Assembly: GCA_963790305.1 (NCBI GenBank)
Contig: CAWBOC010000010.1
Coordinates: 288,001 to 352,000, forward strand
DNA length: 64,000 nucleotides
Direction of reading: 5' to 3'
Origin: an uncultured Gemmatimonadaceae bacterium
GTDB lineage: Bacteria > Gemmatimonadota > Gemmatimonadetes > Gemmatimonadales > Gemmatimonadaceae
The notes under the pieces were generated by a model. It saw only the letters and a list, made by a program, of their open reading frames with translations. It searched no databases and was not told the DNA's origin. A program made the translations under genes and the position numbers. Position 1 is the first letter of the stretch. Each line of letters begins with the position of its first letter. Shown here piece by piece: positions 1-64,000 of the stretch.

Positions 1-77
1 TCCTTGGCGGCCCAGCCGCCACTGATTCCGGAGCCGACGACGATCGCGTCGTATTCTTCGCGCTGCTGAAGAAGCAT
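1..77 (-). CDS. GMC-family FAD oxidoreductase, N-terminus only (runs off the window edge)
   Basis: Hand translation gives MLLQQREEYDAIVVGSGISGGWAAK with a GxGxxG FAD motif; it lies directly downstream of a gluconate 2-dehydrogenase subunit 3-like gene. Confidence 0.85.
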   Translation of the reverse strand, partial: MLLQQREEYDAIVVGSGISGGWAAK

Positions 78-82
78 GGTCG

Positions 83-844
83 TTAGGCCCAGGTCGGCAT
101 GCCGGCGGTATACGGGATGTCGCGGTAGGGTTTCATCGGGTTGATGCGGAGCTCCTGCGTCTGCCCCACTTCGGACGTGTAGTATCCGACCACGGTGAGC
201 TCTTTCATCATGCGGAAAAAGCTTTCCCGTCCAACATCGGCCGCATCGGGCTGCGGCGAGGCCGCCTCGGCGGGCGTCGCCCCCACTCCCTGCCCGACCT
301 GGACGTCCGACTCCTGCGAGCGAGGCGAAGGCGCGGTACCCTCCGGAGGCTTTGCCGCGAGGGTCTGCTCGCGGAAGGCGAGCCGATCCATCTCGCCGAC
401 CATGTCGGCCTGCTGCGCCGTCGTGAGCTCGCCGAATCCTTTCTGGTGCGTGCGGCGCGCGCGCGCTTCCAGCCTCGTCAGTCCGGCGAGGAAGCGCTCC
501 TTGTCCTTCGCCGCGAAGTGGTCGGAGAGGAGGGTGTCCACGAACTGGTCCACCTGCGCCGAGCGCGCGCCAGGCGTCTCCGTCTCTGGGATGATCGCGT
601 CGGCGATGGCGACCACCATGGCGCGCTGCTCGACTGTGAGCGTGCGAGGGGTCCATTGCGGCTTTGCCGCGGTTCGTCGGTCGCCGCACCCCGCAAGCAC
701 GGCAGCGATCGTTGGCGCCGACAGGGTCCCGCCGAGGAGGATGGCGGCGCGGCGCAGCGCCTCGCGGCGAGTGATTTCGGTGGAGATGCGAGTCCTCCTG
801 GTGGGGCCGGGATCCAACGTGCGGGACGTCTCAGTTGGTGTCAA
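83..844 (-). CDS. Gluconate 2-dehydrogenase subunit 3 family protein, Tat-exported
   Basis: TRREALRR twin-arginine motif, IIPETETPGA motif and C-terminal FFRMMKELTVVGYYTSEVG. Start codon uncertain. Confidence 0.85.
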   Translation of the reverse strand: MTPTETSRTLDPGPTRRTRISTEITRREALRRAAILLGGTLSAPTIAAVLAGCGDRRTAAKPQWTPRTLTVEQRAMVVAIADAIIPETETPGARSAQVDQFVDTLLSDHFAAKDKERFLAGLTRLEARARRTHQKGFGELTTAQQADMVGEMDRLAFREQTLAAKPPEGTAPSPRSQESDVQVGQGVGATPAEAASPQPDAADVGRESFFRMMKELTVVGYYTSEVGQTQELRINPMKPYRDIPYTAGMPTWA

Positions 845-894
845 GCTGATTAGGCAACAGCTGAATGCGTCGGGGTCAGGGGATATCGCTACCG

Positions 895-1093
895 GGCATC
901 CAGGTTCAAAGGGGGGGACGCGGATTTTCGCGGATGCAACGGATGCCGCGGATCATTCCAGGCGCGGAGAACTCCCCTCACGCAGGAAAAAACACTGCTG
1001 TTTGCTCCGGAAGGGGAGGGATCACTGTGCACGGAGCAATCCGCCGGATCCGTTGCCCGCAGAATCCGCGTCCCCCCTTTGAACCTGGATGCC
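895..1093. repeat. Intergenic inverted-repeat element (MITE/REP-like)
   Basis: GGCATCCAGGTTCAAAGGGGGGGACGCGGATT (895-926) pairs with AATCCGCGTCCCCCCTTTGAACCTGGATGCC (1063-1093), differing by one G in the run; imperfect pairing continues inward. Confidence 0.85.
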
Positions 1094-1238
1094 GGCCGAG
1101 CCGCCAGCTCAGAGGTCAAGTTGCGGTTTCCGCACGCTGAGATCTGATGTTTGACCCTGACGTCTCAGCCTTTCCCCAAAACCGAAGACATGCCGTCTTA
1201 TTGCCCCCGGGAAAGTTCGCTATTTTGGGTAAGACAGT

Positions 1239-1330
1239 GAGGAACGAGGAACGAGGAACGAGGAATTCGATGGATTGAGTCCCCGCCTTCAGTTCGATCG
1301 AATTTCCTCATTCCTCCGTTCCTTGTTCCT
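1239..1330. repeat. Hairpin element with (GAGGAAC)n heptamer arms
   Basis: About 4 GAGGAAC units, then a spacer, then degenerate TTCCTC/GTTCCT units ending just before the ATG at 1336. Confidence 0.75.
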
Positions 1331-1335
1331 GGTCA

Positions 1336-2310
1336 ATGTCTCTCTCCGCAATCGCCCAAGAGCTCGTCCCGCTCCACGACATCCGCGATGCCGCTGCCCG
1401 GCTCCGCGGTGTCGCGATCCGCACCCCGCTCCTTCTCGCGGAGGAGATCGAGCGTGATACGCGGGTGTGGCTCAAGCCGGAGATGCTCCAGCGAACCGGG
1501 GCGTTCAAGTTCCGCGGAGCCTACACCTTCCTTTCCCGGCTCTCCGCGGAAGCACGCGCCCGAGGCGTGGTTGCCCCGTCCTCCGGCAATCATGCGCAGG
1601 CGGTAGCCGCCGCGGCGCAGATCTTCGGCGTGAAGGCGACCGTCGTCATGCCCACCACCGTTACGCCGGCCAAGCGTGCTGGGGCCGAGCGGCTCGGCGC
1701 CGCGGTCGTGCTCGCCGGGACCACCACCAAGGACCGGATGGATCGGGCGGTGGAGCTCGTCGCGGAGCAAGGGCTGACGATGGTCCCGCCGTATGATGAT
1801 CCGGTGATCATCGCCGGGCAGGGAACCGTCGGCCTCGAGATCGCCGAAGATCTCCCGCGAGTGAAGACAGTGATCGTCCCGGTCGGCGGCGGCGGTTTGA
1901 GTGCCGGGGTCGCGACAGCGATCAAGCTGCTCGTTCCATCGGTGCGCGTCATTGGCGTCGAGCCCGCCGGCGCGCCGAAGTTGACGCGCGCCCGCGCGGC
2001 GGCGCGTCCCGTGCTGCTCGAGCATGCCAGCTCTCTCGCCGATGGACTCCTCGCCGTGCAAATCGGATCGCTCAACTTCGCCCACCATCAGGCGTATCTC
2101 GACGACGTCGTGACGGTGAGCGATGACGCGCTCGTCGACGCCATGCGCTGGCTGCTCGATCGCATGAAGCTCGTTGCGGAGCCGAGTGGCGCGATCACGC
2201 TCGCGGCGCTCCAGACCGGTGCGGTGCGCGCGAGTGGTGACACGGTGTGCGTGCTGAGCGGGGGCAACATCGAGTGGACGGGATTGCGTGACCTCCTTAG
2301 CCCCCGCTAA
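1336..2310 (+). CDS. PLP-dependent threonine/serine dehydratase (no ACT domain)
   Basis: LQRTGAFKFRGA PLP-lysine motif, SSGNHAQ, PVGGGGL, AEPSGA and LSGGN. Confidence 0.9.
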   Translation: MSLSAIAQELVPLHDIRDAAARLRGVAIRTPLLLAEEIERDTRVWLKPEMLQRTGAFKFRGAYTFLSRLSAEARARGVVAPSSGNHAQAVAAAAQIFGVKATVVMPTTVTPAKRAGAERLGAAVVLAGTTTKDRMDRAVELVAEQGLTMVPPYDDPVIIAGQGTVGLEIAEDLPRVKTVIVPVGGGGLSAGVATAIKLLVPSVRVIGVEPAGAPKLTRARAAARPVLLEHASSLADGLLAVQIGSLNFAHHQAYLDDVVTVSDDALVDAMRWLLDRMKLVAEPSGAITLAALQTGAVRASGDTVCVLSGGNIEWTGLRDLLSPR

Positions 2311-3778
2311 GCCGCGAATCCTCGTCGTCGACGATGACGAGGCACTGCTCAAGACCGTCTCCTGGATTCTCAAGGAGCACGGGTACGACGTCATCGCGGT
2401 GCCCGGGTCGCGCCTGCTCCTCGAGCAGCTGGAGACCTCGGTGCCCGATCTGCTCCTCCTGGACATCATGATGCCGGACCTCGATGGCTTCGAGGTGCTG
2501 GAGCGCATCCGGGGAGACGACCGATGGCGCGATCTTCCCGTCCTCATGATCTCCGCCATGCCTCCCGAGGAGGCCGCGGTGCGCACCCTCGGGCTCGGTG
2601 CTTCCGACTTCGTGCCGAAGCCGTTCCGCGTCCGTGAGCTGCTCGCACGCATTCAGGCGCAGCTTCGCGTGAGTGACACGTTGTCGCGCGCCCGTCAGGA
2701 GCTTCGGCTCACCGAGGTCCAGCTTCAACGCGCTCGCGACGAAGCGGAAAGCCGGCGTCAGCTCGTCGACATCCTGCACGAAGTCACCGGGGACCTCTCG
2801 CCGGACGAGATCTATCACATTCTCGTTCGACGCGTCGCGCGCGCGCTGAATCTGTCCCACTGCTCGCTCGTGTTCGCGCGTCCGGGCGATCTGACGGGCA
2901 CGGTCGCTACCGCGTACGAGAATCCGCAGCTGCGCGACTTCGAGATTCGCCTCGACCGCTATCCCGAGATCCGCACGGCACTCGACCGTGGCGAGCCCGT
3001 CCTCATCGAGGACGTGCTCACGAGCCCGCTCTACGAGGACGTCCGGCGCGATTGGGACCGAAGCGGGACCGTCGTGTCGATTCGATCCGTGATCGCGCTT
3101 CCCTTCCGGGTCGATCGGCAGCTCGCGGGCGTGTTCTTCCTGCGCACGACGCGTCACGAGACTCCGTTGCGACGGGACGACGTCGAGTTCGCCGACGCGG
3201 TCATCAAGGCGGCGGTCGCCGCGATCGAGAAGGCTCGCGTGATCGAGCGGACGAAGGCCGACAAGGCGCGGCTCGAGATGCTCGCGATCACCGACCCACT
3301 CACGCTTACGCTGAACCGGCGTGCGCTCGTCGATCGGCTCGACGAGGAGATGGAGCGTGCGCGCCGCTACGGCCTCGTTCTCACCTTGCTCATGGTCGAT
3401 CTCGACCACTTCAAGCGGGTGAACGACACGCACGGTCACCTCGTCGGGGACGACGTTCTCCGCGACGTCTCCATGATCATCCAGCGCGAGGTGCGCACCG
3501 TCGACATCGTGGCGCGTTACGGGGGCGAGGAGTTCGTCGTTGTCCTACCGGAGACCGCCGAGGAAGGGGCGGTCGCATTCGCTGAGCGCGTTCGTCAGCG
3601 TATCTCGGAGCACCGGATTGCCGGGGAAGACGGCGAGGAGGCATTGAGCCTGACGGTGAGCATCGGCGTGGCGACGTTCCCATCCTCGAGCATCGAGACG
3701 ACGGAGGATCTCATCTCGCACGCGGACGACGCGCTCTATCGCGCGAAGGCCGAGGGGCGGAACAAGGTGCGCGCGTGA
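2288..3778 (+). CDS. Diguanylate cyclase, REC-GAF-GGDEF
   Basis: Receiver domain (ILVVDDD, LLDIMMP, KPF), a GAF-like middle region, TDPLT, DLDHFKRVND, an RTVD I-site and GGEEF. Confidence 0.92.
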   Translation: MTSLAPAKPRILVVDDDEALLKTVSWILKEHGYDVIAVPGSRLLLEQLETSVPDLLLLDIMMPDLDGFEVLERIRGDDRWRDLPVLMISAMPPEEAAVRTLGLGASDFVPKPFRVRELLARIQAQLRVSDTLSRARQELRLTEVQLQRARDEAESRRQLVDILHEVTGDLSPDEIYHILVRRVARALNLSHCSLVFARPGDLTGTVATAYENPQLRDFEIRLDRYPEIRTALDRGEPVLIEDVLTSPLYEDVRRDWDRSGTVVSIRSVIALPFRVDRQLAGVFFLRTTRHETPLRRDDVEFADAVIKAAVAAIEKARVIERTKADKARLEMLAITDPLTLTLNRRALVDRLDEEMERARRYGLVLTLLMVDLDHFKRVNDTHGHLVGDDVLRDVSMIIQREVRTVDIVARYGGEEFVVVLPETAEEGAVAFAERVRQRISEHRIAGEDGEEALSLTVSIGVATFPSSSIETTEDLISHADDALYRAKAEGRNKVRA

Positions 3779-4872
3779 GCATGCGCTGCCCGCGCTGCGG
3801 GACCGTGTACGCCGGCGACGCGCAATTCTGCAAGCGCGATGGCCTGAAGCTCGTGAAGGAGCCGACGACGCCCCCCAACCGGAGTGCGGAGTGGCCGCAG
3901 TATGGTCCTCCATCGAGCGGCGCGCGTGCGGTGCCGACCACGCCGCAGCCCGGTTCCGGACCGCCGTCGCAGGCATCGATGGCGGGGCGCGTGCTCGACG
4001 AGCGCTATCGCATCGAGCGGAAGGTCGGCGAAGGTGGGATGTCGTTCGTCTATCTGGCCCAGGACCTCGAGACGAACGAGCGCGTCGCCATCAAGATTCT
4101 GTCGCCGGCGTTGTCGGCCGATCGCAACTCGCTCGCGCGACTGAAGCGGGAGGCCTCGCTTGCGGGGCGGCTCGCACATCCGAACGTCTGTCACATCATC
4201 CGGTTGGGTGAGACCGACACCGGCATGGTCTACGTGGTCATGCCGTTCGTCGAGGGCGAGCTGCTCTGCGACCGCACGCACCGCCTCGGGCACATTCCGC
4301 TCGCGGAGGTCGTGCCCTTCGTGCGCGACATCGCTGCCGGTCTTCAGGTGGCGCACCAGCTCCGCATCATCCATCGCGATCTCAAGCCCGAGAACGTGAT
4401 GCTGTGCCGCGAGCCGGGCGGCGCCGAGCGTGCGGTGGTCATGGACTTTGGGCTGGCGAAGGATCGCCGCGCGGGTCCGGAGGCCGAGAAGCTCACCGCG
4501 ACCGGGATCGTGTTAGGCACGCCGGAGTTCATGAGCCCCGAGCAGCTGCGCGGGAAGCCGCTCGATCCGCGCACCGACGTCTATTCGCTGGCGCTGATGA
4601 CCTTCGAGATGCTCACCGGCAAGCTCCCGTTCGAGGGCCGGTCGCAGCAGGAGCTGATGCTGGCGCGTCTCCGGAGCGATCCCATCCCGCTGCGAAGGAT
4701 GCGTCCGGATCTCAACTATCCTGCTGACGTCGAGCGCGTGCTGCTGAAGGGGATGGCGAAGGACATGAACGACCGCTTCGCGACGGCGCCCGACTTCGCC
4801 GAGGCGTTCGCGCGAGCTGCCTCCGGCGACGATACCGAGCTCGGGTTTCTGGACCGGCTTTTAGGGAGGTAG
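3775..4872 (+). CDS. Hanks-type Ser/Thr protein kinase with N-terminal zinc-ribbon-like motif
   Basis: CPRCG...FCKRDG, GEGGM, VAIK, HRDLKPEN, DFGLA and GTPEFMSPEQ. Confidence 0.92.
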   Translation: MSMRCPRCGTVYAGDAQFCKRDGLKLVKEPTTPPNRSAEWPQYGPPSSGARAVPTTPQPGSGPPSQASMAGRVLDERYRIERKVGEGGMSFVYLAQDLETNERVAIKILSPALSADRNSLARLKREASLAGRLAHPNVCHIIRLGETDTGMVYVVMPFVEGELLCDRTHRLGHIPLAEVVPFVRDIAAGLQVAHQLRIIHRDLKPENVMLCREPGGAERAVVMDFGLAKDRRAGPEAEKLTATGIVLGTPEFMSPEQLRGKPLDPRTDVYSLALMTFEMLTGKLPFEGRSQQELMLARLRSDPIPLRRMRPDLNYPADVERVLLKGMAKDMNDRFATAPDFAEAFARAASGDDTELGFLDRLLGR

Positions 4873-4967
4873 TCGAGGTCGTCGAGGATGTCGAGGTGAT
4901 CGAGGGAACTACAACCTCGACGACCTCACCTCGATCACCTCGACAACCTCGACATCCTCGACAACCT
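4867..4967. repeat. Hairpin element with TCGAGG-core 9-mer arms
   Basis: AGGTAGTCGAGGTCGTCGAGGATGTCGAGGTGATCGAGG pairs with CCTCGATCACCTCGACAACCTCGACATCCTCGACAACCT; it contains the kinase TAG stop. Confidence 0.85.
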
Positions 4968-5050
4968 GTTTTCGGGAGGGTGATCCGAGTCACTGCGTGT
5001 CTGGGTCCACTTCATGCGAATGGGCCCGGTATCCATGGGAGGATACTGCG

Positions 5051-5917
5051 ATGCGGTGGACACGTGGCGGACGGAGCAGGAACATCGAGGACCTGCGCGG
5101 CTCGCGCGGGGTTGGCGGCGGCGGGTTCGGTATCGGGAAAGGGATGGGCCTCGGCGGGACGATCATCGTTCTGATCCTCGGCCTTCTCTTTGGCGGTGAC
5201 ATCTTCAGTGGTGGTGGGGGCGGCGGGGGCGGCATTCCCACGACCGCGACCGAGCAAGGCTCCGTTGAGGAGACGCCGGAAGAACGGGAGCTGGTCGAGT
5301 TCGTCTCGTTCGTCCTCGACGACGCGCAGCGCGTGTGGACCGAGATCTTGCCCAAATACGGCGGGCAGTATCGCGAGGCCAAGCTGGTGCTGTTCCGGGA
5401 TTACGTGCAGTCGGCGTGCGGCACCGGTCAGTCGGCCATGGGCCCGTTCTACTGCCCAGTCGATGAGAAGGTGTACATCGACCTTGGCTTCTACGACGCC
5501 CTTCACGAGCGGTTCGGCGCGCCCGGCGATTTCGCGCAGGCGTACGTCATCGCGCACGAGCTCGGCCACCACGTGCAGAACGTGACCGGCACCGCCGCGG
5601 AAGTGCGCCAGATGCAGTCGGCTCGCCCGAACCAGGCGAATGCCCTGTCGGTACGACTCGAGCTTCAGGCTGACTGCTATGCCGGCATTTGGGGCAATTC
5701 GACGAGCCAGCGGCAGATCCTCGAACGGGGCGACGTCGAGGAAGGCTTGAACGCAGCGGCGGCGATCGGCGATGATCGAATCCAGTCGCAGTCGCGCGGG
5801 GGCGCCAGCCCCGAGTCCTTCACCCACGGGACGTCCGAGCAGCGCGCACGGTGGTTCAGGCGCGGGCTGGAGAGTGGGGACCCGAGGACGTGCAATACTT
5901 TCGAGGGTGCGATCTAG
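5051..5917 (+). CDS. Neutral zinc metallopeptidase, YpfJ-like
   Basis: MRW..SRNIED N-terminus, a transmembrane helix, GPFYCP, AHELGHHVQ, ELQADCYAG and FTHGTS; GGAGG ribosome-binding site. Confidence 0.9.
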   Translation: MRWTRGGRSRNIEDLRGSRGVGGGGFGIGKGMGLGGTIIVLILGLLFGGDIFSGGGGGGGGIPTTATEQGSVEETPEERELVEFVSFVLDDAQRVWTEILPKYGGQYREAKLVLFRDYVQSACGTGQSAMGPFYCPVDEKVYIDLGFYDALHERFGAPGDFAQAYVIAHELGHHVQNVTGTAAEVRQMQSARPNQANALSVRLELQADCYAGIWGNSTSQRQILERGDVEEGLNAAAAIGDDRIQSQSRGGASPESFTHGTSEQRARWFRRGLESGDPRTCNTFEGAI

Positions 5918-5921
5918 AGGC

Positions 5922-6047
5922 GCGAATGCGGAATACGGAATGCGGAAGGTGGTAAGACCGTGAAAACGAGAGGGCTCCGGCGAATCGCTCGGAGCCCTCT
6001 GCGTCTTACGGTCTTACCACCTTCCGCATTCCGTATTCCGCATTCGC
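5922..6047. repeat. Hairpin element with (GAATGCG)n arms; probable bidirectional terminator
   Basis: Perfect 40-bp inverted repeat (5922-5961 / 6008-6047) plus an inner AGAGGGCTCC/GGAGCCCTCT stem; lies between convergent genes. Confidence 0.9.
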
Positions 6048-6049
6048 TG

Positions 6050-8113
6050 TCAAGGAATCGGCTCCCGCCGCGGCTCCAGCTTCGCCGACCACAGACCGCT
6101 GTTGAAGTCGGTGAAGAGAATGTGCCCCTTCCACGGCATCGCGTTCATGACGAACGACGCGTTCGCCGTGTAGCCCTGCGGATCGAACGGCTTGTACACC
6201 GCGATCTCGCGCCGCTGCTCGGCGAGGTTTCCGACCAGCTCCCCCGACACGTCCACGATGCGGAGACCGCCATCATAGTACGCCTGGTACATGACATCGT
6301 CTTCCACGATGATGTCGTGCGAGCCGAATTCTTCCTGGTGGTACTTGGCGATGTTCTTGGGATTCGTCGGATCGGTGAAGTCGATGATGTGCGTGTAGCC
6401 GGCCGACGTCTGCGGCACGCCGCCCTTCTGGTTGATGTTCTGCAGGTAGCTCGTTCCCTCCCACACCCTGCCTTCGCGCGACATGATCTCGTCGCCGAGG
6501 AAGAGATAGACCTTGCCGGTCGCCTTCTGGACGTACGGGAAGATCTCGTGCGTTGCACCGCTCGTCGTCGGATAGGTCGCGATGAGCTTGGGCTTCTCGA
6601 TCGTCCCGCCCCACTTGCCGTTGCCGACGTCGACCGCGACCACCCCCGTCCCCCACTCCGACGAGTACGCGATGCCGTTGTTCACCCACACATCGTGCAC
6701 GCGCGAATTCGGATGGTCGTACTCGCTCTTGTACGTTGGCTTGTAGATGTCCTTCATGTCGATGATGACGTACTTGTCACCGTTCGACAGCGCAAACAGG
6801 TAATCGTTGGTGGCGAACATGTTGTGCACGCCGCCGGTGAGCTCCTGATCGAACGTCGCCGCGACCTTGGGGTGGGCGGGATTCGCGAGATCGAGGATGA
6901 CGACACCATTCACCCGGTTCGACGCGCCTTCGCGTGACAGCGCGCCGTAGCGCCCGTCGGGCGAAACGGTCACGTCGTTGATGACGCGTGCGTCGACCTT
7001 GATCGAATCGGTCTTCACGATCGCGCCGAGGTTGCTGATGTCGAAGATGTAGGCCCACCCGTCGCCGCCCCACGTTCCGACGAGCGCGTAGTCGCGACCA
7101 TCCTTGCCGGTCCACGGCCACAGGTCGGATGTGTGCACGTGGCTGATGCTCCCGCGGCCGGTTACGGAGATGCGCTTCCGCACATCGCGTGGGCTGACAC
7201 CAATCACCTTGCGCGCCGAGGTCGGTCCCGCGGTCGCGAGGAGCGTGTAGCGGCCAGGGACCTCGGCCGCGAACAGGCCGCGATCGATCACGCCCGTCGC
7301 GCCGGGCGCGGCGATCGTGTCGTCAGGCACGTAGGTGTAGCTCCACGTGATCGGCACGTCGGCTACCGCGGTGCCACCAGCGCGCTTGGCCGTCGCTTTG
7401 AGGTGCACGACGTCGCCGGTGCGTACCGAATTCTCGTCAATGTCGATCGTCAGGCTCACCACGGGATTCGCGACCACCGTGTGTCGGACGGACGACGACG
7501 CTCCTTCCGCCTCGGCGGTGATGGTGACGGCGCCGGGCCGGCGAGCGGTGACATTCCCGAAACGATCGACCGTCGCGACCGCCTCGTTCGAGCTGCGCCA
7601 CGTGAGCGTCACGTTCTTACGCTCGCTCTGGTCGGCGTGAACGGCGCGCGCGCGATGGGCCAGCGTGACGCCCGCGTAGAGACGGCCAGGCTCGGGGAGA
7701 ATCTCCACCTGCGTGATCGGTGGCCACTGGATCGTGACCGGGATCGTGAGGCGCGCGGGATTCGTTCCGCCAACGGCCGTCACTACGACCTCGTACTTCC
7801 CGGCCTGCGTCCCCGTGAGCTGCCCGTTCGCGAAGCGAAGCACGCCTCGCGGTCCGCTCGATCGAAGCGGTGGATTCTCGATGACGTTGCCCGCCGAGTC
7901 GTACGCCGTGAGCTTGAAGGCGACCGGCTGGCCCGCGATCAGCGTGGGGCTGGCGGGCTCGGCGACGATCCGTACTACCCGCGGCGTGGGCGCCTGAGCT
8001 GGCGCCGCCTGTGTTGGCGCGGCGGGCTGCTGAGCCTGGGCAAGGGGCGCCGACAGCGCCACGAGGCCAAACGCCGCGGTGCTGACGAATCGCGGAATGC
8101 GCGTTACGTTCAT
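6050..8113 (-). CDS. Secreted Ig-like (Big_2) plus LVIVD-repeat beta-propeller protein
   Basis: Signal peptide, WRSSNEAVATVD Ig-like motif, and repeated VVILD/LRIVDVS units with His motifs (VHN, VHD, THE, SHD). Confidence 0.75.
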   Translation of the reverse strand: MNVTRIPRFVSTAAFGLVALSAPLAQAQQPAAPTQAAPAQAPTPRVVRIVAEPASPTLIAGQPVAFKLTAYDSAGNVIENPPLRSSGPRGVLRFANGQLTGTQAGKYEVVVTAVGGTNPARLTIPVTIQWPPITQVEILPEPGRLYAGVTLAHRARAVHADQSERKNVTLTWRSSNEAVATVDRFGNVTARRPGAVTITAEAEGASSSVRHTVVANPVVSLTIDIDENSVRTGDVVHLKATAKRAGGTAVADVPITWSYTYVPDDTIAAPGATGVIDRGLFAAEVPGRYTLLATAGPTSARKVIGVSPRDVRKRISVTGRGSISHVHTSDLWPWTGKDGRDYALVGTWGGDGWAYIFDISNLGAIVKTDSIKVDARVINDVTVSPDGRYGALSREGASNRVNGVVILDLANPAHPKVAATFDQELTGGVHNMFATNDYLFALSNGDKYVIIDMKDIYKPTYKSEYDHPNSRVHDVWVNNGIAYSSEWGTGVVAVDVGNGKWGGTIEKPKLIATYPTTSGATHEIFPYVQKATGKVYLFLGDEIMSREGRVWEGTSYLQNINQKGGVPQTSAGYTHIIDFTDPTNPKNIAKYHQEEFGSHDIIVEDDVMYQAYYDGGLRIVDVSGELVGNLAEQRREIAVYKPFDPQGYTANASFVMNAMPWKGHILFTDFNSGLWSAKLEPRREPIP

Positions 8114-8264
8114 GGAGCTATACTCCCTCTCGCAGGGCGACCGGTCTCCGGCCGCGTCACGTGTCCTCTAGCGCGCACGATTGCGCGACATCGATGTCGA
8201 GCGCTTCACCGCGCGGCGGTGAATGCGAAGCTGCCTACCCTACATGTTTTCGAGTCAGGATTTC

Positions 8265-9461
8265 ATGATGGTTCTGCTATCGACCCACCGCAAGGCGATT
8301 GTCCACACCCTGTCTGTATGGCTTTTGATGGGTGCCCTCGCGTGCGCCTCACCGCCTGCAGCGCGTGTCGAATCCGCGGCCCCGGCCCCGAGCGGGACGA
8401 CGGGGGCTGCGACCGCGAACTACTGGGTCTACGTGGGCGCGGAATCGGCCGACCTCATCCACCTCGTGCGCTTCGGGCCGGATGGCGCGGTCGTCGAAAA
8501 GACATTCCCCGTGGGGGAATCGGCCTCCGAGCTCGAAGGGCCGCATGGCCTGCAGGTCTCGCGGGACGGGAAGTTTCTCCACCTGACGACGGGACATGGC
8601 TCGCCGGACGGCAAATACTGGCGCTACGTCACCGGCCCCGACACACTCGCCGGTCCCGGAATCTTCCTGGGGTTCTTCCCCGCTTCGATCGATCTCACGC
8701 CGGACGGACTGTACGCCTTCATCGTGAACTTCAATCTGCACGGCGAGATGGTCCCGTCATCGGTATCCGTCGTCTACACGCCGACGCACACTGAGGTCGC
8801 CCGCACGGAAACGTGTACGATGCCGCACGGCAGCCGCGTCGACCCCACTGGGCTGCACCAGTATTCGACCTGCATGATGGATGACCAGCTCGTGGAAGTG
8901 GACACGCGGACCTTCGCGGTGTCACGACGGTACGGCCTGGCCAAGGGGAAGGAAGGACCCATCGCGCACGATGCCGCCACCGCGCACGCGGGTCATGGCG
9001 CCATGACGCCGGCGAGCTGCTCGCCCACGTGGGCGCAACCGTCCGCCGATGGCGCGAAGGTGTACGTGGCCTGCAACAAGGCGGACGAGATCGTCGAGAT
9101 CGACGCCGGCCGGTGGGAGATCACGCGGAGATTTCCGACGGGACGCGGTCCGTACAACCTCGCCGTCACGCCCGACGGCCGACTGCTGATCGCGACACTC
9201 AAGCAGGGAGCGGGAGTGCAGATCTTCGATCTTGCCAGCGGGCAGAGCACCCTCAACACCAAGAGCTCGACCAATGTCACGCACGGGATCGCGGTCTCGC
9301 CGGACTCTCGTTATGCGTTCGTGAGCAACGAGGCCGTCGGCGCCGCGCCGGGCAAGGTGGACGTGTACGATCTGCGCTCGCTCACTCGCGTCGCCGACGT
9401 TCCGGTCGGCCAGCAGGCCGGCGGCATCGCCTTCTGGAAGATGGAGCCCGCCGCGCGCTGA
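8265..9461 (+). CDS. YncE/YVTN-like beta-propeller lipoprotein
   Basis: Lipobox-like ALAC and GPHG/PYNLAVTPDG/HGIAVSPD repeats. Start approximate. Confidence 0.75.
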   Translation: MMVLLSTHRKAIVHTLSVWLLMGALACASPPAARVESAAPAPSGTTGAATANYWVYVGAESADLIHLVRFGPDGAVVEKTFPVGESASELEGPHGLQVSRDGKFLHLTTGHGSPDGKYWRYVTGPDTLAGPGIFLGFFPASIDLTPDGLYAFIVNFNLHGEMVPSSVSVVYTPTHTEVARTETCTMPHGSRVDPTGLHQYSTCMMDDQLVEVDTRTFAVSRRYGLAKGKEGPIAHDAATAHAGHGAMTPASCSPTWAQPSADGAKVYVACNKADEIVEIDAGRWEITRRFPTGRGPYNLAVTPDGRLLIATLKQGAGVQIFDLASGQSTLNTKSSTNVTHGIAVSPDSRYAFVSNEAVGAAPGKVDVYDLRSLTRVADVPVGQQAGGIAFWKMEPAAR

Positions 9462-10627
9462 TGAAGCGTTACCCGGCGTTCGATCCTCCCGAGTACGTCG
9501 CCTGGAAGCGCGACGATCGCGATGTCGAGGATTTCCGGCAGCGCGTGCGTGCCGACCCCGAGCGGGCGGCGATCATCGATCGCCTCACGAAGGACCAGCG
9601 GCTCGATCTCTACCGCGGTCTCGTGCGCACGCGTCTCACCGACATCGCGCTCAAGCGCTGGGTGCGCCAGGGCGTGATCTCGAAGGCCTGGCTGGGCACC
9701 GGTGAGGAGGCGACGACGGTGGGGCCGGTGGCGGCTCTACGGCGAATGCGGAATGCGGAAGGCGGATCAGAGGCATTGAACAGCATGCCGCAATCGCATT
9801 CCGCATTCCGCATTCCGCATTCGGACGTCGTTTCCCCGATGATAAGAAACTCGGGCGCTTGCTCGGAGATGGGCATGCCGGTCGCCGACATCTTTCGCGC
9901 GTACATGGGCACTGCCGACGGGCCAACCCGAGGACGAGACGGGCACTATGGGTCCTTCGCGCACGGCATCATCGCGCCCATCAGCCACGTTGGCGACATG
10001 GTGCCGATCGTCACCGGCATTGCACTCTCGTTCGTGGTCCGCGGCACCGGGCAGGTCGCGATGACGTGGATCGGGGACGGCAGCACCAAGGCAGGGGTGG
10101 CTCACGAAGGCCTCAACTTTGCCGCCGTTCGCCGCGCGCCGGCGATCTTCATCGTCCAGAACAATCAAGTCGCGCTCGGCACTCGCCTCGAGCAGCATCA
10201 CCTGCCGGCGACGACGTCGCGCTTCGCGGATTGGCCGCGCGCGTACGGGATGTGGGGTGGGGAGTTCGACGGCAATAACGTACTCGACGCGTACGCGATC
10301 GCGGCGCTCGCCGTCGAACGCTGCCGCCGTGGGGAGGGGCCGGCGCTCCTGGTCGCGGAGACGTTTCGCATGGGTGGCCACGCCACGCACGACGAGGCTG
10401 AGGCGCGCGAGACGTTCGACGCCGAGCTGTTCGCGAAGTGGGGACGTCGCGATCCCGTGGCGCTGTACGAGGAGTACCTCGTGGACGAGGGCGTCTCGCG
10501 CGCGACGCTCGGCGACATCGAAGCGGAGGTTGAAGCCGAAGTCGAGCGCGCTCAAGAGGAGGCCCTCGAGAGTCGGAAGGAGCGGATGCCGGTCGCGGAG
10601 AGTGCGGTGGAGGGAGTGTATGCCTGA
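9461..10627 (+). CDS. TPP-dependent 2-oxoacid dehydrogenase E1 alpha-like subunit with an in-frame repeat insertion
   Basis: GEEA, GDG...NN TPP motif, DGNN, FRMGGHATHD and RDP. The ATG overlaps the upstream TGA. Confidence 0.88.
   Translation: MKRYPAFDPPEYVAWKRDDRDVEDFRQRVRADPERAAIIDRLTKDQRLDLYRGLVRTRLTDIALKRWVRQGVISKAWLGTGEEATTVGPVAALRRMRNAEGGSEALNSMPQSHSAFRIPHSDVVSPMIRNSGACSEMGMPVADIFRAYMGTADGPTRGRDGHYGSFAHGIIAPISHVGDMVPIVTGIALSFVVRGTGQVAMTWIGDGSTKAGVAHEGLNFAAVRRAPAIFIVQNNQVALGTRLEQHHLPATTSRFADWPRAYGMWGGEFDGNNVLDAYAIAALAVERCRRGEGPALLVAETFRMGGHATHDEAEARETFDAELFAKWGRRDPVALYEEYLVDEGVSRATLGDIEAEVEAEVERAQEEALESRKERMPVAESAVEGVYA
9743..9823. repeat. (GAATGCG)n hairpin element inserted in-frame in E1-alpha
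   Basis: CGAATGCGG...CCGCATTCG, exactly 81 nt and starting on a codon boundary. Confidence 0.85.
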
Positions 10628-11879
10628 CTGCAGGGCGCTAGGGGCGCTAGGGGCGCTAAGGGCGCTGGCGCTCATGGGGGCTCTCGTCGCGTGCGGCGAT
10701 CGCGACGCGGCTCGCACCGACGGCGATACCACCGCGGCCGATACGGTCGGCACGACGTCCAATGTCGCGAGCGGCGCCGTCGTCGCGCTGCAGCTCGCTT
10801 CATATCCCGACACCGCGACTGCGGTCGCGAAACGTGACTCGCTCGATCGGGCAGGGTGGGACGCGTACGTCCGGGTCGCGGACGTCAACGGACGCACGTG
10901 GTACCGCGTGCTCGCGCTGCCATCGTCGGATGCCGCGCTGGCCGAGGCCGCGGCGCATTCGATTCGAGCGGCGCGCGGCAGAGATGCGGTGGTGGTCGTC
11001 CGCGACAGCGGCGCCCCCGTCGAGCCACGCGTGGCGACGCTCGTTCGCGTGAACACCCAGACGCAGGGCATGTTCGCGGTCGCGCGATGGGCGCTGTCTC
11101 AGGATCGCAACGCGATCATCGTGATGGACGACCCGGCGGCCGTCGAGGCCGAGCCCGTACCTAACGGGTTCTTCGTCGGCTCGGAGCGGCCCCTTCGCTA
11201 CGTGCGTCGTGACAGCGTCTGGGATGCCGCGCCGTCACCCGATTGGCGGCGCGTCGCGTTTGGCCGCGCGCACTTTCTCCGAGGCAATCGCGAGGATACC
11301 CTGCCGACCGCCCAGTGGGAGGCGTTTGCCAACCGGATCGGCATGCCGATCGAGGACGTTGTGGCCGGCCGCTTTCACGCCAGCGGGATGGGCGTCGCCT
11401 TTGGCTTTGCCCGGCCCGGTATCGTGGAGCTGGAGACCGGGGCCGACCGGATTTTTCCTGTCGGGTCGGGCTGGCGGGTTCGCTGGACCCGCGATGGCTC
11501 GCGGCTGATCGCCGGCCGCGCCCCAAACTCGGCGCAGGACTTCGCCCAGGCTACGGAGTGGGTGGCGCTCGACCCGCGAACGGGCGCGCCGAGCGGGGAG
11601 GTCCCCCGGGCTCATGAGCTCGCCGACGTGGCCTGGGTGGAAGGGCCGACCATAGATATCTCAGTGCAGCTCGATACGAGCCGCAAGGCCATTCCCATCG
11701 AGGATGGCGGCGTCGAGAGCCGGGGTGGCTGGATCAAGGCGCGTGGGCGCCTGATTGGTCCCGGAATGGTGCTCGCGGCCACGCGAAGCGGCCGATTCAT
11801 CGCGGCGCTCGTCCCCAACCCTGCCGCCAAAGAGTACGAGGCCAAGGAATACCTCGCCGTCTACGTGACGGCGCGCTGA
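10620..11879 (+). CDS. Lipoprotein with SPOR-like domain and beta-propeller-like C-terminus
   Basis: LVAC lipobox and the SPOR pattern LQLASY...AGWDAYV...GRTWYRV. Confidence 0.7.
   Translation: MPDCRALGALGALRALALMGALVACGDRDAARTDGDTTAADTVGTTSNVASGAVVALQLASYPDTATAVAKRDSLDRAGWDAYVRVADVNGRTWYRVLALPSSDAALAEAAAHSIRAARGRDAVVVVRDSGAPVEPRVATLVRVNTQTQGMFAVARWALSQDRNAIIVMDDPAAVEAEPVPNGFFVGSERPLRYVRRDSVWDAAPSPDWRRVAFGRAHFLRGNREDTLPTAQWEAFANRIGMPIEDVVAGRFHASGMGVAFGFARPGIVELETGADRIFPVGSGWRVRWTRDGSRLIAGRAPNSAQDFAQATEWVALDPRTGAPSGEVPRAHELADVAWVEGPTIDISVQLDTSRKAIPIEDGGVESRGGWIKARGRLIGPGMVLAATRSGRFIAALVPNPAAKEYEAKEYLAVYVTAR
10632..10667. repeat. Single-arm (GGGCGCTAR)n 9-mer tract within a signal peptide
   Basis: Four units encode RALGALGALRAL; the unit matches the 20650 and 21841 elements. 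Confidence 0.65.
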
Positions 11880-11898
11880 GCGGAGGCGTCTTGCTAAC

Positions 11899-12841
11899 GT
11901 GCGCCGTAGACTCCTCTTAGCCATTCCGCTTCTCGCCGCCGCACCCCTCCAGGCCCAGGGTGTGCTCTCGCGCGCGGATAATTTGCTGCGGGTCGGACGC
12001 ATGTTCGCGGCGGAGACGCTGTACTACTACGCCGTGCGACGCGCACCGCGTGATCCGGAGGCACGCCTTGCCCTCGGTCGCTATCTCGCGGCGCGCGGCG
12101 CCCTTCGCATCGGTGCCGTCCTGATGGAAGAGGCGCGCTACTTCGGCGCCGATCCGAAGAAGGTCGCCGTCTATCTCGCCCCTGTGTACACGCAGCTCGG
12201 TGACTTTCGAGCGCTCGCGGGGCTGCCTAACACTCCGCTTCACAACGCCGAGCGCTCGCGGGCGGAGTGGCTGCGCGCGCATCCGCCCGCTCTGGATGGA
12301 CCCGATTCCGTTTCGATTCACTGGACGCCGTCCGATACCGGCGTGCTCGGAACGGTCGTGCTGCGCATCGGTCAGGCGACCGTGCGCGCGACGCTCGATC
12401 CGCGCGCACATGGCCTCGTGCTCGACACGGCGTGGATGCGGAGCAACGAGACCAAGGTCTTCGCATCCAAGTTCGACAACGACGTGCGCAACGCCGCGGG
12501 GGTGACGCTGGCTGTCTCGCTCGGCGACCTCACCGTGCGCCACGTGCTCACGAGCTTCGCGCCACAGCTCGTCCCCGACCGACGCCGTCATCGGATTGGA
12601 CGTCCTCATGCCACTTGCCCCAACGGTCGATGCCGCCGCTCGGCGCATCGTCCTCCGCAAGGGCGGCCGAGTCGAGCGCGACCTGGCGGGCGAGCGCGTG
12701 CAAACGCTGCTCTTCGGATCGGGGCTCTGGCTGGTGTGGGAACAGTCGATGATCCCGCTCGGCGGCGAGGAGGCGCGACGTCTACTGGCGGGCGGTGCGT
12801 GGACGCTGGATTGGCGAAGAGGGCAGCTGGTGGCGCACTAA
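11899..12841 (+). CDS. Secreted TPR-like plus aspartyl-protease-like-fold protein, split by an apparent +1 frameshift near 12573
   Basis: Removing one C from GTCCCCG joins ORF 11899 to ORF 12596-12841 and gives ...QLVPTDAVIGLDVL...; ATLDP sits where LDTG is expected. Confidence 0.6.
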
Positions 12842-12911
12842 GAGGTGCTCGAGGTGCTCGAGGGAAACTGCAGTCCCCTGGAGCACCTCGAGCACGTTGA
12901 GCACCTCGACT
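12842..12911. repeat. Hairpin element with GCTCGAGGT 9-mer arms between convergent genes
   Basis: GAGGTGCTCGAGGTGCTCGAGGG pairs with GAGCACCTCGAGCACGTTGAGCACCTCGA. Confidence 0.8.
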
Positions 12912-13374
12912 ACCTTCCGGCTCTTCGCACCTCGACCATCAGACAGCGGTCCTGCACCACGTCAATCCCCGCGCGTGCGAGACGCTCGGCCACTTCGTCA
13001 TTACGAATTCCCGACTGCATCCACACCGCCTTGGGTTTTTTCGCGAGGATGTCGTCGAGGTGCGGGGGGACGTCCTGCGACCGGCGGAACACGTTCACCA
13101 GGTCGACGTCACCGGGAATGTCCGCGACACGCCGATACACCCGCTCGCCCAGGATCGTGGTGGCCTCCGGATAGTACACGGGTACGGGGATGATCTCGTA
13201 CCCCGCGCTCTGCACGGACTCGGGCACGTAGTACGCCGGCTGGAAGGACTGCGCCTCGGTCTTGATCCCGATGACCGCGATGCGCTTGATGCGATGCAGG
13301 AGATCGCGAATCTGCTCGCTGGACTCGAGCAGGTGACTGCGCCAGTTGGCCGCGTCCGCGGGCGTCGAGGTCAT
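12910..13374 (-). CDS. CoA-binding protein (YccU-like)
   Basis: IAVIG, DLVNVFRRS, VWMQSGI and VVQDRC. Confidence 0.9.
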   Translation of the reverse strand: MTSTPADAANWRSHLLESSEQIRDLLHRIKRIAVIGIKTEAQSFQPAYYVPESVQSAGYEIIPVPVYYPEATTILGERVYRRVADIPGDVDLVNVFRRSQDVPPHLDDILAKKPKAVWMQSGIRNDEVAERLARAGIDVVQDRCLMVEVRRAGR

Positions 13375-13381
13375 GCTCCAG

Positions 13382-14896
13382 CTATCCGCGAGGTTCGTGC
13401 TCACGAGAGCCAGCTCGGGTGGCCGGCTCAATGGCCGGGAGCAGAATCCGGAAGGTCGTCCCTCGGTGCGGCACGCTTTCCACGTCGATCTGGCCGCCGG
13501 CCTGTCGAATGATCCCGAACACAGTCGCCAGACCCAGTCCTGTACCTTGACCCGGTGGCTTGGTGGTGAAAAAAGGCTCGAACACGTGCGCCAACGTATC
13601 GGGGGTCATCCCGGAGCCAGTATCGCCGACCGCGATCACCGCGAACCGGCCCGATTGCACGTCCGCCAGTGCCGCGGCGTGCTGATCCAGCTGGCTCGTC
13701 TCGACATGAATGGTGATGACCCCCGTACCAGCGATCGCGTCGTTGGCGTTCACAATCAGATTGATCATCACGCGCTCGAGCTGTTCCGCGTCGACGATCA
13801 CCTCGATGGCTTCGGGGCCCGGGTCGAGGACGAGTGTAACCCCTGGTCGCAGCAGTCGCTCCAGCATGGGGCGAAGCTCGATGAGAAACGAAGCGACTCG
13901 GAGGCGACGAGGGGCTTGAGGCGATCGCCGGGAGAAGAGGAGGAGCTGTCTCGCGAGTGACGCCGCGCGATCGGTGGCGCGCTTGATCTGCTGGAGGTCA
14001 GCCATTGGCGGCTCGTCAGGTCCTAGCTGGTACATGAGAAGGTCCGCGTACGAGCGCACGATGGTCAGGAGGTTGTTGAAGTCGTGGGCGACGCCGCTCG
14101 CGAACCGCGCGACCGCCTCCATCTTTTCCAGGCGCGCGATGCGTTGAGCCAGACGCTGACGATCCGTCACGTCGCGAAAGCTCCACACGCGTCCCACGGT
14201 GCGACCGCCAATGCGCTGCGGCTGCGAATACCGCTCGAAGGTCCGGCCGTCCTTGAACTCCAGCACGTCGAAGCTCTTCGCATCACGCTGCGCATAGAGC
14301 TCCTGCACCTTGGACAGAAACTGCGCTGGATCGCGGAGCTGGTCGAGCACGTAGGCGATCGCGGCCCGATCGTCGCCGCTCTCGAGCACCGTGGCCGGAA
14401 TGCGCCACAACTCGGTGAATCTGCGATTGTGGCTGACAATGCGTCCTTCCGTGTCCACGACGAGCAAGCCATCCGCCGTGGATTCGAGCGTCGCCTGCTG
14501 AAGCGATATGGTTTGCTCGAGCTCCTTGCGCGCACGTTTCTGTTCCGTGACGTCGCGCACGAACGTCAGCAGTGCAGGCATCCCCTCGAAAACCACGGCC
14601 ACCGTCGACACTTGTCCGTCGATCTTGATGCCGTCGAGGCGCACGAGCTCGACATCCATGAGTGGCTGGGCAACCCCCTGCTCGCTCGCCTCGCGCAGGC
14701 GCGAGCGGACGCGCTCATGAAAGTCCGCTGTGGCGAACTGGAGCACCGGTTGTCCAACGAGCTCGGCAAGTGCACGCGCGCCGATCAAGCGGAGGCCGGC
14801 CGCATTGCTGAAAACGAACCGGCCGTCGCGGTGAACGAAGATCGCGTCAGGCGCGAGCTCCACCAGGGTGCGGTATCGCTCTTCGTGCTCGTCCAT
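13382..14896 (-). CDS. Cytoplasmic PAS-PAS histidine kinase
   Basis: Two PAS domains, GVAHDFNNLL H-box, NLIVNA, DTGSGM and FEPFFTTK..GTGLGL; no receiver domain. Confidence 0.9.
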   Translation of the reverse strand: MDEHEERYRTLVELAPDAIFVHRDGRFVFSNAAGLRLIGARALAELVGQPVLQFATADFHERVRSRLREASEQGVAQPLMDVELVRLDGIKIDGQVSTVAVVFEGMPALLTFVRDVTEQKRARKELEQTISLQQATLESTADGLLVVDTEGRIVSHNRRFTELWRIPATVLESGDDRAAIAYVLDQLRDPAQFLSKVQELYAQRDAKSFDVLEFKDGRTFERYSQPQRIGGRTVGRVWSFRDVTDRQRLAQRIARLEKMEAVARFASGVAHDFNNLLTIVRSYADLLMYQLGPDEPPMADLQQIKRATDRAASLARQLLLFSRRSPQAPRRLRVASFLIELRPMLERLLRPGVTLVLDPGPEAIEVIVDAEQLERVMINLIVNANDAIAGTGVITIHVETSQLDQHAAALADVQSGRFAVIAVGDTGSGMTPDTLAHVFEPFFTTKPPGQGTGLGLATVFGIIRQAGGQIDVESVPHRGTTFRILLPAIEPATRAGSREHEPRG

Positions 14897-15070
14897 GGCG
14901 CGCGTGAGGAGTACCCTTCGGCCATTATGCGCGCCCTGGGTGTACGCGCAAGGCCCAGCTGTCAAATGAGTGATCGTGCGTGAAAGATCGTGCATGCTGA
15001 CGTCACGCACGATGGCGGGTTAGCTTTCGAACTCTCGTTCCATTTTGTATCGCTTTGGAGATTTTGGCAC

Positions 15071-16216
15071 ATGCACATGCTCGTTCTCGGCGCGGGGCTT
15101 CAAGGCTCCGCGTGCGCTTATGATCTGCTTCAAAATCCCGAGGTCACGGAGGTCCGGCTCGCCGACATCCGCATCGAGCATCTCGCCGATTTCCTGGCTC
15201 CGTACTCGGGAAGCCGGCTGATTCCCACCCATCTGGATGTGCGCGATCACGAAGCCGTCCGCGCGCTCATGCGAGAGAGCGACGCCGCCATGAGCGCCAT
15301 CCCCTACTACTTCAATCTCGATCTCGCCCGCCTGGCTGCTGAAACGGGCACGCACTTCTGCGATCTCGGCGGCAATACGGAGATCGTCTTTCAGCAGAAG
15401 CGACTCGAGGCGAGGGCGCGGGAAAGCGGGTGCACGATCGTCCCCGATTGCGGTGTGGCGCCGGGGATGGTGAACGTCCTCGCGCAGTATGGCATCGAGA
15501 AGCTCGACAAGGTGAAGTCGGTGAAGATCTACGTCGGGGGCCTCCCACAGCATCCCGAGCCCCCGCTCAACTATCAGATCGTGTATTCCCTCGAGGGCGT
15601 GCTCGACTACTACACGACGCTGTCATGGGTGGTACGCGACGGAAAACGCACCCAGGTGAAGGCACTGTCCGAGCGCGAGAAGGTGTCGTTTGCGCAGCCA
15701 GTCGGTGAGCTGGAGGCGTTTCACACCGCGGGCGGCCTCTCGACGATGGCGTTCCGGTACGAGGGAAAGATTCCCACGATGGAGTACAAGACGCTGCGCT
15801 ATCCGGGTCACGCGCACATCATGGAGGCGATTCGCGATCTCGGTCTGCTCGACCTGGCGCCGGTCGACGTGAAGGGAGTGAAGGTCGTGCCGCGCGACCT
15901 GTTCGTGAACGTGGTCGGTCCGCGTCTCACCAAGCCGACCGGTCGCGACCTGGTCGCCCTCCGCGTGATCGTGGAAGGGACGAAGGACGGCAAGGCCAAG
16001 CGCGTCGGGTGGGAGCTGCTCGATTTCTACGATGAGGCCCGCGGCATCAGCGCGATGATGCGCACGACGGGATTCTCACTCTCGATTACCGGCCAGATGC
16101 AGGTGCGCGGCGAGATCACGCCGCCCGGTGTGTGGACGCCTGACGAGTGCGTGCCCGCCGCCCGGTATGTTGCGGAGCTGGAGCGGCGAGGAGTGCATGT
16201 GCGTGAGGTGAGTTAG
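15071..16216 (+). CDS. Saccharopine dehydrogenase / lysine 6-dehydrogenase family
   Basis: LGAGLQG, DLGGN, DCGVAPG, YKTLRYPGH and AMMRTTG. Confidence 0.88.
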   Translation: MHMLVLGAGLQGSACAYDLLQNPEVTEVRLADIRIEHLADFLAPYSGSRLIPTHLDVRDHEAVRALMRESDAAMSAIPYYFNLDLARLAAETGTHFCDLGGNTEIVFQQKRLEARARESGCTIVPDCGVAPGMVNVLAQYGIEKLDKVKSVKIYVGGLPQHPEPPLNYQIVYSLEGVLDYYTTLSWVVRDGKRTQVKALSEREKVSFAQPVGELEAFHTAGGLSTMAFRYEGKIPTMEYKTLRYPGHAHIMEAIRDLGLLDLAPVDVKGVKVVPRDLFVNVVGPRLTKPTGRDLVALRVIVEGTKDGKAKRVGWELLDFYDEARGISAMMRTTGFSLSITGQMQVRGEITPPGVWTPDECVPAARYVAELERRGVHVREVS

Positions 16217-16357
16217 GGGTCAGGGGTCAGGAGTCAGGGGTCAGGGGTGGAAAGGCGGCGCGGCTTCGCCGCTGCCGCCTCATTCTGATGAGCAAACGGC
16301 AGCGCTGTTGCGCTGCCGTTTGCCTTTCCACCCCTGACCCCTGACTCCTGACCCCTA
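16214..16357. mobile_element. TA-bounded (TCAGGRG)n-armed element with branched core, copy A
   Basis: TAGGG...CCCTA ends, 4 and 3 heptamer units, and a three-hairpin core containing CTCATTCTGATGAG. Mobility is inferred. Confidence 0.7.
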
Positions 16358-18055
16358 GTCTCTTACCCACGACGCGAGCGTCGCGCCCATGGCGTCGATC
16401 GTCTCCTTCGCCTTGTTCAGATCGCCGCCGTTGTAGATGAAGGCGAATCCGAGCACCTCGCCGCTCTCCGCGGTCACGTAGCCGCCGAGCGAGATCACGG
16501 TATTGGTGGTCCCGGTCTTCGCGTGCAGGTTGCCCTGCGCGGGCGTGAGACGCATCCGGTGTCGCAGCAGCTCCGACTCACCTGCTACCGGCAGCGAGGT
16601 GTGGAAGACGTCCGACCATGGGGCGCGGTGCGAGTAGTCGAGCAGCTGAATCAGCGCACGCGGAGTGACGCGATCGAGGACTGACAGGCCGCTGCCGTCC
16701 GCCGCGTATACCGATCCGGGCGCGGCGCCCACCTTCTGCGTCATGAAGCGCTGAAGGAGACTATTGCCGCTTTCCACCGTCCCCGGGCCTCCGTTCGACG
16801 AGCGCGCTGCATTGCGGAAGATCAGCTCGGCGTAATGGTTCACGCTCTCGCGATTCATCACCGAGAGGAGCCGCGCGAGCGGCGGCGATGGGAGCGAGGC
16901 GACCACGGCGGCCGTGTCCGACGTTTCCCCGAGACGCGTCTGGCCGGCGATCGTAATGCCCTGCGTTTCGAGCGCGCGACGGAAGGCGCCAGCCGTGAAC
17001 CTCGCGGGATCCTCCACGACGATCTGGTACCGGCGCGTTCCCGCGCGGGCACCGATCCAGCCGCGCACCTCGATGGTCCCGTCGTCCAGCGTGCGAACGA
17101 TCACGCGCGCGGCGCGGCTGCCCGCGACGGTGCGCACCTTGTTGGCGAGCGGGAGCTCGGTCGCAGGATCGAGAACGACTTGCGCCGGCTGCTTGGAGCT
17201 CGCGCCAGGCTGCACGACGATCCAGAGCAGGTTCTCGTTGAGCGAGAGCGCCGAGACGCGGGCGGCGTACCCCGCATGCAGGTAGCGGCGCTGCCATCCA
17301 TCTGGGATGCGACGCTGATCGAAGGCGCTTGCGTCGGCGATGAGATCGCCCGACACCCGCTTGATGCCCTTCGACGCCACCAGTTGCGCGAGGAGCTCGA
17401 CTGGCGCCGCCGGACCACCCTGAAGGAATCGGCTGGAGAGCGCGGGATCTCCGTCCCCCCGCATGACGAGATTGCCCTCGAGCGTCCCGTCCGGGGTCAC
17501 GACGCCATCGCGAAGCACGTCCGTGCTGAACTGGTGGTCGGGCCCGAACTGCTCGAGCGCCAGCGCCGCCGTGAACAGCTTCATGTTGGACGCCGGCGAC
17601 AGCAGCAGGTCGGGGTTCACCGAGTACAGCGTGTCTCCGCGCGTGAGCGACACGACCATCACGCCCCAGCGGCCGTTGCGAACGCGGGCCCCCAGCATGG
17701 TCCCGAGGTCCGAGGAGAGGGCAAGCGCGCCCTTGGGCGTCGTGTGGCGAAGTGGCGGAGTCGCGGGCCGCCGCACACGTCGGACACGCCGGCGCGACCG
17801 CTGACGCCCTCGCTGCTGCGGCGGGTCGACGGACCGCACGGCCGGCGGGGACGCCGGCGCAGCGGGAGCCGCGACGCCGTCGCCTTCCTGAGCAGGAAGC
17901 GCGATCGCCGTGCTCTCGAGCGCAATAACGAGCAGCACCCAGCGGGAAGCCAGGATGCGATGACGTGCAGATCGAAGCAGGCTCATGAGGCTACCAAAGG
18001 CAACTCGCATTCCACGCCGGCCGTTAAGAGCCAACGCTTTGCGAATCAATGACAT
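16355..18055 (-). CDS. dacB: D-alanyl-D-alanine carboxypeptidase/endopeptidase (PBP4, peptidase S13)
   Basis: PASNMK (SxxK), SVN (SxN), DGSGLS and AKTGT. The start may instead be 17986. Confidence 0.92.
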   Translation of the reverse strand: MSLIRKALALNGRRGMRVAFGSLMSLLRSARHRILASRWVLLVIALESTAIALPAQEGDGVAAPAAPASPPAVRSVDPPQQRGRQRSRRRVRRVRRPATPPLRHTTPKGALALSSDLGTMLGARVRNGRWGVMVVSLTRGDTLYSVNPDLLLSPASNMKLFTAALALEQFGPDHQFSTDVLRDGVVTPDGTLEGNLVMRGDGDPALSSRFLQGGPAAPVELLAQLVASKGIKRVSGDLIADASAFDQRRIPDGWQRRYLHAGYAARVSALSLNENLLWIVVQPGASSKQPAQVVLDPATELPLANKVRTVAGSRAARVIVRTLDDGTIEVRGWIGARAGTRRYQIVVEDPARFTAGAFRRALETQGITIAGQTRLGETSDTAAVVASLPSPPLARLLSVMNRESVNHYAELIFRNAARSSNGGPGTVESGNSLLQRFMTQKVGAAPGSVYAADGSGLSVLDRVTPRALIQLLDYSHRAPWSDVFHTSLPVAGESELLRHRMRLTPAQGNLHAKTGTTNTVISLGGYVTAESGEVLGFAFIYNGGDLNKAKETIDAMGATLASWVRD

Positions 18056-18129
18056 GAGGGAGGTGGCGGGGCGGCGCGGTGCCCCTTGAGATGTAACGAG
18101 TGAGGCGGGTTCACGTCACCCAAAAGCGA

Positions 18130-18222
18130 CGGATGCGGAAAACGGAATGCGGACCTTTTTGTTCGGAGTCTCTTCGTACGAACGCTTTTACCACAATTCC
18201 GAATTCCGCGTTCCGTATTCGC
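18130..18222. repeat. Degenerate (GAATGCG)n hairpin element
   Basis: CGGATGCGGAAAACGGAATGCGGA pairs with TTCCGAATTCCGCGTTCCGTATTCG. Confidence 0.65.
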
Positions 18223-18228
18223 GGGCGC

Positions 18229-19443
18229 TCAGACCTTCAGAAAGACTCTCTTCCGGTAGAGTACCGCCAGGATCCCAAACCACAGCAGGACGAAACACAC
18301 CGCATACAGCAACGACGCGTTCATCGGCGCCAGCCAGCTCGCGAACGTCGAGTCGTAGGTCGCGCGCTGAAGCGAGACGCTCTGGCCGTCGCGCTCGACC
18401 TTGATGATCGAGCCCATGAGCCGCGCCATCATCCCGGACCCGACGAACGCGAGAATCGGGTTCATGCCGAAGACCACGAACGGCTTCGTCCATCCGGTGA
18501 TTCGCTGGACATCAATGAGCCAAATGCACGTGGCGATCGTGACACACGCCATCCCGGCCGTGAAGAGCACGTACGAGCTGGTCCACAGATTCTTGTTGAT
18601 CGGGAACCACCAGCTCCAGATCAGGCCTGCAACCATCCCGATCGCGCCGATCGCGAACAGCGCGGCGAGGCGCTCCATCAATGGTCTCGGCGACGCAATC
18701 CATCGCCCGGCGAAGACGCCGAGCATCGCGGTGCCGATGGCCGGCAGGGTGGAAAGAATTCCCTCGGGGTCCCACGTCTTCGAGACGCGCCAGAGGTGGG
18801 TGCCGAGCAGCGTGCGATCGAGCCAGGCGGCGATCGAGCCATCCGGTGTGGCGAGCGCGACAGCTCCGAGTGCACCAGTTCCGGGAACGGGGATCAGCGT
18901 CATCACCGCCCAGTACCCCAGCAGCAGCGTCGCCACGATCACCACCTGGGTTCGCGTGCTCGTGCGGAGCGTGAGCAGTCCGGCGGCGATGTATGCGACG
19001 CCGATGCGCTGGAGCACTCCAGGGAAGCGCATCGTCGCCGGGTCGAATCCGTATTGCGGGATGAAGGGGAATCCGGACAGGAGCAGACCGAGCAGAATGA
19101 TGATCCCGCCTCGGCGCAGCACCTGCCTGACGAGCATCCCCTCGTCGTCACCGCGCGTGCGACGGGCGGCCAGCGAGAGGTGCGTGGTGATGCCGACAAT
19201 GAAGAGAAAGAACGGGAAGATGAGATCGGTTGGCGTCCACCCGTGCCACGCCGCGTGCCGCAGCGGTGGGTAGATCGCGCCCCACGTCCCGGGATTGTTG
19301 ACGAGCAGCATTCCCGCGATCGTGAGACCACGAAAGACGTCGAGGGCGACCAGGCGCTCGCGTTGCGCGGGCGGAGTCGTCACCGATGCGTCGTACGCCG
19401 CCGGGGCGGTCGCGCCCGTACGCGGCGGCGCCTCCGACCTCAC
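18229..19443 (-). CDS. Heparan-alpha-glucosaminide N-acetyltransferase-like membrane acyltransferase
   Basis: [38 protein letters not shown] and PINKNLWT. Confidence 0.9.
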
Positions 19444-19943
19444 GACTGCCGCTCCTCCTCGGCGCGGGCGACGTTCCAGCGGGCGGTGTCGCAGACGAAC
19501 TGCACGGCGCGGTGCGCGACCGTGCCCTTGGGCGATCCGCTCAGAAAGTAGCCGCCGAGCCTAACGATGGCGCGGTCGTCGCCGGCGCGGGCGACGCCAC
19601 GGTAGGTGACGAGCAAGGTCGGCATGTCTCCGTAGTCCTCGGCGATAGAATCCAGACGCGCCAGAACGCGCCGCCGCAACGTCGTGTCGGCGGGGAAGAC
19701 GTACGTCGGACCGTAGTTCTGCAGACGCGCTTCCGCTCGACTCGGCAGGGCGGAATCGGTGCCCGACGCGATGAGGAATCGCCGGGGCTTGGGTGCGACG
19801 CTCTTGACGTACACATCGACCGCCGGCGCCACGAGCGCCGTGGTCGGGTCGGCACAGGGTCCGAGGAACCGTGCGTTATCGCGCGGCTCCTGTTTGCAGG
19901 CGGTGAGGAGGAGGGCGAGAGCGAGAAGCCGAGGAGTCGTCAT
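19440..19943 (-). CDS. Hypothetical lipoprotein
   Basis: LTAC lipobox; its stop overlaps the next start. Confidence 0.7.
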   Translation of the reverse strand: MTTPRLLALALLLTACKQEPRDNARFLGPCADPTTALVAPAVDVYVKSVAPKPRRFLIASGTDSALPSRAEARLQNYGPTYVFPADTTLRRRVLARLDSIAEDYGDMPTLLVTYRGVARAGDDRAIVRLGGYFLSGSPKGTVAHRAVQFVCDTARWNVARAEEERQS

Positions 19944-20007
19944 GCCGGTGATTGTCGCATGAGGGGTGGGGTTTGTCGAGGCGTGTCTCGAGCACCTTTG
20001 AATGAGC

Positions 20008-20832
20008 CTACCTTGCCTCCTCGACCTTCGCCCACCGGAAGAACATCACCGTCGCCACGCCGATCAGGATGAAGGTGCCCGGGATCCACATGATCAGACC
20101 GCCCACCAGCTGATCTTCGTGCGGCGAGAGCGCCACGATACGTGGCGCGGCCTCGTAGGCGGGATACAGCACTTCATCGGCGTATGTGATCATGAGCCCG
20201 ATCACGTTCATCGGAATCATCAGCAGCAGCACGTACAGCAACCGCATCGCGTGCGAGAGTCGCGGCAGCTCGGGGAGTGGGCTCAGCAGTGGCCACCACA
20301 CCAGCGTTGCCGTCACGAGAAAGAACAGGTGCTGCACGATGTGCACGCCGTGGTGGGCCATCGCCAGGTTGTAGAGCGGCGGAAGGTGCCACGCCAGCAT
20401 GGTGACGTTGAACAGCGCGTAGGCGAGAGCGGGGCGGGTGAGCGCGCGTGCGACGCGCGCGATCGTCGGGGATCGAAGCGCGGGGCGAAGCATCCAGCCC
20501 GGCGTTCCGACGATGAGCAGCGGAACCACGATCATGGTGAGCAGAAGGTGCTGCACCATGTGCGCGGAGAAGAGATAGCTGTCGCTCAGGTCGTGAAGCG
20601 GTCCGTTGAGCGAGAGGAAGAGGAGGGCGAGGCCGGCGAAGAAAGACGAAGGCGCTAAAGGCGCTAGAGGCGCTAAAGGCGCCAGAGGGTCTTCGCCTTT
20701 AGCGCCTCTAGCGCTTCTAGCGCTTCTAGCGCCTCTGACGTAGAGCAGCCCCAGCGCGCCAATCCCGACCACCGTGCTCCAGTGGATGCTGAATCGCGCG
20801 AGATCGAGCGGCGCGTCGGGGTGCAGCAGCAA
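20008..20832 (-). CDS. ctaG: caa3-type cytochrome c oxidase assembly factor, with repeat-derived loop
   Basis: LFSAHMVQHLLL, WHLP and DQLVGGLIMWIPG; at the end of the cta operon. Confidence 0.9.
   Translation of the reverse strand: MLLHPDAPLDLARFSIHWSTVVGIGALGLLYVRGARSARSARGAKGEDPLAPLAPLAPLAPSSFFAGLALLFLSLNGPLHDLSDSYLFSAHMVQHLLLTMIVVPLLIVGTPGWMLRPALRSPTIARVARALTRPALAYALFNVTMLAWHLPPLYNLAMAHHGVHIVQHLFFLVTATLVWWPLLSPLPELPRLSHAMRLLYVLLLMIPMNVIGLMITYADEVLYPAYEAAPRIVALSPHEDQLVGGLIMWIPGTFILIGVATVMFFRWAKVEEAR
20650..20734. repeat. (GGCGCTARA)n hairpin element in-frame within ctaG
   Basis: Four units per arm, encoding GARSARSARGAKGEDPLAPLAPLAPLAP. Confidence 0.85.
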
Positions 20833-20844
20833 CGGGACCCGGCG

Positions 20845-21201
20845 CTAGGCGCGGACGGCGATCTGTCCGAACAGGAAGAGCAGCGCGACGATGACGGTCA
20901 GGGCGATCAACAACGGGAAAACGAACAGCGCCTGGAAGAGCTTGGCGTCGTACTTCAGGTGCATGTAGAAGGCGACGACGATGGCGAACTTCGCCGCCGA
21001 CAGCACGAGCAGCACTGGCACGAACGCCCGTGAGGCGACGAAGCTGGGGATGTAATAGATCCAGACCTCGACGACGGTGACGACGAAGAGGATCAACGCC
21101 ACCCACTTGTACGTCTTCCACGTCGGATGCTTGTGCTCTTCGGCGTGGGCATTGCCGTGCGTGTCGTACGTCGTCTGCGAGTGCGGATGATCGGCAGCCA
21201 T
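20845..21201 (-). CDS. ctaF: Cytochrome c oxidase subunit IV family
   Basis: Three transmembrane helices, KF..V..FYMHLKYD and operon position. Confidence 0.85.
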   Translation of the reverse strand: MAADHPHSQTTYDTHGNAHAEEHKHPTWKTYKWVALILFVVTVVEVWIYYIPSFVASRAFVPVLLVLSAAKFAIVVAFYMHLKYDAKLFQALFVFPLLIALTVIVALLFLFGQIAVRA

Positions 21202-21204
21202 GGG

Positions 21205-21837
21205 TTACTGGATGAGGTAGATGAGCGTGAAGATCGCGATCCAGACGACGTCCACGAAGTGCCAGTAGAGCGCGCACAGATCGACGTTGATCGCATCCGC
21301 CGGCCTGAGGCCGCGCCTGAGATCGATGAAGAGCAGCGTGATCAGCCAGATGACGCCGGCGGTCACGTGCGCCCCGTGGAAGCCGGTGAGGATGAAGAAC
21401 GACGACCCGAAGAGGTTCGTTCGAGGGGTGAGCCCTTCGTGCACGAACGATGTGAACTCGAACGCCTGGAATCCGAGGAAAGTCGCGCCCGCCAGCGCAG
21501 TGGCGGCGAGCCAGATCTTCGAGTATTTGCGGTCTCCGCGAACTACCGACGCATGCGCGAGCACCATGAACAGCGACGACATGAGCAACACGAACGTCGA
21601 CGCCGAGGTGACCGGAATGTCGAGGATGGGGGGTAGCGTCTGACCCGTGGCGGGATTGGTCCACGCCTCGTGCGGAAACGGCCCGACGACCGACCGGCCC
21701 TTGTAGATCAGGTAGGTCGAGATGAGCGAGCCGAAGAACAGACACTCGGACCCGATGAACGCCCAGATGGCGATCTTCCGGTGATCGAGGCCGGTGGTCG
21801 TGTAGTGGTGGCCGTGCTCGTGGGGAATGGCAGTCAT
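21205..21837 (-). CDS. ctaE: Cytochrome c oxidase subunit III
   Basis: FIGSECLFFG, LTGFHGAHV and LYWHFVDVVW. Confidence 0.93.
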   Translation of the reverse strand: MTAIPHEHGHHYTTTGLDHRKIAIWAFIGSECLFFGSLISTYLIYKGRSVVGPFPHEAWTNPATGQTLPPILDIPVTSASTFVLLMSSLFMVLAHASVVRGDRKYSKIWLAATALAGATFLGFQAFEFTSFVHEGLTPRTNLFGSSFFILTGFHGAHVTAGVIWLITLLFIDLRRGLRPADAINVDLCALYWHFVDVVWIAIFTLIYLIQ

Positions 21838-21840
21838 TTT

Positions 21841-21938
21841 CTAAAGGGCGCTAGAGGCGCTAGAGGCGCTAGAGGCGCTAAAGGGAGGGGGCATTCAGCG
21901 CCCAGCGCCTTTAGCGCCTCTAGCGCTTTTAGCGCTAG
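21841..21938. repeat. (GGCGCTARA)n hairpin element filling the ctaD-ctaE gap
   Basis: About 4 units per arm; the ctaD TAG stop lies in the outer unit. Confidence 0.85.
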
Positions 21939-23905
21939 TGATGTTCCGGCTCCAACGGACTCAACAACCACGCGTACAGCGAGACGACGAAGAACGCCAC
22001 GCCGCCCAACAGAATCGGGAGCCACAGCGACTGATAGTTCGCGTTGTTTTTCAGGATGAGGCCAATGAACATCACCGTTAGGCCGATCGAGGCCAGCAAC
22101 GGCTTGATCGTCGGCGTGGGCATCGCGATGCCGAGCTCGTTGGCGGAGGGATGCGCCGCCTCGCTCGCCATGTACGTGTCCGAGGGTCCCTTGAACGACG
22201 CATGGGTCTCCTTGCCGCCCACGCTGACGTCGGTGCGCTTCTCGCCCTCGGGCGTGTGCGGCACGTCGGCCGTGAGCTCAGGGGACTTGGCGTCCCACAG
22301 CGGGTAGCGGGAGGTGATCGTCGGAATCACCGCGTAGTTGTATTCGGGCGGCGGCGAAGGAATCGACCACTCCACCGTTGCGGCGCCCCATGGATCGCGG
22401 CCCGCGATCGCTCCCGAGCGGCGACTCTTCACGAAGTTCCAGACAAACACCAGCGTGGCGATCGTCAGCACGTAGGCGCCCCACGTCGCCACGAGGTTCT
22501 CGAGATCCCATCCCTGATTGGCCTGATACTGATAGATGCGGCGCGGCATCCCGTTCAGGCCGGCGAAGTGCATCGGGAAGAACGTCAGATTCATGCCGAT
22601 GAACGTCAGCCAGAAGTGGATTTTCCCGAGCCGCTCATCCATCACGCGACCGGTGATCTTCGGGTAGAAGAAATACGTCCCGGCGAAGATGCCCATCATC
22701 GATCCACCGAACAGCACGTAGTGGAAGTGCGCGACGATGAAGTACGTGTCCGTCTGCTGCAGATCGGCCGGTGGCGACGAGTGCATGATGCCGGAGATGC
22801 CGCCGATCGTGAACAGGGCGATCAGCCCGATCGCGAACAGCATCGACGTCGTGAATCGCAACGACCCGCCGTGCATGGTCGCGAGCCAGTTGAAGATCTT
22901 CACACCGGTCGGGATCGCGATGAGCATCGTCGTCACGCCGAACACCGAGTCGGCGATCGGCCCCATGCCGACGGCGAACATGTGATGTGCCCACACGCCG
23001 AACCCGAGGAAGCCGATGAGGATGCCGGAGTACACCATCACCGGATATCCGAACAGCGGCTTGCGCGAGAAGACCGGCAAGACCTCGGACACCAGCCCAA
23101 ACGCGGGCAGGATCAGGATGTAGACCTCGGGGTGCCCGAACAGCCAGAAGAGGTGCTGCCAGAGCAGGGGATCGGCGCCGGCGGTGATCGTGTAGAAGTT
23201 GGTCCCGAAGAAGCGGTCGAGCATGAGGAACGTGACCGCGACCGTGATGATCGGGAACGCGAGGATGAGCAGGAACTGCGTGACGAACGACATCCAGGTG
23301 AAGATCGGCATGCGCATGAAGTGCATGCCGGGCGCCCGGAGGTTGATGATCGTGGTGACGAAGTTGAAGCCCGCCGCCAGCGACGACAGCCCGAGGATCT
23401 GCAGGCCGATGAGCCAGAAATCGATGTTCAGACCGGGAGAGAACTGCCGCGTCGTCAGCGGCGCGTATCCGAACCATCCGCCGTCGGGCGCCGCGCCAAA
23501 GAGCCATCCGGCATTCATGAACAGCGCGCCTAACAGGAACACCCAGTAGCTGAACGCGTTGAGGCGCGGGAACGCGACGTCGCGCGCGCCGATCTGCAGC
23601 GGAATGAGATAGTTGAAGAACGCGGCGCCCATCGGCATGATCACGAGGAAGATCATGGTGGTGCCGTGCATCGTGAACAGCTGATTGTACGTCTCCGCCG
23701 ACACGAGTGTCCCGTTCGGCCCCTTCAGCTGCTGACGAATGATGAGCGCTTCGAGCCCGCCGATCAGGAAGAAGGTCAGCGCCGTGTAGAGGTAGAGCTG
23801 GCCGATCTTCTTGTGATCGACCGTGGCGAGCCAGCTCCAGAGCCCGCGCTCGTACTTGGTATGGGGAACGGCGTATCGTGGCGGTGCCGCGACGGTCGTT
23901 GCCAT
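21935..23905 (-). CDS. ctaD: Cytochrome c oxidase subunit I (A1 type)
   Basis: DHKKIG, FTMHG, GHPEVY, WAHH and AHFHY. Confidence 0.97.
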   Translation of the reverse strand: MATTVAAPPRYAVPHTKYERGLWSWLATVDHKKIGQLYLYTALTFFLIGGLEALIIRQQLKGPNGTLVSAETYNQLFTMHGTTMIFLVIMPMGAAFFNYLIPLQIGARDVAFPRLNAFSYWVFLLGALFMNAGWLFGAAPDGGWFGYAPLTTRQFSPGLNIDFWLIGLQILGLSSLAAGFNFVTTIINLRAPGMHFMRMPIFTWMSFVTQFLLILAFPIITVAVTFLMLDRFFGTNFYTITAGADPLLWQHLFWLFGHPEVYILILPAFGLVSEVLPVFSRKPLFGYPVMVYSGILIGFLGFGVWAHHMFAVGMGPIADSVFGVTTMLIAIPTGVKIFNWLATMHGGSLRFTTSMLFAIGLIALFTIGGISGIMHSSPPADLQQTDTYFIVAHFHYVLFGGSMMGIFAGTYFFYPKITGRVMDERLGKIHFWLTFIGMNLTFFPMHFAGLNGMPRRIYQYQANQGWDLENLVATWGAYVLTIATLVFVWNFVKSRRSGAIAGRDPWGAATVEWSIPSPPPEYNYAVIPTITSRYPLWDAKSPELTADVPHTPEGEKRTDVSVGGKETHASFKGPSDTYMASEAAHPSANELGIAMPTPTIKPLLASIGLTVMFIGLILKNNANYQSLWLPILLGGVAFFVVSLYAWLLSPLEPEHH

Positions 23906-23918
23906 GCAGAATCTCCGA

Positions 23919-25127
23919 TTACTTCAGTGACAGGAGGTAGGCCGCGAGGTCCGCGAGCTGCTGGTCGTCATAGCCGGCCGGCATCGTTGGGCTCTTGCCA
24001 AAGGCCGGCATGAGGCTCCCCGGCTTCATCGCGGGCGAGTTCTTGATCCACAGCGCCACGTGTCTGGCGTCGTTCGGGAACAGCCCGGAGCCGAGGGATG
24101 TGCGCGAGCCGAAGTGCGTGAGGTTGGGTCCCACGATTCCCGCCGACACGCCCTGAACGACGTGACACGCGATGCACGGCGCCGTTCGATACAGTTGAGC
24201 GCCGCGCGCGGGATCACCGGTGACGTCGCCGATCGTCAGGCTCCTCGGCACCGGATTGTACGATGCGGCGTAGAGCGGGAGCCTCTCGGCGGGGAACGTC
24301 GGCAGCGACCCGGCCGTCTGCGGCTGGGCCGGTGGTGCGGATGCCTGCGCCGCGGGAGCGCCGGTGTCGGCTGGCGCGGTCGGCGTCGGCGCAGGCATGA
24401 AGACGGGCCCGGCCTTTTGATGGTTCGTCCACGCCTCGAACTGGTCCGGCGCCACGACGAACGTCTTGAAGCGCATGTTCGCGTGCGACGTCCCGCAATA
24501 TTCGACGCAGAGGCCATTCCACACGTACGTCGACTCCGGAGTGAACCAGAGGTGGTTCGTGCGATTGGTGATCAGATCGCGCTTGCCGCCCAGCTGTGGG
24601 ACCCAGAAGGAGTGCAGCACGTCCTGCGTCTTCAGGACGAAATTCGCCGTCCGGCCCACCGGCAGATACAGCTCGTTCGCCGTGACAACCCCATACTGCG
24701 GGTAGCGGAACTCCCACCACCACTGATGTCCGATCACTTCGACCGTGAGGCTGCCCTGCGGAGCGTTGGCCTGCGTGACGAAAATCGTCTTCACGGTGGG
24801 CACGGCGATGATCGCCAGAATGACCGCCGGTGCGAGCGTCCAGGCGATTTCGAGCGTTGTGTTGCCGTGCACGTGCCTCGGCGCCGGCTGTCCTTCGCGG
24901 CGACGATAGCGAACCACGACGTAGATGAGGAACGCTTCGACGAGGATGAAGACGATCGTTCCCCAGAGCAGCAGGGTGTCCCACAGGTCGTCGATCGCCC
25001 GGCCGAACTCAGTCTTCGGCTCTAGCGTGGTGTTGGGAACGGTGGTGCTGCAGGCCGCGAGGCCTACGACGATCACGGCCGTCAGCGCGGCAATGGCAAG
25101 CCGGCGCGTGCGGTAGTGAGAGGTCAT
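23919..25127 (-). CDS. ctaC: Cytochrome c oxidase subunit II with fused cytochrome c (caa3 type)
   Basis: Lipobox, QWWW, DVLHSFW, CVEYCGTSHANM CuA motif and C-terminal CIACH. Confidence 0.95.
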   Translation of the reverse strand: MTSHYRTRRLAIAALTAVIVVGLAACSTTVPNTTLEPKTEFGRAIDDLWDTLLLWGTIVFILVEAFLIYVVVRYRRREGQPAPRHVHGNTTLEIAWTLAPAVILAIIAVPTVKTIFVTQANAPQGSLTVEVIGHQWWWEFRYPQYGVVTANELYLPVGRTANFVLKTQDVLHSFWVPQLGGKRDLITNRTNHLWFTPESTYVWNGLCVEYCGTSHANMRFKTFVVAPDQFEAWTNHQKAGPVFMPAPTPTAPADTGAPAAQASAPPAQPQTAGSLPTFPAERLPLYAASYNPVPRSLTIGDVTGDPARGAQLYRTAPCIACHVVQGVSAGIVGPNLTHFGSRTSLGSGLFPNDARHVALWIKNSPAMKPGSLMPAFGKSPTMPAGYDDQQLADLAAYLLSLK

Positions 25128-25230
25128 CCCGATTCCTGTAGGCGTTCGTAGAGCGGGCGCGAGTGCGATGCGCTCTCGAATGAGCGCGCAGGCGGAAGGT
25201 ATGAGAGGCGTGGGGGAGAATCAACCCACG

Positions 25231-25338
25231 CAGGAGTCAGTGGTCAGGAGTCAGGAGTCAGGGAAATTCCACGTCGAGTTTCTTGCTCAATCGCTTGGAA
25301 TTTCCCTCACTCCTGATCCCGGACTCCTGACTCCTCAT
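25231..25338. repeat. (TCAGGAG)n hairpin element with a different core
   Basis: Heptamer arms and an inner GGGAAATTCCA/TGGAATTTCCC stem; overlaps the 3' end of the 25307 gene. Confidence 0.8.
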
Positions 25339-25696
25339 CCGTCTCCACCGCGTGCTGTTCGTACACCTTGTTGGTCGCGATCTCCAGCGCCGAGCGGAGC
25401 TGTCCCACTCCTTCACGAAGGGCCGCAACCTTACGCTGCTCGTTCCCGCCGCGCGTGGCGACGAGGATCAGGCCTGACACCTGGTCGGCGAGAAACGTGT
25501 ACTGAACCTTCAACATTCCGACGAGCGGGGTGGCCGCCCGGCGGAGCTGCTGTCCGAACGGGGCCGTCGGCTGCTGAAGCTTGTGCGCCATCGCCATCTT
25601 TTCGACGATCCCGTGCAGCCGCTGCAGGTGCGTCGCGGCGTCTTCCAGGGTGTGCATCAGCTGCGTGCCAATGCCGGTGAGCTGGGTTCGGGCCAA
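25307..25696 (-). CDS. Hypothetical helical protein
   Basis: TTG start with a GGAGG ribosome-binding site; amphipathic helical composition. Confidence 0.7.
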   Translation of the reverse strand: MARTQLTGIGTQLMHTLEDAATHLQRLHGIVEKMAMAHKLQQPTAPFGQQLRRAATPLVGMLKVQYTFLADQVSGLILVATRGGNEQRKVAALREGVGQLRSALEIATNKVYEQHAVETDEESGVRDQE

Positions 25697-25707
25697 AGGA
25701 CCTCCAG

Positions 25708-25806
25708 CGAATGCGGAATTCGGAATACGGATTCAGGAACGCTACGCGGCTTTCCCGAGAGTGGCTTTCCGGCGTCACGGACTCCGCGTTCCGTATTCCG
25801 CGTTCG
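25708..25806. repeat. (GAATGCG)n hairpin element
   Basis: CGAATGCGGAATTCGGAATACGGA pairs with TCCGCGTTCCGTATTCCGCGTTCG. Confidence 0.8.
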
Positions 25807-25810
25807 AGCC

Positions 25811-26875
25811 CTACTTCACCTTCTCGAGCCTCTTGTTCGGCCGAAACTCACGACCGACCTTCGCCTCGGGCTTTCCTTCTACGAGGACGATGTCAGCGGT
25901 GAAGTCGAAACGGCCGGCGAAGAGCGAGGATCCCACGCCGTAGGCATCCACCGGTACCAGCTGCTCTTCGAAGAATCGGATCTTCTCGGAGGTGAAGCCG
26001 CCGGACACGACGATCTTCACATGACCGAAGCCTTCGGTGTCGAGCGCGTTCCGGACGTTCCACACCAGGTGCGGATTGACCCCCGTCGGCCGGAAGGAGC
26101 CCATCACCGGAATGATCGACTTGTCGACCAGGTTCTCCGACGTGTCGATCCGCACACCCCAGAGGCGGTCGCCGAGGCCCCGCGCGATCTCCAGGCTGGT
26201 CGCCACACAATCGTTGTCATAATCAACGAGCGTGATGATCTGCACTTCGGGATCCATGTACTCGGCGAACTTCTGCGTCGCGAGCGTCGTGTCGCCGTGG
26301 TAGGCGGCGATGAGCGCGTGCGGGACCGTACCAATGCCTGACGAGCCCCACCAGCTGGCCTGCGCGTCGGTGGACACCCCAATGGCACCGGCGATGTGCG
26401 CCGCGTACCCGTCGCCCGTCTGCACCAGCCAGTGATCGTGACGCGCGGGAAAGAACATGACCTGCTTCGGACGCGCCGCCTCGACCACCGCCCGCACGTT
26501 GGTCCCGACGCGCGTCCGGCGCGCGAGAACGCCCAGGTAGAGCGTCTCGAGATGCGCGAAAGCATCATACGGGCCTTCGATCAGCATCACCGTCTCCCAG
26601 GGCTCGATGCGGTCGCCGTCGTACAGGGCAAGCACGTCGAGGGCGCTCCAGTCGTCGGCGCACAGCTTGAGAATGGCGATCGCCTCGTCCATTCCACCGA
26701 GAAACGCCTGGGACTTGCCGAAGACCTGCATCGTCACCCTCGGCGAATGACTGTCCGCGCGCAGGATTTCTCGTGCGCGAACGAAATATTTGTCGGAGTA
26801 GTAGCCCTGCCGCATCTTGTCGACCGGCAGGTTGAACACGGCGGGGTCGAGCCGCTTGCGTCGTCGTGGGGGCAT
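25811..26875 (-). CDS. pncB: Nicotinate phosphoribosyltransferase (type II PRTase, NadC-like fold)
   Basis: YYSDKYF, GTVPHALI, LVDYDND, GVRIDTS, IVVSGG and DAYGVGS. The ORF-track N-terminal extension is repeat-derived. Confidence 0.78.
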   Translation of the reverse strand: MPPRRRKRLDPAVFNLPVDKMRQGYYSDKYFVRAREILRADSHSPRVTMQVFGKSQAFLGGMDEAIAILKLCADDWSALDVLALYDGDRIEPWETVMLIEGPYDAFAHLETLYLGVLARRTRVGTNVRAVVEAARPKQVMFFPARHDHWLVQTGDGYAAHIAGAIGVSTDAQASWWGSSGIGTVPHALIAAYHGDTTLATQKFAEYMDPEVQIITLVDYDNDCVATSLEIARGLGDRLWGVRIDTSENLVDKSIIPVMGSFRPTGVNPHLVWNVRNALDTEGFGHVKIVVSGGFTSEKIRFFEEQLVPVDAYGVGSSLFAGRFDFTADIVLVEGKPEAKVGREFRPNKRLEKVK

Positions 26876-26911
26876 GGACTTTAGAGAAAGAAATGCGCTG
26901 CGGCGCGGTAC

Positions 26912-26975
26912 CGAATGCGGAATGCGGAATGCGGTGGCCTCAATTCCATAATCCGCATTCCGCATTCCGCATTCG
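26912..26975. repeat. (GAATGCG)n hairpin element
   Basis: CGAATGCGGAATGCGGAATGCGG pairs perfectly with CCGCATTCCGCATTCCGCATTCG. Confidence 0.88.
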
Positions 26976-26977
26976 AG

Positions 26978-29900
26978 TCACGGTACGCTCTGCGCCGGGG
27001 CGTCACGGAGTCGAATGATCCCTTCTCTCGCCACGCGCATCTGGTCGCGCAGCTCCGGCGCGGCCTCCTTCCAGATCCTGAGAAACTCCTCGTATGCGGC
27101 GATCGCGCGCTGCCGGTCGCCTAACTGCTCGTAGAGCTGTCCCCGCGCGAGGAAGCTGCGCGCGTACAGAGGCCACCGTGGGTCGGTGCCAAAGGCAAGC
27201 CCGAGGTCCTTCCGTTGGATCGACTCGTACACGTCAGCGGCGCGGCGTAAGTTACCGAGGCGCGCGAAGATCTCGGCCTGCGCGAATCGTGCGAAGCCAG
27301 ACCCGGCATCGCTCACGAGCCGAGCGGAATCGGGGGAGGGAAAGCGTGCCGCGATCGCGGCAGCGCGCGTGGTGTCGCCAGCGTCGAGCGCCATCAAGGC
27401 CTCGACCTCAGGCGGCACTCGCTTGGGCCCCCAGCGGCGCAGCGGCGCCACGTATGAGCTGTCATGGGTCGTCAGGTACGCCAGTAGAGCGAGGCCTCGC
27501 GCCTGTGCTTGAATGTTCGGAGCAGCTCCGGAGGTCATGCGATCGATCGCGGCAATCGAGGAGTCGAGGGTGCGACGGAGCTGCGGGGAGTCCATCCCGA
27601 GCGCGAGACGAGCCATTGCGCGCCACATAGCGGTGATCGACCGGGTCGACACATTCGCGCCAGGAAGCCTCGGCTCCACGCGAGCGACCAGATCGAGCAC
27701 GCGCTCGTGCTCCGGAAGCGCTCCGTGGAATGCGGCGACATTGGCGGCACCCATCAAGCTTGGCAGTCGACGGAAGCCTCCCGAAGCCACCAGCGAGTCT
27801 ACGCCGTAGGTGTCGAGCGCGGTGCGCAGTGTAGCTAGCGCGTCCGGCGAGCCGGCCAACATCTCGAGCGCGGCCAATGAGTACGGCATGTCTGGCGTGC
27901 GCACGTCCGGGCGCTCCATCGTCTGACGCAGCGCAAGCGCCGCGGAGTCGTAGTGGCCGGCGGCGGCATATCCATCGACGACAGCCGTGTGCGCCTGCGG
28001 CGCATCGGGGTCGAGGTAGCGCCAGTGTTTCGCCTGAACGAGCGCCAACTCCCTCGCCCGCGCGCGCGCCGCCTGCACCCGGTCGGCACCGACGGCACGC
28101 GCGGCCGAATCGTTCGGGATGAGAATCACGCTGTCGCCGACGACGACAATGGGGGATCCCGTCGTCCCGCCGATTTGGTACATCGACAGCTTGTGTGCGT
28201 ACGCGAGGTGAAAGGTCGAATCCAGCGCGAGCGTACGGTCGAAGGCGCGCAGCGCGCGCGTCCACTTGCGGCCGAGCTCCGGATCGAGCCCCTGACCTCC
28301 GGTGCCATGATGGAAATACGCGTCGGCCAACCCGTACCACGCTTCGGCATCGGTCGAGTCGCGCACGAGCAGCGACTCGTATCCGCGCTCGGCGGCGCTG
28401 AGGTAAGCCGACGCTCCCTCGACGTTCCCCTGCGTCTGTGCCGCCAGTCCCTGCGTGAGCTGCTGATAGCTCTCAATGAGCGAGCGCTCGCGTTGCGGTA
28501 GCCGTGTCGCGTGCCGTGCCGCCGCGCGCGCCAGGCGGACGTCGCTCGTGTCGCTGATCGTTCGGCGCCATCCTTGTGCGAGCGCGTTCTTGTAGTAGGC
28601 GAGCGCGAACGTGCTGTCCGCTTCCGTCGCGCGCCGGAACGCGCTATCCGCCTCCGCGAGCTGCCACCGGTTGAGCGCCTTCAGTCCATGCAGGTAGGCG
28701 CGATACGCTTCGAGTGACAATGTGGTCGTCCGCGCGAGCTCCGGCCGCATCGGCGGCGCACCGGCGAGGTCGAGAAGGTCACGCGCGACGGCGTCGAAGA
28801 GCGCGCGCGGGTCGGCAGTCACCGGTGCCCGGTGCTCCGCCGGATCGCCCACCCGCTTCCCACTCGCGACATCGTACGCGCGCGCCACGACCATCAAGGA
28901 GTCGCCGACGCGACTCACCTGTCCGAGCACGACCGTCCAGGCGCCCGCTTCACGCGCCATCTCGCGCGCGTCCTCGAGTCCGATGCGCGGCGCATTGTCG
29001 AGGTCGGCGTCGCGCAGCAGATCCAGGCTGCGCTCGTAGTCGACGACGTTGAGGTCGGTCCAGGAGGCAAGGTTGAGCGTCAGCATGTTGACGCTTCCTT
29101 CGCGGAGCCAGGCCAGCGCGGGATCGTTGCCTTGCACCTCGAATGGCGCCACGAAGATCGACTTGCGCCGATCGACGCCGGCCGGCGCTCCGCCGACGCT
29201 GCGAGCGAACCACACCCCGGCCGCGATCAGCGCCACCGCCGCGGTACCGGCCAGGATCGCCAGGCGACGCCGCGCGCGCGGCCCGCGCGCAACGGCCGCA
29301 TGGCCTTCCCTGCGCCCTTGCACTGCGTCACCGAGGGCAACCGCCATCGCTCCGGCGTCCGGCCACCGCTCGTTAGGGTCCTTGGCCACCGCCCGGTCAA
29401 TGGCATGGGCGAGTGCGGGTGGAACACCATCGGCGCGCGTGGCTACCGGCGGCGGGACCTCGGTGATCTGCTTCGCGATGACCGACACCGGGCTCGCGCC
29501 CGAGAACGTCGGCTCGCCGGCGAGCATCTCGTAGCCGATGAGCCCCAGAGAATAGATGTCGCTCCGCCCGTCGAGCTCGCGCTCGCCGGCTGCTTGTTCG
29601 GGACTCATGTACCGGGGCGAGCCGACGATGAGTCCCGTGCCGGTCATCCGGTCGTCGGTAGCCTCGAGCGCGCGGGCGACGCCGAAATCGGTGAGGTGCG
29701 CGGTGCCCGAGCGCGAATCGATGAGCACGTTCTCCGGCTTGATGTCCCGGTGAACCACGCCCTGCGCATGCGCATAGGCGAGCGCCTCGGCGAGGTCCCG
29801 CAGGACGACGGCCGCGCGCGCGGGAGACAGGCGCTTTTCACGGTCGAGCACATCGCGCAGGCTCTCCCCGTCGACGCACCGCATGATGAAGTAGAGCAGG

Positions 29901-30172
29901 CCGTTGCTCTCGCCCGCGGTGTACACGTCGACAATGTGCGGGTGTCGCAGCCGCGCGATCGTCCTCGCTTCGCGAAGGAATCGCTGGCGAAGCGCGGCGC
30001 TCGAGGCGAGCTCGGGCGCCACCACTTTGACGGCGACCTGCCGGTCCAGTCTGAGATCGCGCGCAAGAAACACCGCGCCCATCCCGCCCGTGCCAAGCGC
30101 GCGCTCCACCTCGTACTCGGGCGCGAGCGCCGCGCGCAACGTCTCGAGCAGTCCGGTGTCGCTGTCGCTCAT
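26978..30172 (-). CDS. Ser/Thr kinase with transmembrane helix and TPR-like C-terminal region
   Basis: GTGGMG, VAVK, HRDIKPEN, DFG and YMSPEQ, then a transmembrane helix and helical repeats. Confidence 0.92.
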   Translation of the reverse strand: MSDSDTGLLETLRAALAPEYEVERALGTGGMGAVFLARDLRLDRQVAVKVVAPELASSAALRQRFLREARTIARLRHPHIVDVYTAGESNGLLYFIMRCVDGESLRDVLDREKRLSPARAAVVLRDLAEALAYAHAQGVVHRDIKPENVLIDSRSGTAHLTDFGVARALEATDDRMTGTGLIVGSPRYMSPEQAAGERELDGRSDIYSLGLIGYEMLAGEPTFSGASPVSVIAKQITEVPPPVATRADGVPPALAHAIDRAVAKDPNERWPDAGAMAVALGDAVQGRREGHAAVARGPRARRRLAILAGTAAVALIAAGVWFARSVGGAPAGVDRRKSIFVAPFEVQGNDPALAWLREGSVNMLTLNLASWTDLNVVDYERSLDLLRDADLDNAPRIGLEDAREMAREAGAWTVVLGQVSRVGDSLMVVARAYDVASGKRVGDPAEHRAPVTADPRALFDAVARDLLDLAGAPPMRPELARTTTLSLEAYRAYLHGLKALNRWQLAEADSAFRRATEADSTFALAYYKNALAQGWRRTISDTSDVRLARAAARHATRLPQRERSLIESYQQLTQGLAAQTQGNVEGASAYLSAAERGYESLLVRDSTDAEAWYGLADAYFHHGTGGQGLDPELGRKWTRALRAFDRTLALDSTFHLAYAHKLSMYQIGGTTGSPIVVVGDSVILIPNDSAARAVGADRVQAARARARELALVQAKHWRYLDPDAPQAHTAVVDGYAAAGHYDSAALALRQTMERPDVRTPDMPYSLAALEMLAGSPDALATLRTALDTYGVDSLVASGGFRRLPSLMGAANVAAFHGALPEHERVLDLVARVEPRLPGANVSTRSITAMWRAMARLALGMDSPQLRRTLDSSIAAIDRMTSGAAPNIQAQARGLALLAYLTTHDSSYVAPLRRWGPKRVPPEVEALMALDAGDTTRAAAIAARFPSPDSARLVSDAGSGFARFAQAEIFARLGNLRRAADVYESIQRKDLGLAFGTDPRWPLYARSFLARGQLYEQLGDRQRAIAAYEEFLRIWKEAAPELRDQMRVAREGIIRLRDAPAQSVP

Positions 30173-30181
30173 CGACGTGCG

Positions 30182-32056
30182 CTATCGAAGGGGCGCGGCG
30201 GCGGCGCCAGCCATCCGCTCCGGGTCGAGAGCGCGGTCGAGCTCGTCGCGCGTCATGAGACCGCGCTCCATCACGAGCTCGTACACGCTCCGTCCGCTGT
30301 CGAGGGCGGTGCGCGCGACCTCGGTGGCGGTCTCGTAGCCGATCGTGGGGACGAGCGCGGTCACGATCCCGATCGAGTTCTCGACGAACCAGCGCATCCG
30401 GTCCGGATTGGCGGTGATGCCGAGCACGCACCGCTCGCGAAGCACGACGCAGGCGTTGCGAAGCGACTCCATGCCGCGCAGCAGGCGGAACGCGATGATC
30501 GGCTCGAAGACGTTGAGCTGGAGCTGTCCCGCTTCCGCCGCCAGCGTCACCGTCACGTCGCCGCCGATCACATCGAAGCACACCTGATTGACGACCTCGG
30601 GGATCACCGGGTTGACCTTCCCCGGCATGATCGACGAGCCCGGCTGCATCGGTGGCAGATTGATCTCCGCGAGTCCCGCGCGCGGGCCGGACGACAGCAG
30701 CCGAAGGTCGTTGCAGATCTTCGAGAGCTTCACCGCGCTGCGCTTCACGACTCCCGAGAGCTGCACGAACACGCCGGTGTCGGCGGTCGCCTCGACGAGG
30801 TCGGGTGCCGTGATCACGGGAATGCCGCTGATTCGCTCAATGTGCGCGCGCACTGCTTCCGGATAGTGCTCGGGCGCGTTGATGCGCGTTCCGATGGCGG
30901 TCGCCCCCATGTTGATCTCGCGAATCAACGCCTGCGCTTCGCCCAATCGGTCGACGTCTTCGAGGATCGTGTGCCCGAACGCGACGAACTCCTGGCCGAG
31001 GGTCATGGGCACCGCGTCCTGCAGCTGCGTGCGGCCCATCTTGAGCATTCCGGCGAACTCGCGCCCCTTCGTCTTGAACGCGGCCGCCACCTCGGTCAAC
31101 GACTGTTGCAAGCTGGCAATGCTCGCATGAAGCGCGAGCTTCACCGCCGTCGGGTAGACGTCGTTCGTCGACTGCGAGAGGTTGACGTGATTGTTCGGGT
31201 GCACCACGTCGTAGTCGCCGCGACGGCGGCCCATGAGCTCGAGCGCGCGATTGGCGATGACCTCGTTGGCGTTCATGTTCGTCGACGTGCCGGCTCCCCC
31301 CTGAATCATGTCGACGAGAAAGTGCTCGTGATGCCGGCCCGCCCGAACCTCCTGAGCGGCGCGGACGATGACTTCGGCCAACTCCGGCGGCAGGAGACCG
31401 AGATCCTGATTGGCGAGCGCTGCTGCCTCTTTCACGATGGCGAGCGCGTTGATCAGGGTCGGGAACTCGCGCAACGCCACACCAGTGATCGGGAAGTTCT
31501 CCACCGCGCGGAGCGTCTGGATCCCATAGAGCGCGTCGTCCGGAACCTGACGGTCGCCGAGCAGGTCGTGCTCCTCGCGGGTGCGGCCACCGCCGAAGCC
31601 CATGGTGCGCCCACGTCCGACCAGCGTCGCGTCGGCCGCTCGGAGGCGCTCGGAGATCGCCCGCGCGGCCCGCGCGACGAGCGATGCGTACAGCGTGGCG
31701 CGATCCTTCAGGATCTCCTGAATGTCCGCCGCTTCGAGATACGCGAGCTCCGTCCGCTCGAGCGTGCGCGCGCTCGTGCCGTGCGGCGAGTCATCGAGCA
31801 GAATCCCTTCGCCAAGCGCTTCGCCCGCGCCGAGGCTGGCGAGTCGCTCGACTCGGTCGCCGCGGCGTTTTTCGATCGCGACGCTTCCGCTGACGATGAT
31901 GCCGAACAGGTGGCGCGGATCGCCCTCGCGGAAGATCGTTTCATCCGCTTCGAGGGTCCGCTCCCGCATGCGCCGCGAGAGATGCCAGAGGTTTTCCTGC
32001 GGGAACCCGCTGAAGAACGAGAAGGCACGCAGGCGATCGGCCAGGGCAGTCGGCAT
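30182..32056 (-). CDS. aspA: Aspartate ammonia-lyase with N-terminal cyclic-nucleotide-binding-like domain
   Basis: N-terminal IFREGD...GSV...GE; then YGIQTLRA, QGGAGTS, QSTND, GRTQLQDA and GSSIMPGKVNP. Confidence 0.92.
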   Translation of the reverse strand: MPTALADRLRAFSFFSGFPQENLWHLSRRMRERTLEADETIFREGDPRHLFGIIVSGSVAIEKRRGDRVERLASLGAGEALGEGILLDDSPHGTSARTLERTELAYLEAADIQEILKDRATLYASLVARAARAISERLRAADATLVGRGRTMGFGGGRTREEHDLLGDRQVPDDALYGIQTLRAVENFPITGVALREFPTLINALAIVKEAAALANQDLGLLPPELAEVIVRAAQEVRAGRHHEHFLVDMIQGGAGTSTNMNANEVIANRALELMGRRRGDYDVVHPNNHVNLSQSTNDVYPTAVKLALHASIASLQQSLTEVAAAFKTKGREFAGMLKMGRTQLQDAVPMTLGQEFVAFGHTILEDVDRLGEAQALIREINMGATAIGTRINAPEHYPEAVRAHIERISGIPVITAPDLVEATADTGVFVQLSGVVKRSAVKLSKICNDLRLLSSGPRAGLAEINLPPMQPGSSIMPGKVNPVIPEVVNQVCFDVIGGDVTVTLAAEAGQLQLNVFEPIIAFRLLRGMESLRNACVVLRERCVLGITANPDRMRWFVENSIGIVTALVPTIGYETATEVARTALDSGRSVYELVMERGLMTRDELDRALDPERMAGAAAAPLR

Positions 32057-32107
32057 GGTCCGTGGAAGCTACTGGCTGCGCCCTCAAGCCTGCTAGGCAG
32101 GATTCTG

Positions 32108-32267
32108 TAGGGATCAGGGGTCAGGAGTCAGGGGTCAGGGAAGGAAAGGGGCCGCCGCGCTGCGCGCGTGCGGCCCCTCATCAGAATGAGCGCGGCAGCT
32201 TCGCTGCCGCGCCGTTCCATCCCTGATCCCTGACCCCTGACTCCTGACCCCTGACTCCTGACCCCTA
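32108..32267. mobile_element. TA-bounded (TCAGGRG)n-armed element with branched core, copy B (core inverted)
   Basis: TAGGG...CCCTA ends, 4 and 6 units, and core CTCATCAGAATGAG; lies between divergent genes. Confidence 0.7.
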
Positions 32268-32336
32268 ATTGTGGGCAGGTAGCCCTCGCCTCGCCAGCCG
32301 CACAGATTCCCCACGTCCATTCTCATGAGGCTGCCA

Positions 32337-33386
32337 ATGTCTTCCGTGTCTCGCCGACGCTTTCTTGGCACTGGTGCCGCCGCCGCGGCCGGACTGTCGC
32401 TCGGAGGCGCGCGCAGCATCGAGGCGCACCCCCTCGCGACCAGCTGGCGCGCCACGCGCCCCACCGTCATCGCCTCCGAGAATGGGCTGCGAGGAGTGGC
32501 GCGCGCGTACGAGATGCTCGCGAAGGGCGCTGACCCGCTCGACGCTGCGATCGCCGGCGTCAACATCCAGGAGCTCGACCCCGAGGATCAGTCGGTGGGG
32601 CTTGGAGGACTGCCGAATGCCGATGGCGTCGTTCAGCTCAATGCGTCGTGCATGCATGGTCCCACGCGACGCGCCGGCGCGGTTGCCTCGCTCGAGGGGA
32701 TCGCAACGCCATCGCTCGTCGCCAAGGCGGTGATGGACTACACCGACCACATATTCCTCGTGGGTCCGGGAGCGAAGCAGTTCGCCCTGCAGATGGGGTT
32801 CAAGGAGCAGAACCTTCTCACCGAGAAGTCGCGGCAGGACTGGCTGCGGTGGAAGGCGCGTCTCAACGCCGACGACAACTGGCTCGACCACGACGACGAC
32901 GTCACCATCAAGTTCTCGACCGGCACGATCAACATGAACGCGGTCACCGCGAGTGGTGACATCGCGTCGGTCACCACCACCAGCGGACTTTCCTGGAAGA
33001 TTCCCGGCCGCGTCGGCGATTCGCCGATCATCGGGGCAGGGCAGTACTGCGACAACGGCGTCGGCGCCGCGGGATCGACTGGCCGCGGCGAAGCGAACAT
33101 CAAAGCCTGTGGAGCGTTTCTTACGGTAGAGGGGATGCGTCGCGGGCTCACGCCACAACAGGCCTGTCTCGCGACTCTCGAGCGGGTCGTCGCGATGACC
33201 GAGCGCCGCCTGCTCGGTGACCGCGGTCGCCCGCGATTCGACCTCGACTACTACGCGGTCGCGAAGGATGGGTCGTACGGCTCGGCATCGATCTACTCGG
33301 GAGGCCGGTTCGCTGTCGCCGACGCCAAGGGCGCCCGGCTCGAGAACTCCGCGTTCCTCTTCAAGCGGGAGGAGCGACCCCGCTGA
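32337..33386 (+). CDS. Tat-exported glycosylasparaginase / type 2 asparaginase (Ntn hydrolase)
   Basis: SRRRFL, SVGLGGLP, GTI nucleophile site, TTSG..KIPGRVGDSPIIGAG and TGRGE. Start is 32325 or 32337. Confidence 0.9.
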   Translation: MSSVSRRRFLGTGAAAAAGLSLGGARSIEAHPLATSWRATRPTVIASENGLRGVARAYEMLAKGADPLDAAIAGVNIQELDPEDQSVGLGGLPNADGVVQLNASCMHGPTRRAGAVASLEGIATPSLVAKAVMDYTDHIFLVGPGAKQFALQMGFKEQNLLTEKSRQDWLRWKARLNADDNWLDHDDDVTIKFSTGTINMNAVTASGDIASVTTTSGLSWKIPGRVGDSPIIGAGQYCDNGVGAAGSTGRGEANIKACGAFLTVEGMRRGLTPQQACLATLERVVAMTERRLLGDRGRPRFDLDYYAVAKDGSYGSASIYSGGRFAVADAKGARLENSAFLFKREERPR

Positions 33387-33399
33387 GCACGTTGCTTCA

Positions 33400-34035
33400 A
33401 TGCTGATTTTCTGGGACGTCGACACCCAGCACGATTTCATGGACGCGTCCGGCAAGCTGTACGTGCCCGACGCCGAATCCATCAAGCCGAACCTGAAGCG
33501 GCTCACGGACTACGCACACGAGCGTGGCATCCGCATTGTCGCGACGGCGGACGATCACGAGCCCGGGCATCGTGAGCTGTCAGCGAGCCCGGATTTTCAC
33601 GAGACGTTTCCGGAGCATTGCATGCGCGGGACGCCCGGCGCGAGCAAGATTCCGGAGACCGCGCTTTCCGCGCCGGTGGTGGTCGAGCCCTCGCCGACGC
33701 CACGTGAGCAGCTCACGCGTCTGCTCCGCACCCGCGATGGCGACGTCCTCATCCGGAAGCATTGGTTCGACGTCTTCACGAACCCGAATGCCGATGTCGT
33801 GATCGAGGCGCTCGCGCCGACCAATGTCATCGTGTACGGCGTAGCCCTCGACGTGTGCAACCGCTACGCGATCGAGGGTCTGCTCGCGCGCGGGATCCCG
33901 CGCATTCACGCCGTGACCGACGCGGCAAAGCCGATCCATGCCGACGTCGCCGAAGGGTTACTCGATTTATGGAGAGATCGAGGGGTCCGGCTGGTCACTA
34001 CGCATCAGGTCGTGACCGGCACCGCCGGTTGTTGA
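33400..34035 (+). CDS. pncA: Nicotinamidase / isochorismatase-family cysteine hydrolase
   Basis: DVDTQHDF, DDH, FPEHCMRGTPG, K..FDVF and GVALDVC. Confidence 0.8.
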   Translation: MLIFWDVDTQHDFMDASGKLYVPDAESIKPNLKRLTDYAHERGIRIVATADDHEPGHRELSASPDFHETFPEHCMRGTPGASKIPETALSAPVVVEPSPTPREQLTRLLRTRDGDVLIRKHWFDVFTNPNADVVIEALAPTNVIVYGVALDVCNRYAIEGLLARGIPRIHAVTDAAKPIHADVAEGLLDLWRDRGVRLVTTHQVVTGTAGC

Positions 34036-34050
34036 GCGCTCAGCGCGGGG

Positions 34051-34722
34051 TTAGGCGCCGCGGCGGATAGCCGCGGCGAGCTGCCGCTCCAACGCGTCCA
34101 CCGAGTTCTCGACGGCTTCGTGCGGTGCGAGCTCGTACCACCACTCCTCACCGGCATGGTTCACGAAGGCGCGATAGCCGTTGTCGCCGGCTGAACGCGC
34201 ACGTCGCTCACCGGCGCGACGGTCGTATACCTGCCACTCTCGCCCCTCGCGATCGCGGAAGATGAGGGTGCCGTCGGGCGTGCAATGCGCGGTCGGCTGA
34301 CGCCGGTCGCGCCCCGACCGGGTCACGCTGGTGACGGACGCCTCTCGGACCGCCCGCACCAGGGTTTCGCGATCGACCGGCATGGTGAACCACGGTAGCC
34401 TCCGCTCGTTCGCAATGGCCCGAACGGCTGCCGCATTGGTTGGCGTCGCGAAGAGCACGACCGGTGTCCCCTTCAGCCGGGCGTGAAAGACGTCCGAGGA
34501 CGCCTCCTCGAAGGCGCCGTCGAGCACGAGGACGAGGAAAGGCCGTAACCGACGGATCGCTTCTTCAGGCGGTTCGTCCGCGAGCGCGAACGCCGGCTCA
34601 TACTTGTCCAGCTCGAGCAGCATGCCCACGAGGGCCGCTACAAGGGGCTCGCGAGCGAGGATCAGAATCTTCGAGAGTGGGGTCGGGATAGTCGTGCCTC
34701 CGTTTGGCGGCCGCACCGTCAC
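34051..34722 (-). CDS. Hypothetical protein with degenerate receiver-like N-terminus
   Basis: The alpha/beta pattern resembles a receiver domain without the acidic pocket; C-terminal FRDREGREWQVYD motif. Confidence 0.6.
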   Translation of the reverse strand: MTVRPPNGGTTIPTPLSKILILAREPLVAALVGMLLELDKYEPAFALADEPPEEAIRRLRPFLVLVLDGAFEEASSDVFHARLKGTPVVLFATPTNAAAVRAIANERRLPWFTMPVDRETLVRAVREASVTSVTRSGRDRRQPTAHCTPDGTLIFRDREGREWQVYDRRAGERRARSAGDNGYRAFVNHAGEEWWYELAPHEAVENSVDALERQLAAAIRRGA

Positions 34723-34755
34723 GGAGGCTGGTGCAACGGGTGCACCGCTGCCCCT

Positions 34756-34784
34756 TTGACTCGTCAGGAAAACGAATGTATCAT
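34756..34784 (+). promoter_or_regulatory. Putative sigma70 promoter
   Basis: TTGACT-N17-TATCAT, 64 nt upstream of the ORF at 34849. Confidence 0.65.
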
Positions 34785-34848
34785 GTCCCGCCGCGCCTTC
34801 ACGCCAATGTGAGGCACCCGCGGTCCTGCCCGCGCTTCCCCCGCCTCA

Positions 34849-35154
34849 ATGAATGCGCCCAACCCTCTGATGCCCGAGTCCCGTCCGTTGAGTGAGGCCA
34901 CGCTCGAACAGCTGCGGACGGCGCTCAACGACCGCCGTCAGTCTCCGGCGATCGGGGACGAGCCCCTCCAGGCAGCCCTGCGGGTCGTTGCGTGCGAGGC
35001 ACGCGAGCGCGCCCTCCGTCCAGAGGAGCTGATCGTCGCCCTGAAGCAGCTGATGGACGAGCCGCGCACCGTCCGGTCCACCTCGAGCGAGGATCGGCAG
35101 CTGCGCGAGTGGGTCGTCACGACGTGCATTCGGGTGTACTTCGAGGGGTCGTAG
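34849..35154 (+). CDS. Small hypothetical protein
   Basis: Follows the promoter; protein-like sequence (PEELIVALK...WVVTTCIRVYF). Confidence 0.7.
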   Translation: MNAPNPLMPESRPLSEATLEQLRTALNDRRQSPAIGDEPLQAALRVVACEARERALRPEELIVALKQLMDEPRTVRSTSSEDRQLREWVVTTCIRVYFEGS

Positions 35155-35166
35155 GCACCTCGACAC

Positions 35167-37373
35167 CTATGCCTCAACCGCCTCAGCCTCTTCAGCCGCA
35201 GGCTCGCTGACCACAGGAACCGCTGCCGGCAGAATGTCCGCCAGCGACGTCACCGCCCGGTCCGTCCGGAACGTGGAAACCAGGCGTGACAGCTGCTCGG
35301 AGGCGGTGGCCAGCATCGAGGCCGCAGCGGCGATCTCCTGCGTGCTCGCGCTCTGCTCCTGGCTCAATGCCGCGACCTGCTCCATCGCCGAGGCAAAGGC
35401 ATCGGTGCCCCGCGCGATCGCATCCAGCCGCGTCGTCATCTCCGCCACCAGCGTGTTCGATTCCGCGGCGGACTGCTCGATCATCCCCACCCACGTCTCC
35501 GCGTCCACGACCGCCGTCTCGATCTGATGAAAGGATGTGACAGCGTGCTGCGTCGCGGCCTGTACCGCGGTCGCCGTCTGCATCGTGCGCTGGCTGGTGG
35601 CCCGCGACTCATCCACGCGCGTCAGCACGTCGTTGACGATCGCTTCCGTCCGCTCCGAGGCATCGGTTGACGTTGCCGCCAGCTTGCGAATCTCACTCGC
35701 GACCACCGCGAAGCCCTCGCCATGCTCACCTGCACGCGCTGCCTCCATGGAAGCATTGAGCGCGAGCAGCTTCGATTGTTTGGCCAGCCGCCGAACGAGA
35801 GTCACGAAGGCCCGAATCTCCTCGCTCGCCCGCACGAGTGCATCGGACGCAGCCGCACCAGCCTGCGCGTCGGCAACGAGTGCCGTCAGCGCCGTGGAGC
35901 CTTCGTCGAGCCGCTGCCGGTTCGCCGACGCAAGCTCCCGAAGGCGGACGTTGCGGTCGACGCCATCACGCGCGCCGGTCGCGAGCCGCGTCGAGATCTC
36001 CACCAGCCGCGCGGCATCGGCGGCGATGCGCTGCGTCGTCTGCGCCATCTCGGTGGATTGATGGCTGAGATCGTTCGACGTCTGCGCCATCTCCGACGCC
36101 GACGCGGACATCTGCTCCGATCCCGCCGTGATCTGCGCGGCCATCGCCGCCGTCTCCTGCGCCGCGGCGCGAATCGCTGACACGAGTCGCCGGAGCTCAT
36201 CGACCATCGTGTCCACCGCGCGGCTCAATCGGCCAACCTCATCGGTCTCCGCCAATGCATACACCGTCACGCTCAAATCGCCCGAATGCGACCTGCTCAG
36301 CGGCATTCGCGAGCGCCGAGGCTGGCTCGCTCACCCGCCGCGCGACGAACGCGTTGAGGAAGAGCATCGCCGCGACAATGAACACGAACAGGAGGAGGCT
36401 GAAGACGATGATCACGAATTGAATGCGATGCAGCCGCGCGAAGGCGAGCGCCTCGGACTGGTGTGCGACGATCCTCCACTGCCCCCCATTCGTCACTCGC
36501 ACCGCCGCCCGCTCGCGCTCTGCCGCCGAGCGAAGCGTCACGACGCCTGTGGCGTGTGTTGCCGGTAGACCCTGGATGCCTTCGAGCGGACGCATGCGTG
36601 CCGCACTGCTCGACGCGGCGATGACAAGGCCCTCTTCGTCGAGCAGCTCGATGCGCATCTCCGACTCGCCAGCCAGGCGCGTGAGCTCCTGGTCGATGCC
36701 GCGCAGCCCGAAGACGACCTTCAGCACACCTAACGCTGGTCCGTCCGCGCCTTCCCGAACGACGCCGGTCATCGAGAATGGACACGACGCGCGCCGAGGA
36801 GTCGTAGGCGGCATCGGAGGCGATGGCGCCATCGTGCATGGCGCGCTGCCACCACTCCTCATCGGATTGGACGAAGTCCGAGGTCCGACCGGTCGTGACG
36901 GCGTTGATGCCATGGACATCGGTGAGGATGATCTCGGCAATGTCGCCCGTGCTGCGAAGTTGGCGCAGATACGCGCGAAGCCGCGGGTCAATGTCGAGGC
37001 TTCGGCGCTCGTCGTATCGCGCTTCGAGCTCGACGAGCCCCTGGCCACCCAATCCTTCGCGACGCCAGCGCTCGCTTGCGGCGCGCGCCGCATCGACGAC
37101 CGACGGAGACGAGGCCAGCACGGTGACCAGACGCTCGTGGTCGCCGAGGTAGCGCTCGACGCGCACGCCGGCGAGCGTCGCGGCGTCGCTGAGTCGCCTG
37201 TCCACTCGCACACGCTCGTCGCGCCCCAGCCATTGAGAGACAGGCCACGCGACCATCGCCAGCGCCACGAGCGCAACCGCACCGATGCCGAGGACCAGGC
37301 GGGTGTGGAAGGTCCGCTTGGCCTCGACGTCGATCAGGTCCGGATCCAGAGGAACGGTATGGGTGCGGCTCAT
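35167..37373 (-). CDS. Methyl-accepting chemotaxis protein (TM-Cache-TM-HAMP-MA), split by two apparent +1 frameshifts (~36777, ~36285)
   Basis: Three overlapping ORFs in successive frames: TM and SDEEWWQ; TM2 and HAMP; DEVGRL and LLALNASMEAARAGEHGEGFAVVA. Confidence 0.85.
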
Positions 37374-37494
37374 CGCTCGCTTGTCTGCGCGGTCCCTGCT
37401 GCTAAATTGCAATTAGGCAAGCGCTTAAGCGCTCGACATCGGCAGTGCACCCCGGGAGCGGCGACACGGCCACGCGCCATCCGCCCGCCCTCAC

Positions 37495-39960
37495 ATGACT
37501 CTCACGACATCCAGACCGTTGGCCGAGGAATCGGCGAATTACGACCCCGCCGCCATCGAGGAGAAGTGGCAGGCTCGCTGGCAGGCCCAGGGAACGAACC
37601 GCGCCGACCTCGATGCGGGCGAACGGCCCTACTACGTCCTGATGATGTTCCCGTACCCCTCTGCGGAGGGGCTGCACGTCGGCAACCTCTTCGCGTTCAC
37701 GGGGAACGACATCTTTGGACGATTCCAGCGCCTCCAAGGGCACACGGTGTTCGAGCCGATTGGCTTCGACGCCTTCGGCATCCACTCCGAGAATTACGCC
37801 CTGAAGGTCAATGTCCATCCGCGAGAGCTGATTCCCCAGAACATCGAGAATTTCCGGCGGCAGCTGCGTCGCGCGGGACTCATGCTGGATTGGGACCACG
37901 AGCTCTCGACGACCGACCCTCGGTACTACAAGTGGACGCAGTGGATTTTTCTCCAGCTGCTGAACCGCGGCCTCGCGTACAAGCAGAAGGCGGCGGTCAA
38001 CTGGTGCCCCTTCGACAAGACGGTGCTCGCCAACGAGCAGGTGATCAACGGCGCGTGCGAGCGCTGCGGGACGGCCGTCGAGCAGCGGTTCCTCGAGCAA
38101 TGGTTTTTCCGCATCACCGATTACGCCTCGCGGCTCCTCGACAACCTGGACTGGGTCGATTGGTCGGACTCGACGAAGAATGCGCAGCGGAACTGGATCG
38201 GGCGGTCGGAGGGCGCGGAGATCGTCTTTGAGGCCGAACGAGGACCGAGGAGCGCGGAGGCGGGCATTGCGGTCTTTACCACGCGCGCCGATACCATTTT
38301 TGGCGCGACCTATCTCGTGCTCGCCCCGGAGCATCCGCTGGTCGATTCGCTGACGACGGAGGCACGCCGCGCGGACGTCGCCGCCTACGTGGAGCGGACG
38401 AACCGGCAGGACCTAACGACTCGCAAGAGCGCGGAATCCCGCGAGAAGACCGGCGTCTTCACCGGCGCCTTCGCCCGCAATCCGGCCACTGGTGAGGCGA
38501 TGCCGATCTGGATCGCCGACTACGTGCTCATGGAGTACGGGACGGGCGCGATCATGGCCGTGCCCGGACACGACGAGCGGGATTTCGAGTTTGCGACGAA
38601 GTACGGTTTGCCGATCGTGCGCGTGGTGGCCGAATCCCCGCGCGAGGCGGACGCTCCGCTCGTCGCGCCGTATACCGATAACGAGCGCGGCGTGATCGTG
38701 CATTCGGCGCAATTCGATGGCGTGACGGTGCCGGAAGCCAAGCGGCGCATCGTCGCGTGGCTCGAGGCCGCGGGCGTCGCGAAGCCGGTGGTGAACTACC
38801 GGCTGCACGACTGGTGCATCTCCCGGCAGCGGTATTGGGGGCCGCCAATCCCCATCATCTATTGCGATGACTGTGGAATGCAGGGCGTCCCCGAGAAGGA
38901 CCTGCCGGTAGAGCTTCCGTACGTGAAGGACTTTCGTCCTGACGATACCGGGATCTCACCACTCGCGCGTCACGAAGAGTGGTACCGCGTCCCGTGTCCC
39001 GAATGTGGGAAGATGGGGCGCCGCGAGACCGACGTCTCGGACACGTTCCTCGACAGCGCGTGGTACTTCCTGCGCTACCCGAGCACCGAGCTCGAGGACC
39101 GGCCATTCGATCCCGCGCGCACACGGCAATGGCTGCCGGTCACGTCGTACATTGGCGGAAACGAGCATGCCGTGCTCCACCTGCTGTACTCGCGCTTCAT
39201 CACAATGGTGCTTCAGGAGCTTGGCCACCTCGACTTCGAGGAGCCGTTCAAGCGGTTCCGCGCGCACGGCATGATCGTGCGCGACGGCGCGAAGATGTCG
39301 AAGAGCCGCGGCAACGTCGTCGTGCCTGACGAGTACATTCGCGAGTGGGGCGCGGACGCCTTTCGCACCTACCTCATGTTCCTCGGCCCCTTCGAGGAGG
39401 GAGGCGATTTCCGTGACCGCGGCATCTCCGGCGTCCGCCGCTTCCTCGACCGCTTATGGGCCACGGTCCTCGAGCGGCGTGAGGATGGCGCCCCCGAGCC
39501 GCAGGTGCTGCGGAAGCTGCATCAGACCATCAGGAAGGTGAGCGACGACGTCCCGCGGCTTGGGTACAACACGGCCATCGCGGCGATGATGGAGTACATG
39601 AACGTGCTCCGAGCCGGTGAGCGACGGGCGCACCGCGCGGAAGTCGAAGCGCTGGTGCAGCTCGTGTCACCCTTCGCGCCGCACATCGCCGAAGAGCTAT
39701 GGGAACGTCTCGGGCACACGCGCGGCGTGTTCGAATCCGGCTGGCCGAGCTACGATCAGGCGCTCGCCGCGGAAGAAACGATCGAGCTCGTCGTTCAGGT
39801 GAACGGGAAGGTGCGTGGGCGCTTGAACGTCCCGCCGGAGATCACGAAGGAGGAGGCGCTGGCGGCGGCTCTGGCTGACCCGTCCATCCGGCGATTCGTG
39901 ACCGGCACGCCCACGAAGGTCATCTTCGTCCCCGGGCGGCTGCTCAATATCGTGGTCTAG
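37495..39960 (+). CDS. leuS: Leucine--tRNA ligase
   Basis: MFPYPS..LHVGN, VFTTR, YGTGAIMAVPGHDERD, SRQRYWG, KMSKS and VQVNGK. Confidence 0.97.
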   Translation: MTLTTSRPLAEESANYDPAAIEEKWQARWQAQGTNRADLDAGERPYYVLMMFPYPSAEGLHVGNLFAFTGNDIFGRFQRLQGHTVFEPIGFDAFGIHSENYALKVNVHPRELIPQNIENFRRQLRRAGLMLDWDHELSTTDPRYYKWTQWIFLQLLNRGLAYKQKAAVNWCPFDKTVLANEQVINGACERCGTAVEQRFLEQWFFRITDYASRLLDNLDWVDWSDSTKNAQRNWIGRSEGAEIVFEAERGPRSAEAGIAVFTTRADTIFGATYLVLAPEHPLVDSLTTEARRADVAAYVERTNRQDLTTRKSAESREKTGVFTGAFARNPATGEAMPIWIADYVLMEYGTGAIMAVPGHDERDFEFATKYGLPIVRVVAESPREADAPLVAPYTDNERGVIVHSAQFDGVTVPEAKRRIVAWLEAAGVAKPVVNYRLHDWCISRQRYWGPPIPIIYCDDCGMQGVPEKDLPVELPYVKDFRPDDTGISPLARHEEWYRVPCPECGKMGRRETDVSDTFLDSAWYFLRYPSTELEDRPFDPARTRQWLPVTSYIGGNEHAVLHLLYSRFITMVLQELGHLDFEEPFKRFRAHGMIVRDGAKMSKSRGNVVVPDEYIREWGADAFRTYLMFLGPFEEGGDFRDRGISGVRRFLDRLWATVLERREDGAPEPQVLRKLHQTIRKVSDDVPRLGYNTAIAAMMEYMNVLRAGERRAHRAEVEALVQLVSPFAPHIAEELWERLGHTRGVFESGWPSYDQALAAEETIELVVQVNGKVRGRLNVPPEITKEEALAAALADPSIRRFVTGTPTKVIFVPGRLLNIVV

Positions 39961-39983
39961 GCAGCGTTAGGCTGGCGCCGCCG

Positions 39984-40033
39984 AGCCCGTGCCGGATCGC
40001 TGGGGAGGCGTTGGATCTACGCCGGCACGGGCT
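39984..40033. terminator. Possible terminator or stabilising hairpin after leuS
   Basis: 12-bp stem AGCCCGTGCCGG/CCGGCACGGGCT with a long loop and no clear U tract. Confidence 0.35.
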
Positions 40034-40203
40034 TCGGGGCGTGCCGCACTGGTGCAGAGCCGGTGCCGCCCCGTCGCATCACGTTAACTGCTGACGCTGT
40101 AACGCTTTACCAATCCAGCCCTGGTTGTGAGGCCTGTCGCGGATGCGCGGCACTTGTCGACATTCGGCATCAGCGCCCCGCATGGGCCGCGGCCCTCGGT
40201 TGT

Positions 40204-40774
40204 TTACTCCTCGGCGAGAACGACCAGCGTTCCGCTCACCTCGGTGAACAGCGCCATTCACGTCGAGGAAGTCCGCGCCCGCAATGTCGATGACCGCACA
40301 GGGAGCCCCGCCGGCCGCACACGTTCGCGAATACGTCGCGCCGGATATGTCGGTCGCGAGATCAATGTACAGATATCCGTGCTCGAAGACGACCTTGATG
40401 ACCCCGTCGCCGGTGGCGCTGCCGCCGCCATGAAACGTCACGCGCGGATCAGAGAACGTGAGAACGTTGTCGGTGGATGTCGACAGACGAAGCCACCCAT
40501 TCACGCCTCCACCACCAACGAAGTATCGCCCGTCGAGCGAGAACTCCAGTGGTCCGGTGACCGCGGGCGGCTCGTCCGCGAAAGCGAGGTCGCTCGTCGC
40601 AAGGAGTGTCGGCGTGCCGAAGATTCCGAGCACTTCGGCGTCCTCTGGGGGCGGGGGGGGATCGCCGAGCCTGGCGAGAGCAACGCCCGGATTCGTCGAC
40701 GGCTCAAGACCTAGCGGGGTCTCGCAGGCAAGGAGGGCCAAGGAGACGAGCGCGAGTGCGGAAAGGCGGAGCAT
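40204..40774 (-). CDS. Hypothetical lipoprotein, probable frameshift near 40256
   Basis: LLAC lipobox. The ORF-track tail to 40079 looks out of frame; the +1 frame ends ALFTEVSGTLVVLAEE*. Confidence 0.55.
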
Positions 40775-40851
40775 GGGTAGTCCTTGTGCAAGGTGTGAGA
40801 AGGCGTCGAGGCGGAAGCATGGGCAATGCGACGGGTAGCGCAGCGCGGGCG

Positions 40852-43770
40852 CTATGGGACGGCGGACGTCGCGACGGTGTATGGCGACCGCTCGCCCATG
40901 CGCTCCAGTGCTCGCGACGCGCGCACGACGACGGACTGCAGGGAGGGGTCGGCTCGCGCCCATGCGCGCATCACGCGTCCGTATGCCTCCACGGCCGTGC
41001 GCCGATCTCCAAGCCGTTCGGCGACGCCACCATGCTCGACGAGGAACAGCATCTCCAGGGGACTCAGCAGCGAATAGAGACGTTCCTGGAGGAGGCGCTC
41101 CGCCGCGCGCAAGTCACCGCGCGACGAGAGCAGCCGAGCATGCATGAGGCGATCGGCATAGCACGTTAGGCACAGCGTGTCGGAGAGTGTCGCGAACTCG
41201 CGCAGCGCCTGCACCGTATCGTGCCGCGCGAGCGCGAGGTAGGCGCGCGTCGCGCCGAGCACGTGGTGGGCCGACCGACGTGTGGCCGCATCGCCGCTCG
41301 CCAGCCCTCCTTCCGCAATGCGCGCCATGCGCTCGATCAATGCGACGTCCTTCCGTTGCCCCCACCAGGGCAGCGCGAGCGCCGCGGTAAGCTTTCCGCC
41401 TTCGAGCCAATCGCGGAACGTCGCTCGCGCCGTCTCTTCCGAAATCGCGTCGAGCAGCGCGAGCTCCGACACGAATCGGAGGCTCGGCTTCCGCGCGACG
41501 GCGCTTGCCTCGCTGAGGTGGCCCCGGTACGCAAGAGCCATCGCCAGCCGGGACTCCCACGTGCGGAGGTCCTCCTCCGTTTCAGCGGACTGAGCCAGCT
41601 TGCGGGCAATCCGCACCGCGAGCTCCGCGGTGTCCGTCAACCGGCGCAACGCGAACCATGCGTTCGTGAGGACGTCCCGTGACTCGAGCGCCACTCGCTG
41701 ACCCACCGACTCGTTGGACGCTCCCTCGTCGAGCAGCGCGTTCACGAGTCGTATGCCTTCCGCCTCGGCGTCGGTTGGGCCCAGCGCGAGATAGGCGTTC
41801 GCGTACCGCCGAGCGACTTTCGCACCGTGATGCGTCAGCGCGTGCTCGATCGCGTGGATGTACGCGGGAGCGAACGCCGAATCCAGCGCGATGGCCTGGT
41901 CGAATGCCTCCAGCACGCTCGCGTCCGACACCCGCACGGGAGAGCCGTAGCCATAGTGGTGCCGGGCCTCCCCAAGCGCGGCCCATACTTCCGGATCATC
42001 GCGGTACAGGCGCGACGCCGACTCGAGCGACGAGAAGAGGCGTCGTGCGTGCATCCAGTAGCGCCCATCTCGATCGGGGAGCGTCATGGCGGCCGCAAGG
42101 GAGTCCGCGACGAGCAGCAACGAGTCCCGCGGTGGGAGTCCCCGATTGAACATCCCGGCGCGAAGGCGCGTCGCGGTCACCAGCGAATCGAGTCCCCCTC
42201 GCTGCCAATAGCGTGTGAGCCCAAATCGGCGAAACGCGAGCGCAAACGTCGTATCGGTGGAAAATGCCAGCTCATACTGCGCGAGCGCGGAGTCCCAGGC
42301 GGTTCGGCGATAGTATTGTTCACCGCGGAGGAACGCCTTCAGCGCGGGCATGGACGTCGATCCAAGCGAGGAGCTGCGAACGGCGCCAATGGGGCGCGTT
42401 CGGCCCAGCTCGCGCAAAAGCCCGATCGAGACGGAGTCAGCGAGGCGTGCCATCTGTGACGTCGCATCCCGGCGCTCGATCTCAATGCCGATGCGAGTGC
42501 CGCGGCGGACGTCGTAGAGAGTCGCAGAGAGCTCGACGGAATCCGCCCCGACGCCGAGAACGGTCCCGTACACCACCAGGCCAGCACCGGTACGTTCCCC
42601 GAGTGACGCTGCCGACGCGGCGTCGGCGCGGCCCCTCCATCGTTTCAGCACCACCACGGATGACACGGAGCGCAGGGGACCGGCGCCATCGAGCTTGCGC
42701 GCGAGGACGTCGACGATTCCCTCCCGCCACAGCGCTCGCGTCTCGGCGTCGGGTGCGATCACGTCGAATGGCGCGACCGCGACCACGTCCGGGTCGAGAG
42801 AGGAGGTCAACGCTCCGCGTGCGAAGACCGCACCGCCCCCGAGCGCAGCGACGGTGAGGCAGGCTGCGACGATCTTCGCTCCGCGGGAGGGTACCGGTAT
42901 GCGAAAGCCGGGGATCTGCGTGGTCGGCAGGCGTCCCGCTTCCAACGCGTCACGCAGCATCTCCGCCGTATGCCACCGGTCCTTCGGGTCCTTCGCCATG
43001 GCGCGGGCGATTGCGTCACTCACGACCCGCGGGATCTCGGGGCGCTCCCGACTCAGGGGGTTTGCGTCCTCGGTGAGATGGGCGACGAGCAACGCTTGCG
43101 CAGTCGTCGCCTCGAATGGGGGGTGGCCGGCCAGGATCTCGTATGCCACAATGCCGAGCGCGTAAATGTCCGCTCGGCCATCTACCTCGCGCTCACCGGC
43201 AGCCTGCTCCGGCGCCATGTACCCGATGGTGCCGAGCGCCATCCCCGAGGCGGTGAGGCGATTGCTGGACGTGTCCCCCGCGTGCAGCGCGTGCGCGATC
43301 CCGAAGTCGGCCAGCACCGCGTGCTTGCCCTCGAGCAGGATGTTCTCTGGCTTAATGTCGCGGTGAATGACGCCCTCGGCGTGCGCATACGCGAGCGCGT
43401 CGGCGACCTCGCACAGGATGCGCACCGCATCGTTCACGTCCAGCCGTCCCTCTCGGCGTAGGCGAGCGCGAAGCGATTCGCCCGGCACATACGGCATGAT
43501 GTAGTAGAGGAAATCGCCGCGCTGTCCGGCGGCGAGGATCGGCAGAACGTGCGGGTGCTGCAGCTGCGCCGTCACCTGGCTTTCGCGCGCGAAGCGCGCG
43601 GCGCTGACGTCGTGTGTCAGCTCGGGCGGCAGGATCTTGATGACGACCTGTCGGTTGAGCGAGTGGTCGCGCGCGAGAAAAAGGCGGCTCATTCCGCCGC
43701 CGGGCAACTCTCGCTCGACGGCGTAGCCGTCGGCAAAACCGGTCCTGAGAAGGTCGAGCAGGTCGGTCAC
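40852..43770 (-). CDS. Ser/Thr kinase with transmembrane helix and TPR-like region (paralogous architecture to 26978)
   Basis: GGGMS, VVIK, HRDIKPEN, DFGIA and YMAPEQ. Confidence 0.92.
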   Translation of the reverse strand: MTDLLDLLRTGFADGYAVERELPGGGMSRLFLARDHSLNRQVVIKILPPELTHDVSAARFARESQVTAQLQHPHVLPILAAGQRGDFLYYIMPYVPGESLRARLRREGRLDVNDAVRILCEVADALAYAHAEGVIHRDIKPENILLEGKHAVLADFGIAHALHAGDTSSNRLTASGMALGTIGYMAPEQAAGEREVDGRADIYALGIVAYEILAGHPPFEATTAQALLVAHLTEDANPLSRERPEIPRVVSDAIARAMAKDPKDRWHTAEMLRDALEAGRLPTTQIPGFRIPVPSRGAKIVAACLTVAALGGGAVFARGALTSSLDPDVVAVAPFDVIAPDAETRALWREGIVDVLARKLDGAGPLRSVSSVVVLKRWRGRADAASAASLGERTGAGLVVYGTVLGVGADSVELSATLYDVRRGTRIGIEIERRDATSQMARLADSVSIGLLRELGRTRPIGAVRSSSLGSTSMPALKAFLRGEQYYRRTAWDSALAQYELAFSTDTTFALAFRRFGLTRYWQRGGLDSLVTATRLRAGMFNRGLPPRDSLLLVADSLAAAMTLPDRDGRYWMHARRLFSSLESASRLYRDDPEVWAALGEARHHYGYGSPVRVSDASVLEAFDQAIALDSAFAPAYIHAIEHALTHHGAKVARRYANAYLALGPTDAEAEGIRLVNALLDEGASNESVGQRVALESRDVLTNAWFALRRLTDTAELAVRIARKLAQSAETEEDLRTWESRLAMALAYRGHLSEASAVARKPSLRFVSELALLDAISEETARATFRDWLEGGKLTAALALPWWGQRKDVALIERMARIAEGGLASGDAATRRSAHHVLGATRAYLALARHDTVQALREFATLSDTLCLTCYADRLMHARLLSSRGDLRAAERLLQERLYSLLSPLEMLFLVEHGGVAERLGDRRTAVEAYGRVMRAWARADPSLQSVVVRASRALERMGERSPYTVATSAVP

Positions 43771-43898
43771 AACGAAGGAGTGGTGGTGCGGGCGGATGGC
43801 GGGGGTCCCGCGACCGGGCGCTCACGTGGCGCCGAACCGCTTTCCGCTGCTCGAAGATATGGCGGAAGCCCTCGGCACGCGATAGTTGCGTCGACGCC

Positions 43899-45029
43899 TC
43901 AGAGGATTCGTGACACCCAGTCGCCAACGAAGTACCCAACCACGGCGACTCCGAGTCCGACGACGAACATGTCCATGCCCGAGCGAATGATCCCGCGGCC
44001 GGTGAAGACCGAGCGCGCGGCACCGACGAGAAAGTGAGAGGCCATCGAGACGATGAACGACAGCCAGATCGCCGGCATGCCTTCCAGGAAGAGGAAGGGA
44101 GCGACCGGGATAGCCGCACCGAAGGCCGTCGCCAGACCGGTGACCCACCCTTCGCGCAGCGGGGATGCGCCCTGCTCGCCGATCTTCAGCTCCTCCTGCA
44201 CCTTCTCATCGAGCATGCGCTTGGGATCCGCCATGACTTCCGTCGCCAGGGCGTGCGCCGCGTCGGCATGCATCCCTTTCGCCTCGTAGATGAGCGCCAG
44301 CTCGTCGCGCTCCACCTCGGGCATGAGCTCGATCTCCTGCCGCTCCATCGAGATCTCGTGCGCGTATACCTCCTGCTCGCTCTTGGCGGCGAGGTATCCG
44401 CTCGAACCCATCGAAAGGGCGTCGGCGATGAGGCCGGCCACACCCGCGACGATGATGGTGGCATGTGCGCTGATCGACGCGGCACCGAGCACGCCGGCGA
44501 CGAGTCCAAAGTTCGCGGTGAGGCCGTCGTTGAATCCGTACACGACGTTTCGGAGGAACCCTCCGGACTCGGCGCGGTGCCACGGTTCGGCGGACTTGCC
44601 CGATATCGCCGCAAGCGTGCTCGCATGCTCCGCGGACTCGCGCGCGAGCACCAGCGCCTCGCTGCCCCCCACCGCCCCGCGTGGTGTCGATTTATGCAGC
44701 GCCAGGTAGTCCTTTACCTCACGTCCCTCTTCAGCCAGCAGCAACGGAAGAAGGAAGTTGGGGCCGAACCGTCGGCCCAGGAACGCGAGGATCCGCGCCC
44801 GCGCACTCGGGCGGTGCCCCGAAGGGGGCTGACCGTTTCGGGTGAGGAGCTCCGCCCAGATCTGGACGTGGCGGTCCTCGACCTCGGCCAGCCGCGCGTA
44901 GATGCCGCGGCGCTTTGGGTCGCTTTCCGAGGAGGCGAGAACGCGATACAGGAAAGCCGCGTCCCCCTCGTCCTGCCAATGGTGCTGGAAATCGTGGAGG
45001 TCCGGCCCAGCGGGGTGCGTGTTGGGCAT
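43899..45029 (-). CDS. VIT1/CCC1 family transporter with N-terminal ferritin-like domain
   Basis: EDRH and ESAEH ExxH-type motifs, VYGFNDGL and ALSMGSSGYL. Confidence 0.88.
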   Translation of the reverse strand: MPNTHPAGPDLHDFQHHWQDEGDAAFLYRVLASSESDPKRRGIYARLAEVEDRHVQIWAELLTRNGQPPSGHRPSARARILAFLGRRFGPNFLLPLLLAEEGREVKDYLALHKSTPRGAVGGSEALVLARESAEHASTLAAISGKSAEPWHRAESGGFLRNVVYGFNDGLTANFGLVAGVLGAASISAHATIIVAGVAGLIADALSMGSSGYLAAKSEQEVYAHEISMERQEIELMPEVERDELALIYEAKGMHADAAHALATEVMADPKRMLDEKVQEELKIGEQGASPLREGWVTGLATAFGAAIPVAPFLFLEGMPAIWLSFIVSMASHFLVGAARSVFTGRGIIRSGMDMFVVGLGVAVVGYFVGDWVSRIL

Positions 45030-45169
45030 GTCGCAATATGCGCTGGACGGGCGGGACGGAGAATGCCTCGGCAGTGCCGAAGGCTCGCGAGAGGCCCGGT
45101 TCCAGCCGACCGTGAACGGGTGGGACCGTTTGGAACGGGCCGGAACGGCTTCCGGCCCGCTCCTAACGC

Positions 45170-45871
45170 CTAACGACCGCCGAATGTGATCGCCAGACCG
45201 ATCACCGTGTCGCCCTCGTCGATGAACACTTTCTGGAATCCGGCGGTCACCCCGAACCCGGCACGACTGATGAGGCCGAGGCCGCCACCGAGCATGGGAC
45301 GGATACCTGTTTCACTCTCGTCACCGGTGATCACGCCCAATCCGACCCCGGGCGTAAGGAAGGGGACGACCTGAAGCCCATCGGCCGCGCCGGCGACCAG
45401 GCTGAAGGGGAGGGAAAGGGAGGCCGACAGCAGGTAGGCATCCGCGCCCTCCGCCGTGGGGATGCCCGCTCCGATCGCCGTCATCATACCGACGCCGAAG
45501 CGTCCGTCGGCCATCGCGCGTTCCACGAGTGGTGTCGTCCAGTCGGCGCCGACCATGATGAGGGCGTCGCAACCGGAGCAGGCCTGGGCACCTGCCGTTA
45601 GGCCCAACCGCCCAGGGCCCGCCGGCAAGTCGGCGGTAACCCCAATGTGGTGAAGTGGGTCATCGTCCTCGCCGATCTGTCCGTATCTCAGCGATACCGC
45701 CCCGCTTGCCGGACGGCCCACTCCCGCGGCGCTCGCCAGTGGAGCGAAGCCGCCCGTTGGGGTGAGGGTGAGAGCTAGATACGCCCAGAAGTCGCCTTCG
45801 CTCTGCGCCTGCAATGGTGTCGCGACCGAGAGTACGGACATCAGGGGGAAGAGCAGGATTGCGCGTCGCAT
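45170..45871 (-). CDS. Hypothetical secreted, beta-barrel-like protein
   Basis: Signal peptide, alternating Gly/hydrophobic strands and a near-terminal Phe. Confidence 0.6.
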   Translation of the reverse strand: MRRAILLFPLMSVLSVATPLQAQSEGDFWAYLALTLTPTGGFAPLASAAGVGRPASGAVSLRYGQIGEDDDPLHHIGVTADLPAGPGRLGLTAGAQACSGCDALIMVGADWTTPLVERAMADGRFGVGMMTAIGAGIPTAEGADAYLLSASLSLPFSLVAGAADGLQVVPFLTPGVGLGVITGDESETGIRPMLGGGLGLISRAGFGVTAGFQKVFIDEGDTVIGLAITFGGR

Positions 45872-46015
45872 ACGACCTCCCGGTGAGAGTAGGCTGCACC
45901 GTACGGTCGCAATGTCGAGATCGCCGGAACGCAAACCCATACGCCAAATGACGTAGCGGTGTCGTAGGCGTACCCCAAGGGAAATCGGTTTGGGCTCCCT
46001 CCCGAAGGCGTTCAG

Positions 46016-46045
46016 GCAACCCTTTCGACGACCCCCCGTGTCTGA
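46016..46045 (+). promoter_or_regulatory. Possible ECF-sigma promoter
   Basis: GCAACC followed about 18 nt later by GTCTGA, upstream of the PDZ gene; resembles the AAC...GTC pattern of ECF promoters. Confidence 0.35.
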
Positions 46046-46079
46046 CCTGACGGAACACGCCAACCTATGAGGTCAAACT

Positions 46080-47222
46080 ATGCTGCTTCGTGAATCCACC
46101 CTGGCTGCGCTCGCGGTCGTGTTGCTCCCCTGGTACGCGTTCGGTCAGGAGCAAGAGCGCGAACGTGAACGTGAGCGCGAGCGGGAACGGACCCCGAGCC
46201 CTCGCGTCTGGTCCATCGGCGGGGAAGACGATGAACGCGCAGTGCTCGGAATCGGCACCTCGAGCGGCGGCGAGCGTGACACGCTCGGTCTGCTCATTAC
46301 CTCCGTCACGTCAGGCGGACCCGCCGAGCAGGCGGGCCTGGAAGAGGGGAACCGGATCGCCGCGGTCAACGGCGTGAAGCTCACGCTGTCCAGCGCCGAT
46401 GCCGGTGAGCCGGACATGTCGGGCATCCTGTCGCGCCGCTTCACGCGGGAGCTTCGCAAGGTGAAGCCGGGTGACAACGTCGAGCTCCGCGTCTACGACG
46501 ACGGGCAGTTCCGCACCGTTCGCGTGAAGACGATTGCCGCCGCCGACCTTCCCACCCGGCGCCGCGTCTCGCGGGCCGATCTCGATGAGCGCCCCGTGCT
46601 CGGCCTGGGTCTGGGTAGCAGTGGCAGCAAGCGCGACACGATCGGCATTTTCGTCAGCAGCGTGATGGAGTCGGGTCCGGCCGAGAAAGCTGGAATCTTC
46701 GAGGGCGATCGGATCGCCGCGATCAATGGGGTCGACGTTCGCGTGAGGTCCGAGGATGCGGGCGACGCGCAGATCGCCGGTGCACGGATTCAGCGCTTCC
46801 GTCGCGAGATCGCGAAGGCGAAGCCCGGCGACAACGTCGAGCTCCGCGTGTGGTCGGACGGCGGGTACAAGACGGTGCGGGTCACCCTGGGCAAGGCGTC
46901 GGATTTTCAGCAGAACCGGCGTGGCATGTCATTCCATTACGAGGGCGATGACGTGTCGTTTCCGCGGGTCCACATAGCGCCAATGCCTCCCATTCCCCCA
47001 ATGCCCCCGATGGGGCCCATGATTCGCGGGGAGTTCGACTTCGATTTCGATTTCGACCATGAAGCGATCGGGGACGCCGCGCGCGAAGCAGTACGCGCGG
47101 TGCGGGTGAATGCCAACGCGATTCGGGCCGCGACCGCCGACGCGCGGTCGATCGCCGTTCGCGCCGCCGCCGAGGCGCGTGCGGCCGCGCGGGCGGGGAT
47201 GTATACGCAGGGGTGGTTTTAG
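46080..47222 (+). CDS. Secreted tandem-PDZ protein
   Basis: Signal peptide and two internally duplicated PDZ domains (LGI...GPAEQAGL..G.RIAAVNG); no protease domain. Confidence 0.85.
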   Translation: MLLRESTLAALAVVLLPWYAFGQEQERERERERERERTPSPRVWSIGGEDDERAVLGIGTSSGGERDTLGLLITSVTSGGPAEQAGLEEGNRIAAVNGVKLTLSSADAGEPDMSGILSRRFTRELRKVKPGDNVELRVYDDGQFRTVRVKTIAAADLPTRRRVSRADLDERPVLGLGLGSSGSKRDTIGIFVSSVMESGPAEKAGIFEGDRIAAINGVDVRVRSEDAGDAQIAGARIQRFRREIAKAKPGDNVELRVWSDGGYKTVRVTLGKASDFQQNRRGMSFHYEGDDVSFPRVHIAPMPPIPPMPPMGPMIRGEFDFDFDFDHEAIGDAAREAVRAVRVNANAIRAATADARSIAVRAAAEARAAARAGMYTQGWF

Positions 47223-47367
47223 GGATCAGGAGTCAGGAGTCAGGGGTCAGGGGTGGAATGCGGCGCGGCTTCGCCGCAGCCGCGTCATCAGATGAGCAAA
47301 CGGCCGCGCAGTGCGCGGCCGTTTGCCTTTCCACCCCTGACCCCTGACTCCTGACTCCTGATCCCTA
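47220..47367. mobile_element. TA-bounded (TCAGGRG)n-armed element with branched core, copy C
   Basis: Perfect 39-bp arms from TAGGGA to TGGAA; the core is closely similar to copy A. Confidence 0.7.
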
Positions 47368-50190
47368 CATGGACGGCCCCAGCAGGATTGCGTTGAGCAC
47401 GAGCCTGTCCAGCGCCCGCCACCATCCCCGAAACATCGGCTCGTTGACGAATGCCACCACGTGGCCGTCGCCCATCGATTCCTCCACCAGCAGGGCCGTT
47501 CCGCGCAGCAGGCGCTCGGTGTTGTCGGGAAAGATGAACCCGGCTCGGTGAAGTCGGCCGGTCGACGGGAAGACCGCGACGTTCGCCCCATCCTTCGAAA
47601 GCGACAGAAAGAAATCGCCGTCGAGCATCACCGTGAGGCGCGGATCCTCGTAGCCGAAGGTGAGCCAGTGTGTGCGATCCAGCACGACGTCGAAGTGCGT
47701 ACCGGGCAGCGGTGCCGGGGAGTTGTTCGACGACGACGGACTCTTGACCGGGATGAGGTCCTCCGCCGTGCGCTCTGGCGCCTGACGACGGGCCGCGCTA
47801 TCGCTCGCCGACGGCTCCGCCTTGGCGCTGTCCTCGTCGGCGCCCACCGCTCGCCCGCTCGTTAGGTCGGTGCTCGCGCGCGCAGCCCACACGGTGGAGC
47901 CGCCCATCGTAATGAGCGTGCCCCCTCCGCGAATCCATTCCTTCAGGCGATCGACGCCCTCCTTGCCGAGTCGCGCCGTGAGCGCCCCGGGTGACGCGCT
48001 CGGGATGATGATGACGTTGAGCCTGGAGAGATCGCCGCCGGAGAGATATCCGATCGAGATCGGCATGAAGTCGATGCCGTAGCGTCGCTCGAAGGTCCAC
48101 CAGAGCGCGCCGTAGGATGTCTGGCTCACTCCCTCGTCGCCGACCATCGCGATGGTGGGGGCGGTGGCCGCGACGGTCGCCTCGGAGCCGATGCCGAACT
48201 GGGCGGCGGTCGTGAAGGCGGAGTTGACGCCCGTCACCTCGACGCCGCTCTCACGGGCCAGCGCATCGAGTCTCGACGCAACCGTCGTGTCGTTGCGTCC
48301 CACGCGCACTACCCACGAGCCACGCGGAAAGCTCTTTCCATCGGCCTCGATCGGCTGCGTCGCTACGGCGAGTCGGAAGCCGTTCTTCATCAGGTGATAC
48401 GCCAGGCGTGAAGCACCGTTGCGGTCGGGGGGAAACACGTATGCCGATCTCGCGCCTGCACCCGCTACGATTCCCCCCGGAATCTCCACCGCCAGGAGCT
48501 CGCCACCCACTCGGCGTGCCTGTTGCTGCGCCTCGGGAAGCGTCGGCTCCTCCGCAGGCAGCGACAACACGCGTGCGTTGACCGCAGCAGCGTCCTCCGT
48601 CCAATACGCCTCGACACCGAACGCGACGGGAAGCGACCACGCGGTGAGATCATAGAACTCATATCCCTCGCGCACGCCGCCACGTCCTCGCCTTACGTTG
48701 CGCACGAACTTGGCGATCTGCTCGCGTACGAACGAGCTGTCCATGGACGGCGTCGGCTCGAGGAACGCCTTGGCCACTCGGCCGTTCGGCTGCGCGAGAT
48801 CGACGACGTACGCCCCGCGCGGGAACCGTTGTGACCGGACCGCGTCGTCCGCGAAGGCGTGGGCGCGTGAGGATGAGAATTCCGCATCGGCCGCGCGCAC
48901 CTCGATGCCAGCACGCAACAGTGCCGACGCGAGCTCCGCGGCGCGCCCAGGATCGCGTCCAGGGAGAAAGACGATGCGCTTCATCGTCCCGGCTCGTCCG
49001 TCCGCGATCGCGCTCTGGCGAAACCGGAGGAAATCGCGCACGCGCTCGTCGCGGCGCGCGGCGGTCTGCTCGATGGTCGCCATCGACGCGACCCAGTGCT
49101 TCGCGATGCCATCTCGGAACGAGACGAGCGTGCCGTCATCGCGGCGCCAGAGAATGCCCTTCCAGCCGCCACCGTCGGTCTCGAACGTCATTCCGGCTGC
49201 GCCCATGAGCGCCGGCCACGTGTCCCAGTAGAACACGGCGTAGAAATCGAAGATGTCGCGCGAGTAGTACATCCACCCGTACTTGTCGAAGGCCGTCGCG
49301 TTGGCGCGGCCGAGGATCTCCATCCATTTCGCGAACAGATCGCCGAAGTTCGCGTTGATGGCTTTCGCGACGGGAGGAAAGAAGTACCGCTCGGTGACGC
49401 CGTGCAGATCCGCGGCCACCATCGGATGCCACCGGAGCATCGCGCGCATGAGACCCTGCACCTCGCGCTGCGTCGACGCCATCACATCGCGATTCATGTC
49501 GAAGCGATAGTGATTGTAGCGACCCTGCACGCTCCACGGCTCATCGTGCTCGATCGCGTTTGGATCGGGATGACGGACGTTGATCGAGTTATACCAGACG
49601 GTGAAGCGCTCGTGCCCGTCCGGGTTCGAGCTGGGGTTGATCACGACGATCGTGTTACGAAGCGCGCCGACGGTCGCGGGCTCCTCGCTCGCGGCGAGCT
49701 GATAGAGCGTTTGAATCGCCGATTCGAACCCCGGCGACTCGTTGCCGTGCACCGAGTGCGACAGGAAGACCACGGCGGGAGTGCGGGTGACGATCTGCTC
49801 GAGCTCCGAGGCGCTTGCGCCGCGCGGGTCGGCGAGCCGGTCGAGGTCGGCGCGAATCGCGTCGAGTCGAGCGATGTTTTCGGGAGATGAGACGATGAAG
49901 AGCCGCATCGTGCGCCGTTCGTAGCTCGAGCCGAACTCCTCGACGCGCACGCGATCCTTGGCCGCATCGGCGATCGCAAGCAGCACTCGCTCCTGGGCCG
50001 CGTACTGCGTGTTCATCTCCCCGATGGAGTATCCGAGCACCGCCTCCGGTCGCGGGACCGCCTGGCGATACGGGCCGCGATCGTAGAACGAGAAGTCGCG
50101 GTCGTCGCGAATGGAATCGAGGGGAAGACTCTGTGCGGCGAGCGGCGACGCGAGGGTCAGCGAGAGGAGAGTGACGCGGAGCAGGCGCAT
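47365..50190 (-). CDS. M14-family zinc carboxypeptidase with C-terminal glutamine-amidotransferase-like domain
   Basis: Signal peptide, SVHGNE, NPDG.ER, DMNRD and DLHG. The ORF-track extension to 50454 crosses a palindrome. Confidence 0.88.
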   Translation of the reverse strand: MRLLRVTLLSLTLASPLAAQSLPLDSIRDDRDFSFYDRGPYRQAVPRPEAVLGYSIGEMNTQYAAQERVLLAIADAAKDRVRVEEFGSSYERRTMRLFIVSSPENIARLDAIRADLDRLADPRGASASELEQIVTRTPAVVFLSHSVHGNESPGFESAIQTLYQLAASEEPATVGALRNTIVVINPSSNPDGHERFTVWYNSINVRHPDPNAIEHDEPWSVQGRYNHYRFDMNRDVMASTQREVQGLMRAMLRWHPMVAADLHGVTERYFFPPVAKAINANFGDLFAKWMEILGRANATAFDKYGWMYYSRDIFDFYAVFYWDTWPALMGAAGMTFETDGGGWKGILWRRDDGTLVSFRDGIAKHWVASMATIEQTAARRDERVRDFLRFRQSAIADGRAGTMKRIVFLPGRDPGRAAELASALLRAGIEVRAADAEFSSSRAHAFADDAVRSQRFPRGAYVVDLAQPNGRVAKAFLEPTPSMDSSFVREQIAKFVRNVRRGRGGVREGYEFYDLTAWSLPVAFGVEAYWTEDAAAVNARVLSLPAEEPTLPEAQQQARRVGGELLAVEIPGGIVAGAGARSAYVFPPDRNGASRLAYHLMKNGFRLAVATQPIEADGKSFPRGSWVVRVGRNDTTVASRLDALARESGVEVTGVNSAFTTAAQFGIGSEATVAATAPTIAMVGDEGVSQTSYGALWWTFERRYGIDFMPISIGYLSGGDLSRLNVIIIPSASPGALTARLGKEGVDRLKEWIRGGGTLITMGGSTVWAARASTDLTSGRAVGADEDSAKAEPSASDSAARRQAPERTAEDLIPVKSPSSSNNSPAPLPGTHFDVVLDRTHWLTFGYEDPRLTVMLDGDFFLSLSKDGANVAVFPSTGRLHRAGFIFPDNTERLLRGTALLVEESMGDGHVVAFVNEPMFRGWWRALDRLVLNAILLGPSM

Positions 50191-50262
50191 GGCTGGGGCG
50201 TGAGGTGTGAGCGGTCGACGTGGCGCAGATACTACAGCGGGAAGTTCAATTCGCAACGAGCC

Positions 50263-50372
50263 CCAACTGCTTGACCACAGAGGCACAGAGGGCACGGAGG
50301 ACGGCCAACTGCAAGGACCCTTGCAGTTGGCCGTCCTCCGTGCCCTCTGTGCCTCTGTGGTCAAGCAGTTGG
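50263..50372. repeat. Perfect 110-bp palindrome with CACAGAGG-type units
   Basis: 54-bp arms (50263-50316 / 50319-50372) with no mismatch. Confidence 0.92.
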
Positions 50373-50484
50373 CTCGTTCCAGTAGCGTCTGCGTGCATCC
50401 AGCACGGGCTCGCGCGCCCACCAGGAGCTTAAGCTCAGCCGCCTGCCCTCGCATTGCAGTCCCGCTCCCGCGCTTTTTACGAAA

Positions 50485-52545
50485 TCAAAACTCGATCTGC
50501 GCGCCGAGCTCCACGACTCGATTCGGTGGGATCTGGAAGAATTCCGTCGCGCCCTGTGAGTTGCGGGACATGATCCCGAACAGCTGCTTGCGCCAGCGCG
50601 CCATGCGGGAGCTTCCGGTGGGGATCAGGCGCTCGCGCCCGAGGAAGAAGGAGATCTCGTGCGGCCGCAGATGCGCGATGCCGCTCTCCTCGCAGTACTC
50701 GAGGATCTCGGGAACGTTCGGCGTCTCCATGAAGCCGTAGCGCGCGATGACGCGGACGAAGTTCTCGGGCAGCCGCTCGACCTCCACGCGCTGCTCGTCA
50801 GGCACCTCCGGCACTTCCACCGAGACGATCGACATCAGCATCACCTGCTCGTGCAGCACCTTGTTGTGCTTGAGATGGTGCAGCATGACCACCGGCGTCC
50901 CCTCCGGATCCGACGTCATGAACACGGCGGTGCCAGGGACGCGGTACGGCTTGCGGTTGCCGACATCGCGGAGGAAGAGATCGAGCGGGAGCGAGCTCCG
51001 ACGGAGGATGCTCGAGAGGAGGGTGCGTCCGCGCTTCCACGTCGTCATGAGCGTGTAGACGATGAGCGCGACGACCAGCGGTACCCATCCGCCATGCGGC
51101 ACCTTGAGCAGGTTCGATGAGAAGAACGCGAGATCGATTGAGAGAAACAGCACGACGAACGTCGCCACCTGCCAGGGTTTCCAGTTCCAGCGCTGCCGCG
51201 CGACCGCCACGAACAGGACGGTCGTGATCGCCATCGTCCCGGTGACGGCGACTCCGTACGCGCCGCCCAGGGCACCCGCCGAGCGGAAGCCGACGACCAG
51301 CAGCAACGTCCCGAGGGCGAGGGCCTTGTTCACTTCGGGGATGTAGATCTGCCCCGCCTCACGAGCGGAGGTATGCTGGATGGTCATGCGCGGCATGTAG
51401 CCAAGCTGTATCGCCTGCTGCGTCAGCGAGAATGCCCCGGAGATGAGGGCCTGCGACGCGACGATCGTCGCGGCGGTCGCGACGAAAAGCAGCGGGATGA
51501 GGAGCGGCCGGGGTGCGAGGAGATAGAACGGATTCTCGATGGCTGCGGGATCGCGCAGCAGCAGCGCGCCCTGGCCGAAGTAGTTGAGCAACAGGGCGGG
51601 GAAGACGAGGCTGAACCACACCACGCGAATCGGGCGCTTTCCAAAATGTCCCATGTCCGCGTACAGCGCCTCGCCTCCGGTGATCACGAGGACGACGGCA
51701 CCGAGGACGACGAACGAGACTGTCGGATGATCGAAGAAGAAGCGGACGCCGTTCCATGGATTGAGCGCCCACAGCACTTCGGGTCCTCGCGCGATCTCCA
51801 TGATGCCGAGACCCGCGATACTGAGGAACCATACCAGCGTGACCCATCCAAACATCGTCCCCACGCGAGCGGTCCCGAATCGCTGCACGGCAAACAATCC
51901 GGCGATGATGACGAACGCCAGCGGCACGATGAGGTGCTTGAGCGCCGGCGTTGCGACCTCGATCCCTTCGACGGCCGACAGCACCGATATCGCGGGCGTG
52001 ATGATGCCATCGCCGTACAGGAACGCGCCCCCAATGAGGCCGAGCGCGATGAGAATTGCGCGGCGCCGCGCATCGCGCCGCCGTCGCGCACCGCTCTGCA
52101 CGAGTGCCAGCAGCGCCAGCACTCCACCCTCACCTCGGTTGTCGGCGCGCAGGATGAAAAGCACGTACTTCACGCTGATCACCAGCAGCAGCGCCCACAC
52201 GATGAGCGACAGCACGCCGTAGACATTCACTGGCGTCGGAGCGAGCCCGTAATCCGGTTTGAACGTCTCCTTGATCGCGTACAGCGGGCTCGTCCCGATG
52301 TCGCCATAGACGACGCCGAGCGCCATCAGCGACAGAACGGCGAGCCGCTTCCCGGTTGGATGCTCCTCGGGACGATGGCGGTGGGGATGGGGCTGAGCGG
52401 GGTTCTTCGGTGGGGGGGCCGGCACCCCGGAGCTCACCGGCGCACGTACCGCGATCTCCCCCGTGCTAGTGGGGTCAGCAGGGGTGTTGGGCGGGAGCGG
52501 CATTGCCGGCTCCGCCCCGGTCGGTTCTGGGGGCTCTACGGTCAT
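50485..52545 (-). CDS. kup: Potassium uptake transporter Kup
   Basis: LGVVYGDIGTSPLY, ADNRGEGG, GDGIITPAISV, EALYADMGHFG, YGFME and VVELG. Confidence 0.96.
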   Translation of the reverse strand: MTVEPPEPTGAEPAMPLPPNTPADPTSTGEIAVRAPVSSGVPAPPPKNPAQPHPHRHRPEEHPTGKRLAVLSLMALGVVYGDIGTSPLYAIKETFKPDYGLAPTPVNVYGVLSLIVWALLLVISVKYVLFILRADNRGEGGVLALLALVQSGARRRRDARRRAILIALGLIGGAFLYGDGIITPAISVLSAVEGIEVATPALKHLIVPLAFVIIAGLFAVQRFGTARVGTMFGWVTLVWFLSIAGLGIMEIARGPEVLWALNPWNGVRFFFDHPTVSFVVLGAVVLVITGGEALYADMGHFGKRPIRVVWFSLVFPALLLNYFGQGALLLRDPAAIENPFYLLAPRPLLIPLLFVATAATIVASQALISGAFSLTQQAIQLGYMPRMTIQHTSAREAGQIYIPEVNKALALGTLLLVVGFRSAGALGGAYGVAVTGTMAITTVLFVAVARQRWNWKPWQVATFVVLFLSIDLAFFSSNLLKVPHGGWVPLVVALIVYTLMTTWKRGRTLLSSILRRSSLPLDLFLRDVGNRKPYRVPGTAVFMTSDPEGTPVVMLHHLKHNKVLHEQVMLMSIVSVEVPEVPDEQRVEVERLPENFVRVIARYGFMETPNVPEILEYCEESGIAHLRPHEISFFLGRERLIPTGSSRMARWRKQLFGIMSRNSQGATEFFQIPPNRVVELGAQIEF

Positions 52546-52574
52546 GAAGAGGTACGACGACCCCTCGGCCACGC

Positions 52575-52607
52575 AAAAAACGGGTCGCGGCTGTCGCCGC
52601 GACCCGT
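52575..52607 (-). terminator. Intrinsic terminator downstream of the PadR gene
   Basis: GC-rich stem (ACGGGTCGCGGC / GCCGCGACCCGT), 4-nt loop and a U6 tract on the minus strand. Confidence 0.8.
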
Positions 52608-52644
52608 CATGGAATCTACGTGCCGCCTCGGCGGCGTCCAGCGG

Positions 52645-53229
52645 TTACTTCGTGAGGTCGTCGATCTCCTTCGCGGCGCGCTCGAGGACCTCACGCATCT
52701 TCGCCAGAACGTCGCTTTCCACGCTCCGACGGAAGGCGCTTCCGTACACCGCTCGGCCGAGATCGGCGAAGGCTCGATTGACGTCCGTCATCTTCCCGCC
52801 GAACAGGCTCGAGCCGAACTGCGCCATCCGCTCGAAGATGTCGTCGACGGTCGTCTTGTGCTCGGCCAGGTGTGCGCGGCCGGCATCGGTGATCTCGTAG
52901 ATCTTCTTGCCCCCTTCCTCTTCGCGCGCGACCGCGAAGCCGAGATCGACGAGCATGGTCAGCGTCGGGTAGACGGTGCCAGGGCTTGGAGAGTACGCCC
53001 CTGAGAAACGGTCCTCGAGCTCCTTGATGATCTCGTATCCGTGTCGGGGCTTCTCTTCCAACAGCTGAAGGATCACGTACTTGAGGTCACCCTGCTCGAA
53101 CATGCGGCCACCCCGCCAGGGGCCACCGCGCCGGCGCCATGGTCCTCCCCAGAACGCGAATACGCCTGGGTCGAAATCCGACGAACCCTTCCTGCCGTGA
53201 TGGTGAGGCCAGCGATCGTGCGTGCACAT
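52645..53229 (-). CDS. PadR-family transcriptional regulator
   Basis: GDLKYVILQLL, HGYEII, PSPGTVYPTL and KKIYEITDAG; His/Gly-rich N-terminus. Confidence 0.93.
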   Translation of the reverse strand: MCTHDRWPHHHGRKGSSDFDPGVFAFWGGPWRRRGGPWRGGRMFEQGDLKYVILQLLEEKPRHGYEIIKELEDRFSGAYSPSPGTVYPTLTMLVDLGFAVAREEEGGKKIYEITDAGRAHLAEHKTTVDDIFERMAQFGSSLFGGKMTDVNRAFADLGRAVYGSAFRRSVESDVLAKMREVLERAAKEIDDLTK

Positions 53230-53250
53230 AGCGGTACCCCGGAGGTTCTG

Positions 53251-53273
53251 ACGATAGTACGTACGATATATCG
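53251..53273. promoter_or_regulatory. Putative PadR operator
   Basis: Palindrome CGATATATCG (53264-53273) plus a degenerate copy ACGATAGTACGT in the divergent promoter region. Confidence 0.55.
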
Positions 53274-53379
53274 CCGAGCGGTGTTTCGCGAGTTGGCCGG
53301 GCTCTCGACCCGCCGTATGTTTTCCGCCACATTTGGTGCCCCCAGACCAGCCTCGACCCCGTCCTCGGAGACACCTTCC

Positions 53380-54231
53380 ATGCTGCGCGCGCTTTGCCTC
53401 GCGTTCGCTCTCGCGGTACTGACGTCCCCAGCTCACGCTCAGCTCGGCGGCTTGAAGAAACGGGCCGAGAAGGCCGTCGCGAATAAGGTCGCACCCAAGA
53501 CGGCGGCCGGCGCTCGCGCGACGCCCACGTTCGACGCCGTCGTCGTCGAGCTCACCGAAGCGCGCATTACGACGTTGCTCACCGGTTTCGCCGCTGAAGC
53601 CAAAGCTGCGGCGAAGAACCAGGAGTACGAGGCAGGACGCCAGCAGCGCGAAGCGGCCTACCGGCAGCAGCGCGATGCGTACGAACGCGCGCGCACCGAC
53701 TGGGAGAAGAGGAGTGCGGCGTGGGACCGATGCATGGAGAAGTATCGGGCTGAAGTCGACGCGCGTGGCCAGCAGTCGCAAAGCTTCGTGCAGAGCACGG
53801 ACACCATGAAGCTGAAAGCCCTCGCGCTCCGCATCCAGAACGCTCAAGTGCGTGGTGACATGGCCGAAGCGAAGCGGCTTACCGACTCGCTGACGTCCAT
53901 CATGAACGCCGCCGTCGCGCAGTACGGCTCGGCCGACATCGAGAAGCGAGCGCGTGCCGAATGCGGGGATCGCCCCGAAGAGCCCGCCCGGCCGGAAGCT
54001 CCGGCCCAACCGGTCAGCCTCAGCACGCTGGGGGATGGCTCGCGGGCGTCGGGAATGCCGGAGGAGCAGTACCGCATTGCGCGCGAGCGCGTCCTAGCCT
54101 GGCTGTCGTTAGGTGACGACAAGATCACCAGCGGAGAGACGAAGTACGCCTTCACCGATGCGGAGCTTGCGGCGTTGAACGGACGGCGGGCCGACCTCCG
54201 GCAGTACGAGACGCTCCTGCAGACATACTGA
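53380..54231 (+). CDS. Secreted helical hypothetical protein
   Basis: Signal peptide AHA-Q, GGAG ribosome-binding site, coiled-coil composition and two Cys. Confidence 0.7.
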   Translation: MLRALCLAFALAVLTSPAHAQLGGLKKRAEKAVANKVAPKTAAGARATPTFDAVVVELTEARITTLLTGFAAEAKAAAKNQEYEAGRQQREAAYRQQRDAYERARTDWEKRSAAWDRCMEKYRAEVDARGQQSQSFVQSTDTMKLKALALRIQNAQVRGDMAEAKRLTDSLTSIMNAAVAQYGSADIEKRARAECGDRPEEPARPEAPAQPVSLSTLGDGSRASGMPEEQYRIARERVLAWLSLGDDKITSGETKYAFTDAELAALNGRRADLRQYETLLQTY

Positions 54232-54235
54232 TCGC

Positions 54236-55180
54236 ATGGCCGCGCGCACGCTGCTGCGGTGCGGCGCGGCCGCGCTCGTCGCCCTGCCCCTCACGAGTGA
54301 CCCGTCCTCGCTCGCCGTCGAGCGGGACGGAGCATGGCACGAGTGGTGGCGTGACGATCGCGCACCGCGCCAGTGGACCGGCGCGCTCGAGACGGTCGAA
54401 GGGGCAATCACGTGGACGTCGGTCGCGTCCGGCGTCGAGTGGGGGACGTTCCGCATTTCGGGGAGCGGTGAAGCGTGGCGTCTTCGCGTGATTGTCGCGC
54501 GCGTCGATCCCTCTCGCGTCACGCTTTCGCTGGCGGGCACGCACGAGCCGGCCGGGCGCGGGCGGGGCTGGACGATCGATCAGGCACCGGAATCGGCGCT
54601 CCTGGCGTTCAACGCGGGCCAGTTCTCGGACAGTGGCCCCTGGGGGTGGGTCGTGCGCGACGGGCGCGAAGTGCGTGCGCCCGGCTACGGTCCGCTCGCG
54701 CCGGCCGTCGTCATCGATTCGACGGGACGGGTTCGAATCGTGCCCGCGGACAGTGTCGGCATCGTCAGGCAGGAGGCGGGGATCGCGGTTGCGTTCCAAT
54801 CGTATCCGGCCGTCCTGCTGCGGGACGGCGTGGTGCCTCGCCAGCTCTTCGACGACGGCAGCGGCGTGAACCTCCGCCACCGCGACGCTCGCCTGGCGCT
54901 GGGAGTGCTTCGCGATGGCCGGCTCCTGGTGGCGATGACCCGCTTCGAGGGGCTGGGGGGGGCGCTGTCGAACCTTCCGTTCGGCCTCACGACGCCCGAG
55001 ATGGCGGCGGTGATGGGCGCGTTAGGCGCCCAACGGGCCGTGCTCCTCGACGGGGGCATCTCGAGCCAGATGCTGCTGCGCGAGAACGGCGCGGTGCGCG
55101 CGTGGCGGGGGGTTCGGCAGGTGCCGTTAGGCCTGATCGTTCGCCAGAGGGAGTCGAGGGTGTCCAGGTCGTCGAGGTGA
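54236..55180 (+). CDS. Phosphodiester glycosidase (NAGPA-like) family protein
   Basis: FNAGQF, HRDARLALG and AVLLDGGISSQM. Confidence 0.8.
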   Translation: MAARTLLRCGAAALVALPLTSDPSSLAVERDGAWHEWWRDDRAPRQWTGALETVEGAITWTSVASGVEWGTFRISGSGEAWRLRVIVARVDPSRVTLSLAGTHEPAGRGRGWTIDQAPESALLAFNAGQFSDSGPWGWVVRDGREVRAPGYGPLAPAVVIDSTGRVRIVPADSVGIVRQEAGIAVAFQSYPAVLLRDGVVPRQLFDDGSGVNLRHRDARLALGVLRDGRLLVAMTRFEGLGGALSNLPFGLTTPEMAAVMGALGAQRAVLLDGGISSQMLLRENGAVRAWRGVRQVPLGLIVRQRESRVSRSSR

Positions 55181-55237
55181 TCGAGGGAACGTCGTTGCCT
55201 CTCCTCGATGACCTGGACCACCTCGACATCCTCGACT
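55152..55237. repeat. Hairpin element with TCGAGG-core 9-mer arms
   Basis: Shares GAGGTGATCGAGGGAAC with the 4867 element; contains the upstream TGA stop. Confidence 0.85.
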
Positions 55238-55240
55238 GCT

Positions 55241-56680
55241 TCAGACCTTACGGGTCTTCCACCGCCCCTTCTTGAACAGCCACGCGCTCAGCACCGCCAG
55301 CGTCGAATACGCCACCGTGATCGCGACGAAGACGCCGCGCGGACCCATGTCCAGCACCACGGCGAGCGCGTAGGCGAGCGGGATCTCCCAGAGCCAGAAC
55401 ACGACCAGGTTCAGCCACGTCGGCGTCCACGTATCGCCGGCGCCGTTGAACGAGCTGGTGATCACCATGCCGTAGGCGTAGAACAAAAAGCCGAGGGCCA
55501 CGATGCGAAGGCAATCGATCGCATAGGGAGTGACGGCGGGATCAGCGGTGAACAGCGACACGATCGCTCGGGCGAGAAGCACGAAGAGCAGACCGACGAT
55601 GCCGAGGAAGACGAGGTTGTAGCGCGCGGCGATCCAGACTGCGCGCTCGGCGCGCTCCGGTTTCTTGGCACCGAGCGCCTGCCCGACCATGGTGGCCGCG
55701 GCGTTGCTCAGTCCCCACGACGGCAACAGCGCGAAGATGATGACCCGCATGCCGATCGTGTAGCCGGCGAGCGCGGCACTCCCGAAGCTCGAAATCACGC
55801 GAACGAGTCCGATCCAGCTCGCGGTGCCGATGAGAATCTGGAAGGTGCCTGACGCGGACAGCCGGATCATCTGCCACATGAGCGCCGGATCGAACGCGAA
55901 GTGGCGACGGGCGACGTGCACGCGGGCCCCAGGGCGGAACAGGCGGCTGATCGCGTACAGTGCCCCGGTGCCGCGCCCGATGTTCGTCGCCACCGCGGCG
56001 CCGACGACGCCCATCTCCGGAAACGGACCAATGCCGAAGATGAGGAGTGGTCCGAGCACGATGTTGATCCAGTTCGCGAGCCACAGCACGCGCATCGCGA
56101 TGGCTGCATCACCCGCGCCGCGAAAGATCGCATTGATGAGGAACAGGAGCAGAACGGTGGCGTTCCCACCCAGCATCACCTGCATGAATGCTGCGTTGGC
56201 GATGACCGCCGGGGATCCCCCCATGATCCGCAATAACGTTGGCGCGAGGACAATCCCGAGGACGCCGAGCACTACCGAGATGAGGAGACCGAGGAGCAGC
56301 GCCTGGGCGGCGGCATGCGCCGCTCCTTCCGCGTCGCGTTCCCCAATCCGGCGCGCCACCGTCGCCGTCGCGCCGATGCCGAGTCCCATCGCGAGCGAAT
56401 AGACGAGGACCATCATCGACTCGGTGAGCCCGACGGTCGCGACGGCGTCGGCACCGAGGCGGGACACGAAGAACACGTCGACGACGGCGAACACGCTCTC
56501 CATCACCGTCTCGAGCACCATCGGCACGGCGAGCAGAAAGATCGCTCGTCCTATGGGGCCTTCGGTGTAATCGTGGTGGGACCCGCGGATCGCGTCCTTG
56601 ACAGCGTCCCAGGTGCGCTGGGGACGCTCAGCGTCCGTACCGGGAGCCCCGGCGAGTGCGGTGTCCTGCGGTTCGTGCAT
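55241..56680 (-). CDS. MATE-family efflux transporter
   Basis: LAVPM, VDVFFVSRLG..AVA, FRGAGD and FNGAGDT; about 12 transmembrane helices. Confidence 0.93.
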   Translation of the reverse strand: MHEPQDTALAGAPGTDAERPQRTWDAVKDAIRGSHHDYTEGPIGRAIFLLAVPMVLETVMESVFAVVDVFFVSRLGADAVATVGLTESMMVLVYSLAMGLGIGATATVARRIGERDAEGAAHAAAQALLLGLLISVVLGVLGIVLAPTLLRIMGGSPAVIANAAFMQVMLGGNATVLLLFLINAIFRGAGDAAIAMRVLWLANWINIVLGPLLIFGIGPFPEMGVVGAAVATNIGRGTGALYAISRLFRPGARVHVARRHFAFDPALMWQMIRLSASGTFQILIGTASWIGLVRVISSFGSAALAGYTIGMRVIIFALLPSWGLSNAAATMVGQALGAKKPERAERAVWIAARYNLVFLGIVGLLFVLLARAIVSLFTADPAVTPYAIDCLRIVALGFLFYAYGMVITSSFNGAGDTWTPTWLNLVVFWLWEIPLAYALAVVLDMGPRGVFVAITVAYSTLAVLSAWLFKKGRWKTRKV

Positions 56681-56707
56681 GGGAGTGAGCGGAGGACCGG
56701 TGTCGGC

Positions 56708-57115
56708 TCAGCGCGGATCGGACGGCGGTGAGAAGTCGTCAGGCACGACGGGTCGGAGCGTGAGATCGAACGCGAGCCAGACGAGCCTGGAGAAAGGATA
56801 CAGAATGATCGGCGCCAGCACCATCGCGGCCGGGGCGCCCCATTGGAGCAGCGTCCAGGGCACGCGCGGCCAGGTCACTGCCAGCGTGGTGATGAGCACG
56901 ATGACGAACACCCCCTCGGCGAGGGCGATGTTGAACATCATGCCGCCAAGAAAATGGTCGGCTTCGCCGCGCTCCGGCCGGAGATGACAGCGCGGGCACG
57001 CAGGCGCCAGCTTGAACCAGGAGGCGAGGATGCCTCGTTGGCCGCAGTTCGGACACCGCAACGTCAGCGCGCGCGCGACGAGCAGGGCGCCGCGACGAAA
57101 GCCCTGAAACCGCAT
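56708..57115 (-). CDS. DUF983-like zinc-ribbon membrane protein
   Basis: RCPNCG, CPRC, two transmembrane helices and SR..W.AFD. Confidence 0.75.
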   Translation of the reverse strand: MRFQGFRRGALLVARALTLRCPNCGQRGILASWFKLAPACPRCHLRPERGEADHFLGGMMFNIALAEGVFVIVLITTLAVTWPRVPWTLLQWGAPAAMVLAPIILYPFSRLVWLAFDLTLRPVVPDDFSPPSDPR

Positions 57116-57149
57116 CGGCGCGGAGCCAGCGTGATCGACCTTCCGCTCG

Positions 57150-57470
57150 CTACCCATGGAGGTGTACGCGATTCGGGCCGCCACGCGCGCCCTCGGCCGG
57201 TGGAGGCGGAGCCGTCGGACGCGGCGCAGCTGGTTGACGAGCGTGCACCCGCAGGAAGCCGACGACGCGCTCCCACGCAGCAGTGGCTGCAACCGGTGAG
57301 AAGATGCCCTGTCGGTTCCAGGCGAAGAATCCGTGCTCCGCGTCGGCGGTCACCGGAGACCAGAGTGGCGCCGGGATCGCGCGTGAAGACGCTGGCGCGG
57401 GCGCTCGACAGCTCGTTCCCGCGCCTAACAGGCATATCACAGCGATACCGTGGACACCACGGATCATCAT
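57150..57470 (-). pseudogene. Internally deleted dienelactone-hydrolase-like remnant
   Basis: A signal-like N-terminus is joined directly to DAEHGF...AATAAWERVVGFL; no GxCxG nucleophile segment. Confidence 0.55.
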
Positions 57471-57967
57471 TGCCCCCGCAACATCTTCTTGACCGCAGCG
57501 ATCTGTCCGGAGTGATACGCGTCATGCTGGACGAGGCCGTTGATCGTCTGAGCGAAGGTGACGCCAGTCCCGAGCTCGCGATTGCGCGCATCGTTGACGG
57601 GCGCCGTGAGTCGCGATGGGTCTAGAGCGGCGACCGCTTCACGCAGTGCCTCATGCGCTTCGTCGAGCCCACGGATGGCGGCTCGCCAATCCCTGTCGTC
57701 AGGCATCGTCGGAGGTGCCGGCCAGTCACCCATCTCCGGCTCCGAAGCCACGTGGCCCTGGAGACGCCGGGTAACCTCACGAGTCCACGCGGTCATGTGC
57801 AGCACGAGCTCCCAGATGGAGTGGACCGCTGCAGCCGGTCGGCGTCGCGCTTCGTCCGCGGGGACGTCGGCGAGAAGCGATGCGCGCGAGGAGCCATGCC
57901 AGGGATCACCAGCGTGCTCCCGCTCGAGCTGGTCGATGAGGAATTGAGACAGCGAGGGATTCGTCAT
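57467..57967 (-). CDS. DinB-family protein
   Basis: PWHG, HSIWELVLH and QHDAYHSGQI. Confidence 0.9.
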   Translation of the reverse strand: MTNPSLSQFLIDQLEREHAGDPWHGSSRASLLADVPADEARRRPAAAVHSIWELVLHMTAWTREVTRRLQGHVASEPEMGDWPAPPTMPDDRDWRAAIRGLDEAHEALREAVAALDPSRLTAPVNDARNRELGTGVTFAQTINGLVQHDAYHSGQIAAVKKMLRGQ

Positions 57968-57977
57968 GAGCTGAAGG

Positions 57978-58568
57978 TCAGACGAGGCGTCGAGCCTCGA
58001 GAAGGACCGGAATGCCACGAAGGACACAGAGCACGACGCTGGCGTATACGCAGATGAGAGCGATCATCAGGACGACGCGTTGCGCCGAGTCGGGGATGGT
58101 CGGCGCGTATGCGATGATCATCAGGGTGAACGCCGCCGCCTTGGCAATGCCGTAGGCCGAGCGGCTTTCCCGCGACGCAACGAGAAACGTGCCGACCTTC
58201 GATCGCATCATCGTCGTCGGCCCGAACGCAGTCAGCCCTCGCTCGAACGCAACCGCGCGCGCTCCATCGACGAGCAACCCGCGCACCGCGACGACGATCG
58301 GAATCCAGGCTGGAATCCAGCCGAGCGCGGCGAACGCGATCCAGTAGGTGAGCTCGACGATGCGGTCGGTGAGGATGTCGATCACCGCGCCGATTCGGGA
58401 CACCTCGCCGTAGCGACGGGCGACCCACCCGTCGAGCCCATCCATGAGAATCGAGGTAATGGTGAGGACCGCCGCCAGGATGTACAAACCGGGTCGATGA
58501 AACAGAATCGCGACAGCGATGAACGCGAGGAGGGCGCGCGTGATTGCGACGAGATTGGCTCGGGTCAC
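57978..58568 (-). CDS. CDP-alcohol phosphatidyltransferase
   Basis: DGLDGWVARR...G..ID...D signature. Confidence 0.9.
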   Translation of the reverse strand: MTRANLVAITRALLAFIAVAILFHRPGLYILAAVLTITSILMDGLDGWVARRYGEVSRIGAVIDILTDRIVELTYWIAFAALGWIPAWIPIVVAVRGLLVDGARAVAFERGLTAFGPTTMMRSKVGTFLVASRESRSAYGIAKAAAFTLMIIAYAPTIPDSAQRVVLMIALICVYASVVLCVLRGIPVLLEARRLV

Positions 58569-59125
58569 CCTCGCAGCGAGCGGGCCATCACTCGATCCGT
58601 CTGCTCCTCGGTGCCGAAGATGAATGCGTGCTCACCGACGTCGACGAATCCACACTTGCCGTAGAACGCGATCGCGCGCGGATTGCGCTCCCAGACGCCG
58701 AGCCAGAGCGTGCGGCCGCCGAAGTCGTCTGCCGCCTGATCGACAGCGCGCATGAGTGCCTGTGCGATCCCGCGTCCGTGGAAGGGCCGGTCGACGTAAA
58801 AGCGCCAGAGCTCCACCGGTGAATCGCCGGTGACGCAGGCGGGCCAGTTCCCTTGGCGTACTTGGGCAAACCCCGCCAAGCGAGGGCCGAGCTCGGCAAG
58901 CAGCGTGACCATGGCCTCGTCGCGAATCTGACGGAGTTGAATGTCCGCCCCGAAGGCGCTCGCGACATGAATGGCCATGTCCTCGGCGGTGTTGTCGGCG
59001 CCGAACGTCTCAACGAACGTTCGGCGCGCGAACGCGGCCAGGCGCTCAGCGTCATCGTCCGTCGCGCGACGAATGACGAGGTCCTCGCGAGCGGAGTCCG
59101 CGCGCGGCGCTATCGATGACGTCAT
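58565..59125 (-). CDS. GNAT acetyltransferase (PaiA-like)
   Basis: RFYV...HGRGIA and WLGVWERNPRAIAFY. Confidence 0.9.
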   Translation of the reverse strand: MTSSIAPRADSAREDLVIRRATDDDAERLAAFARRTFVETFGADNTAEDMAIHVASAFGADIQLRQIRDEAMVTLLAELGPRLAGFAQVRQGNWPACVTGDSPVELWRFYVDRPFHGRGIAQALMRAVDQAADDFGGRTLWLGVWERNPRAIAFYGKCGFVDVGEHAFIFGTEEQTDRVMARSLRG

Positions 59126-59571
59126 CGCTTGGCGTGCGCGGCGTCGTGGTGCGCGATGAGCTCGTCCGGACGCATGCTCGCGATGACGCGCCCAACCGCG
59201 TCGAGGGGCAAGTCGTCGAGCTTCTTGAAGCGCAAGCACGATTTCCCCATGTCCATCTTCTTGCCTGCACGCTTGAACGCCGCGTCGAGCTGCTTCCCCT
59301 GCTCGGGGTCCATGTAGGGCCCCATCAGATACAGCGCGTAGTAATTCTTCTGCGCAGCGAGCGCGACATACCCTAACGGTTGCCCGTTGTACGTGTCGGG
59401 GTAGCGCGAGAGGGGTATCCCATAACAGATCATCCCCGAGCTCATCATCTCGCTATATCCCTGGGGAAGATTGCGCTTGACGACTTCGCGCACCTTCGAA
59501 ACGACTGCTCGACGTTCGGCGGGAAGCTCGGCGAGGTACTCCTCGACCGTCGCCGCTTTGCTGGTGGCCAT
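59122..59571 (-). CDS. DUF1801-domain protein
   Basis: TVEEYL, YNGQPL, LAAQKNY and DMGKSCLRFK. Confidence 0.85.
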   Translation of the reverse strand: MATSKAATVEEYLAELPAERRAVVSKVREVVKRNLPQGYSEMMSSGMICYGIPLSRYPDTYNGQPLGYVALAAQKNYYALYLMGPYMDPEQGKQLDAAFKRAGKKMDMGKSCLRFKKLDDLPLDAVGRVIASMRPDELIAHHDAAHAKR

Positions 59572-59690
59572 CGGATCCTCAGGGCGGGGCGGGAGGTTCA
59601 AATTTGCGAAGGAGCCTGGGGGTTGGCCAGTCTGGCTTCCGATGTTCAACATTGTCATCGCAATGGCTCGTAGCGCGAACCCGCTCACAG

Positions 59691-61658
59691 TTACGGTAGC
59701 CCGAATGCCACGACCCAGTCCCCACGCCCCCACACGCCGCCGCCGCCGGCGCTGACGACGACGTACTGCTTCCCGTTCACGCGGTAAGTCATGGGCGTGG
59801 CCTTGCCGCTCGCCGGAAGATCTCCGCGCCAGAGCTCGCGGCCCGTCTCGACGTCGAACGCCCGAATTGACCGGTCGAGCGTTGCCGCGATGAAAACCAA
59901 ACCGCCCGCCGTCACAATGGGACCGCCGAGGGTCGGGGAACCCCAGTTCGCGGGAATGGTGGCCCCCGCGGGAGCAAGACCGAGGACGGTGCCCAGCGGC
60001 ACCTCCCACACACGTTCGCCAGTCGTGAGGCTCACGGCGACGAGCGTTCCGAATGGCGGGGGAGAGCAGGGAAGCCCCGACGGCGCCCGGAGAATGCGAC
60101 GCCGCATAACGAATGGGGTGCCGCGCATGCGCGTGTATTCGAAGCCGAAGCGCTGACTCGCAACCCGCATGCTGTCGGTGTTGAGCTGCTCCACCGGGAT
60201 CAGCTGCACCATCGCCGCGAGGCGGTTTACCGGAACAATGGCGAGCTGGCGCGAAGGGTCGATGGCCACGCCACCCCAATGCGCGCCACCGATGTTCGAC
60301 GGCATGACGAGCGTTCCTTCCAGCGACGGCGGAGTGAAGATCCCTTCATTGCGCAGCGGCGAGATCGCCTCGAGGCAAGCGTCGCGATCGGCGGGTGTCG
60401 CGCCCCAGACCTCGTCCCGGCGAAAACGATGTGGACTGAGTGGCGGTGTGCGCACTGTGAACGGCTGCGTCCGCGATGCCGCTTCCCCTGGCACGGTGCT
60501 GGGTGGCACGGGGCGCTCCTCCACCGGGAACACCGGCGTGCCGGTCGCGCGGTCGAGCACGTAGAGCATTCCCGTCTTGGTCGCCTGCACCACGACGTCG
60601 ATCTCGCGCCCGCCGATGCGGACCGTCGTCAGCGCCGGAGGGGAGGCGTTGTCGTAGTCCCACAAATCGTGATGAACGGTCTGGAAGTGCCAGACGACCT
60701 CCCCCGTCGCCGCCCGGAGCGCAACGATGGAGTTCGCATAACGGTTGTCGCCGCGCCGCTCGCCTCCGTAATAGTCTGGACTCGGGCTTCCGGTCGGCAC
60801 GAACACCAGACCACGCGCGCTGTCGGCGGCGATCACCGACCAGGCGTTCGCTGCACCTGTCGTGTGTGCGCGGTCGCCGATCCAGGTTGCATAGGCCGGA
60901 TCGGTTGGCTTCTGCGGAACGGGATCCCACGTCCAGCGCAGCACTCCCGTTCGCGCGTCGAACCCGCGGACCTCGCCGCTCGCGGCGTCGGCGCGGTTGT
61001 TGTCGGCTACCGCCGAGCCAACGACGAGAAGCCCGCCCACGATCGCGGGTGGTGACGTCACCTCGTACTCGGCGGTCTCGAACGGTGGATTGCGCAGACC
61101 AACACGCAGGTCGACCGTGCCGTTCGTTCCGAAATCGAGGCAGGGGCGCCCGGTGAGCGCATCGAGCGCGATGAGGCGCGCGTCGATGACCGCCACGAAG
61201 ATGCGTCGGCGACAGGACGCAGTCGGCGCGGCCGATGGATCGAGCCACGTCGTGACGCCGCGGTTGGTGAAATCGCCGAAATTGATGCGGCGATCGACTT
61301 GTGGATCGTAGACCCAGCGCTCGACGCCCGTGGCGGGATCGAGCGCGATCACGCGACCGAGCGGTGTCGCGAGGTACATCGCCCCGTCGACGACGAGCGG
61401 AGTCGCCTCGAGGGAGGTTTCACGACGCGTCGCGAAGGCGGAGTCGGTTTCCCTGGTGCGGTACGTCCAGGTCACCCGGAGCTGCGCTACGTTGTCGCGA
61501 GAGATGTCGTCGACGGGCGCATAACGACTCCCTCCGGGGTCGCGCCCGTAGCTGCTCCAGTCGACTGAGCCCGCCTCCGCATCCGGGCGCGGCGGAAGCG
61601 TCGACTGCGAGTGACAGGCGAGGAGCGCGGCGATCGCCAGATACGTCGCCTGCCTCAC
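59691..61658 (-). CDS. PQQ-dependent dehydrogenase (glucose/quinate family), lipoprotein
   Basis: W..YG, EATPL, NRGV, WHFQTVHHDLWDYD and ATPMTY; the GTG start overlaps the upstream TGA. Confidence 0.9.
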   Translation of the reverse strand: MRQATYLAIAALLACHSQSTLPPRPDAEAGSVDWSSYGRDPGGSRYAPVDDISRDNVAQLRVTWTYRTRETDSAFATRRETSLEATPLVVDGAMYLATPLGRVIALDPATGVERWVYDPQVDRRINFGDFTNRGVTTWLDPSAAPTASCRRRIFVAVIDARLIALDALTGRPCLDFGTNGTVDLRVGLRNPPFETAEYEVTSPPAIVGGLLVVGSAVADNNRADAASGEVRGFDARTGVLRWTWDPVPQKPTDPAYATWIGDRAHTTGAANAWSVIAADSARGLVFVPTGSPSPDYYGGERRGDNRYANSIVALRAATGEVVWHFQTVHHDLWDYDNASPPALTTVRIGGREIDVVVQATKTGMLYVLDRATGTPVFPVEERPVPPSTVPGEAASRTQPFTVRTPPLSPHRFRRDEVWGATPADRDACLEAISPLRNEGIFTPPSLEGTLVMPSNIGGAHWGGVAIDPSRQLAIVPVNRLAAMVQLIPVEQLNTDSMRVASQRFGFEYTRMRGTPFVMRRRILRAPSGLPCSPPPFGTLVAVSLTTGERVWEVPLGTVLGLAPAGATIPANWGSPTLGGPIVTAGGLVFIAATLDRSIRAFDVETGRELWRGDLPASGKATPMTYRVNGKQYVVVSAGGGGVWGRGDWVVAFGLP

Positions 61659-64000
61659 TGACCTACCGCCTCCGCCGCGGGTACCGTGATTCTTGCCGCA
61701 TCCCAGCTCTCCAGACCTCGCGTGTTCACCGCCCGAACCGCGATCTCGCTTCCGGGCGCGACCCCGGTCAGCGTTGCACGCGGTGTCGTGACCGTGAGGG
61801 TGCGCGCGGTGCCTGGTCCCGGAGGGTCGACGCGGACGGAGTAGCGTGCGTGATCGCGCTCGGGTGCAGCCGCCCAGCGGATCTCGATGCGATCGCCGGC
61901 CTGCCTGACGAGCTCGAGCCCGGTCGGGCGCGCGGGACTCGACGCGAGCAACATGATCGACGCCGCCGTCGTTTTGCTCACCTCGGCGACCAGACGGTGG
62001 TTGATCGTCTCGAGAACGTCGTGCGGCTGGTGATAGTGCGGGTTTCCCAGAATGGGATATGAGCCAATGCCGCCGACGATGTCGCCATAGACCTCGTAGT
62101 ACGCATGCGCGTCCGTGTTGCGGTAGTACTTGGCGTCGTAGGTGATGAGATCGGTGAACAGAAACGCCGCGGCGTGCTGGAGATCGCGGATGCCCGCGTT
62201 GGAGTAGCGGATGGTGTTGTCGAGGCGCTCGTCGTTCGTCCAGCCGATCATGTCGTTGTTGAGCGCACCGGCGATCTTGTCGTTGTTCGCCACCGCGCGC
62301 CGCACGAACTCCCGGCTGCCGAACAGGCCGGCTTCTTCGCCGGTGAACCATGCGAACTTGATCGTCGCGGCTTGCGGCCGACGCGCGAGCACGCGGGCCA
62401 CGTCGAGCAGCGCCGTCGTGCCTGAGGTGTTGTCATCGGAGCCGGGTCCCTCCTCGACGGAATCGAAGTGGCTGCTGATGACGTAGATCAGGTCGGGACT
62501 GACTCGCCCGCGTAGCGTCGCGATCACGTTCGCGGTGCGCACGCCCGGCTGTGGCTCGAACCACTGTATCTCCGGCTCGTATCCGAAGGAGCGCAGGGTG
62601 CCGGCAATGTACTCGATCGCGAGGCGATTGCCCGGCTGCGTGATGTACTTGGACCCGAACTGGTAGAGTGAGCGCTGGTATTCGTAAATGCGCTCCACCG
62701 AAATGCCGCGTAACGCGGTGCGCACGCCGCTGTCGATCGCGGCGAACATGCGGCGGCCACGAGCGCGCAGGTCTCGCTCGGCGGCCCCACTGGCGCGCAC
62801 GCGAGCAAGGACGTCGGCGCGCGAGTACGTGCGATCGAGATCGAGGAGGATGACGCTGCGCTCGGGCGAGATGGTGTCGCCGTCTCGATCGGTGACGATC
62901 AGGATCTTCGTACCGTCGGGGCTCACGGCCCATTCATACTCCGGCGCGACCGTTCGCACGGTGTTGTTGTGATGCAGGCGCGTGGCGTGGCCGCTCGCGG
63001 CATCGTACATGTACGTCCGGCGGTGACGTGGCTCTCCCTTCACGGCCAGCACCCGGTTGCCGGACAGCCACCGCGGAAGGACGTCGTGCTGAATCTCGCG
63101 CGACAACCGGAGGTCGCCCTGTCCATCGCGTCCAATGACGAACAGCTCCCAGTCGTCGCGCAACATGACGACGTGGGCGATGCGCTGGCCGTCGGGGGAG
63201 GGGACAGGCGTCGCCATCGGTCGCGCACTGCGCTTGACGACCGTCGGTTCCCCGCCCCCCACCGTCAGCGCCGAGATCGTGAACTCACTCCCGGCGCGTG
63301 AGAGAAACGCGAGGGTCGACCCATCCGCCGACACGGCCGGCGAGGTGCCCGCGAATGTTCGCGTCGCGCCGGAGGCGACGTCGCGAATCGAGACAGAGTC
63401 ACTTCCGAGCGCGTACACGACATGGGTTCCGCCGGCTGTGAACACCGGATTCGACTTGAGTCCCGGACCTGACGAGATCGGCCGCGGAGCGGCCGACGTG
63501 GAGAGCGCATAGACGTCGGTGCGTGCGCGATCGGCGGTCGGTCCACCCACGACGTGCAGCGTCGATCCGTCGAGGCTGAACACCAGCGCGCGCTTCGCGA
63601 GGTCCGGCGCTCGCAGCTCTTCGGTGGTACCGGTGCGAAGGTCGCGAGCCATGATGCGCGCGGCTTCCTGCTCGAGGCGCGTGACTTCCTGTCGCTGGCG
63701 CTGAAGGCGCGCAAACTCCTGTGCGCGTAACAGGGAATCGGCGAGCGACCGCGCCGCGCGCAGCTCCTGCGTCTCCTCGATCGCGAGATAGGCCACGCGA
63801 TCCCCAACGGGAGAGAAGACGAGGGCAACCCCGCTGATCGACGCCACCCTTCGCACAGAATCCCCGTCCAGAGCGACCACGTTCGTCACTCGGCCTCCAT
63901 TGGTCGTGAAGGAGGCGTAGCGACCGTCGGGGCTCCATCGCGGCGCCTGGCCATCGGGTGCCACCGAGATCGTGCGATAGAGCTCGCCGGTGAGCAGCGC
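61655..64000 (-). CDS. M28/M20-family peptidase with TolB-like propeller and FN3-like tail (5' end outside the window)
   Basis: WSPDG repeats, SSHFDS, GSDDNTSG, GEEAGL, NNDM and PHYH. Confidence 0.85.
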   Translation of the reverse strand, partial: ALLTGELYRTISVAPDGQAPRWSPDGRYASFTTNGGRVTNVVALDGDSVRRVASISGVALVFSPVGDRVAYLAIEETQELRAARSLADSLLRAQEFARLQRQRQEVTRLEQEAARIMARDLRTGTTEELRAPDLAKRALVFSLDGSTLHVVGGPTADRARTDVYALSTSAAPRPISSGPGLKSNPVFTAGGTHVVYALGSDSVSIRDVASGATRTFAGTSPAVSADGSTLAFLSRAGSEFTISALTVGGGEPTVVKRSARPMATPVPSPDGQRIAHVVMLRDDWELFVIGRDGQGDLRLSREIQHDVLPRWLSGNRVLAVKGEPRHRRTYMYDAASGHATRLHHNNTVRTVAPEYEWAVSPDGTKILIVTDRDGDTISPERSVILLDLDRTYSRADVLARVRASGAAERDLRARGRRMFAAIDSGVRTALRGISVERIYEYQRSLYQFGSKYITQPGNRLAIEYIAGTLRSFGYEPEIQWFEPQPGVRTANVIATLRGRVSPDLIYVISSHFDSVEEGPGSDDNTSGTTALLDVARVLARRPQAATIKFAWFTGEEAGLFGSREFVRRAVANNDKIAGALNNDMIGWTNDERLDNTIRYSNAGIRDLQHAAAFLFTDLITYDAKYYRNTDAHAYYEVYGDIVGGIGSYPILGNPHYHQPHDVLETINHRLVAEVSKTTAASIMLLASSPARPTGLELVRQAGDRIEIRWAAAPERDHARYSVRVDPPGPGTARTLTVTTPRATLTGVAPGSEIAVRAVNTRGLESWDAARITVPAAEAVGQ

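Follow-up and report, generated by a model that had tools for sequence, protein, structure and literature searches.

Results

An in-frame hairpin cassette in an E1-alpha gene

We analyzed a 64-kb stretch of DNA (referred to here as the window) from an uncultured Gemmatimonadaceae bacterium. The window contains an E1-alpha gene (Table 1), the ATG of which overlaps the TGA of an upstream gene for a YNCE-like propeller; the neighboring genes encode this propeller and a SPOR-domain protein. The E1-alpha product matched the Pfam family E1_dh (PF00676; 162.1 bits, cutoff of 22; E value, 1.9e-47) over residues 112 to 373, beginning only after the insert described below, and a phmmer search of the PDB matched it to 1um9_A (2.5e-38). 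The thiamine-diphosphate motif of such proteins is GDG...NN, and the corresponding residues (G205, D206, G207, N234, and N235) were invariant in 40 aligned sequences. The usual (but not defining) E1-beta partner was not represented by any transketolase-like beta subunit among the 53 window ORFs scanned.

The gene carries a hairpin cassette reported in a first-pass annotation of this DNA, the sequence, coordinates, frame, and peptide of which were all reproduced. The arms (9743 to 9766 and 9800 to 9823; 24 nt each; 96% complementary) are tandem arrays of GAATGCG heptamers that begin with CGAATGCGG, and they enclose a unique interior sequence. Position 9743 is the first position of a codon in the E1-alpha ORF, and the cassette encodes 27 residues between ...PVAALR and DVVSPMIRN. 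The computed RNA fold (-48.2 kcal/mol; z = -7.86) was equaled by none of 200 dinucleotide shuffles, and the DNA fold reached -33 kcal/mol (z = -8.01). Four of the six frames of the element are open; hairpins of the GGGTCAG class have stops in nearly all frames. No Rfam family matched the window at gathering thresholds, and a promoter and terminator consensus scan of positions 9000 to 11000 detected none, with no T-run 3' of the hairpin.

The earlier statement that exactly 27 codons were inserted is correct for the span of the palindrome but not for the net gain, which is only 22 to 25 codons. Short-loop relatives nested within the surrounding clade read RR-S-DI at this site, and a host origin is therefore possible for the outer CGA (Arg) and TCG (Ser) codons. 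Against these relatives, 25 codons were gained on balance, and against the 6- to 8-residue loops of more distant relatives, 22 to 24.

An AlphaFold2 model (pTM, 0.80) recovered the E1-alpha fold, with Foldseek TM scores of 0.65 to 0.76 to the solved chains 1umb, 1x7z, 3exe, and 1w85, and rendered the insert as a low-confidence loop (pLDDT of <50 at residues 102 to 118). Judged by substitution rates, the codons flanking the loop are under purifying selection (dN/dS, 0.05 to 0.14 over 360 codons; 11 of 11 pairs). The concern that the gene might be a pseudogene was thus not upheld, the gene being intact, in frame, and constrained. The cassette would be translated into a filler peptide.

Table 1. 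Genes and hairpins of the window
Feature	Position	Strand	Description
E1-alpha gene (TPP-dependent 2-oxo acid dehydrogenase alpha subunit)	9461..10627	+	388 codons
Hairpin cassette in E1-alpha	9743..9823	+	81 nt, in frame, codons 95-121
Whole variable loop of E1-alpha	9740..9829	+	30 codons between conserved ...AL and VSPMIRN; 5-48 codons in relatives
CtaG gene	~20011-20832	-	Pfam Caa3_CtaG, 9.9e-59
In-frame hairpin in CtaG	20652..20734	-	Arms are tandem 9-mers of the GCGCTAGAG type
Intergenic hairpin, GAATGCG/GAATACG arms	5922..6047		Arms 58 nt, 91% complementary; between convergent stops of Zn-peptidase and Big_2 genes
Degenerate GAATGCG-class hairpin	18130..18221		7 nt downstream of stop, ORF 18229-19560(-)
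GAATGCG-class hairpin	25708..25806		4 nt downstream of stop, ORF 25811-26977(-)
GAATGCG-class hairpin	26912..26975		Arms 23 nt, 100% complementary; 2 nt downstream of stop, kinase gene 26978-30181(-)
GGGTCAG/GAGTCAG-arm hairpin	16208..16370		Overlaps both stops of convergent genes
Further GGGTCAG/GAGTCAG-class hairpins	25232-25335, 32109-32259, 47220-47367		
Hairpin, 9-mer arms	4867..4967		Overlaps stop of kinase gene 3586-4872(+)
Other tandem-repeat-arm hairpins (unit period, 8 or 9)	932-1060, 12842-12907, 21848-21935, 50263-50372		

The loop across related genomes

Solved E1-alpha structures have a short loop at the cassette position, and at 75 related loci the loop comprised 10 or fewer residues (6 to 10) in 42, 12 to 19 residues in 22, and at least 22 residues in 11. 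The premise that E1-alpha normally has a short loop here was thereby confirmed, and the short loop at 42 loci means that DNA was gained at the E1-alpha site; on these comparisons, the short loop is the ancestral state.

In a protein tree (a quick search under LG+G4 with SH-aLRT only, in which 41 of 133 inner branches were unresolved), 84 of the 90 rows of the surrounding clade had a long loop at the codon position of the cassette. All nine syntenic loci checked as DNA contained a hairpin with tandem-repeat arms, built from at least five other unit sequences. Folding was better than that of shuffled sequences at 10 of the 11 long-loop loci (z = -1.6 to -9.0) and near chance at all five of the shorter loops tested (z = -0.5 to +0.6). 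An arm and its own partner agreed at 14.1 of 21 positions, compared with 5.9 of 21 for an arm and the arms of other genomes, and the DNA alignment revealed a variable region sharply bounded at both edges. This distribution contradicts the initial reading of a new invasion by an intergenic repeat family; judged from it, the insertion is neither recent nor private to the window genome. Orthologous loops of similar length, which had been expected to argue against a repeat-derived insert if they lacked the repeat, do occur, but they consist of other repeats with the same architecture.

Short-loop variants (P0063, P0076, P0073, P0078, and P0081/82) are nested inside the clade. The hairpins of two loci (L001 and L002) are decaying (-30 and -23 kcal/mol), so the renewal of cassettes is not universal. 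A hairpin is also present at the E1-alpha site in a separate lineage (L030 and L060).

Replacement of cassettes between close relatives

E1-alpha proteins with 99 to 100% identity outside the loop can bear unrelated cassettes, although most of these near-identical backbones are metagenome-assembled proteins compared at the protein level, for which chimeric joins are possible. The P0033 and L006 proteins have three residue differences outside the loop and unrelated loops of 33 and 30 residues, and P0039 and P0061 have a single difference and, again, unrelated loops. Two of the 10 protein clusters formed at 90% identity contain two cassette classes (eight 51-residue members of one cluster, unrelated to E1-alpha, were left out), and inside one such cluster an arm expansion of 7 residues (21 nt) was found (32 versus 39 residues). 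L006 and L007 differ in cassette class at a dS of 0.25, and L003 and L004 retain one class at a dS of 0.22. On inspection of the tree, two pairwise comparisons, and the cluster members, cassette classes appear not to be clade specific but to be dispersed across the protein tree.

Several E1-alpha fragments in the database start or end inside the loop. Fragments that end within the loop suggest that contigs tend to break at the hairpin.

Hairpins of the window and the clade

The 64-kb window harbors 15 hairpins with tandem-repeat arms, 10 of which overlap a stop codon or lie within 7 nt of one. By analogy with REP elements, the hairpins directly behind stops probably act as RNA 3'-end hairpins. 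The arm motif of the E1-alpha cassette (up to three mismatches) occurs 17 times in the window, compared with 0.13 expected occurrences and a maximum of 2 in 100 shuffles. The five GAATGCG-class copies have their arms alone in common, the interiors being unrelated. The intergenic repeat family proposed earlier is therefore real insofar as four intergenic hairpins share the arm motif, but with only the arms in common, it is not a conventional whole-element family. A Pfam scan of the 53 window ORFs detected no transposase, RAYT, IS, or other candidate enzyme. Within the CC-licensed content of PubMed Central and bioRxiv, literature on palindromic, hairpin, heptanucleotide, tandem, or inverted repeats or MITEs of Gemmatimonadetes or Gemmatimonas did not describe these elements.

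The long-loop clade had 33 hairpins in 195.5 kb (16.9/100 kb), compared with 21 in 1,070 kb at 70 other loci (2.0/100 kb) and 0 in shuffled sequence. At the syntenic junctions J1 to J4, as at the E1-alpha site, the hairpin is kept across genomes, and the class of the junction hairpin changes between genomes. The distant junctions J2b and J3 have a class in common in 4 of 5 genomes, and that class differs between genomes.

A second in-frame hairpin lies in CtaG, where ORF translation places it in the loop that joins the first and second hydrophobic segments; CtaG orthologs carry varying cassettes, and insert-free relatives are also found. An automatic scan for hairpins within long ORFs, which required 60 flanking codons and hence missed the CtaG case, flagged 11 cases, 3 of which represent the E1-alpha site. 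We rejected L041, L063, and L065 (GC-rich low-complexity matches), L049 (an implausible, antisense ORF), and L016 (upstream of the real start). The hairpins flagged in L010 and L064/L075 are leads only.

The cassettes also resemble other sites of their own genomes. The 12-mers of the window cassette recur at 38 other positions in the window and at no more than 3 in any of 80 loci, and those of the L004 cassette have 35 matches within L004 and no more than 13 elsewhere. At least 20% of the E1-alpha cassette 9-mers recurred at another own-genome site in 4 of 9 genomes (4 of 30 pairs). Sharing at this level was seen in 1 of 36 pairs of orthologous cassettes from different genomes and in 10 of 240 comparisons of a cassette with other sites in a different genome; the samples are small, only ~20 kb per relative was covered, and the own-genome match was absent in 5 of the 9 genomes. 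The mobility suggested in the first-pass annotation is backed by these own-genome matches and by cassette turnover, with lesser support from the insertion itself.

Discussion

The interpretation that we favor, with a probability of roughly 60%, is a REP-like population of tandem-heptamer hairpins, the members of which are exchanged within the genome and are tolerated and translated in two loops. The 81-nt cassette would be one member of a dense, genome-wide population in Gemmatimonadaceae, with outer arms in which 7-nt (sometimes 9-nt) units are repeated in short tandem arrays and with locus-specific interiors. The E1-alpha loop would be a length-tolerant surface loop housing one such hairpin, and the cassette would survive there because its frame is stop-free, its length is divisible by three, and disorder is permissible in the loop. 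The site has been filled throughout a large clade, but the cassette itself is often swapped wholesale, incoming cassettes bearing arm classes found at other hairpins of the same genome. Because the replacements match own-genome classes, the within-genome exchange or homogenizing process would also act inside the gene. The arms of a single cassette, in addition, lengthen and shorten by whole multiples of the unit. The exchange could proceed by ectopic templated repair, by hairpin-to-hairpin template switching, or by enzyme-driven excision and insertion, a conjecture because the 53 window ORFs scanned include no candidate enzyme. Of the original interpretation, the intact gene, the short-loop norm, and the intergenic arm copies are retained, and the fresh invasion and the whole-element family are not.

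Some of the data would also be expected from one ancient insertion evolving only in place, with slippage spreading unit variants and intrastrand template switching copying them to the other arm, so that the hairpin stays perfect and nothing is exchanged with other loci. The 21-nt shift in arm length within one 90% cluster, the mixture of one-base variants among the units of one arm, the unit classes lying one to three bases apart, and the class common to L003 and L004 all fit such a history. It is nevertheless unlikely, given that proteins one to three residues apart outside the loop differ in cassette class, interior, and length, which is too much for stepwise drift; nor does it account for the resemblance of cassettes to hairpins elsewhere in their own genome or for the coordinated classes of J2b and J3. 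We find it similarly improbable that the hairpin is kept for a function, either as an intragenic RNA structure that tunes how the E1-alpha message is translated or decays, or as a deliberately variable protein loop. A stable structure does persist at this codon position across a dS of 0.6 to 0.9, structure is conserved while sequence is not, the separate lineage also has a hairpin at the site, and the occupancy in 84 of the 90 clade rows could equally reflect selection. Against function stand the natural short-loop variants nested in the clade, the decaying hairpins of L001 and L002, and the disorder of the loop in the model. E1-alpha is also without an export signal, and there is thus no obvious agent of diversifying selection on a variable loop. 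A gene-specific function is, moreover, unneeded, as intergenic hairpins are equally conserved in position and also change class.

The scattering of classes over the protein tree, together with flanks conserved enough for recombination, is compatible with old alleles of one polymorphic site that were shuffled between strains or species by homologous recombination. We regard this scenario as highly improbable: it leaves the recurrence of a cassette class at other own-genome loci and the joint class change of unrelated intergenic junctions unexplained, and with zero to three flanking differences, the imported tracts would have to stop exactly at the loop edges. We give almost no credence to an artefact or a dead gene (i.e., a misassembled palindrome, a pseudogene, or a ribosome-skipped segment). 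Palindromes do break assemblies, as the database fragments bounded within the loop illustrate, but the hairpins of the window and of 10 further loci from independent assemblies are all in frame and stop-free, and the same layout recurs in more than 80 independent database proteins. Stop-prone unit arms are interrupted exactly at the would-be in-frame TGA (L005 and L006), a segment skipped by translational bypass need not remain in frame and stop-free, and the low dN/dS speaks against a dead gene. Pseudogene, assembly artefact, and bypass were rejected on these grounds.

We advance more tentatively, and with greater doubt than belief, the stronger version of the favored interpretation, namely, that in Gemmatimonadaceae hairpin cassettes at fixed genomic addresses are rewritten by an active, previously undescribed mechanism, which would copy whole tandem-heptamer palindromes from site to site within a genome faster than amino acids are substituted and would edit the E1-alpha and CtaG loops in frame. 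If true, this would constitute a natural exchange of cassettes from a template, separate from the transposition of REP/RAYT systems, the movement of MITEs, and diversity-generating retroelements. Orthologous E1-alpha sites that are empty, filled, or differently filled make gain, loss, and replacement directly readable. Hairpin positions that are stable, with sequences that are not, raise the question of which enzyme or repair route exchanges the hairpins. This dense hairpin-repeat system in an abundant soil phylum is undescribed as far as the literature was searched. In Gemmatimonadota metagenomes, the hairpins break assemblies and split both gene calls and 90%-identity protein clusters.

Comparison with known systems

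REP/REPIN systems with RAYT transposases comprise dense, vertically inherited short extragenic palindromes, often as hairpin-forming inverted doublets, and are defined by the cognate RAYT (Y1 transposase) gene; REP classes differ among related strains, and the replacement of one class by another has been termed an "orthoswitch" (excerpts of PMC3686654, PMC3116915, and PMC3733652). The hairpins described here are like REPs in their high density and mostly extragenic location near gene 3' ends (15 in 64 kb; 10 at stops). Unlike REPs, which are 20- to 40-bp palindromes with a conserved GTAG or CGTC at one end (excerpt of PMC3733652), they have tandem-unit arms, and the five GAATGCG-class copies are without a GTAG/CGTC tag. 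The 53 ORFs scanned in the 64-kb window include no RAYT gene, and the excerpts of these three articles describe no in-frame REP of this kind. Of the features of MITEs (terminal inverted repeats, a target-site duplication, and a related IS), inverted arms are present, and no IS was seen among the 53 window ORFs scanned. In heterocystous cyanobacteria, STRR heptamer repeats reportedly lie within the gene for RNase P RNA (Vioque, in 1997), and tandem heptamers are likewise tolerated there in a functional conserved gene, although the STRR host gene encodes RNA and not protein.

The closest known cases appear to be the inverted heptamer repeats of Xanthomonas and the palindromic elements of Rickettsia. 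In Xanthomonas (GGGAATC) and Nostoc, tandem 7-nt units often form two convergent arrays capable of stem-loop formation (70 to 75 cases per genome), most of them no farther than 50 bp from a stop codon, with 7 to 11% intragenic and 83% sharing their gene context with a sister species; they follow one G-rich consensus (GGGANTN), discussed as a G-quadruplex former (excerpt of Rehm et al. 2015, PMC4692102). The Gemmatimonadaceae hairpins similarly consist of two close, convergent arrays of 7-nt units, the gene context of which is kept in relatives. They differ in that a single genome contains many unrelated unit classes and in that GAATGCG is without a G-tract; of the classes in the window and loci, GGGTCAG and GGGGCCA alone resemble the G-rich consensus. 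A mid-domain, in-frame case with turnover of its class is not reported in the excerpt of PMC4692102.

Rickettsia palindromic elements are in-frame palindromic repeats in unrelated housekeeping genes, translated as an extra peptide judged to be compatible with the fold; they form whole-element families of ~150 bp that encode a conserved peptide, with other copies intergenic (excerpt of PMC10969869, citing Ogata et al. 2000). The hairpins described here, from a different phylum, likewise reside in frame in protein-coding genes (E1-alpha and CtaG) and have intergenic sister copies. Unlike the Rickettsia elements, they have no conserved whole-element peptide, as the tandem 7- or 9-nt units of the arms are all that the copies share and the interiors are unrelated, and the cassette at one site is replaced between near-identical hosts, of which the excerpt of PMC10969869 contains no report for Rickettsia. 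The Rickettsia case of repeat DNA within coding genes would thus gain a second, phylogenetically remote example.

RESULTS

Palindromic cassette and its host gene

Reading of window positions 9743 to 9823 bore out the sequence, codon-boundary start, and 27-residue peptide described in the first-pass annotation for the hairpin within the E1-alpha gene (TPP-dependent 2-oxo acid dehydrogenase alpha subunit). Its arms (9743 to 9766 and 9800 to 9823; 24 nt each; 96% complementary) were short tandem arrays of the 7-nt unit GAATGCG, and an 18-nt arm motif had 17 matches across the window at ≤3 mismatches (0.13 expected). Predicted folding energies were −48.2 kcal/mol for RNA (z, −7.86; 0 of 200 dinucleotide shuffles were as good) and −33 kcal/mol for DNA (z, −8.01).

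Coordinates of hairpins, arrays, and genes in the window and in related loci (L handles)
Sequence	Feature	Position	Strand	Remarks
Window	E1-alpha ORF	9461-10627	+	388 codons; best-read start, ATG at 9461
Window	Palindromic cassette in E1-alpha	9743-9823	+	81 nt; begins at codon position 1 of the long ORF; 27 residues
Window	Other GAATGCG-class hairpins	5922-6047, 18130-18221, 25708-25806, 26912-26975		
Window	CtaG gene (cytochrome oxidase assembly protein)	about 20011-20832	-	Pfam, 9.9e-59
Window	Second in-frame hairpin, inside CtaG	20652-20734	-	9-mer arms, 93% complementary over 30 nt
Window	Hairpins between cytochrome c oxidase cluster genes	21848-21935, 25232-25335		COX1|COX3; upstream of COX2
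Window	Hairpin with 9-mer arms	12842-12907		Encodes last ~19 codons of ORF 11899-12900
Window	GAGGAAC array	1236-1269		
L002	GAGGAAC array	1879-1905		
L004	GAGGAAC array	1737-1769		
L005	GAGGAAC array	1716-1747		
L026	GAGGAAC array	1944-1968		
L010	GAGATTC-unit hairpins	12772-12881, 14911-15017		First in frame; second 2 kb away
L064	GTGCGTC/GTACGCC-unit hairpin	16103-16182		In frame
L075	GTGCGTC/GTACGCC-unit hairpin	16144-16230		In frame
L066	GTGCGTC/GTACGCC-unit hairpin	16189-16275		

The E1-alpha ATG overlaps the TGA of an upstream YNCE-like beta-propeller gene (TGATG, 9459 to 9463), which suggests translational coupling. No E1-beta gene adjoined E1-alpha, the neighbors being this propeller gene and one for a SPOR-domain protein, and no E2 gene was found nearby. 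Only the stretch from residue 112 on matched Pfam E1_dh (1.9e-47), since the insert breaks up the N-terminal region. The protein also matched solved E1-alpha chains by sequence (1um9_A, 2.5e-38), and across 40 aligned relatives its GDG...NN residues did not vary. An AlphaFold2 model (mean pLDDT, 72; pTM, 0.80) had the E1-alpha fold (Foldseek TM, 0.65 to 0.76 against 1umb, 1x7z, 3exe, and 1w85), with the helix of residues 83 to 100 running on into the start of the insert and a pLDDT of <50 at residues 102 to 118. Relatives were annotated as Gemmatimonadaceae, and the 80 loci compared (best locus, 89% identical) excluded the window's own contig. Over 360 flanking codons, dN/dS was 0.05 to 0.14 in all 11 pairs compared, and dS between the window and syntenic relatives was 0.63 to 0.89.

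Loop length and amount of DNA gained

The loop, defined as the stretch between the conserved ...AL and xxPMIRN, was parsed in 75 of the 80 loci. It was ≤10 residues long in 42 loci (6 residues, 13; 8, 19; 9, 9; 10, 1), 12 to 19 residues in 22, and 22 to 48 residues in 11; that of the window was 30 residues. The alignment with the solved Thermus chain starts immediately ahead of the Asp at which the loop ends. Since the loop was short in 42 of 75 loci, it was ancestrally short, and DNA was gained at this site. P0063 and P0076, short-loop database proteins nested among long-loop ones, read RR-S-DI or RP-S-DI, and the CGA and TCG at the outer ends of the palindrome coincide with Arg and Ser codons also present in relatives of this type. 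The insertion of exactly 27 codons, as first annotated, did not hold: the net gain relative to short-loop relatives was 22 to 25 codons (i.e., 25 against P0063/P0076-type loops and 22 to 24 against loops of 6 to 8 residues).

The loops of 12 to 19 residues (L009 to L013, L016, L017, L021, L022, L024, L025, L028, L031, L037, L040, L047, L057 to L059, L063, L065, and L073) were rich in Ala, Gly, Pro, and Arg, with no hairpin potential in the five loci folded (z of about 0; −0.5 to +0.6); these loops may have arisen by decay of older insertions or may have expanded independently. The 40-residue loop of L055 was non-hairpin (z, −0.4).

Different hairpins at the same site

A protein tree of 140 rows (quick IQ-TREE; loop columns removed) contained a fully supported 90-row clade in which 84 loops, including that of P0042, had at least 22 residues. 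The six short-loop exceptions (P0063, P0076, P0073, P0078, P0081, and P0082) were scattered, a pattern that reads as secondary loss. Relative to shuffles, the loop DNA of the window and of 10 of the 11 long-loop loci was more stably folded (z, −1.6 to −9.0). Arms in the relatives were tandem units too, but of other sequences: GATTGCG/GACTGCG (L007), CTGCGAG/CTGCGAA (L003 and L004), CCGAGGA (L026), ATGAGGA/GTGAGGA (L005 and L006), TGGGGAG type (L030 and L060), and decayed GAATGCG type (L001 and L002); loop peptides of a 9-mer type were also present among database E1-alpha proteins. In a fixed register, arms matched the reverse complement of their own partner at a mean of 14.1 of 21 positions, versus 5.9 of 21, about chance, for the arms of other genomes. 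All of these loop hairpins were in frame and stop-free, and in L005 and L006 an arm was broken at the precise point at which unbroken repetition of the unit would create an in-frame TGA. The 90-row clade does not include L030 and L060, which come from a distant lineage, so occupation of the site probably began two or more times.

Cassette classes (i.e., arm unit sequences) were not clade specific on the protein tree. Among near-identical backbones, mostly of metagenome-assembled proteins, P0033 and the L006 protein had 3 residue differences outside the loop, yet their loops (33 and 30 residues) were unrelated; P0039 and P0061 had 1 such difference, again with unrelated loops (24 and 29 residues). 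Ten 90%-identity clusters were inspected: two (clusters 4 and 7) held two classes, one had an arm expanded by 7 residues (21 nt, three units), and one had a shortened interior. L006 and L007 (dS, 0.25) differed in class; L003 and L004 (dS, 0.22) shared a class and differed in arm length. By these comparisons, cassette turnover appears to be fast. Several database fragments began or ended inside the loop; thus, the hairpin is evidently a frequent breakpoint of contigs and gene calls, and chimeric joins may lie behind some near-identical pairs with different cassettes. Many cluster members among P0134 to P0170 were 247 to 262 residues long, starting just past the loop.

The site is a long-occupied, repeatedly rewritten address. 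The initial interpretation, in which an intergenic repeat family had invaded a surface loop, in support of its mobility, was right about the kind of element and wrong about its history, which is not that of a fresh insertion.

Hairpin population of the window and its relatives

The four other GAATGCG-class hairpins shared only arms with the gene copy; their interiors were unrelated, and one contained a further 40-bp stem. Hairpins with tandem-unit arms numbered 15 in the window and fell into at least six classes. Of these, 10 overlapped a stop codon or lay ≤7 nt from one, 1 sat 112 nt behind a stop, 2 were between divergent starts, and 2 were in frame inside genes. The window hairpins had no Rfam match and, where checked, no T-run on their 3' side. 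When the window and the 80 loci were scanned under strict criteria, 33 hairpins were detected in 195.5 kb of the long-loop clade, 1 in 25.9 kb of L030/L060, 21 in 1,070 kb of 70 other loci, and 0 in shuffled sequence.

The window was fully syntenic with L001 to L007 and L026, and across these genomes the same junctions retained a hairpin while its class changed. Behind the Big_2 gene, the class was GAATGCG in the window, GGGTCAG in L002 and L004, GGGGCCA in L005, a 9-mer in L006 and L007, and CCGAGGA in L026. Classes tended to agree within a genome: the intergenic junctions J2b and J3 shared a class in L004, L005, L006, and L007; CCGAGGA occurred in both E1-alpha and J2b of L026; and the E1-alpha class of L004 recurred at two other junctions. 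At least 20% of 9-mers were shared by 19 of 101 pairs from the same site in different genomes, 10 of 80 from different sites in the same genome, and 22 of 560 with neither in common. For E1-alpha cassettes, the counts were 1 of 36 orthologous pairs, 4 of 30 pairs with a different site in the same genome (4 of 9 genomes), and 10 of 240 with other sites in other genomes; this likeness to the hairpins of the own genome, from small numbers, is suggestive.

A tandem GAGGAAC array, one-armed or weakly paired, lay ~10 nt upstream of a PLP-dependent enzyme ORF; its class was constant in five genomes, and its unit includes a Shine-Dalgarno-like GAGGA. The two hairpins of the cytochrome c oxidase cluster look to be within an operon, a placement recalling REP elements that set differential mRNA stability. 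Relatives of ORF 11899-12900 matched residues 21 to 226 only, so its real 3' end is uncertain.

Other in-frame hairpins

The CtaG hairpin is predicted to be translated in the first loop, after a first hydrophobic segment that was conserved upstream of it in 60 of 60 relatives displayed. Relatives at 81 to 89% identity had different repeat-like peptides in that loop, and the insert was absent from 263-residue relatives (P0205 to P0213, one from the contig of L026). Being in frame and variable between relatives, this hairpin indicates that the E1-alpha case is not unique, even within the window.

Further candidates came from the related loci. In L010, a single ORF of 613 codons had the hairpin in frame between its Glu/Leu-dehydrogenase-like and cyclase-like parts, the result either of a gene fusion mediated by the hairpin or of a missing stop. 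The hairpins of L064, L075, and L066, from three Gemmatimonadales genomes, were at the same syntenic position; in L064 and L075 they lay within metallophosphoesterase-like ORFs of 437/438 codons, just upstream of an RRQFL (Tat-like) motif.

DISCUSSION

We favor, at a probability of about 0.6, the reading that a REP-like hairpin occupies a tolerant loop of E1-alpha. The element would be a member of a population whose usual place is the 3' ends of genes, one member of which sits in a loop tolerant of length change and would be translated as disordered filler. The persistence of this copy would rest on a length divisible by three and on a unit class free of stops in the frame used; the copy was open in 4 of 6 frames, versus almost none for the GGGTCAG class. 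Within one cassette, arms would grow and shrink by whole units, and the cassette would be swapped whole for sequence similar to other hairpins of its own genome.

The perfection of the arms would be accounted for by two known processes, slippage and arm-to-arm template switching at quasipalindromes; the agreement between loci would not. Concerted evolution purely in place seems unlikely. Class agreement between loci would call for ectopic templated repair or an element-moving enzyme, for which no candidate was found among the 53 ORFs of the window. We give similarly low credence to a selected function at the RNA or protein level. Shuffling of old alleles between strains is less plausible still. 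Given the intact fold, motif, and low dN/dS, the gene is functional and constrained in insert-carrying lineages. An artefact, a pseudogene, or translational bypass is highly improbable.

For work on bacterial repeats and protein evolution, the interest of this site lies chiefly in the coexistence of empty, filled, and differently filled orthologous sites, with a second protein of the window (CtaG) behaving likewise. Among open-licence papers and preprints, we found no published description of such elements in Gemmatimonadetes/Gemmatimonas. Like the Rickettsia palindromic elements (PMC10969869), the E1-alpha element is in-frame repeat DNA in a housekeeping gene; it is not a member of that group because neither a whole-element sequence nor a conserved peptide is common to the window copies. 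The window hairpins resemble REP/REPIN sequences (PMC3686654) in density, location, and class replacement, but they are without the GTAG/CGTC tag, and there was no RAYT among the 53 window ORFs. The closest anatomy is that of the Xanthomonas convergent heptamer repeat pairs (PMC4692102), which lie near stops, with 83% positional sharing between species and 7 to 11% intragenic copies; unlike these, the E1-alpha element has no G-tract, and many classes coexist here.

Follow-up and report, generated by a model that had tools for sequence, protein, structure and literature searches.

Three structured elements, each beginning TAGGG and ending CCCTA, lie between genes in the 64,000-nucleotide stretch of an uncultured Gemmatimonadaceae genome analyzed here (the window; the genome, G000, is 94% complete). 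They raise the question of what kind of mobile DNA they represent and what drives it. The initial annotation read them as a three-copy family of folded, non-autonomous elements, either MITEs driven by an IS630/Tc1-mariner enzyme with flanking TA as the target duplication, or elements recognized in trans by a HUH/RAYT-type enzyme. We instead slightly favour, with a probability of roughly 0.55, a REPIN-like replicator system that has a partner other than a transposase and to which these copies belong as gene-less members.

Architecture of the window copies

The features of the window are listed below, with the strand where one is assigned.

16214..16357: copy A, whole element; flanked by convergent saccharopine-dehydrogenase-like and S13 carboxypeptidase genes, both of whose stop codons are the terminal TAG of the element
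16214..16248, plus strand: left arm of copy A; TAGGGG terminus, then four TCAGGRG units
16249..16254, plus strand: GGAAAG of copy A, left half of the core-closing stem
16255..16278, minus strand: bulged module of copy A, with a GCGAAGC-type mini-hairpin loop on the minus strand
16279..16292: central palindrome of copy A (CTCAT-loop-ATGAG), junction of half-element exchange
16293..16323: perfect-stem module of copy A, CAAACGG type, with a free loop
16324..16357, minus strand: CTTTCC and right arm of copy A; three units, then terminal CCCCTA
32108..32267: copy B; flanked by divergent cNMP-binding/fumarate-lyase-family and asparaginase-2 genes
47220..47367: copy C; flanked by convergent PDZ-protein and M14 carboxypeptidase genes, both stop codons again being the terminal TAG of the element
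25231..25340: fourth window member of the same arm family; a degenerate simple stem without the branched core
5917..6050: overwriting example; a GCGGAAT-word hairpin here, a branched-core element in G001, G002 and G005 (three different arm words)

The coordinates and ends first reported for A, B and C are present in the sequence, as are arms of three to six TCAGGRG units (4 + 3 in A, 4 + 6 in B, 4 + 4 in C), a closing stem of the GGAAAG/CTTTCC type around three inner hairpins, GCTTCGC in every copy, the inverted core of B, and, within the CAAACGG stem, an A-T pair changed to C-G. The central TCAT/ATGA stem held up in part: it folds in A and C, but its energy is marginal, and it is unfolded in B and missing from the alignment consensus. 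In G000, substitutions and indels are mostly at its loop positions. Folded as DNA, the window copies have z-scores of -13 to -20 on both strands, and none of 200 shuffles was as good. In the Rfam comparison that had been proposed, no family reached its gathering score in the window; ranked by E-value, only long-stem look-alikes appeared, below cut-off.

A dispersed family with an exchangeable core

The proposed genome search returned many further copies, and the family is not one of three. G000 carries 82 paired elements with inverted arms of about four AGGRRTC units (the branched core is present in 23, 58 are simple stems, and one encloses a gene), and the window itself holds a core-less fourth. 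These inverted doublet hairpins are dispersed and, by gene calls, intergenic in 81 of 82 cases. The analysis supports a DNA element that is structured, mobile and non-autonomous and whose stems covary: both-side changes occur in 12 of 25 pairs, and changes in the core stems are Watson-Crick swaps with G-T almost absent. The core is polar, and its GCGNAGC mini-hairpin is strand-fixed: of 167 cases, 126 have it on the same strand and none has it on the opposite one. The fixed strand and the Watson-Crick swaps both point to the DNA level.

Core modules are framed by GGAAAG and CTCAT, while the arms are built of tandem words. Three arm words accompany the core (GGRGTCA, GGGCCAR and a nine-mer), and we showed that it is a genus-specific passenger common to all three, swapped as halves. 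Outside the genus, core motif counts were at or near background in 52 other genomes (a tally that takes in the unpublished G015) and in G003; the core was found in none of the 52 records whose titles did not name Gemmatimonads and in no viral contig. Arms resemble each other more inside one element than across elements (p ≤ 0.006 in five of six genomes), and none of the 82 elements has direct repeats of 3-9 bp outside its arms. Orientation was unbiased relative to the replication strand, judged by a weak skew proxy (cores 10 vs. 9, simple stems 14 vs. 23, p = 0.19), and relative to transcription (cores 4 vs. 4). Gaps between convergent genes hold 37 of the 82 elements, compared with 529 such gaps among 3840 overall, and 84 of the 115 element ends that face a gene 3′ end lie within about 11 nt of the stop codon.

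A four-helix-bundle gene between the same arms

The word in the arms is also the word that flanks a four-helix-bundle gene, which the initial annotation missed. The gene-bearing master copy lies at G000:C5:70534-71056, where a PF05635/S23p ORF sits in a terminal-stem loop with heptamers; its product is an Avd-like four-helix bundle (PF05635/TIGR02436), and word and unit order in its arms are the same as in the gene-less elements. We showed that every four-helix-bundle (PF05635, "IVP") gene of the genus is enclosed by inverted arms of a 7-9-nt word: periodic, mutually inverted arms were found at 44 of 53 IVP loci by a strict test and at eight more by eye, and the last is a weak match. IVP clades match the arm word, and gene-less hairpins with an IVP gene's word were shown to occupy slots just 3′ of stop codons.

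IVP is under purifying selection (dN/dS 0.04-0.18). Its nearest solved relative is the Xcc0516 pentamer (2GSC, E = 1e-18), and the Avd profile NF033474 matches below its cut-off (E = 5e-7). We know of no catalytic activity for PF05635. The genes between such arms were four-helix only (G000 and 4 of 116 cross-phylum loci), with no tyrosine transposase among them. The branched core never accompanied a gene-bearing copy, whether in G000 or among 53 IVP, 23 GxxExxY and 76 metagenome loci. In the open-access literature, we found no paper that connects dispersed hairpins with repeat arms to genes of the four-helix-bundle or GxxExxY type.

Each word was shown to be abundant in genomes where the four-helix gene flanked by it occurs. 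There were 47-150 matches to GGGCCAR in five genomes with the cognate gene versus 0-1 in four without it, 139-231 to GGGTCCTCR in three versus 0 in three (G000 among the latter), and 21-39 to GGGAAGV in two versus 0 in four, contrasts that rest on nine related genomes and of which few are independent. Exceptions exist: GGRGTCA has 65-67 matches in G001 and G002 (96% and 81% complete), where its cognate gene was not found; GCGARCT has 196 in G004, where the nearest gene has GCGTACT arms; and GGGAGTG has only 5 in G000, where its gene is present. Since orthologous IVP genes switch word, the link could be passive, the gene being cargo that acquires the current arms.

Turnover of fixed slots

Two features had escaped the first description, namely that this core is also found between arms of other words and that slots are overwritten by unrelated hairpin families. 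Across seven species, the slot of copy A shows three arm words and inverted cores. Filled and empty orthologous sites both exist: the slot of copy B is filled in G000, G004, G005 and G008 and empty in G001, G002, G006 and G007. Most other slots hold a different hairpin instead of an empty site, and another armed hairpin occupies 22 of 43 non-core orthologous slots (5.4 expected). Locus L459 is a clean swap between flanks that are 92-93% identical, L185 is a nested case, and nested stubs and overwritten gene cassettes were also found. A foreign arm adjoins 1 of 82 elements (2.9 expected), and two-word chimeras account for 6 of 150 cases, with a further 4 at 76 metagenome loci. At 9 of 11 collinear IVP slots of relatives, G000 carries a gene-less hairpin or an arm stub. 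Slot residents, gene cassettes too, were shown to be replaced by other-word hairpins without stacking; such reuse may stem from selection favouring a 3′ hairpin and not from targeting. The relatives are short-read assemblies of 80-330 contigs; several contig-end elements show fold-back artefacts, and some inversions and chimeras may therefore be assembly artefacts.

Alternative explanations

An IS630/Tc1-mariner-driven MITE with a TA target duplication is very improbable. TA is found at both ends of all three window copies, 95 of 164 ends have a T just before the outer unit, and in four genomes the empty B slot shows one TA at the corresponding site. Family-wide, however, only 25 of 82 elements have TA at both ends, the consensus of the flanks, RACT/AGCT, represents a variant arm unit that keeps the heptamer register, TA is more frequent where it forms a stop (66 of 115 vs. 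18 of 47), branched-core elements with other arm words do not end in TA, and the empty B slot, with flanks about 80% identical, exceeds a clean TA site by 7-9 nt on the right. DDE_3 (PF13358) has no match in G000, occurs in one of eight element-bearing genomes and has three copies in element-free G003. The TA counts and the missing transposase thus largely refute this origin. Searches of G000 covering the IS630, Y1/RAYT and reverse transcriptase families gave no match. Movement in trans, now or until its loss, by a HUH tyrosine transposase of the RAYT/TIRYT kind, with the IVP and GxxExxY genes as cargo, is in our view unlikely. Y1/RAYT genes occur in three of nine genus genomes and are missing from element-rich G000, G004, G002, G006 and G007; G000 has no RAYT gene flanked by a cognate repeat, no Y1 gene adjoins arms or core at 116 cross-phylum arm loci or 76 core loci, and word abundance follows the IVP genes. 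The outermost unit, GGGGTCAG, is consistent with the TIRtron motif GGGGWSAS as described in PMC3733652, and 154 of 188 GGRGTCA arms contain that motif, but only one GGGCCAR arm of 70 and one nine-mer arm of 27 have it, and it is lacking from the other words. A Y1 gene in G005 and G008 (PF01797; NF047646 at 73.5 bits, cut-off 80) does lie between arm stubs, at the slot that holds an IVP cassette in G000, and has its own 27-bp inverted ends starting GGGGTCGG. In addition, E. coli TnpA-REP is described as recombining BIMEs in vitro, and REPIN residents of conserved spacers as being overwritten in place when the gene set changes (REPORTH preprint, 10.1101/2024.10.14.618302).

The hairpins could also be RNA structures selected by the host 3′ of stop codons (RNase III sites, exonuclease barriers or anti-readthrough stems), with their turnover owed to routine deletion, slippage and gene conversion and not to a dedicated protein. 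This would suit the convergent-gene and stop-codon counts given above, the long occupation of slots, and the related Coxiella IVS stem, which is described as an RNase III substrate whose protein seems unexpressed (PMC4990558). It fits poorly with words swapped without homology, with one whole word family numbering 0 in G000 and 139-231 in close kin, with an ordered unit pattern copied from the gene's arm, with a DNA-type GNA loop and no G-U pairs to speak of, with purifying selection on IVP, and with copy C, where a scan of either strand found no intrinsic terminator (a short GC stem followed by a U tract). Unlikely as a full account, host RNA-hairpin selection may be the reason for slot persistence rather than the source of the families. 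A degenerate or dimeric hammerhead ribozyme, suggested by the CTGATGAG and GAAA words in the core, has a near-negligible chance of being correct: although CTGATGAG and GGAAAG are the best-conserved words, the weak Hammerhead_II match at copy C (15.9 bits, E = 1.1) is far under the gathering score of 37, stem I is absent, stem II is unclosed with no C before GAAA, both words are halves of palindromic stems, and CTCATCWGATGAG is exact in only 10 of 23 G000 cores, with changes in its CTG part. G-quadruplex formation as a common purpose was rejected by inspection, because co-occurring words such as AGATGTC, GAGGCGCTA and GCGGAAT have no G-tracts.

Discussion

Competing families of hairpins with repeat arms occupy fixed slots behind genes, and their abundance tracks a small partner gene; these findings suggest a mobile-DNA system without a recognisable transposase. 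What stands of the earlier interpretation is the mobile structured element with covarying stems, a strand-fixed mini-hairpin and more copies; IS630 and RAYT/HUH agency is not supported, as these genes were not found in G000.

In the mechanism that we propose, an IVP homopentamer would read the word array on single-stranded or extruded DNA, each subunit taking about one of the 4-5 words of an arm, and carry a copy to another extruded hairpin. The resident hairpin might be opened by a structure-specific nick from a co-resident GxxExxY PD-(D/E)XK protein or a host enzyme, after which template switching would lay down one arm and a half-core, and fold-back copying would restore the second arm; the chimeras would represent the half-finished state. 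Such turnover would be tolerated by the host because any long stem 3′ of a stop codon would be neutral or useful in RNA. More broadly, we tentatively raise the possibility, which we rate below even odds, that a class of mobile DNA without transposases is driven by IVP proteins (Avd homologues) as its sequence readers, either by themselves or together with GxxExxY nucleases. Each pentamer would then recognise its own tandem word and cause hairpins behind genes to be overwritten in a structure-targeted way, with word families and genes contesting fixed slots. If true, this would explain what two very large families of unknown function do, and would make one phenomenon of bacterial heptamer repeats and rRNA intervening sequences; those repeats and the small ORFs of rRNA IVSs have so far been without explanation. 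A partner protein acting as driver would mean DNA copying or replacement without a known transposase, together with a programmable word-reading ring. The genus offers a natural experiment, with several words and candidate genes gained and lost over nine genomes and swaps visible at single spacers.

Comparison with known systems

IVP is homologous to Avd of diversity-generating retroelements, described as a positively charged pentamer that binds structured nucleic acid; unlike in those systems, reverse transcriptase (PF00078) was not found in G000 and occurs in two of nine genus genomes. The 23S rRNA IVS of Coxiella burnetii is reported to have a long terminal stem whose loop contains an ORF for the four-helix-bundle protein S23p, preceded by tandem heptamers (PMC4990558). 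Our master copy likewise has a PF05635 ORF in a stem loop with heptamers, whereas the window copies have none, lie between protein genes and have no Rfam match; the elements here further differ in forming several paralogous word families, in having dozens of copies that lack the gene, and in purifying selection on an ORF that is described as decaying in Coxiella.

Heptamer arrays of Xanthomonas (GGGAATC) and Nostoc (GGGGAYT), mostly of four units with 70-75 inverted pairs per genome near stop codons, share the arrays, inverted pairing and stop-codon proximity of our elements; the available text of that report reads them as G-quadruplexes, without a link to mobile elements or a four-helix gene (Rehm 2015, PMC4692102). 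Here, several words lack a G4-suited G-tract, and slots turn over. TIRtrons, described with GGGGWSAS in inverted ends and moderately abundant TIR dimers (Di Nocera 2013, PMC3733652), have TIRYT genes of subclass 2.1 (10.1101/279083). Here GGGGWSAS is frequent in the GGRGTCA arms but almost absent from the other two words on the core, and a gene of the TIRYT kind is found at one shared slot in two relatives; however, TIRs are not presented as tandem words in the accessible part of that account, and most element-bearing genomes here lack TIRYT.

REPIN-RAYT systems (Bertels and Rainey), or REPtrons, are described as systems in which every repeat family has one or two genes that are inherited vertically and bordered by the cognate repeat, and in which orthologous genes are flanked by different repeat classes, or "orthogroups" (Nunvar 2013, PMC3686654). 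Our system differs in its partner, a four-helix-bundle or GxxExxY protein instead of a HUH transposase; in lacking a GTAG/CGTC tag beside a 20-25-nt REP palindrome; and in its arms of tandem 7-9-nt words (25-40 bp) and a branched core swapped across families. It resembles REPIN-RAYT in its many gene-less inverted doublets in extragenic space, in genes flanked by the cognate repeat, and in in-place overwriting and a copy number that follows the cognate gene, here with an IVP partner and with exceptions.

Armed hairpins in the window

Re-reading the sequence bore out the initial annotation's description of three branched hairpins (A, B and C), each built of inverted arms of tandem words around a branched core. 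When these were folded as DNA on both strands, 0/200 shuffles folded as well as each copy (z -13 to -20), and Rfam gave 0 matches at gathering score in the whole window. Words that form the arms of genes elsewhere in the genome, including genes for IVP, a four-helix-bundle PF05635 protein, were seen in nine further window spacers.

Word-armed features of the window (C-numbers are contigs of the same genome)
16214-16357: copy A, flanked by convergent genes for a saccharopine-dehydrogenase-like protein and an S13 peptidase; terminal TAG triplets are both genes' stop codons
32108-32267: copy B, between divergent genes
47220-47367: copy C, flanked by convergent genes for a PDZ protein and an M14 peptidase; terminal TAG triplets are both genes' stop codons
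4872-5051, 12841-12910, 55180-55241: hairpins without a gene; the nine-mer of their arms, GAGGTCGTC/GAGGTGCTC, is that of the IVP gene at C7:228 kb
5917-6050, 25696-25811, 26875-26978: hairpins with GCGGAAT arms, a word shared with the IVP-like gene at C10:203.5 kb; that at 5917-6050 has its own conserved inner stem
21837-21935 and 10627-10674: a hairpin and a lone arm made of GAGGCGCTA, the nine-mer that also flanks the IVP gene at C9:787.8 kb

The window also holds a perfect period-7 run in the large spacer at 619-1336 and, on the minus strand (30182-32056), a gene for a fumarate-lyase-family protein whose N-terminal part is a cyclic-nucleotide-binding domain.

The element family in the genome

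The genome containing the window (G000; 4.31 Mb, 13 contigs, 94% complete) carries many more copies, as had been anticipated: 164 of its 190 GGRGTCA-word arms form 82 inverted pairs, comprising 23 branched-core, 58 simple-stem and one gene-bearing element. Four units per arm is the commonest number (101/164). The gene-bearing copy (C5:70534-71056, 520 bp) encloses a four-helix-bundle ORF that matches PF05635 (E 4e-33) and TIGR02436 (112 bits) and the Avd model below cut-off (E 5e-7), its nearest structure being Xcc0516 (2GSC). The arms keep a fixed unit order, GGG-GAG-GAG-GAT, identical to that of the left arm of this gene.

All six PF05635 genes of G000, and all four genes of a second small family, GxxExxY (TIGR04256), have inverted short-word arms or an adjoining word hairpin, and the arm word differs for each gene. 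Most of these words also occur as dispersed hairpin families of their own, with 22-91 inverted pairs under loose patterns; GGGGAGT has only 2 pairs. A second GxxExxY layout, with complete hairpins on both sides or downstream only rather than one arm per side, was seen at L359, L360, L361 and L363 and at C5:1-700 of G000.

The terminal TA had been linked to the target duplication of IS630/Tc1-type MITEs. Both ends are TA in only 25/82 G000 elements, no direct repeats of 3-9 bp flank them (0/82), and the bases beyond the last unit, RACT or AGCT, keep the heptamer register as a variant of the unit. Ends that make stop codons carry TA more often (66/115) than other ends do (18/47). In favour of the earlier reading, a single TA lies at the matching place in the four genomes where the B site is empty, but on the right these sites exceed a clean target by 7-9 nt. 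IS630 (PF13358) was absent from profile searches of G000 and found in two of the nine genus genomes, three of the four matches being in G003, a genome without the elements. We reject the TA-MITE identity, given the TA counts and the lack of any IS630 match in G000.

The branched core

The core set comprises 23 copies from G000 plus 141 from five relatives. G001 contributed all of its 21 exact matches, and each of the other relatives the first 30 out of 31-44; 150/164 cores could be parsed. One perfect-stem and one bulged module are joined in 129 of these. The bulged module carries GCGNAGC, with N variable, on the outward strand in 126/167 cases and on the other strand in none (69/107 by distinct sequences). 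GCGNAGC is an unusually stable DNA mini-hairpin with much weaker RNA counterparts (PMC13037366). The covariation that the first reading had proposed was recovered, with both-side changes at 12/25 predicted pairs and rare G-T pairs among 42 cores. This is consistent with a DNA hairpin but is not proof of function, because fold-back correction also gives covariation of this kind in the absence of selection, and because the cores share ancestry.

The central motif CTCAT-ATGAG is enriched in eight of the nine genus genomes; in 52 further relatives it stays close to background. Titled records with it are Gemmatimonadaceae. The arm word alone also occurs in Cyanobacteria, Planctomycetota, Chloroflexota, Acidobacteriota, Bacteroidota and others, enclosing a four-helix gene in 4/116 loci across phyla.

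This core is shared by three arm words, GGRGTCA, GGGCCAR and the GGGATCGAA nine-mer. Left and right words differ in 6/150 cores, in 4/76 metagenome loci and in the G000 copy at C3:176.6 kb, which has a fourth word, and arms within one element match better than same-word arms across elements (p<=0.006, 5/6 genomes). At L235/L228 (G001, C3), Y1-like and reverse transcriptase genes lie less than 2 kb apart, and downstream repeats contain GCCGCGAAGCGGC hairpins resembling the bulged module.

Overwriting of orthologous slots

Orthologous intergenic sites, or slots, were compared between G000 and its relatives (G001-G008), and both filled and empty ones were found: slot B is filled in four genomes and empty in four. 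At slot C, three genomes carry GGRGTCA and four carry GGGCCAR.

Occupancy of slot A
GGRGTCA arms: G000, G004
GGGCCAR arms: G001, G006 (cores mutually inverted)
Nine-mer arms: G002, G007
One arm each of two words: G005
No element: G003

The relatives' cores are collinear with G000 in 98/141 cases, corresponding to 62 distinct sites. In G000, 19 of these hold a core, 13 a simple GGRGTCA stem and 9 another word family, and a strict detector found nothing at the other 21, several of which show another family or a stub by eye. Of the 43 slots without a core, 22 thus hold a different armed hairpin, where gap orientation predicts 5.4, with the simple class called by pattern, the null by detector, and the null not matched for gap length. 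Stacking is rare (1/82 against 2.9 expected). At L459 hairpins are swapped between flanks 92-93% identical, and at L185 a core is nested in stubs of a hairpin still whole in G000.

Gene cassettes, in which arms enclose an IVP gene, and hairpins use common slots. Eleven of the relatives' 12 IVP loci are collinear with G000, where two hold IVP with another word, seven a gene-less hairpin (five with another word) and two an arm stub. At C7:167.5 kb, G000 has an IVP cassette, and G008 and G005 have a Y1/RAYT-like gene (249 aa; L233 1399-2145 and L234, respectively) that has inverted ends of 27 bp and is flanked by stubs of the same arms. In G008, a second-site IVP cassette (L071) is nearly identical to the first-site one (L061), a likeness we attribute to whole-cassette replacement or conversion; G004 and G005 carry a diverged paralogue there.

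The relatives are incomplete short-read assemblies in which some contig-end elements are visibly folded back by the assembler. At five G008 contig ends (L088, L111, L112, L113, L115) the inverted symmetry extends 40-50 nt into unique flank and is probably such fold-back.

Association of arm words with genes

We read 53 of the 55 PF05635 matches in the genus, and 44 of these loci have periodic inverted arms by a strict test. IVP protein clades follow the arm word, which owes partly to shared descent at fixed sites. For the 17/25 pairs that are unsaturated, dN/dS is 0.04-0.18.

Word counts (exact matches, both strands) tend to follow the cognate gene, in kin genomes that are not independent and, for the relatives, incompletely assembled. 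GGGCCAR occurs 47-150 times in five genomes with the gene and 0-1 in four without; GGGTCCTCR 139-231 times in three with and 0 in three without, among them G000 despite its close kinship to G004 and G008; and GGGAAGV 21-39 times in two with and 0 in four without. Two words are counter-cases: GGRGTCA (61-349 with the gene; 67, 65, 3 and 0 without) and GCGARCT (196 in G004 without an exact cognate gene; 13 in G000).

Possible mechanism and alternatives

The association of hairpins and genes follows the REPIN-RAYT pattern, with the four-helix-bundle protein in the partner role. In the most likely mechanism, an IVP ring would read four to five tandem words, much as TRAP reads spaced triplets. A structure-specific nick would open the resident hairpin, after which one arm would be written and then mirrored. 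GxxExxY is a putative PD-(D/E)XK-fold protein, judging from its Pfam name. Relatives of the four-helix protein form homopentameric rings, and Avd binds structured RNA (PMC4990558 and 10.1101/2023.10.23.563531). We tentatively propose, at a probability of 0.35, that this partner protein drives a class of mobile DNA that does without a transposase.

Two rivals are stronger than the rest: the hairpins may be moved by a TIRYT that acts in trans, or the host may select for an RNA stem at the 3' end. The motif concerned in the former is GGGGWSAS (PMC3733652; see also 10.1101/279083 and PMC3333891). Profile searches found no Y1/RAYT (PF01797, NF047646) or reverse transcriptase (PF00078) in G000, and among the nine genus genomes these occur in three and two, respectively. 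Bearing on the latter are the element positions in G000, based on home-made gene calls: convergent gene pairs flank 37/82 elements against 529/3840 of all gaps, divergent pairs flank 3/82, and 84/115 element ends facing a gene 3' end lie within about 11 nt of the stop.

Comparison with known systems

Pieces of the pattern are already in print: heptamers in the Coxiella IVS (PMC4990558), inverted heptamer pairs interpreted as G-quadruplexes in Xanthomonas (PMC4692102), and REPIN overwriting. Searches of open-access texts, without figures and supplements, found no paper that ties dispersed hairpins with word arms to genes of the four-helix or GxxExxY kind; related TIR families may be listed in Figure 9 and the Additional files of PMC3733652. 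Judged by the defining features of each class, the elements are neither REPINs nor IVS. In REPIN-RAYT systems, orthologous RAYT genes are flanked by different REP classes (PMC3686654), and REPINs in conserved spacers are overwritten as RAYTs change (10.1101/2024.10.14.618302). The elements described here are real and behave as REPINs do. Their partner is an unexpected one: the role of the RAYT gene is taken by a gene for a four-helix-bundle protein.
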